Assembly: GCF_963853765.1 (NCBI RefSeq)
Contig: NC_088858.1
Location: forward strand, 30,132,001-30,196,000
Reading direction: 5' to 3'
Length of the DNA: 64,000 nt
DNA from: Magallana gigas
Lineage: Eukaryota
This document shows, piece after piece, positions 1 to 64,000 of this stretch (the stretch's first letter is position 1; each line of letters opens with the position of its first letter). The position numbers and the translations under genes were made by a program. The notes beneath the pieces were generated by a model. The model ran no database searches and was not told where the DNA came from. It saw only the letters and a list, made by a program, of their open reading frames with translations.

Positions 1-8
1 TTATCTAT

Positions 9-526
9 AATCAAAGTACTGGAGTATTGAAAGCCGGGCTCTTTTGGTCTGTCTTTATGCATATTGTGTAGTAAAGAAAATTCTCTCTCTCTCTCTCTCT
101 CTCTCATGCTTTTAATGTCGGCAAAGTAAGCGGCTATAAACCAAAAAAATCTGTCTGTCTAGTAGAAAAAAAATCAACAGTTGCTGCCTTGAATTTTGAA
201 ACAAGCGTTATATATTCAATCCCCATTTCTTCAACGCGCAGCAAAGTAGTTCATGGAAATTCATGCGCATTGTTTGTGTCCAAAATGCATAGTCTTGTTT
301 TTAAAACACGTTGTTAATAAGAAAACTAAACAAGAAAGACAATTTTTTCAATATTAAAAAACAACAACAAAATACCAACACTTGACAAAACGCGGCTCTT
401 TGTGTAACTATTTGGTATAGCGGACGCTTTTAGTATGACGCTGTTTGGTTTTTTGTGCTATTTATAGTAACATTTGCGATTTGCCTGCCTACAGCCAGGA
501 CTCTGCTTTCAGCAGAGCCCGGCTAA
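9..526 (-). mobile_element. Non-autonomous Helentron-type (HINE-like) element
   Basis: 11-bp sub-terminal inverted repeats AGCCGGGCTCT (32-42) / AGAGCCCGGCT (514-524). Short IR CTCTGC..GCAGAG next to one end, imperfect terminal palindrome at 11-30, internal (CT)n at about 82-104. Confidence 0.6.
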
Positions 527-594
527 AAACTGTGATCACATTTCCGCATTTTTATACACATGATCACAGAAATATTTCATAAACCAATACTTAC

Positions 595-822
595 CAAATG
601 TATAGTGATCAAGTGACTTGTTAAATGTAAACTTTTCAATGCCAATAGTGAACAGATAATTGCAGGGATCTACAGAGAGATAAGCACTGAAGGACATGTT
701 GAGGTCTGGGACATTGACACAGCAGTGAAATCCTGTACAAAGTGGTGGAAGATAACAGGAAACCAGTGTGGCTGATCTGGCATCTAGAGTACGATTCACC
801 AAATCCACATCCAACTGACACA
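595..822 (-). CDS. Repeat unit R30, first exon only; gene continues beyond the left edge
   Basis: xCQLDVDL...SCYLPPLCTGFHCCVNVPDLNMSFSAYLSVDPCNYLFTIGIEKFTFNKSLDHYTFG|gtaagt. Confidence 0.8.
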
Positions 823-3800
823 CTGAAAAAGTGTTATAAAATGTGCACATGTTGGTAAAACATATCTTTACTAAAGGTTCATTATTAAAAAACAAAACTT
901 AATCTAAAGCCATCAGGGACGGACAATTACCGAATTTTAGGTCTGCTATCAAAGAAGATGTGATAATTAGCATAAAAAGGCACAATCTCATTGATACTTA
1001 TAGTAAACCACTTACTTTGTGATAAATAATAAGAGCTTAATGTGCTGTTGAGAACTCCTTCTGTAGAGTTTGTATAGTTCTGGCCAATCAAACTTTGGTC
1101 AAAGAACATGCCAACACCTCTCTTACATGGAATTGGATTCATATATTGTGCAATGTCCAAATATTCCAATAATAAATTTTTTGCCCATTCAGGAAACTGT
1201 ACCAATGTTGGAACTTTTTCATCACTTTTCCATTTTGATAATGAAAAGCCTATAATTCCATAATCAAAAAACAATTAAAAATATTGAAAAACTTATTAAG
1301 GCAAAAATAATTCATCACTGACTAAAATTTATGCAAAGATTAAAAATGTACCTGTATTAACATCCCAAGGACATCTTCGTTTTGGCAGTAAAGTATTTTC
1401 GAAAATAGAAATCCTCCTTATACAGTCTTCATGCGCTTCAAAGCACAGACTGAGATTCATGTTGACAAGAAAAAACCGTTCTCCTTGGAAATTGTCTATT
1501 ATGAAGCTATAAACATACGAGAATTAAAGAGATTTTCATTTGTCTTCATGAAATATTGTGAACTTTACACAGATAATTGTACAAATGATTGTGAATTATA
1601 ACATTAACCCTATTGCAAAAGTTGTATACTGTGGTCTCATTAATATTCAAGGGTATCAATTTTCGTGGATAAAGTGAAAATCACAGTTTCAAGGATACGT
1701 AAATTTGTGGCCAATGACCCTATCAATACAAAAAGTTAATAGAAATTGCATTTCAATGAATACTTAATTTCGACGATCATCTTAATAACGAAATACACGA
1801 AAATTGGTATTTAACAAATATTGATGAAACCACAGTACTACATGTATGCATATACATATTATCTTACTCTATTCTTACTACTCCAGCAAGCCAGTGCCTT
1901 TCTTTCTGACCTACAAAGAAAAGAGAAAAAATTACAACAATTAATATGTATTATATGAAAACTAAGCAAATCAATTATTGAAAATTTTTGCTGTACCCCA
2001 TCTATAATGAGCAAGTGAAATATTCCTGTTGAATTTTCCTATACCAACTTGGAGTTCAGAAGTACAGGGATCTATGGTAAGGAAGATTTTTACATTTCTA
2101 GTCAGGTATTCTACCCCAACACAACACTCTATAGATGTGCAGTCCTCCTGAAGGTGACATACTGCTCCAGATATGTTTGGTTTAATCACCATCTTTGCAC
2201 AAGCTGCAAATGTATTTTAAAAAATCAAGTCTTTGACTATTATGATGATTTTGGGTATCGAGACAAGGTAAAACTGAATAAATTTTAAACCTTTATCAGG
2301 GCACAAAAGCCCAAATTCATATATAGTCTCAGCAAGTCTTACATGATGTCCAGCCATTAACTGCATTTGAAGATTGACTACATGACTGGGAGAGTAAATA
2401 CTGTGATATTGAAAGTTCATCCATCAGTTGAGACACTTTGTAGTCAGTCTGCATCAGGTCTGACACATTCCCAATACTATTATTTGCTAACCAGGTGGTC
2501 AGAGAGAAGTCTATAAAACAGAAGACAAAAATACATAAATCAATAATGGTTATGTTAAAAAAATTGTTCCATAACAATGCTAGTAGTTCTCAAAATGGCA
2601 AAGATAAATACACCTTTAATTAATAGAAAATGTCACTATACAAATTTGTTTTCCCTTGGACTGAAATGTCACACTTTCATTGGTTTAAACATAGCACGTG
2701 GTTGCCTCATATATCTCTATATTTGTTCTGTGAGGAATAATATTAGGCAATATGGCCGTCATTGGCCGACGCTTCGCTTACTCATTTCGACATTTCATAG
2801 TATTTAATACATAAACCGCATGCCCTAAGTTTTTAAAGTATTTGGAGTAGTTGCCCTTTAAAATTCTTTAAAATTAGAGTAGTTGCCCTTAGAATATTTA
2901 TGTCACATTGTTTTGTCTAGAGCAGAACAAAATGGCAGCGACGAAATTTGCTCAAATCTCTGCAGAGAAAGGGAGAAAACATTTAAAATTGAAAAGCAAC
3001 AAAACATTGTAAGTAAACATGAGTGAATCAAAGATTTTTAAAGAGTATTTGAAAGGTGAGATTGAGATGGAAAATTTTGAAGAGTTTAAATGAGTTAACT
3101 TGGACGAGATGTAGGAATATTGTAAATGGCTTTACGTAGATCATCGCTATTTGTGAATAAATATGTCGCTTGATAGTCCTCGGGAAAAACAAAACACTTA
3201 TTATGTTAGTTCCTGACTCACTACAGAAAATATATTGGGTTGATCCATCTCATAGACGGCTCGGCTCCGCCTCGCCATCTATGAGATAGATCAACACAAT
3301 ATATTTCCATAGTGAGTCAGTAACTAACCTAATAAGTAATAATATTGGTATCTTTGCATTTCGTAGATAAATATTTACATTAAGTGTATACTTCCCCTTA
3401 TGTTTGCATTGGAAATCTGGGACGTTCAATTTTCTATAAATACACTCTGCTAATCCATGCGCCATGAACACAGATAAAAACGTCATTACATGTTTTGGGT
3501 ATATTTATTTTTGTAAGATTAAATGAAACTTTCAATCTTACATAACCAATTTGATATGTACTTTTGAAAAACTATTGTCTAGAGCAAAACAAATATATAA
3601 TATATATAATATATATCTACTCCTTAGTAAAAAAGTTTTTTTATCCGCAAAGTTTCTGGCACATATTTTTTTGTCGCAAAAGCTAACTAAATAATATGTT
3701 AATATGGCTGTTCCATGTATGTTTCATATCCCTGACTAAGAGCACAAATAATGGCTTTAGAGCGGCGATACACAAATTTCATATAAATAGACATCAGTAT

Positions 3801-5939
3801 GAAAATATAAATAAAAGCATCGAATGCTTATTTTTTGATGTAAGCTAACACGCGATATGATAATTTGTCTGCACCACTTGGTTTGTCATAGGACCGACGA
3901 CATTCAAAAATAAGCATTCAATGCTTAAAACAATCATTTTTCACTGTTGATTTTAATTATTATTTGCAAAGTGTACAAAAACGAAGCAATATTGCTTACT
4001 AGGGTCAACAAAACTTTGATTCCATGTGCACAATCCTTTTGGAAAAACTGCCCTGTTCAGAATTGTGTATGTGGTACCAGTGTCACACTGTGGTGGTCTT
4101 GTTTCGTAGCAGTCCATAGCTTCTAGTGACACCAAGTATGATCTATCTTCAAACAAGTCTTCAATGGTGTATCTGAAAGTCACCATACAGTGAGTGCACT
4201 TGTATATTATATACGTTCTTCCGTGGTTAAAATAATTGCAACAATTCCTGCTGGACTAAAGGGGCCCTTCTTTAGCCAGATGATCTGCAAATTTACCAGT
4301 ATCTAATATCCCTTACGATTTTTAAAGCGCTAACCATAGCGCTTTATTGTCGTTAGACTTCTACTTCAGGTGCATCGAATAACTGCCTCCTATGAGCAGA
4401 GGTTTACATAATTTAAACTGGTTAGGGAACCAGTTTTAGGAGTTTGTGCACATAACTGCACGGGCTAATGTGAATCTAATGTACGGGCTATTGTGAATTT
4501 AATGTACGGGGCTTACATACATCACTGCATGGACGTCCACGCAATGATGCGGAAATATATAGTGCGTGTACAAAAGCTGAAATGTTACATACATGTACAT
4601 ATATCTGTTATATACATACTGAAGCTGAGCTATCGCTTTTCAGTACTATCAGTACTTTGATTTCCTCAAGATTTTACCTTCATGCTCCCTGTACAATACC
4701 CTTTCATGTAACCACATATATGTGAAATTAATATATAGTCATTAGTCATAACCACCCCCCCCTCCAGCAGCTTACCTGACTCTATATATTCCAAGCAAAC
4801 TGAACTCCTCAGGTTCTCCTAGAAAGAAACACCCAATTCATATAAAAACTTCAAATTGAAATATTTCATCAAATTGAAATATCATACTTAAATAATAAAT
4901 ACCCAATCTTAAATCATGTAGTGCCTTTGTATAAAACACTTTTTCGATCTGAATAAAAAGGCTCTGGGAACAGTAGTCTATGCTGAAATGTACTTGATAA
5001 TTTCTTCTTAACTCTGGAGATTTGACACAGCACTGCACACCATTACAAGTTGAGAGCATGACACATTTAACATCAGCATGCAGGTTAGGCAAATTCATGA
5101 TCATTCCACAACCTAAGGAATGAAAGTTAGTTAATATTTATCAATAATTTGTACTTTGTAATTAAGAAAGTCAGAAAAATTGTCTTCTTCAAAAACACAT
5201 TCGTTACCACTGGTCCATCCATTGGCAGCTGTAGTTGAATAGATACCAACAGATGTATTACACATTGGGTTATCTGTATAGCCAGCCAGGCCTGTTTCAT
5301 CCATAAGTTGCAACAAATATTCATCTGGAATACTTAGTTTAGCAGTTGGAAGATGTCGATCCACTTTCCATGAAAACAGTGAGAATCCTTAAAAATAAAT
5401 AGATTAAGTTTATTTAAAATCAAGTTGATTAAAGTCTCCTTTAAAGAAGGTGAACTCCTAATTTTATATATAGTAAAATCAATAATCCAATAGAAAAATG
5501 GATGCCCACAAAATATGCACCTTTGATATTGTAATCCATTGACCATTCACAGACATCTTTTGGTATCAAGGAATCTTTAAAGAGGACGTAGAACACTGTG
5601 TCATTTCTACTGGACTCATAACTGTGGCTGATGTTCATGTTCAACAAGTATTTTCTATCATTGAAGAAGTTCACCAAAGAAAAGCTGTTGAAATAAAAAA
5701 TTAAAACAAAAGCATAATAAATATTACCACAAATTTATTATCAGACGAAGTTCTTTTTCATATACTAGTACATTTATTCACAAATTTAAGATTTATGTAA
5801 AAGATTACCTCAATTCATATATCCCATAGAAATCCATTTTCACCACTTCACCTAATAAATTGAGCATACATCATAATTGTGTTTGAAGAGATTGAAATTA
5901 AGCTTTAAATAAAAATATAATTCAATGAAATATACAGTC

Positions 5940-6003
<64 letters not shown>

Positions 6004-6113
6004 AAATCACAAAAGTATTTTCTCAGTGTCCGGTAAAAATATAATAAAAGAAAAAAAGCAACACTAACTGCAAAGCAAATTATGTTTTGCAGTTAGTGTT
6101 GCTTTTTTTCTTT

Positions 6114-6178
<65 letters not shown>

Positions 6179-9100
6179 TGAATGACATACCCCATGTAAA
6201 ATTGAGGAGACTGATGTTGAATTGCAGTTTTTCTATCTCCAACTTCAAGGTGAATTTACAAGGATCAATTTTGACTACCGTTTCTATGTTTCGTTTGAGT
6301 ACTTTGTCTTCCACACAGCAAGAGGTGGTTGTACAAGTGTCAGACAGATAACAGTTGATGAGGTCTGAGTCTGTGAACTGACTGATCCCAGACACCTTTC
6401 CACATTCTGAATAAAAAATCATATTTCTTTTTCATTTCAGTTTAATTTCGGATTGAAACAAAGTAGGTTTATATTTTCATTAACATTAGATATAAAAACA
6501 CACCATCCTTCCAAAAGTTCCTGTGGGGAAAATAGTTTCCTGCTTGTCTATGACAGGAATCTTTAAGATATTCGGGAATATCAAGAACTTCTTGCAGTAA
6601 AACAATGTCTGAGGCTTTCATCTCTGACTCTGTTATTTGGTTTTCTGCTTTCCATGTTGACAGTGAAAAATCTGCCATTATAAAATAAGATTCAAAATTA
6701 GTGAGTTATACCCAGTATATTTGTTTGACGTACCTGCTAATTCATATGTATTTGCAGATTATAAGGAATATGTTTACGTCTTGCTATCAAAAATACTGTT
6801 TGAAAGGTTTCCTTTTGGTTGAGGAATAGCATACTTTTTTGTACAAAACCAGTAATCAAGCTGCAAGGTTTCTTTGGCAACAGAGAATTTTTGAACACCA
6901 CAGTCTCTAACACACAGGGACCAGAGGATTCCAAACACAGACTGATATTTAGGCTCATTTGGTACTTCCGATCAACTTTCAGGTCATACACTTTATACCT
7001 TTAAAAGATATCAAACTTACACTATTTATCTTTAAAAATAAGTATACACTGTACTGTTCATCCACCAAATCAAATTTTTCAATTTGATAATATTTCAAGA
7101 CAAGCAATAGCTGTTATGATTAAATTTTCAAAACTATCATTTTCTATGTATAATTTGCTGGCATATAGTCGCATTGATTGCATTTTCATTAGGAAAAATG
7201 TGTTTTTAAGTGTAACTTTTTAAAAATAATTGAAAACTCACTGCATCCGAACAACATTGTTGAGGAAGAAACTGTGCTCTTTTCCTAAAACATTATATGC
7301 CGTCATTTATAAGAATATTCAAAATATAAATGAACTTACATACAGTATCAAAATCATTGATTTTATTGAAATAATTTTTACATGTATATTCATATAAAAT
7401 CAGCTCTAATTTATAAATCCAAGGAGTTTTATTCTCACCAAATGTGAAGTCATAGAGTGAGATTTGATGAGCAAAGTTTTCAATCTCCAACAAAATCCTC
7501 TGGTTACAGGGATCTAGTTCTAGGAGCACGCTGATTGACCTGTTGAGTGGAGTGTGTGATGTCACACAGCATTTGACTGATGTACAGGTGGCAGGGATGT
7601 GACAAAGCAGGTCTGTGGGTAGATGTCTGGTCAGCACTGGTAGAGGACAGTCTGTAAAGTGAAGCAACACAACATTAGAACATGATACACACCACTGCAC
7701 TCTCTGTCTTTCTCGTTCATATATTTAATCTAAATCTGGTTAAGCATGATTTTTCACACATTTTTGGTAAGAACATATTTGCAGTGATTAATTTTCATTT
7801 GTAATAAGTCTTGTTGCCTAGAGAAAAGAGAACACTGGTTAGTGAGAATACTTAAACATCCATCAGCAGCTTTTCCTCCTAATGTTTTAAATATCTATTG
7901 TATACATCTTTTGGTTCACAGTACAAACCTGCACTGAGCTACTTAAAACATCTTTTCAACAATATAAAATATTGTAAAATTCCATGTAAATAACAATTAA
8001 ACATGTACTGTAAATTAAAACAGAGCTCCAGCTGAAAACTTGCCTTTTGTCCATCCGTGTGTATTATTTTGGTAAATGATATCAGTTTCCCTACATTGTT
8101 CCCCTTTCATATACTGTGCTATTCCCAAATCTTCAAGAAGTTCTAACTGACCATATTCTGGTAATGGCAACACTGATGAAAAACTGTGATCAGCTAACCA
8201 GCCAGACATTGAAAAACCTACAAAACAAAACAAAAAATCCAAAAGATATGAATATCAAACTAGGTATTGAGTTCCCTACATTGTTAATTTAAAATTTAAA
8301 TGTTATGGATTGTAATGATCAGAAATTGTATAAATTTGAAGTAACTTACTTGGGATGACAAAGTCTGTACTCTTGAATTCACAGACAGGTTTCGGAAACA
8401 TAGTGTTTTGAACAATGTTTTCAGTTAGGGTACAATTGTCTGGTTCATAGCACACACTTATATTGACACTCATCATATAATGTGAGTCACTGACCAAGTC
8501 AAAGATGATGTAACTAAAAGAAAATTTACTCATTAGTACCACATATTTGTACATTTGTACATCAATGATGGTAATAGAAAAAATATATTATGTATTTTTA
8601 CCTAATTCTGTAGACTCCTTGAAGACTGAAATGCTTTTCTTCACCTTTAAATGTGTTTACATAGATTATATAATTACTTGTAATTATAATTCTCGAAAAA
8701 ATAAATAAATATAGTTTTCAACTTTAATAATTTATGATTTAATATAAAGAATTATAAAAATATCAAAATGTTTTATTACCAAATGTAAAGTCCAAGAGAA
8801 ATGATTGTTGTTTTCTGTTCTCTATGCCTACTGAAAATTTTAAATGACAAGAATCTACACCAATGAACCAGTTGAATGTTGTATCCATTTCAGGATCTTC
8901 GGTACAACAGTTGATAGAGGTACAGCTGGAACCCACATAGCAGTAGGTCTTCTTCTTCATGTTGTAAGGTAGACTGCGTATTCTACATGCTAGAAATTCA
9001 AAAAGCACTTTAATGAGTAAATAAAATTGCAGAATGATCTTGTACATTTTATAAACAATAAGGTTTTATGGTATGTTCTAACTTGCAACTTCTTTTAAAT

Positions 9101-12100
9101 AGGATCAGTGCACAATAGCTATAAATTGAGAAAAAATCTATCACCATTGTGTTGATTCCAGCCATTGTATGTGGGCCAGTATGGGGAAACATTTCTTCTA
9201 CACTTAGATGACTTGAGATATCCAGGCAGTTTTAAGGAGTCTTCTACTTTACCCTTCATATAGTTAGGTAAATTGGCACCATAACTGTAACTGTTGTTAA
9301 TTTTCCATGATAAAAGGGAAAAACCTATTAAAAAAGGAATAATTTAAACATGTATCTGTGAAAGCTTAAACAAATTAGTCAGATATTTAACTCTTTCATT
9401 TATTTCCACATTCATAGTTATTTAGAGCGTGTAAAAAGCAACAATAATATTTGAATTGTCGACTGCATATATTAAGACATCTTCTGTGTAACATTAGGTG
9501 GTGTTGGCAACATAAAAATTCTCATTGTTCAGTTTGAAATAAGTGAAAAATCTCAAGACGGGGGTAAATATCATAAAATCGACCAACAATTATATAGCTA
9601 TGATTAAATATAAAAATATGTTATCAAACCTGGTGGCAATAGCTGATCAAACTGGCATTTTCTTTTGGACACAAGGCTGTTGGCAAGTATTGTCTGATTA
9701 GCAATTTCACATGCTTTCGAACTCTCTGTACACAAGCTTACATTTACATTTAACACATATTGGTGTTCATGTTGGAGATTTTTTACATCAAAACTACAAG
9801 GAAATGTAACCAAAGTTAGAATATGATGACAACAATAATCATAATCTCAATCATGGAGAAAAAAAGTTTTTAAAATCTAGAACTTACTCCATGCGTACAA
9901 CTCCTTGTAACCATACACTTTTTGTCATGGCTTAATGAAGAAAAAAATATCAAGTTGAAAATATATGAAACATTCGCAACTAAGCAATTTTTCATAGGCA
10001 TTGTAAAATTTAACATACTCATGCAAATTTTGGATTTGCTATACATACATGTTGACAGCAATTTGTCTGTTTCAAGAGAGATTTCCTCAAATTTCCATTT
10101 ATCAATTCCAACCACTATTTTTGATGTGCAAGGGTCAATTTCTAGGTATGTATGGAAGCTTCTCCCCAAAACTGAGCTTGATATACAACACTCTACTCCT
10201 GAACAATAACTAGGAATATTGCAGGTAAAAGAGCTGGGGAGGATTGGCAATGCAAGGTTGTCTAAGCATTCTGAAAAAAAAATCATCACATGAGCATACA
10301 ATCATATATACGTATCTTAAAAACTTCACTGTAATTCAAAACATTTGAGAACTTTGTAAATTTCCTTTTTTTAAACTTGCCTGATGTCCAACCAGTGCTG
10401 TTTCCATGAACCCAAGATGTGTTACAGTCTGTATCCTTAAACTTTGACAGCTGTAAAACTTCCATTAGATCCTGCAGAGCACTTCCTGTCAGTGGAGTAG
10501 TGTTAGGATATCCATTTTCTGACAGCCAAGTACTGGTAGAGAACCCTTAAAACAAATCATACACATTTACAACACCTTGATTTATGGAATAACATATTTA
10601 ATGAATATGTAATAATAGTTGAATATTTGTTTGCAATTGTTTAAAAATATAACAGACATTAAGTCAAGAAAGGTAAAACCTGGCAGTAAAAGAACATATT
10701 ACATCAATATGTTTGTAGCAATATATTAATTTCAAACAATACATCAAAAGAAATCTTACATGCATAATATACACATCACTTATACATGTATATCAACAAA
10801 CTACACAGATTTTTTCAATTTTACACACTCTGTGAACAATTGTCTCTTACCAGGTATTGTTTCTTCTGCTTTCCAGTTGCAGTAAGGTTGGGATCTGGAC
10901 TTTGGTAATCTTGTATTCGAGAGAACTGTGTATTGTTCACAGTGTAAGGAACTCTCCCAGCAGGAGAGGACGGAGAAGCTGACTAGGTACATGTTGGCAT
11001 TACTCAGGTCCTCAATTGTATATCTGTAGAAAACAGTTTGGGAAGGATATAAATATAACAAAATGAAAGAAAAAGTGAACAAGCTCACATACGCCATGCT
11101 CCCATATTATTGGCAATCCTATAATGAAAGACAGAGTATGCAATAAACACACAAAATGATTTTATTTTAAAAGGGACATAACTCAATAAAAAATAATGAC
11201 ATCAAGACTTCCTGCACATCTATACTTCTGTCTCTATAAAACAACAACAAAATTTTAAATTCGAAAATGCAAAAATTCCCATAAAATTGTAAAATCGGAA
11301 TTTTCTGGTACATATATGTAATATGCACATCCTAAATACCTACAAAGTTTAAACAAAATTCAGTGCAACAGTTTAAGAGGAGCCGCGTTTACTAAACACA
11401 GGACAGAAGGACTGACACACTGACACAATGACTGACTGACGGACGGGTCAAAAACATATCCTTCGCACTTGTTGTGTGATGTATCTTTATGGAAATGGAG
11501 TACAAAATATAAATCCAAATCTATTTTCAATGATGTACATCATATTTACCTGAGATGATATATTCCACTCATAGTAAGCATTTCTTCCTTTCCTATGAAG
11601 AAATTTATTCAATTAAGAAAAGTAATGAATAGCATTTTAAATATTATTTTCTGGATTTCTAAAGATTTTTCAAAATACAAATACATCTATACAAATGTAC
11701 TTTATACAGTGAACGTATACTGTTTAAATCAAACAAATATTTAGTTCTACTTTGAAACTGAAAAATAACAGTCAAAGAACACACCCTTACCCCAGTTAGT
11801 GTATGCACTTGGCTGTATTTCTCTGACAAACTTGTCTATGCCTATCCTTATTTTGTCTTGACAGTAGTTTAGACTGAAGTGAATGGTCACATGTTTCAGC
11901 AAAGGTTCAGAATACAAACAGCACACCACATCTGAACAGGAGTGTCCAAGATTACAGGTGATAGCTCCTCGAATAACAGGAACATTGTTTGGGAGGGATA
12001 CTGGGCAATCTTTTCAAAACAGAAAATAACAGAAATCATTCTAATTCTTTAAATTCCTGATTAAAATTCTCGGAAAAACTGTAAAATGTAGTGGTAAGTT

Positions 12101-15100
12101 GCATTTTTAAAAATCAAAACTAAAAAATGTATTTTTATAGATACATATAAAACCCACCATTAGTCCATCCAGCTGAGGGGGAATTAAACACTCCTGATGA
12201 CCTGTCACATACTTGTGAGGAGTTATACAAATATCCATGCATTCCCAATTCTTCCTCTAGTCTAGCTATGCTATAGTCTTCCATGACTGTGTACTTGTTT
12301 TTTGTTTTCCATGAATTAATTGTGAAATCTAAAAGAAAATTGAAAACAAGTCATCAAATGAGCAACGTATAGCCATTGTATTTTGTAGTGCACATATTTA
12401 GTTTTCTATAATATTCATTTCCAAATAACACCAGAGCTGAAAAAAGATATTTCTTCCTGCTTACTCTTTATTTCTGTTCCTATATTCCACTCACAGCTAG
12501 GTTTTGGTATAAGCGTATCATCAAGTACAGACACCTCTTCACAAGGCAGCCCATTCTCCATACAAACCATAAACTTTAGACTAATTCGCAAAGATTCTGC
12601 TCCTGGGAGGTCTACTATCTTAAACCTAAAATATTTCCAATAACATCATTAAATTAAGCTTGTCCATCAGAATACTACACAACTGTTATATCGAACACAT
12701 GTCATTGGTAAAATTACATGTTATCTTAGCATACCTGTTAAAAATTAAATTTTTTATTTAATTGATCTATGTAAAAAAGAAACTGCAATTTAAATAATTT
12801 TCTTTCGCATAGTGCAGTAATGATAATTGGATTGATGTAAAGGCACAACATACACCCTTAGTTATAAAAGGTATAAAAGGAATCATTATTTCCTCATTTC
12901 TTTATACCTTAGTCTATAGATTCCCTTCATCCAGTAGTCCTGCCACTCATTGAACTTAAAGTCATACATGGTGGTTGGCTGTACAACAAATCTATCAATC
13001 CCATATTGAATTGTCCATCGACATGAGTCAATTGATAAATAAAACTGGAGTGACTGTGGTTTTAGTTTGGTTACATCCATACAGCAGTTAATACTGGTAC
13101 AACTGGATGTCATGTGGCAGGTTACATAGGAAGGTAATGATTTTAGTCCTGGGTTCAATGTTGAGGGACATTCTGCATCGGGATGTATACAAAACTTAAT
13201 TAATACATAGAATAATATCTGACCATGTTAACCTTAAGGTGGTATGGGACATCTGTCGATATTATGTGGATTAAAGTACTATATAATTGAAAAACTTTCA
13301 CCAGTTTAGAATTTTCAAATTTTACATAATTTAACCAAAAAGTAGCTTTTAAAAATATTTGAAAAGGTAGAAATTGGAAAACCCCCAGCGGGATTCGAAC
13401 TCATGACTTACAGGTTCGTAGTAAACCCTCTAACCCACTGCGCTACGGAGTTAGGTGACCATTTTTGGAAAGAAACTACTTATATAATTACACTTTATTT
13501 TATTGTTTATTTCGATAAACAATACGTCATAACATGGAAGTGTCCCATACCACTTTAAGTCATGTTTAAAGAATGTTTTTCTTCTCAAGCATAAGTGGCT
13601 GCACTGAACTTTATAATTACCATTTTTCCATCCATTCAATGTAGGCAGGTAATGAGCATCTGATCTATTACAGGAAGGATGCAATATGTAGCTGGAAACA
13701 CCCAGATAGTCGTTCAAATAAACAAAGTCTTTTTCAGTCAATTTGTTGGGAACGAGGCCATTTTCTCTAGTGTACTTTGACAAGGAGAATCCTTAAAAAA
13801 GATTTTTAAAAATTTAGTAATCTTAATGATACCTTATTTCTTATATCTTGTGATTCAGCACAAGTCTGTTAGTTTGACCACATAGAAAAAGTAGTGACCT
13901 ACAATAGTACATTATTCATGCGCTACTTTGACCTCTTGACCCATAATGATTTTATGCAGGAATAACAGCGGATTGCGCAAATACTGTTATATACGAGAAA
14001 ACATTTGCAAGTGTAAATATTTTTTTAACATTATCTACAAAAACATATACAATATACAGCTGTACCTGGTTTTTCAAAGGAAAGCCTTCCTGTGCATTTT
14101 CTTTTTGGAATCATTGTATTTTGGAATACATCTGCTATAAACTGACAGGGTTTGTACCTCTCCCAACACAAGGATACTTTAAGGTCCATTAGAAACATAC
14201 TTTCAGCTAAGAGGTCATAGACTTTGTAACTGAAATTAGAATGTGAAATTCAATAATCTCTTTCTTTCTCTATCTCTCTCTTGATAAGTTAAAACAAAAC
14301 ATACATGTAGTATACTTCAAAGATCATTTAAAGAAACAAAATAAATCTGTTTACAACATGTATCAAAAGCCAAATATCAAAGATTAAAAAAATCGATTTG
14401 ACTGTTAAAAAACCCATCATGAAATCGTGGAAATTCTTCAAAATGTACTTTCAAAATGTTACTTGAAAAAACCCTATATCAGGTATATCAATATCAGTCA
14501 TAAATTTACATCGAGCAAAAATAAGTGGGATAAAAGTGAAAATATATCAATCAACTCACTCAATGCGTATTAATCCAAACAGGTAGTATTTCTGTTCTTC
14601 ACCTTATGGAACAGATAGATCAACTTTAATCAAAGGTGTACTTAGTTTTGTTAATCTGACGATATGATCGATTTATTAAAACTGTATTTATACATTGACT
14701 CATTAGAAAATGTGACTTTCATCTAGTTGTACTTGAATGAGTAATGTCATAATTTTCATAGTTTGATAAATTGTAAAGCAGATTCAACAAAACTTTTACT
14801 CAATATTTTGATTTAAAAACCCCCATCAAAGATATCAATCATACATTTGATAACATAATATATATTTTCTTTTTAAGTATTTCTTCTCTCATACCCCATG
14901 ATAAATCTGTAAAAGGTATGATTGCTTGTAGATTTTCCACTCCTAAATTAAGTGTCCTGGTACAAGGATCAATATCCATGTTGACTTGGAATGTGGAGTT
15001 TGTTAATTCTGCTTCTACACAACAAGTTACTTTGTTACAGTTAGTGTCCAGTTCACAGAACAGAGGGAAGGAGGACAAGGCAGACACATTGCTTTTGTCA

Positions 15101-18100
15101 ACACACTCTGAAAATTAAGTAAAGTGCAAAAGAAAGTAAGAAGTTTGTTCAGTGACATCTTAGATGCAATCATAAACTTCTAAGTCCCCCTTTACATACA
15201 CATGTACATATGTAAATATCCTTGTATGTTTCCAATAATTATAAAAAAAAAAGACAATACCATTGTTCCAGCCTGTAACATCAGCCGAGGATCTGATGGC
15301 TTCACATACTGAGTCAGACTTAAGGTAAGGCCTCACAGAGAGGCTCTCCAGGAGTTCATCGGACAAGAAACTTGGTAAAACTTTCATTTCTGTCGTTGAT
15401 TTCTCATTCAACCATTGAGTAGTAGAAAAATCTGAATGACAAAAAGTATTCACAAATTTCTAATTTCCAAAATCATAATCACATTTACAAGTAACTGTAT
15501 TCAGTGTTTCAAACTGCATTGCTTTTACCTTTAATTGAGAAAAGTTTATCCCAAGTTTTCTGAGACTTTGGCACGATGACATTATTGAGAATGGATATAT
15601 TTACTACACATGGCCCTCCATCATCAAAACAAGCTTCAGCAGACATTGAGAGATCCAGAACATTCCCATCAATCAGGTCATTTACAACGTATCTAGTATA
15701 GACATTTTTAATAACAAACAATTTTACAAGGTATACCAAATACAGTAATCACTTATGTTCATTGACAAAAAATACTTCTTTACATCCAAATTATCACTCA
15801 CAAATATGCCATGCCATTTATGACAGGTTGGCAGTTTTTTAAAATCATCCCTATGAAATCAACTATGGCAAGAAATAAATAAAAATTACATGCCACTAAC
15901 TTATGAATTTGTACCAAGATTTCTATAGAATCACCTGATTTTAAAAACGCCACCCAAACTCATGATGTATTCTTTTCCTGATACAAATCCACTAAAGTAA
16001 TGCTTGCGATACATCTTCTCGACATGCACTCTTATCTTCTTATATGAATAATCAATGTTTATTCCAACTTCAAAAGTCCTGTTCAACAAGGGTATATTAA
16101 CACAACATGTAATGTCTGCACAAGTTGATGATACTGTACAGAGAGCATCATTTCTGACTTTGTTAAGGGACTGCTGAACATCTAGAGGACAATCTGTAAC
16201 AAAAATATCAAAACCATTTATATACTTTATCAGCAAGGCATATAATGCATATACAATTCCATTAGCCATATTTTCCAGCAAATTTTAATCTTTCAGGGTT
16301 GTATTTAATAGTCACATGTATTCCATTTGGTGGCAGCATCAGCATAAGCAGAACCAGTTGGCGAGCAGGTTGGATAGAGCATGAAGGCAGCCACACTGAG
16401 GTGGGATAACAAGTTGTCCACGGCGCCACTCTCCATTGGTGTAATTGCTGTCAGTCCTTCGCTTGTTTGCCAGTCATTCAGTGAAAAACCTGCATTAGTT
16501 GGCAATTATTTTTCTTTATAAACTTGCTAGAGCTATTTTGGCAAATTCGTATATTCTAATCATAAACTGTTAGCAAACGTTTATGTTAAAAATGTTACAA
16601 TACCATTTGCTTAGCAATTTTCAACAATGGCAATCCTTTTTTTTAATTATGTATAACTGAAAATTGATTTATGTTGAAGACAACATATAAAATTACCAGG
16701 AATTGTGAATGGAGCATCCCATTTGCAAACTTTCTTTGGAAGATAATAGTTCTTCAGTACGTCTACAGAGACATTACAGTTAGGAACCTGCAGAGCCTCC
16801 AAGCAAACATCTAGTCTCAAATTCATTATGAAATGCCCATCTGTGTACATATCAAATGCCTGGAACCTGTAGATTGTAAATAAATATATAATATATTGTA
16901 AACTTTTACTTATATTCCATAACAAAACATTTCACTTGCTGACTTACGTCATTCTGACGACACCAAAGAGCCAAACTTCTTCTTCTTGTCCCCATTCATA
17001 TTCAAACAAGTTCTTTGAGAAGCTCAGTTGATCAATGCTCACCACCATTTGGAATGTACATGGATCTATCTCTAGCTTGGTGGAGAAGGTCGAGCTGATG
17101 GCAGGAACATCTACACAGCAGTGGATGCCAGAACAAGAACTGAGGAAGTGACAGGTGACCGGCTTACCTGACAAGGAGGGTAAAGGCTCCAACAACGTTT
17201 CATTGCAATCTGTAATGAACAAATCATACAGTGAAATATAAAAACAATCTCACGACCAAAATCCCACACAAAAGATCTTTCTATATTTTGCAAATATACA
17301 GAGAGAAAAAGTAAAAGGAAACATTTGAACATCTCTATTTCAATTGATCTTAAAAATAAGAAGGAAATTCAGTATTACATGTGCAAAGAGACGTATAAAT
17401 ACTATACATATAACACATATTTCAATATCAGAGAAAAATCGCAATAAAACCTTTGTTCTCATAATATGTCACACATATGCCATCTTGACAATATGCTTTT
17501 TTTTTTAAAATGAATGTACTTTGCCAGTTATAGTTCCATTTTACTACAACAGTCTTTCAAAAGATCTGCTTTACCATTTTTCCAGTTGTCAGTGGCACCA
17601 ATGAATGGATATTTTGAACTGCTACACCTCTGGTTGCCCTTGAACACAAACTGTGCCAAACCAAGATCTTGCATGAGCTGTGCAAGGTTATTTTCTGTCA
17701 ACCCAGCAGTTGATATTCTCTTTCCAAGTCTCCAGATATGGTAAGAAAATTCTGTAAAAAAAACCCCCAAAACCAAGTGCATTAATTAAGCTTTTCAATG
17801 ATGTTTTGTAAGACTGTAATCACCAGATATGATAAGCTTAAGGAAATGTTTATGTAAACATACTATCATCCAGGAAATCAGTGGTCCAATCACATGGCTT
17901 TTTGGGAAGTTTAGTGTTTGTAAAGATTGGAATATCGACCATACACGTTTTAGCTGATTCAAAGCAAATCTGCAAGTTCAGATTTACCAAGAATTTACGT
18001 TCACTGGAAAGGTCATCGATGGTAAATCTGAAATAAAAATGTATTTTAAAAATTATGCATCACTCTAACTATACATGCATATTACATAAATTATATATTT

Positions 18101-21100
18101 TCAAAAAATCAGTTTGTCTGGATTTTCCTATTAACTTTATATTTACTGACACAAATATCTAAATGAATGGAAATATCAAATTACCTTAGTCTCACAACTC
18201 CATTTACAACTATAGTTTGTTCTTCTCCAAATGAGTATGTGTGCAAACTCACATTGACAGAGAACTTCTCAAAGCCTACACTGAGTTTGTAATTACAGTG
18301 GTCCAGTATTAGCCAGGAGTTGATTGAGCGTCCCAGTAGAGCCAAATCAGAACAGCATCTCACTCCAGTACAAAATTCAAACAGGTGGCAAGTTGTGTTA
18401 GAGGCAATGGAGCTCAGGGACACATACTGATCACAGCCTACAAACAGGAAAATATGTCATACAAATTTGTCAATGCAAAGAAATATATTTTTTTTAATTT
18501 GAAATTTCATGTAATGCCATAAATAAAACTACACTTAATAAGGCATGAACCTTTGGTCATCTTGTGGTGTTCATGAAAAATGTACAAACCATTATTCCAG
18601 CCACTTTTACTGGGGTGGAAGGGTACTGTTTTCCTGTCACAGCTGGATTCTTCCATGTACTGAATGATGTCAAGGTCATGCAGCAATTCAGACACAGCAT
18701 AGGATGGGAGCACTTTATTAATTTTGTAACCTTTATTGTCTAACCAATTCTCTAGTGAGAAATCTTTAAAAAAAATGAAAAATTGATAGAAGACTGTTTC
18801 AATCTTCACAGTAATTGTGATTACAATACAATCAGAAATATTAATATTAATTCACAAACCTTTTTTAACAAAATCCCTGGTCCAGTTACAAGTAGGCTTA
18901 GTAAGCTTATTTTCTTTAAGAACTTGAATATTTATTTCGCACGGTCCAGATGTCTCGAAACAGACTGTTAAATTAAGGTTCATACCGTAGGCAGTTACCA
19001 AGTCAGTTATCAAGTAGCTGGAATTATAAAGTATACGAATACAACATACAGAACGTGCTTCTACAATTACAAGTTTGAATTTTTCGAAGGGGTAGTTATA
19101 TTATATTGGTAAAAATGTTCCATATAAAAAAACCCATAACTATATTTTGAATGTAATGCTTCTAAAATGTCCCCTTAAAAGAAAAAAAGCACTAGGCAGG
19201 TAACATTATAATTTGTGCACTCAGTCTCATAAAGTATATGCCCATTAGCAAGAAGGCAAGGGGGAAATAAAAGTTCTCTGTGAAAACATGTGAAATTATT
19301 GATGAATGTCAAACTGTATTTTATGCAAATCGAAGATCAATATTTTTCAGTGAATGCATATAAAACATGTATCAATAGGCGTTTACGCTGGATTACAAAG
19401 GAGTCTCCCTGTATAATTTAAAACAATACGTTATTGTATATTAATCTTCCCGTTTTACATATAAAAAGTTACCTTGTTTCTGAAAATATTTTTCATAATT
19501 CCTTAAAATACATACACGCATACCTAGCATTTTGATATCTAAATTGAAATTTGACTCACTCCATGTTAATCATTCCAAACAAAGAAACATGCTTCATCTC
19601 TCCAAACGTATATCCCAGAAGTTTGTGAGTCCACTGGTACTTCTCTATGCCAACATTTATTTTACCATTACAAGCATCGATGTCAATAAAGGCATCCAGG
19701 TTTGTGTTGAGGACTTCTGAGTGCAGACAGCAATGAACACTGCTACATGTCCTAGATATTGCACATCTTGTGTGTGTCCCTAATGTGCTCAACCCTTTTG
19801 TTTCTTTCTCACATTCTATAAAATTATAAATTACCAGTATGACTCAAAAATAGGAATAGAAGTTTTGCATTAGCACAAAGTTTAAGAATTTTGGTTACCA
19901 TGATTCCATCCTGAAGCATTGACTTCTTTGAATGGGAATTTCTTCCAGTCACATTTTTCTGATGTTGTCAGGAGATAGGGACCTACTCCAAGATCTTGGA
20001 ACAGTTGTTTCACATAGTGAATGTCCATAGATGATCCCACACTAAGTCCATGTGTAGATTTCCATGTTTTCAAAGAAAATGCTACCAAAAGAATTGGGTA
20101 AGTATAATAAACAAAAACATATCAACATTCATTGAAAAAAATACACTCAACTTCATGGCATCATGCCAAATGAAGACAATAAATCGGGAAGAATATATCA
20201 TGATTTTTGCAAAAACATATTTATAATTCAGGAAAATTAATTTAGTGTATATGCAAAAAGCAATTATGAAAATAATTTTTTGAATATACATTTAGTTGTG
20301 TATTTCATTTAAGCTTCATAATGTCTGAAGATATAATAATAAATATACATGTAAATGCATCTTACCTTTGTCTCTGAAGTCTTGATTTCGGTTGCACACT
20401 TCTTTAGGAAGAATTGTATTGACAAACACAGGTATAATGGAATGACAAGGCTGTCCTGATTCCAGACACACACTCATGTTCATATTCACCAAATATTCTC
20501 CACCTTCACCATTGTACACAAGGTCTGTTATTATAAAGCTGTTAGGAAAAATGAATTAATAGACAATTATACAGCTGACAAAATAGCAGCTTAGTGTTTT
20601 TGTAAGACTTTTGGTTTCATTTTCAAATTGATTTTTAAATATACATGTTAATCAAAGTTTATATCATAGTAATTCTGTTGCACTATTTTGCATCCTGAAA
20701 CAATATCATGGTATTGTAGAACACTAATTTGGAACTTTAAAAATTGTATCATGGAATTGTACACTATTGTTTATTGTACTAAGCAGACGGAAAAAAATTA
20801 CTCTATCTCAATGAATCCAAACAGATCAAACTTCTCCAGGTCCCCGTATCTGTAATTGTGCAGACTCCTGTTAAACTTGAGATTTTCTACGCCCACTCTG
20901 AGCTGATGGTCACAGGCACTAACTTCAATAAAGGCCTCCACAGACAGGCCTACACTAGGTACATCCATACAGCACCGAACTCCAGTACACGTCTTGTAAA
21001 GGACACAAGTGGCCAGATCTTTGTCAATGGTTGGTCTCTTGATAATGTCATCAAAATGACAATCTACCAAATTAATAAAATTAAGGAAGTTTACCTACAT

Positions 21101-24100
21101 GAATAGTCAGAATGATTTAATTCATTTGCAACTTTTCAACTTTTTTTCATGTTAAAAACTGCTTTTATTGACAAATAATTTATCAATAGCATACTTTCAA
21201 GTTACAGTCGACAGAGACACATGTTTACAGTATCACACAAACCCGAGTTCCATCCATTAAAAGAGTTCCTGTAGATTCCCTTGTCTTTGTCACAGGACGG
21301 CACCTTTATGTATTTAGATATACCTAATGCTTCCAAAAGTTTAGGTAAATACAGACCATTTAATGATTCAGATGTTGGTATAGTTATGTTGTTGGCATTC
21401 AACCAAGATGCAAAAGAGAAACCTTGAAGATGAAGTCAAACATATACATGAACTTAGAAAGAGCAAATTCAGGTGACATGTCTTCCTTTGTATTGGTATT
21501 TTAATAGTTATGTTATTTCATATTACAATTCATCAGCAACGTAAGTTTATACACCAATGCAAATTACAAATACCTGGGTTTGAGAATCCTGTGTACCATG
21601 CACACACTGGTTTAGTGACGAGATAATTCTGTAGTATTTTGTTTCTTATCTCACAGGATGGAGAGTCGCTGAAGCATACGGTCAGCGTAACATCCAACAG
21701 GTATTGCCTTTGTCCATTCAAATCTTTTATGAGATATCTATACCATAAAAATGTTATACATTAAATAAATAACATTAATAACTTTACTTTTATCATCAGA
21801 CTCTAAAAGAAAGGAATCATTGTTTATCATCAAAAGCAAGCTTTTAATACATTACTCAATAGAGAAAACTTGGTCTATGCTGAATTTCTGAGGAACTCCG
21901 AATTTGAAATTGATAAGAGACAGTTCAAACTTGAACTTTTCAATCTCCACGTTCAAGGAAAGAGCACACGCATCCACACTGATTCGGTAGTTCAAAGTTC
22001 TCCCAACAATTGCCATGTCTGTACAACACTGGATGTCAGTACAAGATGAAGACACTCGACAGTTGGTGTTATTGGCCAGAGTAGTCAAAAATGGAGATAT
22101 ATTCTCTGTACAGCTGGTGTCTATATTTATCAAGGAAATACCTTTAAATAATTTTTTTTAGTTCTTGCATGTACAAAGAATTGAATACAAAATTTAGATA
22201 CTAATTTTAGACTGTGCAAAAAATATTGGATACAGTATGCAGAGAACATCTTAAATTTAAAAGTAAATTCTGTAATAACCTTACTTTTCTGATGTAAGAC
22301 ATGCTGTCTTGGAGAGTAGCTTTACCTGTTTGTTTCACTCATAAAAATAAATTTTAAAAGCCAATCTTCATACCAATTTCAAATCCTGATGACGTTGCCG
22401 AATAGTCACTTCTATTACAGGGTATACTGAGGAAGAATCCTTTCACTCCAAGAGTCTCTAGTAACTGTTCTGAGAATAGTGCTGGTAAAGTACTAACTGA
22501 AGCTGAAATTCCTTTATTCTTTAGGAAGCTTGTGAAGTCAAATCCTATAACAAACAAGTTGATAAAGTTTGACAAAGTTATCAAAATTATGGGTAGAGTA
22601 TAAAAAACAAAAAACATAAATTTTCAGAAGAATAAAAACCAAAATGTTTGTTTTATCTTAAGTAAGTGCTGATATTGAAGACTTAAAAAGTTATTAATAT
22701 TATGGGTTGAGTATAAAAAATTAAAAAAAAATAGATTTTCAGAAGAATGATAACCAAATTATTTGTTTTATCTTAGGTTAGTGCTGATATTGAAGACTTA
22801 AAATTGACCAACCAGGTATGGCAAAAGACTGGTTTTTAAAATCACAATCCAAAGTAGGAATTCTGGTATTTATCATGATGGGAAAATTCAGCATGCAGTC
22901 TCCATTAGTTTCAAAACAGGCACTAAAGTTGACACTTAACAGGTAAGCCTTCTCTGATGTGATATATTCAACTTTATATCTGCAGGTTAATTCGAGGAAA
23001 GTTTGTATTAGGCATCATATATTTCAACAACTCAACAACTTAATAAGCTGAAAACTAGATATCATGTATCTGCCTGGGTTGTTATTTTTTGCAAAAATGT
23101 ACTTTTTGCTTCTTTCATGATAATTTCATATCGCAAATACCAAGTATAAAATATACAAAAATTGTATCTGTATTATTTGTTATTTGAGAGATACTTTTTA
23201 AATCGCAAAATAACTGACACAAATTAAAACAAATGCATCAGAAGATGAAAATGTGAAAATTTTACGACGACGACAACCATGACAATAACGACGACAGACA
23301 ATAAACACATTTTGATCTGAAAAGCTCTTTTGAGCTTTGGCTCAGGTGAGCTAAAAAGTAAATCTTTTCCATTTTTGCAAATGTTGCCACATGTGAAATA
23401 AAAGATAGATATATGGTATTCACTTCATACTCATAAGATGAAGATATAGGCTAAATAATCATTACTGAGAGAGTTGTCAAGTTTCAGCTTATTTCACATG
23501 CAAGCTAGATGTACTTACTCTACAGTGAAGACATTCTGTATTGACTGTCGTTGCCATTTGGAAAACTCAAATTCTGTGAGAAGGAACTCTATTTCTAATT
23601 TCTCTAATTTGATAAAGACTTTCCCTCTGCACCTGTCTACATTAGCTTCAGTTTGGACAGATGTTTTCAGCAAGTGGAGATCTGTGCAGCATTTCACAGA
23701 AGAGCAGGTACTAGATAGTTTACAAGATGTGTGAGCTGGTAGGGCTGGAACTGTGATACTTTCCTTGCACTCTAAATTGAAACACAAACATGTAGGATCT
23801 TTCTTTTCTTTAATTGTGTCTATCCAACAGTGTTAATTTAAAAAAAAGCAACTTTCTCACCTTTGACATTCCAGTTCTGAATTCCTGAAGAAAGATCTTC
23901 TCTTTCACACATAGGGTCATTAAGATAACTGGATAGCTTTAGTTCTGACTTAAGAAGGTCAATGGCCCACTGCTGTAGAACTGGGCCATCAATTTTATCC
24001 TTCATCCAATTACTCAGAGAGAAACCTTTCATCAATCAAGCAGGGAAAATTGTAAGCTTTACTTATAAGTCACAAAGTACATTTTATTTCATATAAATGC

Positions 24101-27100
24101 ATAGTTATTCACAATAGAAAGTGAAAGAGGTACATTGGTATATACCGGTAAAGCCAATGACTTTCAATCTTTTACCATTACATACATGTGTTACATTTAA
24201 GTTTTAAAATTCAGAGAATTTAAACTATCTAAGATAACTTTTTTTCTTTTTAAAGTTGTTTTATAAATCCAGAAATATTTTGATAAATTCTTCGCAAGTA
24301 GACAATACCTGGAATTGGAAGTTGTCCCAATTGTAGCTGACAGAGGGGTTTAGGTAATCTTAGTCCAGTCACAGCTGCAATATCTTGTTCACAATTTTGT
24401 CCTTTTGTATAACACAATTTAATTCTCAGATCAAGAACAAATTCACCACTCAGTTCCAACTCATCTATCATGTACCTAAAAATATTATTTGTTGAAAGTC
24501 TATACATAAAACACCTTACTTTCATTTAAAGACAATGTAACTAATCAGCATTTTAAAAAATAGTCCTATGCGAGAATGTAATGCAACTCACTCTAATTCC
24601 AGCACTCCAAACAGTTTTGCAACTTCCTTTGTTCCCATTGTATAATCAAAGAGTGACATAGTAAAGGTAAACTTTTCCAGTGTAATAAGTATCTTTTCAT
24701 CACAGGGATTGATTTCTATGGAGAATTGGTATGATGTTCCAGATATATGGTCCTGTAAACAACAGGCGATCCCCGTGCAGTTTGAGCTTATGTGACAATT
24801 TAAATTATTGCTTACAGGGCTTGGTGGAGACACTGCACAATCTGTAATAGAAATAATCAAATTCATTTAAAAAATTAAACTAGCTTTTATTAAAAAAAAA
24901 AGAAAGAAAATTTTAAAATAAATTTCATATATTAAACAGAATGATATACAGTAACCAAACATTGTTATAGCATAATAGGTTCAACACTCCTCTGTTCAGA
25001 TTCTGAATATACACATTTAAATATTTCAAAATTAAATCTAAATCATAAGTGAAATTAATGCAACAGAACAGAGTCACATAAATCACCTTAACAACAATTC
25101 TATAATGAATTTTACTCTGTGAGATTAACCTTCCTAAACAGAGGGTCAATGGACCTTTAAACATAATGGTAATGTATTAAACTATCATGCCAACCTGAAT
25201 TGTTCTTTGTAGGTGCTGATCTTGAACAACCTACACCAACATAATCTTCTATGCCAATCTCCCTCCAAAGGAACTTGGTCTCTTCTGGGGTCAGAGTAGA
25301 GCCAAAGTTATTGAGAGCTTGCCAAGATGTCAGGTTAAAACCTAATAAATGCAAACAAACAAAAAGGTACTGGTGGATACTGGTTAATTTATCACAAATG
25401 ACACGATAATTTTGTTACCAGCTCATTTATCATACACAGGAGTATTTGTTAAAAGGAACAGAAATAAATTTACTTGGATTAATGAAATCAAGCTTCATGC
25501 TGCATGGTTTCTTTGGAAGTAGAGTGTTTCGGAAAATTGCAACTGTGTACACACAAGCCGTTGGGTCTGATGATTCCAAACATACGCTCAAGTTCATGTT
25601 TAACAAATATTTTCTTTTTATTACCAAATTCTGGATGTTAAAACTGCAAATAAAAAAATCAGATATTTTTCAAAATCTGGTAATTTCATATCATTAGTTA
25701 TCATATTTTTGTAAATTTTTACCTGGTATGATGAAAAAATAAAACTTGTTCACAATATAAATGGTTTTCTAACAAACACAAAAAAGCATTTCATATTACA
25801 AAAAAAAGCATTATTCTTTGATTTGAAGGCAAACATAATCATACTCTATTCTAATAGCTCCCTGCAATGTAAAATGATCTGTTGTTCCAAAGTCATAGTC
25901 CATCAAAGTTAGATTGTACTGCATATTTTCTATATTGAGACTCATGATTGCTTCACAAGGATCCAGCAAGACTTGAATGTTGATAGTCCGTCTGCCCAAA
26001 TATCCGATTTCTGCACAACAGTCTATTCCTGTACACGACTTGGGTAACCGACAGACGACGGAACTAGGCAGGGGTAAGGGAGTCAATGCATCTGGACACT
26101 CTGTGGTAAATTGAAGGTGTTAAAAAAATCGTTCAAAATGTTTTAATTAAATTTTCAAAATGAAGGTAATGTTTCAAGGAAATATTTTGAATGAGTTGGA
26201 AAATGAAAGCATTGCCACAAACCACTTTTCCATCCATTGGTATTAGGATTGTACAATGTACTTCGTATGTCACACTGATCAGCTGTTTTAAGGAAATCCT
26301 GCATTCCCAATACTGAGTATAAAGCGGAGGCATCTGCTGTTGAGAGCACTGATCCAATGCTTAAACCTCTGTCCAACAACCAGGAGTTTCCAGAGAAATC
26401 TGGGAGCAGATAAAATAATTAAAACATTTATTTGGTGAAAAAGAATCGTCAATATAATTGTATAATTATATTGATAATTTTTGTTACAAATGTTATAAAT
26501 TCTTTAATTTAAAATAAAAAAACATCAGAGAATGAAAAATTTCGAACTTTAGAGGAATTCACGACATAAAATGATGAATATAAATATACCATTTGGAAAG
26601 CCAGTACCCCATTCACACAAAGACTTGGGGAGTTTGAAGTTTGTAAGCAATTCAAGAGAATCTAAGATACATGGCCCAACTCCATAACAGATCCCAAGGC
26701 TAGCAGAAATTTTATAGGCTTTTTCTGCAGGAATTTCATCGATTTTAAACCTAAACACAAATTAAAAATTAATCATAAATGATTATAAAAAAACCCAAGT
26801 CTATGTATTAGATATAATACCTACCTTAACAGATTGATCATATAATTGATAACAAAAAACTTCATAATTCAATTTTATTACTAACAAAATCACAAAGTTT
26901 GTCACTATGAAATTGTTTGTCAAACAAAGATACTGATATGTTTAATGATCAATTATAATATTTAATATATACTTACTCAAATTGGATTACACTCATCAAG
27001 TATCGTTTTTCAGTGACTCCTGTTAACATAAAATCACTCATTATTAACATGAACAGTTTGACAATTGCATAGTCATCTTTAATTAGGAATATTCCCATTT

Positions 27101-30100
27101 TCTAAATGCTGAATTTACAATCTTGAAACAAATAAGGGGAATTACCAAAGGAATAGTCATGAAGTTTTATTTGAATTTTCAGTTGTTCTACTTGGAAAGT
27201 CATGATATGGTTGCAGTCATCAAGTTCTACTCCTACAGTGAAATGTCTCCTTAATACTTTGTTTTCCTCGATACAGCAGGTAATTCCCGTACAGAAAGAG
27301 GGAACATTGCATCTGACAAAGGACGACAAGACAGGTAGAGTTGTGTTCAAATCCTTTTTACAATCTACAAAAAAAGAAAAAGAAAAGAAAAATACAACAG
27401 AACAATTGTACATTCAGATGTATGAATGTATAAATAGTATGTGTCAAATTTGTAAGACAATTTAAACTTAAGGTACTGTAATCGGTAAACATACCATTTT
27501 TCCATCCCATACTGTTGGCTGGGCTAAATGTCTCTGATGTAAAAGAACAGGGATTGGTACTGAGATAAGAACTAATGCCAAGTTCATTCAACAGTGTGTT
27601 TTTGTTGACAAGGGAAAGAACTGACTCTGGATTAATTCCTTGATTATTGTACCAGGTATTCAAATCAAAATCTGGAAAAATGAATAAAAATAATAATGGT
27701 ATATTTTGTATGGTAATAAACATGGTACCATTAAGATATGCTCGACAGTCTGCATCGTGAAATAGTCTTACTTGGTGTGGAGAATCCAGCAGTCCAGTCA
27801 CAGATTGATTTTGGCAGCAATGAGTTTTTGAATATATCAATGTTGACCAAACACTTAGAATCATCTGATGCTTCAAAACAAGCTTTCAAGGTCATAGAAA
27901 CCTTGAATTGCCTCTCTACTGCCAAATCTTCAATTATGTAACTATAAAAAGATATTCTTATGTTGAGTACTTTACATAAAGTGTATTTTGTTGTTCCTGT
28001 GCTAGAGAAATTTCAAAATTAAAGTCTATACAAAAGTTGTATGTATAAGCAGATCATTATCTTAATTTCAATAAACCAAGTCCTTTGATTCTCAACAAAT
28101 ATTTTTAATTAGAATGAAAAAATCAACATGAAAAAAGCAACTCATTACAATTTTTGTTTAATTTACACAATCACTGTTCTCACCACAGTGTAAACAGAAG
28201 GTATTTCCCCCACATCTCTTGATCTTTTTTTACAGCATGTGGTCAAGTTTATTAAATAAGACCATTGATAACATGAAAGTTGCCAAAAAACCTACCATGA
28301 TGTGCATGAAACATTATGTACAACTGATTGATTTGATACACATACTGTATATATAGGGTTTTCCCCATCCTATTTTACACTTGCAAAAGGTTTCGCCACT
28401 TTCGCCAAAGAAAGTGAAAGGGGAAAAAATAAAATGGGGGAGAATATTTCCATGAATATAGTAAATATGAATAATAAATAGCGTAATTGTAAAGAGTAGA
28501 GTGATGAAAATATTACACACGAAGAAACAAAAAAAAATTATACATCGCAACCAGGACATGGCCTAAACTACTATCACAATTATTTCACATACTGTTTTGG
28601 TATAAAGCTCAACAACGAAATTACTCACTCGATTCGTATCACGCTGTTCAAATAGAATGAATTTTTTGTTCCTGAAAGAAAAGAAATTGTTTAGTACAAT
28701 AAAACATGGTAATTCTAAAGAAAGAAAACCCTTTAAAATTAAAATTAAAATCCGTACAAAAAACAAACACTTTATAAAATAAAACATGAGGTAGAAACGT
28801 AATCCAATGCAAACAAATACCAAAGGTCACATCCTTGAGGCTTAGATTAAATGACAGCTTCTCAATACCAACATCCAACCAATAATTGCAAGCATCCAGT
28901 GTTAGGTAAGCTTCAAATGATGTTTTCATGAATCCGATATCCACACAACAGCTTACTGAGGTACACGTGTCCTTTACCAAGCATGTGACTGAATCAGATA
29001 TTGGTGCCATTTCAACTTCCATCTGACAGTCTACAATAGAAACTAAGCCAATTACATTTTTTATTGCAAAAAGATAAACATCAATAATCTTATCAATTGT
29101 CACTTAATTCATATCTTGTAATCAGTAATGTTAACATAAAATTAACTCTACAAAATGAAGAAAAAGTATCTCTTCACCTTTCTTCCATCCATTATCAGAG
29201 GGGCTGTAGACTGGTCCAGATCGTTGACAAGGGACCTCCTGCTTGTACTTTGCAATACCCAATTGTTCAAGTAATTTTGCAGCATTCAGTTTGGAGAGTT
29301 GGGATCCGATAGCAGCACCAACACTGTTGTACCAATTTGTCAGGGAGAAATCTGATTGGAAAATTATAGTTTTCATTTCTGTACTTTAGATTAAAGTACA
29401 TTATTTATAAAAACCTAGTGATTTAGCATAAATAGAAATCATAATAAAGAATAAAGCAAACAACTTATGTGCCCTGTAGACGTTAAAAAAACCCCCGAAA
29501 TTCACATCTTTCATAATAGCAACTTTTAAATTTCCGATTTAAACAGAAAAATTAAATTTACATAAATCATCATACCTAATCATACAGTCACCTAGTATTT
29601 AGAATACAAACATTTACCGTAACGGTTATAATTTTCATTTAATGCTTCAATTATCTTTGCCGTTAATCATAAGTCATATTTAAATATAGAGTGAATTCGA
29701 ATGTTGCAGAAACAACAAATTATGAAAAACAAATACAGTTAACATAACCTACTATATCAGATTATGTATTTTTGCTACAATGCTTTACCTTTAGGTTGAA
29801 TGAAGCAACAAAAAATCATTCAATTGTTCAAGTAAATTCCTCAGGTTTTCTCTATAACTTAGTTAAATATTGTTATTCTTTTATCATTTTAAACTAATAG
29901 ATTGTAAAAAACTATCGTGCAATCCAACCTGGTATAGTAAAGTTAAGGTTCCAGTTACATCCCGGCTTAGGTAATATATGTTTATCAAATAATGTTGACT
30001 TATAGAGACAAATGTTATCTTCCAAGCAGATCTTGATCTTTGCTGTTAATTCCAGGTTACTTCTATCAACATCATCTATCTTATATCTAAATAATAAAAA

Positions 30101-33100
30101 CATAGTGTTAAAAGCAAGATGCCAATGGGTCACATCACTTACCTTAGCAAAACGTAAGGTTTGTATCCTTTTCTGAATTTAGGAAATATAGTATTTGGAA
30201 ATTTCTTGACAAACTATTTAGAATCTACACATGTTTTGAACAAATTAAATATATACTATTTCAGAATGTTTTTATATTACTTTCTTAACATATTTGAGCA
30301 TTGTAAGTTCTTTTAAAAGACAATTTTAAAATATTTTTGTTCTTTTAATATTTTTCTATGTTGTTCTTTTCATTCCTCCAGGGATACCTTTTTTGATCTG
30401 GAGGCCACTGCTTGAATAATTTCCACCCATTTTTGACCCATTTTATAGACTTACATGTAGGGTCAAATGATCAATAGATAAGAATTTACTCTATACAAGG
30501 AAGCTTAGTATTGGTATCGCTGGAACAGGGTTCTAGAAATAATTTTAAAAAAATCCTTTTTCACAATTCTCTGTGTTTGGTGGTACCCTTCATTTTATCA
30601 ATTTAGAGTTCTTTTTACTGGTTCTAGAGAGGAAGTTAACCAGTTTACAGATGGATTAACAAACAATGGTACAGATGGACCAATAGCGATAAAAAAAAAA
30701 GCTCACAAGAAGTTTTGGTTCAAGTGAACTTAAAAATCTAAAATATTTCGATTGAGAGCACCGGGTTGTCCTTTACTTACTGTATCTGGATAATATCCAT
30801 TAGGCTGAATTCGTCTTTAACACCTGTCACATAAATATTTACGGTATGCAATATCTGTATCTTAAGTGTACATTTTCGTATATGAAAAAAATAATTCAAT
30901 TAAATTTCAATAGTCATTTAAGTACTTAAATACAGAGGTTCTCATGCACTTTCCATTCTATTTCAAGATGCTTGTTAGTCCTTTTAAAATCTCATTATGA
31001 AAACTAAGTATATGTACTAGTTATTGGACAAGTTATATCCATACCATACTGATAGGAGAACAGTGTTCTTTCGTAGACAAGAGTTTCTACTCCTACTCTT
31101 AGTGTCTGCATACAGAAGTCCAGATCAAGGAAGAAGTAAATTGTCTGTTGTAGAGGGTCATGTAAATCCAGACAGCACTCGACACCCGTACAATGACTCA
31201 TGAGGTGACAACTGATTGGTAGGACGTCCGATATTTCTGTCATGTTACCAACATCCAGGGGACAATCTGCAAAAACAGTTTACATTCCAATGCTTTTCAA
31301 ATGCTCTCTGAATTTATGTTAATATTTATCATAAGCTACCTTCCTTTATTCAAACAACAAAGCTTTATTCTCATTACAATTCACTGACCTATTCTCCATC
31401 TATTTTGGTTTAGGGTCTGTGGATAATACTCTGCTGATTTCCTGTTACACTGCTGTTCCTTTGGCAGGAGGAAGTTTGTTATTCCTAGTTTTTCTTTTAA
31501 CATGGAGAGATAAGTGTTGGATAAAAGAGAACCAGGAGTCAGGGACATGTTGCTGTACCACCCAGAGAGAGAAAATCCTGTACAATACAGTACAAAAACA
31601 GAAAAATGTACACAAAACAGTTACGTTAGGTTTGATGATAGTTTAATTGACTCAGTGGTTATCATTTTGAAAATAGATATCAATAAAAACACACCAGAAT
31701 AATTGAATGACCAGTCACATCCAATCTTTGGCAAATACAAGTTTTTGGCAATGTCATAAGAAATCAAGCAAGGCTTTCCATGTTCCAGACAAACCTCTAC
31801 TTTCATGTTAACGAGGTATTTGACTTCAAGCTCTTCAATGGTGTATCTGTTAATAACATCAAATGAAAGCACGAGTTTTTAAGATACTAACAGATTATAA
31901 GTAGCAATGTGCTTTGGATGCAGAACTAAAGTTTTGCTCATGGATGAAATAATCTTACTCTATTCTAACTACATCTTTCATCCAGAAACTGTTTGTTGCT
32001 CCTACAGAAAAAATATTATATGTATTACTATATATCATTGTGTAACAATAAAAAAAATCAAAATAGAAAAGATAATGATAATAAATTTGACGATCACACA
32101 AATAATATTTGGCAAAATGAATTTTAAAGATAACTACCATATGAGTAATTCAGAAGACTGATCCTGGTCCTATACTCTTCAATCCCTAATTCCAAAGTTT
32201 TGTAGCAAGGGTCTAAGTCAATAAAGGCTTCAAAGTTTCTTCCAATACTTGACACAGCAAGACAGCAACGAATTTCTGTACATTTTGAAGAGATTGAGCA
32301 CAGAATGGGCAATGGCAACAAACTTGTTTTCCGATAGGTGGAAGACTTGGAACAATCTACAATGGTTATTAAGTATAAATAAATAAAACTCTCAAGCGAA
32401 ACTTATCTATATTTCATTAATTATAAATAATCAACTAAATAATAAGGTAATATTGCAATTACATGTACATAAGGTATAGACATTTGTATAAAATGGTATA
32501 AAATAGTATACATCTAAAATCAATTTAAACAACTAAAGGCCTTTATTCTTTTCCCAAGTTAAGCCATACCATCATTCCATCCTTTTATGGTGCTATTTCC
32601 ATTCTGGATACTGCACTGAGTTTTCTTTAGGTAACCAGCAATGCCAAGGTACTCCATCAACTGGTCTGTGGCAAATGTTGTCAACTTGTCAGAGGTCAAA
32701 CCCACTGAGCTTTTCCAGCCATCAAGTGAAAAATCTGTAAGTTGAAAAGGAAATTTCACTTCTGAAGGTGATACATAAAAAAGAAATTTCATTAAAAAAA
32801 TCATTTCCACATAATATTAACTTGTAAAGCTTGCTGTAAAGTCACAAATGTTCTTAGGAAGCCGTTGTTGATGGAATACAGGAACATCAAGCAGACACTG
32901 AGATTCTGAATCAAAGCAGACACTGAACTTCAGATCTATTAAATATTGATTCTCTGCTGTAAGATCCCATATCTTAAATCTGCAAAAAAGAGGATGCACA
33001 TAAAAGATTTTAATAAAATATCCTAGCAAGGATAACATATGCAAAAGGTTAAGTGTTTACATACTTCATTCTGACAACATTGACCAATCTGACATCCTTT

Positions 33101-34242
33101 TCAATTCCAAACTCAAACTCTTTCAAGTAAATTTGAAACTGGAATTTATCGATTCCAAACTTCATTTGTAGATTGCAAGGGTCTATGTCAAGGTATACAT
33201 GGAAATTGTGATGAATTGGAGCTGCTTCTATGCAACAGTCAACTCCTGTGCATGATCCTGCTATTGCACATCTCATACTGGATGGAAGTGAAGGTAAGAA
33301 TCCAATGCCTTTGGGACAAGCTTCAATAAAAAAAAAAACAATACAAAAAGAGTCCTTTACCACATGAAATATTAATAACTACTGTATTTTTTTAAACCAA
33401 GAAATATTTTTCACTCTGCAAAAATATCATATAAACTGTTCATACTGTTTTTGATTCCATTGATGTTCGGGTTGTACTTCTGGTTTGAGAGAGAACATGG
33501 AGGATTGTTTAGATACTGTGGCAATCCTAGAGACTCTTTGAGTTCATCTAGCACCAGTCCTTTTATCTGATCGAATGCTGTCAATGCGTTTTCCTTCATG
33601 AAATGTCCCAGAGTAAACTCTAAAAATATGATTTAAATGAAACATGTATCTTTAAGATGAGATGTATTAAGTACCAACCATCAAGATTTTTCCGGTATGA
33701 CATGCCTTTATACATGATATGCATATTGAATTTCATATATTCTTAGAAACACGTCACAATACCAAATTTCAGTTTGCTGAAGAGTACATTTATCATATGA
33801 AATTTGTTTTTGATAAAAACTCTATATTTACCAGGGTTCATGAAACCATTGCCCCAATGACATATTTGCTTGGAAAGTTTGGCTTGATCAAGAATGTTGA
33901 CATTGATCAGACAATCCCCTCCATCCTCAAGGCAAACAGCCAGGTCTACTGTCACTACATATACACCCTCACCAACATAGTCCCATATTGTGTATCTAAA
34001 TACAATTTTTTTTAAACTATGATAATGTCTTAGGTAGCTTAGAATGTTTGAAGATGAATATAAAACAGAGTCTGAAAAACAATTACTGTAAATGATAATA
34101 TAGTTACCCAAATTTGATAACTCCTCTGATAACTATTTCTTTTCTCACCCCTGAAATTCAATTTTAAAAATGTTAAATAATTTCACGACAAAGACAGCTA
34201 ACATATCTGCACTTATTTAACATACTTGACCATTCACCATCC

Positions 34243-34339
<97 letters not shown>

Positions 34340-37300
34340 AAACTCAAACATCTGTAGGGAAAGGGTTTCTGTTAGTTTCTCAATCCCGAATGTGATCTTC
34401 TGGTTACAGAAATCTATGTCTAGCACTACTTCAAAGGTCCTGCCTAGTTTTCCCACTTCTACACAACAGCTGACAGCTGTACATGACTCTTTGATGTTGC
34501 AGGCTGTCGTTCCTCTAATTTTAAACAATGACAGCTTTGTTGGGCACTCTACAAAGTGCATAAAAATTCATTATCATTGTAAAATGATTTACCATTATCA
34601 TTTGATTCTTGGTGTTTAACATCAACTGCATCACAAACTATTAGAGAACAAATCAAGTAAAACCGTAACCTAAGAAAACATAAAACGAACCTGATGACCA
34701 TCCATTTTCTTGAAGCTGGTTAATGCTGTATGGTGGTTCTGATCGGGAACAAGACTTCTCTTTTATGAAGGAATCAATACCAAGAAGCTTAAACAAGGAA
34801 TCAGACAAAGCTGTGGAGAGGCTTCCTTCTAGTGACAGTCCTTGCTCACTCATCCAGTTAGAAAGAGAAAATCCTAGTCAAAATAATACCCACACTTAAT
34901 AATAATACCTCAGAAATTGCAATTATTGTTAAAAAAAAACATTAGCAAGCACAAAATATATGCAACTCTGCCACATGCAATCAAAGCTTTGATGTATGTG
35001 TACATTTTGATAGCCAACACATTACCTTTAGATGAAAAATCCATTTTGAGGTCACAATTCAGAATAGGAATGAGAACTTCTTTGAATATTGGGACATCAA
35101 GCTCACATTTATTAGGCTCCAAACAAACAGAAATGCCAAGATCAAGAACATACTTCCGGGAGACCTCTAATTGGCTTGCCTTGAATCTAATTTATCAAAT
35201 ATATCAAGAAGTAATAATCTTATGCACTATTAAAAACAAAAAGAAGCAACATTAAAATGTTCATCATGTCATGTCATGTGCAATACATTTTGTACTTACT
35301 TGATGAATATTATATTTACAATGTCTGTTTTGACTTCTTTGCCTGCAAAGAATTTGAAAAATTGAGGAACTGATACAACGATGATACAATAATTGAGAGC
35401 CCACTGCAAATGCCTGAAAACTCACAGTCATGTATAAAAAATGTGATATTTACCCCAAAAGGTGTTGAAGTCGAGAAGTCCATATGAGAATGTTTTCTTC
35501 TCGATGCCACCAGAGATGACATAATTACACCTGTCAAAGTGCAGGAAGAAGTGAAGTCTAAGGTTCAAAAGACTGAAGTCCACACAACAATCAATTCTGG
35601 TACAGTTCTGTGTCAGAGCACACTTTACATTGTGGAATGGAATTGTTGGTGGCACAACCCAATTTAATGGACACTCTAAAATGTATATATTTATTAAATT
35701 TTAAACGGCGTAATTTGCAAACTCACATGTAGATTATCAGTAAAGAAAGCAGATTTCATTCCAGTATTCATTTTTACCATTTTTCCATCCATTCACACTT
35801 GGGGAATACAAGTCATCATTTATATGGCAGGGTCTGTCCTGAAGAAATTTGTCCACACCTAGCTGTTGGATCAGCATTGTCTTGGCGCTGTCCTTTAAGT
35901 CCTCCAGTGAGGGTATCCCCATATTCTCCAACCAATTTGACATTGAAAAATCTATGATAAAAAATTACAGTAATTAGAGGTACACTGGACAAAAATATAC
36001 TGGTGTATGAGTCCTGGAATAAAACCAAAAAAAATTGGGCAAGTTTTAGAGAGCATCTGTGGACCAAAAATATAAGCATTTCTTGAACTGACTTTTTTTT
36101 TTATGCCAAAACAGTTGTTAAGATGGTATGGAACACCAGTCGATTAATGGATAAAAAGCATACTTTCACTCATTTCAAATTTTACAATATTTGACCATAG
36201 AACATGTTTTTAAAATTTTGGAAAGGTAAAAATCATAGACCCGACAGGATTCAAACTCATACAAATTCGTAATTAGCACTCTAATCCATTGTGCTACACT
36301 GTTAGGCAACAATTTTGGCAAAGAAAGGAATTCTAAAATCATACTTCATTTTATTTTTTATTTCGAAGGCAAGGACGTTACAATAACATTCATAGGCGAT
36401 GTCCTCCGAAAAGTCCGCAAAAATTATTGTAACACAGCCCTTTCCTGGACATCTGAAGGCAGAAGAAAGGAAGGAAGACCCAAAATCATGGAAAAGAAGT
36501 CGAGAGAGAGAGGGAAGTGGACGGAGATCCTGGACTGAGGGGGAGTTGCGGCTGCAGATAAAAGTAGATGGCGACGTTCTGTTGATGCCTTAAGTGTCAC
36601 GAAGCGGATATTAATTTTTCAATATTTGAAAAAAAGTGTTCACATTGATTTTCATCAAAATTAGTATGAAGAGATTCAAATGAAATAAAGCTTATGTGAT
36701 GAAATGCTGCTTGAACTTTGAAAAAATATCAATGACTGAATTACCTCAGTGATCAAGCTATTGAGTATAAAGAGAGCAATAAAATGTTTCCATCCAAAGA
36801 TTCTCTAACTAATAACCTTTTGCTCAACAAATTGCTGAAGAGTTGACACCAATGAATCACTTTCATATTAAAAAAAAATATTAAATCTTCAATTTAGGTC
36901 TACAGCTCAGTTCTAAGCGATTAGAGATAACATTGTTCTGTACTTGATTAAAAGTTTTGCATACAAAACAACATGTAAAACCTCGTTATTATTGCTTTTT
37001 TATCTTTTGACAACAGTCTTGGTAATTTTGTTTTACATAAACAAGTCAGTTCAAGAAATGTGTACAAGATGGCTGGACATTAAATTATATTGGTCTCAAA
37101 TCATTAACAAACTTACTGAAATCTCCTGTTATAAGTGCCCTTATAGAGGGTAGCTTTGTGTTGGTAAGCACTGGAATATTTATGGAACATTTGCCTCCAT
37201 CCAAACACACCATTGCACGAGCATTAAAGACATATACATTTTCATCTGTTATTGGTTTAATGCTAAATCTGGAAATTTTTTTTATTGAAAACAAATCATA

Positions 37301-40300
37301 TAAAATGCAGCATTCCATAAAAAAAAACCCCAAAACAAATCAATATTCAATTTCCAGAAAAAGCCCCCTTAAAACATTTTGATAGCCTTTATTCTTTTAA
37401 ATACAAAATACATTTTACACTCAAATCCACATATATTTGATCTGCTTACAAGTACATGTAATATTGATGTCCAGATTCACAAAATCATGATGAGAATCAA
37501 AAATTCAAATACAACGAGGAAACACTTACGCAAATTTGATTAAACCTTCTGCGACAGAAACTATAATTTCATCTCCCCAAACGTAGTCAATTAATTTCAT
37601 CTTTTTCTGCATGTTTTCAAAACCGAAACTGAGTTCCAATTTGTCCAGATCCAGATTCAGATACAGATGTAATCCCAGACCTAGACCTGGGATCTCAGCA
37701 CAACACTCTATTCCAGTACAGTAGTCAGGGATATGGCAGGACATTGGATCAGGAATCTTGGAGGGCAAAAATGCTATGGTTTTGGGACACGCTGAAGAAA
37801 AGAAATTATTTCTTCATGCAAGTTTAGTTTTCAAATGTCATCTGCCTTATTGCTTATTAAATTTATGAACAAATTCATCTTTCTACGTATACATAATGAG
37901 GAATTAATTCAAATGTGTGGAAGGTCAATTTTTTCACTTGTTGGAATTTTTTTCTGTAATTGATTATGCATGTACTAATGCATAAATGTACATCTTAATA
38001 TATAGATAAAGCCATTTCTGATTTTTAAAAAATGCACTTATAATTTTTAAACTATAATTCTGATAACTGTAAGATGTTAAAATATTGAACTAAACATCAA
38101 TTGCTAGCTGCTGCTTAGTTTTTAATAATTGGCTCTTTAAAAATGTAAAATAAAGTTTTTTTCTATCGCATTAATTGGAAAGTCAAGCATATAGAATCAA
38201 CAATTATGAGTCTTACTATTGTGCATTCCCTCCACAGATGGACTGTAGGGTGATCGTGTTCTATCGCATTTAGTTTTCTGGAAGAAATTTGTCAGGTTCA
38301 GTTCTTCCAGCAGTAACATTTTTGCTCCTTCTCCCAATTGCTCTCCAATGTCCAAGGCTTTATCTTTCAACCATTCATTGATAGAAAAGTCTGAAATAAT
38401 ATGATGAACAATGTGAACAGAAGATGACAGTGAATTTACATTTAATCAAATAGAATTGAATATATCTAAATAAGTAGTTTCTTTTTAAACAGATTAGGTC
38501 TTTTATTTCATTTGTTTCCTTCCACAATTAATCGGTTCGTAATCTCATTGATTACTAAAAGCACTTATTTGTTCATGGGGTTGAGGAGATAGAATTAAAA
38601 AGTACATGATTGTACTGTGTGTGTATCTATTTTGAAGTCATACTTTTGAAGTTGACTAGTGCTCTTTGATCACAGATAGGAACTTCTTGATTGTGAAGTA
38701 AATGCAACCCTTCATCACTTGGAATGCAATACTTCTTTCCATCTATAGGTAAGCAAATCATCACTTTTACATCCACAATAAAACCTTTGTTTTCCTCCAT
38801 TTGGTCTATATTGTATCTAAAGAGATGAACATTTTCGACTTTAAAACTTCAAAAATCCAAACAAGCATAATTATCAAAAATAGCAATATGCATTTCTCAA
38901 TTTACTTACATGATTTCAATAGGTGCTGGATTTCCTGAGCCAAGTGTAAGCACTTTTTGCTTGCCTGTATGATTACCAATGATGATAAAATGCATTTAAT
39001 TTTTTTTTTAATCAAACAATAGTCTTCAAAGCAATGTGAAGCTTTATTGTCATTATTCCACAGTCATGTAAATGCTTCTAACTAGTCAATAGATTCAATG
39101 GGACACTTACCAAACTCGTACTGCAGCAGACGTGTCTTCAACAAAGTACGCGTTCCAAATCCTATATCAATGGCAAAATCACAAGGGTCAATTTTGAACC
39201 AGAAAGGAATATTCTTGGTAATTCTGATATTTCCCAAGGGAATTGTAAATGTTAAATCTAAGCTGCAGTCAATTCCCCAACAATTTGGTGGCTGCACACA
39301 TTTAACCATGTGTCGAATGGCTGCAGGCAAATACTTGTGGAAGTCAAAAGAAATTGGGCAATCTATAAATGAAATTCAACATAAATTAAAAAAAAACTGG
39401 TATTTGATTCCATTGCATAAAGTTATTCAAGTTCATTTTGATTACTAGAATAAAATTATTTGTTCATTAAGAAGTAATACTCATGAAATATCACATGATA
39501 AAAAAAAATAAACTCAATAGGTTTGAGCTGCTAAAATGAGGTCTTAACCCAACTTACTAGAAGGCCCTGGTGGTAACTGCACTGGTCCAGATTTAAATAC
39601 CATCTGAAATACAATACTTTTATGTAAAACATGCCTATGTTGATAACAAAATTCAAACTAAAATGTCCTTGGTGGTCTAATGCCCAAAAGCCAAAAACTA
39701 TTACTTTAAGGGGAATACCTCATTTTTTTAAAATTTGAAATATGAACTTTGAGATTCCTGTTTTCAAAGTTTGCAATAAAAATAAATAACCCGCCTGTAA
39801 TTGGCCAGAAATATAAAAATTAGTGTATTTGATCCATGATGGTCTCCTTTTGATTTTTACTATTCTGATAGTAAAGTGACCTTGGTCAATGACCACGGAT
39901 CAAGTAACAACACACTATCAGTCATTAGGCAATCAGGCACATGTATGAACATCTGATATGTCTTCTTTTAAAAGTTACAGAACAAACATGAAATAAGAAT
40001 ATAAAAGACAGACAGACTAAAAAGAATTGAAAAACAGAGTGACAAATTGATATGGTGATTCCACTCTCCCTCCCCTTCAAAAGAAAATTAAGTAGCTTTT
40101 TTTCAGATTGTATGGTATAAAACATAAAAAAAGAAATAACCAAGATAAGCAGATAAACAGACTAAAATTAATGCCCTAGCTCTTTTCGATAATCAACAAG
40201 ACATAAATGACATTTAGAAAAATACCTAAACTGTCTAATCTCTTAATGTATAGTTCTCATTCAAACATTTAAAACGAGGGGTTGTTATATTATTTCAAGG

Positions 40301-43300
40301 CAAACATCCTCAATTATGCCAGTTGAAAGATGACTATTATACATGGGTTTTTTTTCAACATTGATGAAGCATGGCTTATTATTTTAGATTGTAAACCTCA
40401 ATTAAACTAACATTTAACAAAAATATACAATATTTAATTTCAGCTTACGTCCAGGTCAAATTTTTTCAACACCAATTCAAAGGCTTCCTCTGTCATCTTT
40501 CCTCCAATGGTTTGAAGCAGACCACTGAAAGTTCCTCCACCTTCAAACAAATATTTGTGTGTTGAATTCTTAAAATAATATTAATTCTTGATTACTGAAT
40601 ATTATTGTATTTCTTTTATATTCTTTATAATACCTGGAAGAACAAACTCTCCACACAATGGAATGGGTATTTTGATATCCTGCAAGAAGTACTCATCCAA
40701 GAAGCAATCTCCTGGACATATTTTCAGCCCAAAACTCAATATGAATACACCTTCATCAACATTCCGATCAATTTTATACCTAGTAATAAAAGTATTTTGA
40801 GTGAAAAATCAAGTATTACATGGTAACCCTTATAGTTTAACGTGGCCTTTCTTCAATTATTTTCTTTTATTTCCTCTAACTCCGCAATGTAAAGATTTCC
40901 ACTATATACATTGTAATTCCAAACTTACTTTTTTACGTTAAATGATATTTTTTTCTATTTAAGGAATTAATTTAATTTTGACGTATGTTATACGATATAA
41001 CATAACTTGGGACAGTTTACGCTTTTTTATAAACCGCGAAATTCATTCCCTATAATTTAATATTCAAAACAAATCTAACTCTCCGTACCATTTTCATGCT
41101 TTTGTTTTAACCGTAAACGACATTTTTAACTACCCGCGCAGTAGTACAACATCCTTAGTAACAAGTGACCCAGATTAGAACGAAGCGAGGGGTGGCGGCC
41201 ATATTTGAATTTGGTGTTTGGACGCTGGTTCGCATCTTCACAGTTTAGTTCTCAAAGTTAAAGGTACAGTTGTCAAAAGTTGAATTAGACATCAAGTGTG
41301 AAAGTGTGGATATTGCAGGGGCAGGCCTCTTGGGTTTGTTGATGAGCATGCGTCAAATTCATGTTAGGAGATCGACTCGGATATTGGGAGCGGTGTGTGA
41401 AATGCACGAGCATGCTGAAAATGGATTGTTTGTACTTTGTCGCTTTACAGTAAGTACATGTACACCAAGAGTTTCGCACATTTGTTTTCTCTGAGCCATC
41501 GAGATTGTAACTGTAAACAGAGGATTCATGTTTACAGTCATGATTTATATACCGACATCGATTATTTAACCTGCTATCAGTCTATAGTAATTAGGGGGAA
41601 CTAGCTCAATCAGATGGAAATCTGCTCGCCAAATGTTTTTTACGAAAAGAGGCATCAGAATATTAAAACCCCACTAAAATACCACCATAAACCTAGATAG
41701 CGTAAAAGTAGAGCGCTCTTAAAAGAGAGATTTGGGTGCAATTCCCATTCTGGCTTAAAATTTGGTGTTTTTACTATGATATAAAATTTACTGATATTTG
41801 TTTATTCATCCTTTTCATACCTTGAAAAAGATTCAACTCCCCCTCAAGTTTTGTGCTCCTTTTCGTAAAAATTCAATTCAATCCATTTGTGAGATATTTT
41901 CAAAATCATTTTTTATTTTTTCAATTTGGAAAGATTGAAGCATATTTTTTTTTTAATTTATAGTATGCAAATGAAAAGAGATAAACTTGGTCATATTCTA
42001 TTTATTTACTATTATATACACATGCATGCAATTGTACATGTAAGGTTTACATGTAAAAAAAAAAAAAGTAGTTCCGGATAGATGTTGTCAAGTGGGTGTG
42101 TCCCCATACCAAGGTATGTTATAAAATATAATATCCCTCCATCTGTATCAGCCAATGAAATGAGGCGTTACAACCAAAATTAAATTATTTGGATATATAG
42201 TTTCAATCGAAAATATATACAATGACTTCATTAATTAAGGAGTCTCGACAGAGAATGTTTCAATCAAACGATTTCCTTTAATTTTTTTCAGTGAAAGGTC
42301 AGACATTTTATATAGGATTATATAGAGAAAATGGGTTATCATTTTCAATTTCATATGTAAAAAAAATAAAAACAAGATATTCTTTTAATTTTCAGCGTAT
42401 AACGTATAAGTAAACTTTTTGCCAATTAAAACGAAATTGAACAGATAGTTTTTATGCTATCCGCCCTCATATTTTGGTCCTATAAACGTGTCTTGCCAGT
42501 TATTTTACATATAGAATTGTATACGATTTTAGATAAATTTGTAATAGATAAAAAAAACACCTTTCTTCCACTCACACAGAAAATGAAATGATCGCGCAAA
42601 TTTTTTTTTTTCGTAAATCAAAAGTTCATTTTTAAATTGACTCTGCAATAAAAAAATGCACGACGTTTGTTTTTGGCAATTGTTACTTCAAAGTCTCAAC
42701 TGACCTCATCGTAAGACGTGAATAACCTCGTGAATGACCTCTGACGTGAATAAAGTCGATTTTGAAGAAGCAGTGGAATTATTAAAATAAATCTTAACAT
42801 TATCCTTAGGATTCATTTTATTAAAAATATTTTTTTATGATTAGTAATTTATTTTAAATAAAAACGTTACATGATAACCTATATATCTAATCATTTTACT
42901 CTGTATTTGCGTTTTACTATAGTTTTGCGCATTACCACAGGGTGCGAAATTTCAAACCCGCGACCGACATTAATAGGCATTTAATTGCATTTTGGATGTT
43001 ATCCAAAAATTATTTTATAAATATTCTTAACTTCAAAAATAGCCTGGTACTGGACCCTGAATTTTTTTGGGCATCAACAGGTTTAAATGCAAAAAAGGAA
43101 GAATTTATTTACATGTATTAATTAAGGTCAAGATCTAGCAAATGATTCCATAGTGTATTTTTGGTGCTAGAACCATTATTACGTCATAATTGATTTTAAG
43201 AATCTTTTCCCCGTACTTTACGGCTTTAAAGGAATTATGTAGAAAATTAAACAATTTCTTGACATTCTGTGTTAAATCATGGGAAAAGTAATCCCGGTAC

Positions 43301-55300: not shown

Positions 55301-58300
55301 AGCAATATTAAAAAGATCATATAGATATGAATTTCAATACATTCTATTTTGACTGTTTTTTTTATAATTTCCCTTTTGAAAACGATGTAACTCTTCATTT
55401 CAATTAAGGTTAGATCTAGAGAATAAAATGTACCTACAGGTTTATGAAATGAACGATATATATTCTTTCAATGATGCTTCATACACTGTAACAATATCTC
55501 TGTTTTATGGGATGTATATCGGTTCAACGGGGCATGGTCATGATTTTGGTTAAATTTATTCTATTTTTCTGTTTATATTGTTTACAATGCTTTAGCAATG
55601 CATTTTTATTGATCATTCCAAATTTGAGTGTCAGTCATAGAGATATAAGCAAGATACGGAGCTTACAATTAATTGTTATGTTAATAAGGCTCGTTCCTTC
55701 TTTTTGCTTAAATTGGTTCAATATACCGGTAAAAAATCTTCTTTAAGCTGACTTCTTCGTTTTGAATATAAATGAACATTTCTTAGCGTTTATCACTTTC
55801 ATTTTACATGCATGTCTAAACCTGGAATTTTCTGATCAACACTCAAAATGTAAACAAAAACTTTGTTTTCCCAAAGAATAATTGTGAGTTCTATATCTCG
55901 TTTATAACTCAACTACCGACACTCAAACTTTTGTTGACTTTTATAGATTTCTTACTGAAGAATATAACATTTACAAGTTTTTATTTGTAGTCCATGAGCC
56001 ACATCGCTCACATGAAAAACGTTAACAGTTCATTGTATCATTTTAATTAAGTTTTCTAATATTTTCCAAATTTATTTCAAAGTTATACATTGAACCCCTC
56101 ATAGGGCCCCATTATTAGTCTAGGATCACAATTTCAAAAATTTAGACTCTACCTTATTTAAGAATGCTTACATAGCAATTGTAGCATTGTAGTTCTTGAG
56201 AATAAGATTTTAAAACATTTTTTCCATATATTTCTATTTAAAAACTTTGAACCTCTCTTGAGTTCCCAAGTATTAGTCCGTGGTTTACAATTTCAGCCAT
56301 TCAAAATCTCCATTCTTTGAGAATGATGGCATAGCAATCTCAAAAGTTGTAGAATTGTAGTTCTTAAGAAAATATTTCTAAAATTTACTTTAAATTTTTT
56401 CTAGCACCGTATGTTAAATTTTGAACCACTCTTGGGCCCCAGTATTAGTTCAGGGGTCACAGTTTGAACAATTTATAATATACATTATTTTAAGGGTACA
56501 TGTAATTTTGCACTATTTCAGAAAATGCAACTGAAAACTCGATTGTACATGCCCCATTTACAATCACACTTACCCTTCTTTTAAGATATCATAGGCATCT
56601 TTAACAGACTTGATTATGTTGAAGACCTTTCCATATCTGTTAATAAATGTATCTGCCATTCCAATTAAACCACTAAACGGCTCCATTAGCTCTTTTTCAA
56701 TTGTTTCTAATAAATTCACTGCCTCTTGTTTCATGCTTTGCTGAAAAAAATGTATGATGCATAAAATAAATATTTTATATTCTATTAACAAAAATAACAA
56801 GCTTGATGATTTGTTAAAAGAGTAATAAATACAGTTGAGATTTTTCCCTTTGAGAACTTCTTCACAACATCTTCTCCCTCTTCCAACTTTTCATGAACCC
56901 ACTTTTGACCAGCTGTCTTCATACTATGAAATGCTTTGGTTGCTAAGTCAGTGTACTCAGATATCAGAGCTGCCACATCAAACCAATACGGCTTGTCATC
57001 TGTTTAATGTAAAAAATCAAATAAATATTTCATATAAAAACAAATTGCTGCACCAGCAGTAACCTTTTATTATTTAATATTTACCAACAGAAATAAGTTA
57101 TCAAAGTAACTCAAGTGATCTACGAATTGCATATTTTACTGTACCTGTATGGTCATATTTATCAAATACACACCCTAATAATACACGCACGCATGAACCT
57201 CAAACCCGTGTCAATTTTACAATTTAAGGAGAGGACATCACAGACATGTTAACAATAAATTTTGTCAATATCCAATAACTATGAAAGTAAAGAAAATATT
57301 ATTAATTTTTATACATTTTTACTACAATGTATGTGCCCATATTGGCCCTATCCAAGACCCAGAGGTCTTGAAATTTACAAATTATATAAATGGCTTCACA
57401 GACATCACAATCACGCATCTAGATTTCCTTAAATATATATTGGAGTTAAAAAGGATATTTTCTAAGATATAATTTAGATTTAATGATATTTCATTCAGAA
57501 TTTAGTAATATTTCAGAGCTTGACCCCCTGACTAAGGGGCAATTAATTTCGCAATTTGGGTAGAGATTTGGATAGAGAATTTATTTTTTAAAAATAATTT
57601 TGCTGTTTGTTTTTCCAAAATGTATATGGCAGAAGAGAGGGTATTTAACATTTTTAAATGCATGTTGACTAAATGGCCCAATTGACCCGCGCCTAAACTA
57701 ACAAAGACCAAATACAATAGATCACATGAGTTGATATATAATTTCAATAATTAAGCACAATGCGATATATATTCGATAAATACCATTTCTTAAAAAAAAA
57801 CCCCGTTTTTTAAAACGCTAATTTCATATAATTCAATTCTAAGAAATTCATGCCCGCCTCGAATGAATGAGTAAGCCATACTTTTCTCTTTGGCTTAATG
57901 CATCGTTTAAAATTCCCGGATCAATGACGCATAAGCGACATTTTAGTACAATGTATTTTACCATGGAAATATGCAATACTTTCAAATATACTGCTAATGA
58001 TTTGTTGCATGCGCATTTTTATTGTGATATGCCAATATATAAACACTATGCCTAGTAGCAACATTGCTCACCTGAGTCACATTGACCAACATTCTAATTA
58101 CTTTGGAATCATCATTGTTAGCACGGTGCCAATGTTCAAGGCTTTCGTTGGTCACCCTTTTCTTATAAATTTACATCCCCACACATATTTTAATTTGTAA
58201 AAAATTTGACCCTCATGGTGGCTCAACCCTACCCCAGGGATCATGATTTAAACAACTTTGAATATATACACTACCTGAGGATGCTTCCACACACGTTTCA

Positions 58301-60890
58301 GGTTTCCTGACTGAAAACTTTCAGAGAAGCTTTTTTAAAAAAAGATTTACGCTATATTTTACTATTTAAAAATTCGACCCCCGTTGGGACCCCACCCTAC
58401 TCTCGAGGGTCATGATTTTCACAACTTTCATTATTTTCACAACTTTGAGTTTACACTATCGGAGGATTCTTCTACACAAGTGTTTGCTTTCCTGGCCAAT
58501 TGGTTTCTGAGAAGATTTTTGAAAAGTTCTAAAAATATTTTAATAATTATTAATTATCTCCCCTTGAAAAAAGTGTATTCCTTAATGTTCACAACTTTGC
58601 ATCTCCTTTTCTTAAGGACGCTTTGTACCAAATTGGTAGAAATTGGCCGAATGGTTCTTAAGACGATGTTGAAAATGTGCAAAGTTTACAGACAGACAAA
58701 ATGTGATCAGAAAAGCTCACTTAAGGACGCTGGATTTTGTGATCAAAAGTCTTTAATTTTTTTCTAAAGTGTTTTTTTAAAACATACACACATAGCTTAA
58801 CCAATATCCAAAACAAGATTTTGGGGTCTATATGCTCCTTTCGGTGCTACAATGTATTTAATATGACCTTTCTGCACTGAAAGTGCAAATTGCACATAAA
58901 TCACTTTTCCATCTGAAATTTTTATCGGAATAAACCATGGCATCAAACAAAAGTTTGTTTATACTATTTAAAAAAAAATAAAATCAAAGAAGATGGGGGG
59001 GGGGGGAATAAGATAGCGCAAATTCCCATTCAGTTTAGTCGTAAAATTCAATTTTGTATTTATTTTTTTCAATTGAATCTATTCAAATATATTTTAATTC
59101 AAGCTTGCAAAGCACAATTCCTTACTATATTCAGTTTTTAATATATTTAACAAAAGATAAGAAAAAAATATTGCCTTAAATTTCTGTGGTATCGAACCCA
59201 TAACATAAAAACCCTAGATGTATAAGGTTATGTCGGGTGCTCTAAGCAATGAGCCATTTCGGACACAACAGAGTAGCGTGTTTTATATACTATGTGTCAC
59301 TTTGGTCTCGAATTTACGCACTTGTATTATTTTTTTAAAACGTTGAATTGTTGGGATACACAATTATATTTCTAATGTATAGTGGGTCAACTCTCCACGT
59401 TTTTGTTGATTGAAATCGGTTTGTTTTCCATTAGACCTTATTTAGGCTATGAGAAAAACATGGAGCACAGACCCACTCGATATAAGAAAATGCCTTGAAG
59501 TTCAAAAAATGACACTATTTGCAGGCTTTGATACGCATACGCCTGTTTGAGTCAACACATTCCCGGTATTGAACATACAAGTTAAAAATCATTGAATGTT
59601 AAATATATATTGTTTTAAATGATATTTTAAGAAATACCAGATTGATTTGATATTTTAATTTTTCAGTATCTTGTCCGACAGTGCATGAGCATTTTACACG
59701 CCTTATCCACCCATCTTCTTCACATAAGAAAAACATTTGCAATCTCTTTACCTTATTCATATTTTGACCTTTTTGCACTGATAAAATGCTATTCTTAGTA
59801 ATTAATGATTCAAAATGCAATAAAATTATTTAAAAGTCTCAACCTTTTTCTCAAATGATAATAGATTTGTCAGAAAAATCTTAAAAGGTAAGAAAATAAA
59901 ACCAGCGCTTATCATCACCGCAATTAAAGGGGTTACTTAAAAGAGAAGCTAGCTGTGTTTTGTTTTATCTCTCATACGTTGTCTTAAAGCATCAGTGCTT
60001 GCGAATCTGAAGAAAAAAATTATGGGTCTATGATGTAAACTTTGATATGGCATGAAATAAGCTAATTTTAGGCAAAAATTGGAGTTAATTTTTTCTTGAC
60101 TTTTATGAAATATCAGTTTAATATGTTAATATATGTCAATATAAATATAACAATATCGTTAAAATATGTGTTCCAAAACAGCATGACAATATCCCAAATG
60201 CACAAACTATCTGTAATAAATATGTAATTTTCCCTTAACTATTTTATTCAATATAGTTTATTTGGCATTGCAAAAATATTAATATACAAGTAGAATTAAT
60301 ATATGATGCATAATACAAGGCTAGAGGTGACACAAAATGGCTACCAACCCCCCTCCCCCGAGGAACGAACCGCTTTAAGCTTTCGGCTCAGGTGAGCTAA
60401 AAAGACTTTTGCATTCTGCGTTATTACATTTCTCATTCATCTCAATGTAGTAGGTTCCAACACAAGATGTAGGTAAATTCAATATAGTTTATCACATATT
60501 GTGTTGTTTTATGTCGCAACAATTCTACATTGATTGTATTGACATTACTGTTGCATATAGTAAACAAAACGAACCTCTTAGAAAGAAACAAGCATCTTGA
60601 ATTTTGTCTTTCTGCTCAAGGACGATTTTCACTGCTTGATAAATCCTAATAAAAGAACATATTATATTGTTTCAGAAATACTGAAAACTTTATGTGGCAA
60701 TGATAATTTTGTTGATCCTCTTTAACATAAAAATCATACAAACATACTTGAAAATACTTCCTCCAATTTTCAACAATGCTTCTTTGGGATTTTTCAATAG
60801 TATTTTAAAGCCGTCAATAATATCTTTCACTGCATCAAACACTGCTTTTCCTTGTTGTGGAATGACAACTTTAATAGTTTGCTCAATTTC
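595..60890 (-). CDS. Giant multi-exon gene (~118 exons, ~6,300 aa in window, partial): helical region + M23/LECT2-like domain + 2 SAP-like motifs + 30 tandem Cys-rich ~200-aa modules
   Basis: Manual splicing gives a continuous stop-free frame. Introns are GT-AG (two GC-AG) with matching phases. The exon pattern recurs with lengths mod 3 consistent at every junction. Confidence 0.9.
1016..2203 (-). CDS. Repeat unit R29
   Basis: Exons 1997-2203, 1868-1910, 1352-1506, 1016-1249 (extended; donor inferred from A|gtaagt). Confidence 0.8.
2343..5112 (-). CDS. Repeat unit R28
   Basis: Exons 4903-5112, 4776-4818, 4000-4172, 2343-2510. Confidence 0.85.
3239..3295. repeat. Hairpin (21-bp arms) within a larger interspersed element (~2690-3300)
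   Basis: TTGATCCATCTCATAGACGGC ... GCCATCTATGAGATAGATCAA, 2 mismatches. Confidence 0.7.
3815..3926. mobile_element. Small inverted-repeat element
   Basis: AAGCATCGAATGCTTATTTTTTGATG ... CATTCAAAAATAAGCATTCAATGCTT. Confidence 0.55.
5208..6406 (-). CDS. Repeat unit R27 (lacks C7 and C8)
   Basis: Exons 6191-6406, 5809-5851, 5521-5684, 5208-5387. Confidence 0.85.
5942..6001. repeat. (AT)n microsatellite
   Basis: About 30 perfect units. Confidence 0.98.
6040..6120. repeat. Perfect 35-bp-arm inverted repeat
   Basis: TATAATAAAAGAAAAAAAGCAACACTAACTGCAAA (6040-6074) and its exact reverse complement (6086-6120). Confidence 0.9.
6117..6175. repeat. (TA)n microsatellite
   Basis: About 29 units; produces the spurious IYIYIY tail in ORF 6093-6422. 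Confidence 0.98.
6504..7651 (-). CDS. Repeat unit R26
   Basis: Exons 7439-7651, 7242-7284, 6835-6998, 6504-6671. Confidence 0.85.
8044..8989 (-). CDS. Repeat unit R25
   Basis: Exons 8780-8989, 8602-8644, 8350-8513, 8044-8217 (GC donor). Confidence 0.85.
9145..10270 (-). CDS. Repeat unit R24
   Basis: Exons 10049-10270, 9888-9930, 9630-9793, 9145-9324. Confidence 0.8.
10381..12009 (-). CDS. Repeat unit R23
   Basis: Exons 11791-12009, 11550-11592, 10851-11023, 10381-10545 (GC donor). Confidence 0.85.
11150..11482 (+). mobile_element. HINE-like element remnant with ACTG/ACGG microsatellite
   Basis: aagggacataactc... body ending gactgacacactgacacaatgactgactgacggacgggtcaaaaaca; boundaries approximate. 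Confidence 0.5.
12158..13172 (-). CDS. Repeat unit R22 (3 exons)
   Basis: Exons 12908-13172, 12465-12625, 12158-12328. Confidence 0.85.
13234..13558. mobile_element. TTAA-flanked MITE (Kolobok-like non-autonomous) carrying a tRNA-like segment
   Basis: TTAA|GGTGGTATGGGACA ... TGTCCCATACCACT|TTAA terminal inverted repeats. Minus-strand A box (TAGCGCAGTGG) and B box (GTTCGAATCC) at 13381-13452. Confidence 0.7.
13621..15107 (-). CDS. Repeat unit R21
   Basis: Exons 14895-15107, 14560-14602, 14066-14229, 13621-13791. Confidence 0.85.
15261..16193 (-). CDS. Repeat unit R20 (3 exons; lacks C6 and C9)
   Basis: Exons 15935-16193, 15529-15692, 15261-15431. Confidence 0.85.
16316..17209 (-). CDS. Repeat unit R19 (3 exons)
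   Basis: Exons 16948-17209, 16697-16866, 16316-16489. Confidence 0.85.
17575..18437 (-). CDS. Repeat unit R18 (3 exons)
   Basis: Exons 18185-18437, 17864-18027, 17575-17751. Confidence 0.85.
18590..19815 (-). CDS. Repeat unit R17 (3 exons)
   Basis: Exons 19560-19815, 18860-19017, 18590-18763. Confidence 0.85.
19899..21063 (-). CDS. Repeat unit R16 (3 exons)
   Basis: Exons 20802-21063, 20366-20538, 19899-20081. Confidence 0.85.
21243..22120 (-). CDS. Repeat unit R15 (3 exons)
   Basis: Exons 21856-22120, 21574-21737, 21243-21422. Confidence 0.85.
22374..23771 (-). CDS. Repeat unit R14 (3 exons)
   Basis: Exons 23519-23771, 22813-22979, 22374-22544. Confidence 0.85.
22590..22803. repeat. Intronic tandem duplication (~115 bp x2)
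   Basis: ttttcagaagaat...ttatctta(a/g)gt(a/t)agtgctgatattgaagacttaaaa occurs at ~22621 and ~22736. Confidence 0.8.
23200..23357 (+). mobile_element. HINE-like 3' end
   Basis: (GAC)n microsatellite, AAGCTCTTTTGAGCTT palindrome, GGCTCAGGTGAGCTAAAA; the same end recurs at ~60380-60403. Confidence 0.55.
23861..24841 (-). CDS. Repeat unit R13 (3 exons)
   Basis: Exons 24592-24841, 24309-24475, 23861-24025. Confidence 0.85.
25183..26100 (-). CDS. Repeat unit R12 (3 exons)
   Basis: Exons 25845-26100, 25474-25643, 25183-25341. Confidence 0.85.
26223..27364 (-). CDS. Repeat unit R11
   Basis: Exons 27146-27364, 26977-27019, 26590-26750, 26223-26399. Confidence 0.85.
27495..29030 (-). CDS. Repeat unit R10
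   Basis: Exons 28821-29030, 28629-28671, 27772-27941, 27495-27671. Confidence 0.85.
29178..31266 (-). CDS. Repeat unit R9
   Basis: Exons 31045-31266, 30781-30823, 29929-30086, 29178-29351; possible extra 30-nt exon 30143-30172. Confidence 0.85.
31389..32356 (-). CDS. Repeat unit R8
   Basis: Exons 32138-32356, 31959-32001, 31695-31846, 31389-31577. Confidence 0.85.
32570..33320 (-). CDS. Repeat unit R7 (3 exons)
   Basis: Exons 33065-33320, 32822-32979, 32570-32734. Confidence 0.85.
33446..34548 (-). CDS. Repeat unit R6
   Basis: Exons 34339-34548, 34108-34150, 33832-33995, 33446-33619. Confidence 0.85.
34246..34334. repeat. (TA)n microsatellite
   Basis: About 44 units starting a few nt after the R6 splice donor. 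Confidence 0.98.
34691..35675 (-). CDS. Repeat unit R5
   Basis: Exons 35454-35675, 35300-35342, 35026-35186, 34691-34873. Confidence 0.85.
35778..37791 (-). CDS. Repeat unit R4 (3 exons; lacks C6 and C9)
   Basis: Exons 37530-37791, 37117-37268, 35778-35951. Confidence 0.85.
36117..36397. mobile_element. Degenerate second copy of the TTAA-flanked tRNA-containing MITE
   Basis: TTAAGATGGTATGGAACACC left end; internal ggaaaggtaaaaat..cccgacaggattcaaactcat..gctacactgttagg matches 13360-13455. Confidence 0.6.
36398..36610 (+). mobile_element. 3' tail fragment of an RTE-like non-LTR retrotransposon
   Basis: Translates to ...TALSWTSEGRRKEGRPK...(stop)...AAADKSRWRRSVDAL..., resembling the WTPEGxRxRGRPK...DRxxWRxxVxAL C-terminus of RTE-clade ORF2. 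Confidence 0.6.
38217..39362 (-). CDS. Repeat unit R3
   Basis: Exons 39111-39362, 38910-38964, 38644-38816, 38217-38390. Confidence 0.85.
39558..44921 (-). CDS. Repeat unit R2 (divergent)
   Basis: Exons 44673-44921, 44233-44275, 40634-40779, 40449-40540, 39558-39603. Confidence 0.75.
45521..47245 (-). CDS. Repeat unit R1 (divergent) plus linker with SAP-like motif 2
   Basis: Exons 47024-47245, 46861-46927, 46545-46708, 45786-45913, 45521-45662 (MTDGQIKAALMSRNLPQTGDRATLNSRLLQ). Confidence 0.8.
47379..47517 (-). CDS. Exon with SAP-like motif 1
   Basis: ELIENKPCVSPHEMTEDQLMNELIERGKDASGSREEMLARLLELEQ; tag acceptor and gtatgt donor. Confidence 0.75.
47701..48406 (-). CDS. Acidic/Pro/Thr-rich linker and helical segment (3 exons)
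   Basis: Exons 48259-48406, 47961-48116 (PVTTTTTVAPS), 47701-47888 (FFAKLLKAADKFLQKFNIRRLKFGTIIEFLDKLG). Phases 0-1, 1-1, 1-0. The acceptor at 47888 is weak. Confidence 0.7.
49089..52714 (-). CDS. Peptidase M23 / LECT2-like zinc domain (3 exons)
   Basis: Exons 52528-52714, 49414-49560, 49089-49262 give ...KHVGVDILVESGKT-IVAPFAGEVT...QAGQKLGTSKHSICKNHIHLAFHKDDDYIDPTKYL. This contains HxxxD, the G-x-x-V-x-A-P-x-x-G motif, GQxLG, HxH and DP..YL. Confidence 0.85.
51898..52011. mobile_element. 114-bp hairpin MITE
   Basis: TAGTCTCGTTCAACCAGACGCTCGGCTGTCTCCGT ... ACGGAGACAGCCGAGCGTTTGGTTGAACGAGGCTA, 2 mismatches in 35 bp. Confidence 0.8.
52781..53380 (+). mobile_element. HINE-like element with ~160-170 bp satellite monomers (about 3 copies)
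   Basis: AACAAGAGGCCCATGGGCCACATCGC head. The monomer tt(g)aacccc..tattagt..caatt..gtagcattgtagttctt recurs at ~52883, 53044, 53204. Confidence 0.65.
53595..54450. repeat. Two clusters of degenerate TGATATC-core short repeats
   Basis: (t)tttgatatcaaaaa / ttctgatat units at ~53595-53720 and ~54195-54450. Confidence 0.6.
55985..56500 (+). mobile_element. HINE-like element with the same ~165 bp satellite (about 3 copies)
   Basis: gtccatgagccacatcgctcacatg head; monomers at ~56090, 56245, 56420. Confidence 0.65.
56574..60890 (-). CDS. N-terminal amphipathic helical region (4 exons)
   Basis: Exons 60748-60890, 59978-60006 (29 nt), 56833-56999, 56574-56740 join in frame: EIEQTIKVVIPQQGKAVFDAVKDIIDGFKILLKNPKEALLKIGGSIFK-FASTDALRQ-HDKPYWFDVAALISEY...GKVFNIIKSVKDAYDILKEG. 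The donor at 56833 is weak (gtattt). Confidence 0.75.
58055..58720 (+). mobile_element. HINE-like element with Cg170-like satellite monomers
   Basis: ATTGCTCACCTGAG 5' subTIR; monomers ccctaccccagggatcatgattt..ctacctgaggatgcttccacac (~58225, ~58395); tgtgatcagaaaagctcactt end. Confidence 0.6.
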
Positions 60891-61799
60891 CTGTTAAAGA
60901 TTATAAAAACCACACAAAAAATTAAAGAATTGCTTCATTTGGTACTTAAGGAAAGAGTCTTTTCTGGTTTTCGACTTTTCAAACGTAAATTTGATTAATT
61001 GTTCATTAAATCAAGATGAGAAGAAATTAAAATAGTGTATGTTTCTTTCTTTTTTACTATCAAACAACTTGGCATAGACAAAGTAATCAATGTTTAGAAT
61101 CTAACGAGGACTATATCTTTGGCGGAATATTGGCTTAGGAAAATATCACATGTTTCGCAATTTAGAATTGCTGCAGATTAATGAGTCTGTTTTAGCATTT
61201 TAAAAACAATATCATTAATGTTTGATTTTTTACTAATGTGAACTAATACTTATCTTTCAGAATATGTTTTCAAAATGTGATTTGCCTATCAAATTACATT
61301 TTTATAAGCTTTTTAAAGCGCCTATTCTATACATTGATTTGTGTGAAAAAATTACCAAAAACAGTTTTTCTCTCTTATTAAATGGTCAATATATTAGCTC
61401 TTCTGTCAATTTCAATCTTTATATAAAGTCTTCATAATACGTAAAAATAAAAAATATATTAATATTGGAAGCATAAAAAAATAATCAAAATTCTTCTAAA
61501 TTTAGGAAAATTAGAGGCATTGCGGGCTAAGCAATATCAACTTTAGTATAAAAATTTATTACAATTTAGTAGTAAAAGCTGATAGACATTCTGATATTCT
61601 ATCATTTCATTGAAGGATAGAATCTTTAAAACTTAAATCAAAGGCCTGATGGGCCACAATGGCGTCGAGTTAAAGTTAATTTGAAGAGTAAAAACCTAAA
61701 TCATTTTTTTAACAAGTGAAAAGCTGTCAATGTAACAGCACACCGGGTTTTCTTTTTATATGCGAACTGTATCCATAATCCATGTTAACCCATATCCAG

Positions 61800-62412
61800 T
61801 AAAATGGTATGCAATATTTTGCTAAAAAAGACTAAGTTCAAAAGCTGGTATTTTTTCATAAATAATCAGAAATAAAAATCCTAGAAATATGCACAACTCT
61901 AATACATGTACAATTAATCTGCAAAAGAACAACTTTTTATCTATAAAACTGTAGGAATAGTTATCCGTACAATGAGGTAACCCTATATGCAATATTTTGC
62001 TAAAAATTGACTAACTTCAAAAGCTGGTATTTTTGTCACAAATTATCAGTAATCAAAATCCTAGCACTATGCACACCTCTGATTAATGTATAATTGATCT
62101 GCAAAAGAACAACTTCTTATCTTGAAAACTGTAGGAGAAGTTATCCGAACAATGAGGGTACACTATATGCAATATTTTGCCAAAAATTGACTAAATTCAA
62201 AAGCTGGTGTTTTTTTCATAAATAATCAAAAATCAAAATCCTAGCAATATGCATACCTCTGATATATGTTTAATTGATCTCCAAAAGAACAACTTCCTAT
62301 CTTGAAAACTGTAGGAGGACTTATCCGTACAATGAGGGTACCCTATATGCAATATTGTGCCAAAAATGACAAAGTTCAAAAGCTGGTGTTTTTTTCATAA
62401 ATTATCAGTAAT
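61800..62412. repeat. Tandem satellite array, ~180-bp monomer x ~3.4
   Basis: tatgcaatattttgc..ttcaaaagctggt..aaatcctag..gcaaaagaacaactt..aaactgtagga recurs at 61809, 61987, 62167, 62347. Confidence 0.9.
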
Positions 62413-63833
62413 CAATTTTAACTTAATACAAAAAAAATACATTAGTCAACTTTAAAAAAAAAATAGAAAATGTTTTATCACATAACTAATAAAATTACAA
62501 TTCATTACAAATTTGCTCACCTAATTCTTAAAAAGTTTTGAATTTCAATTGAAAATTTAAGTTAATAGAAATATTTTAGAAGTTAATAATTGTTTAGATT
62601 TTTTTTCTCTATTCATATGGAAATAAATATTAAAATTATGATTGTGTTTAATTCTATATATTGTATACTGCTGATAACCACTCTGTCTCTTATTATCAAT
62701 TTCATCTAAAATTCACAAGGGTCCAAATGACACGGGCCGAAAAGACCCGGGGTAGATAAAAGAAAGCACCCATTCACGTTGTTTGCAAAGTGAAAGTAGT
62801 TCACTAGTTGGTTTAAAATAACTTTTGGTTGTAGATGTACTTATCGCTCGATTAGGAAGTTTTGTTTCTACAAGATCAAACATTTGTGCATTGTCAATTT
62901 TCGATATGGATACAAAATAATCTATTTTGCAGGCTGGTACATTTCATAACAAAACTGAGTATGTAAGCCCAGCTACCGCATGGGTCTCGGTGCTAGTGTA
63001 TTCATCCGCTGAAACCGAGACATACATGTATTGTCTTCAATAAAATGTGAACAATTTTAAAGACGGCAACCATTTCGAATCTGCAAACTTGTTTTGTTGA
63101 CGAACAGTTCTGCTCGAAATTGAAGTATGTCATCTATTTTTCTTCAAACACATACGGAAACTTTGCACTCATTTGAGTTGTTTGGCTCCTAAAAATGTTG
63201 GCAACTTCCGGACGTACGATCCTTAGATGGCTTTCGAGCTTCGCTCGACGCCATAAAAAATGTCTACATAACTGCAAAGAGCTACATTTATTTTTATCAT
63301 CCTGAAAGTTGAGGAAAATGGTAGTGACCCTGACCTGACCTTTTTGCGAAAACAAAAAGGTCAAATTTTATTAAACTGATAGAATCATTGGGTAATATGA
63401 TATGTTTGACTGTGTCGAAGTTTCATGAATTTCTTATTATAAGAAGTATGTTTGATAACGAGAAGACTCCTTCCTTAAAATACACACTGGAATAAAGTAC
63501 ATAGAATATTGCTTTCAGAGAAGACATTTGAATATAAACCATTCACATTTCTGACCTTTTCTTTAGAACAACTAGTTCACATTTGACTTGGTAAAATTAT
63601 CATTTTGAGAAGAGAATTGTAAATTGATAAAAAAAGAGTTAAATAGCCTTTCCAAAGGGAAAATATCACACAATATTGAAAATAGGGTACATGTTTTTAA
63701 AAATCTTCTTATCAAGTACCACTGCACCAGAAATGACAATATTTACAGCAGGGCTTGCATTATAATGACTCTTGAAGAACTGAGCTTTACTGATAATTTT
63801 GCCTGATTATCTCACTTCCAGAAGCACAATAAG

Positions 63834-64000
63834 AAACAAGAGGTCTAGAGGCCACATTGCTCACCTGATCAACAATAGTAACAATTTTACTGGTCAAATC
63901 TACTACAAGCTATCAAATGAAAATATCTGAACGAATTGAGTTGATCTTCTTTAGAAAGATTTTTTAATTATTCCAAATCTAAACATCAAGCTACTTTTTG
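63834..64000 (+). mobile_element. 5' end of another HINE-like element
   Basis: AAACAAGAGGTCTAGAGGCCACATTGCTCACCTGA head, similar to 52781 and 58055. Confidence 0.5.

Follow-up and report, generated by a model that had tools for sequence, protein, structure and literature searches.

The 64,000-nucleotide stretch of Magallana gigas DNA that we analysed (contig NC_088858.1, positions 30,132,001 to 30,196,000; hereafter the window) carries dozens of short open frames on its minus strand. We examined whether these are exons of one gene, and found that they are: the window holds the middle of a gene of about 126 kb whose product is estimated at about 11,800 residues. All coordinates are those of the window, and values above 64,000 or below zero lie beyond its high and low ends. 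The features within the window are as follows.

60693..60893 (-), exon of the helical region between the large lipid transfer protein (LLTP) head and the M23 domain; an open frame that aligns to aa 820-878 of Potamilus orthologue P0004, to aa 818-893 of Branchiostoma orthologue P0155 and to the start of orthologue P0020.
56573..57003 (-), two further helical-region exons (about 56836-56988 and 56573-56752) just upstream of the M23 domain, found by tblastn with P0004 aa 897-1004; AlphaFold models the equivalent stretch of P0004 as a long helix leading into M23.
52528..52714 (-), M23 exon 1, carrying GSGEY...HVGVD (the H-x3-D zinc motif), defined by AG/GT boundaries and translation and conserved in all five oyster paralogues.
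49414..49560 (-), M23 exon 2, carrying APFAG and YITNIE, where Asn replaces the LytM-His260-type catalytic His; RNA joint 49262|49414.
49089..49262 (-), M23 exon 3, carrying NHIHLAF (HxH motif) and the conserved CDDYKL; RNA joints on both sides, and five genomic copies, one per paralogue.
47701..48406 (-), three linker exons (48259-48406, 47961-48116, 47701-47852) with RNA joints: an acidic, Pro/Thr-rich stretch including TTTTT, then a helical segment; the 101-aa linker has 14 D, 10 P and 9 T.
47379..47517 (-), SAP motif 1; Pfam SAP 20.4 bits, E 3.9e-4, below the 23.9 cut-off, although the orthologous position scores above the cut-off in other species.
46545..47245 (-), repeat unit 1: B exon 47024-47245, 67-nt micro-exon 46861-46927, C exon 46545-46708; all joints seen in RNA, with HMM hits.
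45786..45913 (-), helical linker exon between unit 1 and SAP 2; RNA joint 45913|46545, plus matching loose ends that define the intron 45663-45785.
45521..45662 (-), SAP motif 2; Pfam SAP 24.4 bits against the 23.9 cut-off, RNA joint 44921|45521.
44673..44921 (-), B exon of repeat unit 2; HMM hit, acceptor joint seen in RNA, donor GT at 44672-44671.
587..40808 (-), the rest of the array inside the window: the C exon of unit 2, unit 3 (B, C), then 26 complete (A, B, C) units plus the A and B exons of the next unit, so B exons 3 to 30; about half of the B>C joins pass through a micro-exon.

We first asked whether the repeat exons form an ordered array. Regular-expression classification of the exons proved too strict, and iterative HMMs seeded from one module were used instead. 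These found 27 A, 30 B and 29 C exon-type open frames on the minus strand of the window (E 1e-11 to 1e-47 across the rest of the array) and none on the plus strand, in the strict order (B C)x3 then (A B C)xn. The first-pass annotation had counted 30 units, and this count is correct for the window. The whole array, however, has 34 B units, 4 of them left of the window.

Next, we examined whether the M23 and repeat exons belong to separate transcripts, an outcome that had been named beforehand as one that would overturn the single-gene reading. RNA contigs from three runs, plus stranded raw reads for most joints with first mates only on the plus strand, show canonical GT..AG joints on the minus strand. 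These chain the twelve exons from 49414-49560 to 44673-44921 listed above, that is M23 exons 2 and 3, linker, SAP 1, the first repeat unit, SAP 2 and the second unit's B exon. Of these, the 45662|45786 joint was inferred from matching loose ends. Adding M23 exon 1, which was joined from sequence (one contig runs 233 letters beyond exon 2), gives an open frame of 691 aa without a stop.

Direct two-exon joins for B>C failed in many units. RNA showed a micro-exon in unit 1, and allowing micro-exons and GC donors solved all junctions. The resulting homology-guided splice model of the whole array has 118 exons and reads 6,510 aa with 0 stops, and all 63 C>A, A>B and C>B joins are phase 1. The model missed the RNA-defined B1 donor by 18 nt and the C1 acceptor by 6 nt, both in frame, so individual boundaries in the array are approximate. 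About 5,780 aa of the array lie in the window, and the earlier figure of more than 6,300 aa for the window is therefore about right. Scans of intronic ORFs and an Rfam scan found no nested gene or RNA family. Together, the results show that the original observation of one minus-strand gene that splices without stops, in the order helical region, M23, linker, SAP and modules, is confirmed.

What could not be seen from the window alone is that the gene runs off both of its ends and is about twice as large as first described. It starts about 30 kb beyond the high end, with the ATG at +94,085, a signal peptide and a Vitellogenin_N (LLTP) head. After 34 repeat units it continues about 24 kb past the low end through PAN, FN3, Ig-like and EGF domains to one transmembrane (TM) helix, whose exon lies near -31,800. 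The locus is collinear with the Haliotis orthologue P0156 (7,549 aa) from aa 23 (+94,025) to aa 7,339 (-31,795). The oyster's own sequence gives the signal peptide MGTQSAWYLTILLVLPIALEVQS and, after an EGF-like stretch, the TM helix WMVALIAVLVVVAVVALIVFAVV followed by the basic stop-transfer RYKIKKR. PAN_1 passes the cut-off on the oyster's own exon. A hydropathy scan of the Haliotis, Lottia, Amphiura and Gigantopelta orthologues likewise finds one TM candidate about 200 aa from the C-terminus. Thus the protein has the features of a type I single-pass membrane protein, as judged from sequence and hydropathy. No single RNA molecule spanning head, array and tail was seen, and continuity beyond 44,600-49,560 rests on orthologous gene models and on the same order in five paralogues.

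The Vitellogenin_N domain (PF01347) scores 31.7-48.3 bits in orthologues against a cut-off of 24. The oyster exons, each too short to score alone, are collinear with that part of P0004 at 53-62% identity. The nearest named clusters in the atlas searched are vitellogenin/MTP, with a score of 0.89. Pfam scans of five orthologues detected none of the lipid-cavity beta-sheet domains (Vit_open_b-sht, DUF1081, DUF1943, MTP_lip_bd) after the helical part, and an atlas look-up of the 590-985 region returned no recognisable relatives. Lipid binding by this head is accordingly unproven.

We then examined the M23 domain (PF01551; MEROPS M23). Single oyster exons gave nothing against Pfam or PDB sequences, and neither did a six-frame genome search with PF01551; since the domain is split over three exons, this says nothing against M23. 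Orthologues P0020 (31.1 bits) and P0156 (32.5 bits) pass the 28.7 Pfam cut-off, whereas others score 19.6-25.3 bits. An AlphaFold model of the orthologous domain (P0004, residues 985-1205, core pLDDT about 90) gave 60 PDB hits at E <= 1e-3, and all listed hits are M23/LytM domains, confirming the fold.

The zinc ligands are present in oysters. H-x-G-x-D is kept in all five oyster paralogues (HVGVD in this gene), and HIH in the four whose fetched locus covered that exon. Across the family only the Asp of the first motif is invariant: its His is lost in most non-oyster orthologues and is N, I, D, R or Y in Haliotis, Lottia, Amphiura, Branchiostoma and several bivalves. In the HxH motif, the second His is invariant in the family and the first is His in all but Lottia and one Mytilus paralogue. 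In contrast, the catalytic His about 30 aa before HxH (LytM His260 type; PMC9662197) is Asn in this gene and in all five paralogues, and nearly invariant Asn across the family. This equivalence rests on an HMMER alignment to SpoIIQ and on the M23 consensus, not on superposed coordinates. The same review states that LECT2 lacks a catalytic His and that degenerate M23 folds act in protein-protein interaction. With one of the two catalytic histidines Asn family-wide, as in LECT2, the domain is probably a binding domain rather than an enzyme. As oysters keep the full zinc triad and the first His of HxH, residual or altered catalysis cannot be excluded.

Both SAP motifs (PF02037) are present, and orthologues reach 45.1 bits with two stretches. 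They lie between a signal peptide and a TM helix and are flanked by conserved Cys (PC...C), and so are topologically extracellular, as inferred from topology. SAP motifs are normally nuclear DNA-binding elements, and their role outside the cell is unexplained. We also considered whether the A segment is a degenerate SAP motif, but hhalign gave a probability of only 0.4%.

The repeat module is about 200 aa long with 10 conserved Cys, and 27 of 30 full modules have exactly 10. Its AlphaFold model is confident (pLDDT 92, pTM 0.87), yet the module matches no Pfam family and no solved structure. Foldseek against the PDB gave a best E of 0.075, and VIA-align over 48,161 chains gave FAIM-NTD at Z 6.7, inside the tool's stated noise range. 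N-glycosylation sequons are enriched (84 against 56.6 +/- 7.2). The modules are old and diverged, with a mean identity of 29% and no homogenisation.

The oyster has five full paralogues. The three arrays examined each have 30 A, 34 B and 33 C exons, with module i matching module i at all 34 positions. Across phyla, positional orthology of modules holds only for units 1-3. Orthologues of 5,900-7,950 aa exist in gastropods, bivalves, sea stars, a brittle star and amphioxus, and every database name is "uncharacterized". Literature searches by locus tags, gene IDs and domain combinations found no description, in agreement with the first-pass annotation, which knew of none for this architecture.

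Reading from the N-terminus, the protein has a signal peptide, a Vitellogenin_N-type LLTP head, a helical region, a degenerate M23 (LytM/LECT2-type) domain, an acidic, Thr-rich linker, two SAP motifs each followed by a B-C unit, a third B-C unit, 30 complete A-B-C modules and a final partial B unit (34 B exons in all), about 3,900 aa of PAN, FN3, Ig-like and EGF domains, one TM helix and a cytoplasmic tail. Our analysis establishes the exon structure, the domain content, the membrane anchor, conservation in three phyla and the five oyster paralogues. Everything that concerns function, including cell type, localisation, ligand, binding and catalysis, is inferred from domain precedents.

We favor, with moderate confidence, a model in which the gene encodes a single-pass cell-surface glycoprotein. 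In this view the 10-Cys modules and the membrane-proximal beta domains form a long, disulfide-braced stalk, possibly a few hundred nm long by estimate, that holds the LLTP and M23 head far above the membrane of an epithelial or other exposed cell. The M23 domain would act as a zinc-holding binding module rather than a peptidase, as LECT2 and the bacterial degenerate LytM domains do. The head would capture a ligand, most plausibly microbial cell-wall or lipid material, and the fixed, position-specific array would set the reach or offer further binding sites.

The interpretation first offered for this locus, a very large secreted or matrix protein presenting an M23 domain on a long modular arm, is thus only partly supported. 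The single giant gene, the M23 fold, both SAP motifs and the long disulfide-rich arm all hold. However, the protein is not simply secreted, the LLTP head at the true N-terminus is as much a defining feature as the M23 domain, the term "enzyme head" is doubtful, and specific kinship to LECT2 is weak.

Among the alternatives, a shed or secreted scaffold or carrier of mucus, haemolymph, shell or egg matrix, close to that first interpretation, survives best but is unlikely. The ectodomain is huge, modular and disulfide-rich, with enriched sequons and a Thr-rich linker; many giant membrane mucins are shed; and a weak Pfam hit to the Epiglycanin_C "cleavage site, TM and tail" model falls on the last exon (E 0.028). 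On the other hand, the TM helix and cytoplasmic tail are conserved from oyster to sea stars, which argues for a function at the membrane, no SEA, GPS or furin-type cleavage module was detected, and the strict position-specific conservation of the array is unlike low-complexity mucin repeats.

A gamete-recognition or egg-coat protein, analogous to abalone VERL or sea-urchin EBR1 (giant repeat-array proteins of broadcast spawners), is less likely still. The family is so far seen only in marine broadcast-spawning groups (molluscs, echinoderms and amphioxus), and has a giant repeat array, lineage-specific repeat numbers of 12 versus 34 and multiple paralogues. However, its modules are diverged and position-conserved between paralogues, whereas VERL repeats are generally described as homogenised by concerted evolution, and Pfam scans found no ZP, CUB or TSP domains.

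Equally doubtful is an active antibacterial peptidoglycan hydrolase displayed on a stalk to cut bacterial cell walls at the animal's surface. Retention of the zinc motifs in oyster paralogues, the closeness of the fold to LytM and lysostaphin, and the fact that M23 enzymes are mostly peptidoglycan hydrolases (PMC9662197) speak for it. Against it stand the Asn at the second catalytic His and the degenerate status given to LECT2 in the same review. The first zinc ligand varies among orthologues, so catalysis cannot be the conserved family function. The best sequence match in the PDB is the non-catalytic SpoIIQ LytM domain.

A membrane-tethered lipid-binding or lipid-transfer protein, in which the head loads or senses lipid at the cell surface and the rest is an anchor, is very unlikely. 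The Vitellogenin_N head is conserved in three phyla with both its beta-barrel and helical parts, and its nearest named atlas clusters are vitellogenin/MTP, but the absence of detected lipid-cavity domains counts against this reading, which also does not explain the M23, SAP or 34-module array. Finally, an artefact in which neighboring LLTP, M23, repeat and TM genes are wrongly read as one can all but be dismissed: although no single RNA record spans head, array and tail and several database models are partial or split, RNA joints link M23 to SAP to the repeats, the same order recurs in five oyster paralogues and in independent full-length gene models from gastropods, sea stars, a brittle star and amphioxus, and only 1.9 kb separates the last repeat exon from the first tail exon.

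A bolder possibility, which we consider unlikely but which our data do not rule out, is that this is a fourth, membrane-anchored branch of the LLTP superfamily that arose before protostomes and deuterostomes diverged, its head pairing a vitellogenin-type module with a LECT2-like M23 domain and its stalk built from a fold not yet seen in any solved structure. Vertebrate LECT2 could then be the surviving remnant of this gene's M23 domain, and the five paralogues, with fixed 34-unit position-specific arrays, could form a surface recognition system for microbes or for self/partner cells.

If our main reading is right, marine invertebrates from three phyla share a conserved giant surface protein that nobody has studied. 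It would join two domain types with known microbe- and lipid-binding precedents, the vitellogenin-type LLTP and an M23/LECT2-type fold, to an undescribed disulfide-rich module of about 200 aa and to extracellular SAP motifs. It would add a membrane-anchored class to the LLTP superfamily, offer a candidate ancestor context for vertebrate LECT2, and define a new domain family for Pfam and structural biology. It would also give oyster biology five genes of about 10,000-12,000 aa to examine for roles in the epithelial barrier, immunity or cell adhesion, and a clean case for asking whether repeat number in giant surface proteins acts as a molecular ruler.

The closest systems are the uncharacterised orthologues Haliotis rufescens LOC124111176 (7,549 aa), Lottia gigantea LOTGIDRAFT_236952 (7,473 aa), Gigantopelta aegis LOC121390363, Asterias rubens LOC117298318/LOC117298529, those of Patiria, Acanthaster and Amphiura, and Branchiostoma LOC109464305. 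They share the domain order of signal peptide, Vitellogenin_N, M23, SAP x2, B/C and A-B-C modules, PAN, FN3, Big_9/cadherin-like, EGF and TM, and the Haliotis protein is 40-60% identical to the oyster locus outside the array. Of those examined, Haliotis, Lottia and Amphiura have 12 B modules and Branchiostoma at least 13, against 34 here; most lack the first zinc-ligand His that oysters keep, and none has any functional annotation.

DUF4773 (PF15998) proteins of arthropods and others give recurrent weak structural hits to the B+C beta body (Foldseek E about 1e-3, TM 0.3-0.45; atlas TM 0.39). We rejected this assignment at the sequence level, as 0 of 92 modules match PF15998 at E <= 10 and a six-frame genome search with PF15998 finds other oyster loci but none of the five giant genes.

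LECT2 (vertebrate leukocyte cell-derived chemotaxin 2; PDB 5B0H) is likewise an animal M23-fold domain that has the zinc motifs but lacks a catalytic His, and its GxGxY...H-x-GVD...APF-G segment aligns. LECT2 is, however, a free secreted protein of about 133 aa, whereas here the domain is internal to a giant membrane protein. Searching PDB sequences with the family profile gave LECT2 at E 0.004 over the N-terminal half only, and Foldseek ranks it 36th (TM 0.61, 21% identity). This similarity is no better than that to bacterial LytM domains, and orthology is unproven. Among the bacterial degenerate LytM domains (EnvC, NlpD, SpoIIQ, Csd2), which have an incomplete catalytic set used for binding rather than hydrolysis, SpoIIQ is the best PDB sequence hit (E 1e-4) and Csd2, LytM and EnvC are top fold hits; these are bacterial cell-envelope proteins, of entirely different domain context and organism.

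Large lipid transfer proteins (vitellogenin, apoB/apolipophorin, MTP) share the signal peptide followed by a Vitellogenin_N domain with beta-barrel and helical parts. The oyster protein has no detectable lipid-cavity beta-sheet domains and no vWD, is membrane-anchored, and carries M23, SAP and a giant repeat array, an architecture that is not known from any described LLTP class. Giant repeat-array surface proteins (abalone VERL, sea-urchin EBR1, membrane mucins such as MUC16) resemble it, by analogy only, in a very large ectodomain built from tandem modules, a single membrane anchor and a lineage-specific repeat number. The repeat domain itself is unrelated, as no ZP-N, CUB/TSP or SEA was found in the Pfam scans, and the repeats here are old, diverged and position-specific.

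The 64-kb window is AT-rich (about 32% G+C) and lies at positions 30132001-30196000 of contig C6 of the 564-Mb oyster assembly (G000). Stop-to-stop open frames on the minus strand show a three-part repeat, whose parts we denote A, B and C. HMMs grown from one unit find 27 A, 30 B and 29 C exon-type frames on the minus strand and none on the plus strand, in the strict order (B C)x3 followed by (A B C)xn. Upstream of them lie frames that carry the M23 motifs and a Pfam SAP hit (24.4 bits against a 23.9 cut-off). The observation made in the first-pass annotation, including its count of 30 units, is therefore correct for the window. Its interpretation, a very large secreted or matrix protein presenting an M23 domain on a long modular arm, is partly supported. 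Positions 1-529 of the window hold a dispersed repeat of about 580 bp, possibly a MITE or SINE, which is intronic here and has at least 45 further copies at 78-86% identity on all large scaffolds.

We next examined whether the M23 and repeat exons belong to separate genes, which the first-pass annotation had named as a finding that would refute its reading. Three RNA contig sets and one stranded poly-A raw-read run were aligned to window 44601-50600, so that about 5 kb of the gene was checked against RNA. Every intron in that stretch is supported by a CT..AC joint on the plus strand, which is GT..AG on the minus strand, at similar depth in all three contig sets. Most joints are also seen in the raw reads, whose first mates lie only on the plus strand over the exons, as expected for a minus-strand RNA. 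One joint, between 45662 and 45786, was inferred from matching loose ends. The joints chain M23 exon 2, M23 exon 3, three linker exons, SAP 1, the first B exon, a 67-nt micro-exon, the first C exon, a helical linker exon, SAP 2 and the second B exon. With M23 exon 1 joined from sequence (one contig runs 233 letters past exon 2 toward it), and with boundaries corrected for the stated cut offsets, the translation is a 691-aa open frame. Thus, separate M23 and repeat genes are not what the RNA shows. The intron between the SAP 2 exon and the second B exon holds a high-copy element at about 44943-45155, where RNA contig depth is 10-30 times that of the exons and lies on both strands, most reads being only 90-95% alike with many loose ends.

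Simple two-exon joins failed for many B>C junctions, and the RNA-defined micro-exon explained why. Allowing one micro-exon and GC donors, and choosing among stop-free candidates by a module HMM plus splice-site strength, gives 118 exons and 19,530 nt, which is 6,510 aa with no stop. All 30 C>A, 30 A>B and 3 C>B joins are phase 1, whereas of the B>C joins 12 are direct (phase 2) and 21 go through a micro-exon. The model reproduces the RNA micro-exon exactly but misses two neighbouring boundaries by 18 and 6 nt, both in frame, so single boundaries are approximate; it also omits the 90 aa of the linker and SAP 2 exons between units 1 and 2. About 5,780 aa of the array lie in the window. Micro-exons of about 40-70 nt, at 46861-46927 and as predicted equivalents in 20 other units, encode the last strand-like stretch of the B part in about two thirds of the units. 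In the other units the same residues are fused to the B exon, so intron presence varies among otherwise equivalent repeats. AT-rich microsatellites that translate as IYIYIY (about 5855-6255 and about 34220-34300) lie directly downstream of two B exons, at the position where a micro-exon intron begins.

The gene is much larger than the window. The repeat continues 7.4 kb past the low end with four more B exons, giving 34 in all. A B-exon profile searched against 1.84 billion representative proteins found 877 matches, of which the top multi-repeat hits are bivalve and amphioxus proteins, all "hypothetical". Their N-terminal parts carry Vitellogenin_N, HEAT_2, Peptidase_M23 and SAP. Longer searches found proteins of 5,900-7,950 aa in Haliotis, Lottia, Gigantopelta, Amphiura, Acanthaster, Asterias, Patiria and Mya, plus shorter or partial models including one from another oyster. 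Freshwater mussels also have several paralogues (Potamilus streckersoni and Sinanodonta woodiana proteins, here P0001, P0004, P0005, P0020, P0151 and P0152), and many database models are fragments of one gene split into neighbouring entries, for example ACJMK2_008558 and ACJMK2_008560. The full-length proteins examined have a signal peptide and one TM helix about 200 aa from the C-terminus, and between the repeats and the anchor they have PAN, FN3, Big_9/cadherin-like and EGF-like domains. The oyster locus is collinear with the Haliotis protein (P0156) from aa 23 (window +94,025) to aa 7,339 (window -31,795). Its own sequence gives the start MGTQSAWYLTILLVLPIALEVQS followed by RF (ATG at +94,085), as well as an EGF-like stretch followed by WMVALIAVLVVVAVVALIVFAVV and RYKIKKR; signal peptide and TM helix were judged from sequence. 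Furthermore, PAN_1 passes the Pfam cut-off on an oyster exon. Adding about 1,330 aa before the first unit, about 6,600 aa of array and about 3,870 aa of tail gives roughly 11,800 aa in a gene of about 126 kb, a total estimated from collinearity rather than from a finished model.

Single M23 exons of the oyster are too short for Pfam or phmmer, and the fold and Pfam evidence comes from orthologues, of which P0020 and the Haliotis protein P0156 pass the Pfam cut-off. An AlphaFold model of the Potamilus domain (core pLDDT about 90) finds 60 PDB structures at E <= 1e-3, all M23/LytM domains, with LECT2 at rank 36 (TM 0.61, 21% identity). By sequence profile the nearest solved chains are the non-catalytic SpoIIQ LytM domain (E 1e-4) and LECT2 (E 0.004). 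The defining features of the family are H(x)nD and HxH motifs plus a further His about 30 residues before HxH (LytM His260); LECT2 lacks a catalytic His, and degenerate M23 folds serve in protein interaction (PMC9662197). The gene in the window has HVGVD and NHIHLAF, but the His260-type position is Asn (YITNIE), an equivalence that rests on sequence alignment. All five oyster paralogues keep H-x3-D and the Asn, and HIH is present in the four whose retrieved locus covered that exon. Across the family the Asp and the second His are invariant and the Asn nearly so, whereas the first zinc ligand is replaced in most non-oyster members. We read the domain as a zinc-holding binding module, a role inferred from sequence and predicted fold alone, as is any lack of catalysis.

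Of the two SAP motifs, SAP 2 passes Pfam and SAP 1 falls just short (20.4 bits), while orthologues score up to 45 bits with two stretches. In all species the motifs are framed by conserved Cys (PC...MTDxQL...RGL...G.R...C) directly before B units 1 and 2. By topology they are extracellular, which is unusual for SAP and unexplained. We also considered whether the A segment that precedes units 4 to 33 is a diverged SAP, and an hhalign probability of 0.4% ruled this out.

An alignment of 92 repeat modules from 12 proteins has 11 invariant or nearly invariant Cys columns. AlphaFold, run on orthologue sequence, predicts, with pLDDT 92 and pTM 0.87, two short helices (A) packed on a body of about ten strands (B + C). 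In the oyster, 30 full modules average 198.5 aa and 27 of them have exactly 10 Cys. N-glycosylation sequons are enriched, with 84 observed against 56.6 +/- 7.2 in shuffles. No Pfam model matches any of the 92 modules. Foldseek finds nothing in the PDB (best E 0.075), and the best match of an exhaustive structural aligner (FAIM-NTD, Z 6.7) is within that method's noise range. The module is thus an undescribed domain family, although these searches do not establish that its fold is truly new. AFDB and the ESM atlas return family members first and, below those, weak DUF4773 hits, which have no sequence support. Exons matching Pfam DUF4773 above its cut-off were found at three other places in the oyster genome and are unrelated in sequence to the giant genes:
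C8:36619805-36628132, DUF4773 match
C5:31571460-31572007, DUF4773 match
C10:1357195-1357380, DUF4773 match

The genome holds five loci of the family, the one on C6, two on C9 and two on C3, and each has a Vitellogenin_N exon, M23 exons, a long B array and a tail exon in the same order. The four full paralogues each span 74-135 kb between the marker exons, and the members of each pair, one pair on C9 and one on C3, lie within 0.2-0.5 Mb of each other:
C9:2660314-2795336, full paralogue
C9:2973316-3078491, full paralogue
C3:27618914-27693278, full paralogue
C3:28063952-28150756, full paralogue
Three arrays were compared. Each has exactly 30 A, 34 B and 33 C exons, and module i of the C6 gene best matches module i of each paralogue at all 34 positions, with clear margins at nearly all. 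Within a gene the modules share only 29% identity, and adjacent modules are no more alike than distant ones. The 34-unit array therefore predates the duplications, has not been homogenised, and is conserved in length and position. Haliotis, Lottia and Amphiura have 12 B units and amphioxus at least 13, and only units 1-3 keep positional orthology across phyla.

Together the data show a signal peptide, a very large Cys-rich and sequon-rich ectodomain, one TM helix, a cytoplasmic tail and conservation across three phyla. From these we infer, without evidence on expression site, localisation or activity, a cell-surface protein whose stalk would hold an LLTP + M23 head far from the membrane, where it would bind a ligand. 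Microbial cell-wall or lipid material is the most plausible ligand, given what vitellogenins, LECT2 and LytM domains are known to bind (PMC9662197 and general background). A shed matrix or mucus scaffold, a gamete-recognition protein, an active lytic enzyme and a tethered lipid-transfer protein are not excluded as alternatives. A gene-fusion artefact is, in practice, excluded.

Gene models of the family exist in public databases, but all are "uncharacterized", and full-text literature searches found no description. Giant modular animal surface proteins are known. What appears undescribed is the combination of an LLTP head, an M23 domain, extracellular SAP motifs and a module absent from Pfam, all on a membrane anchor.
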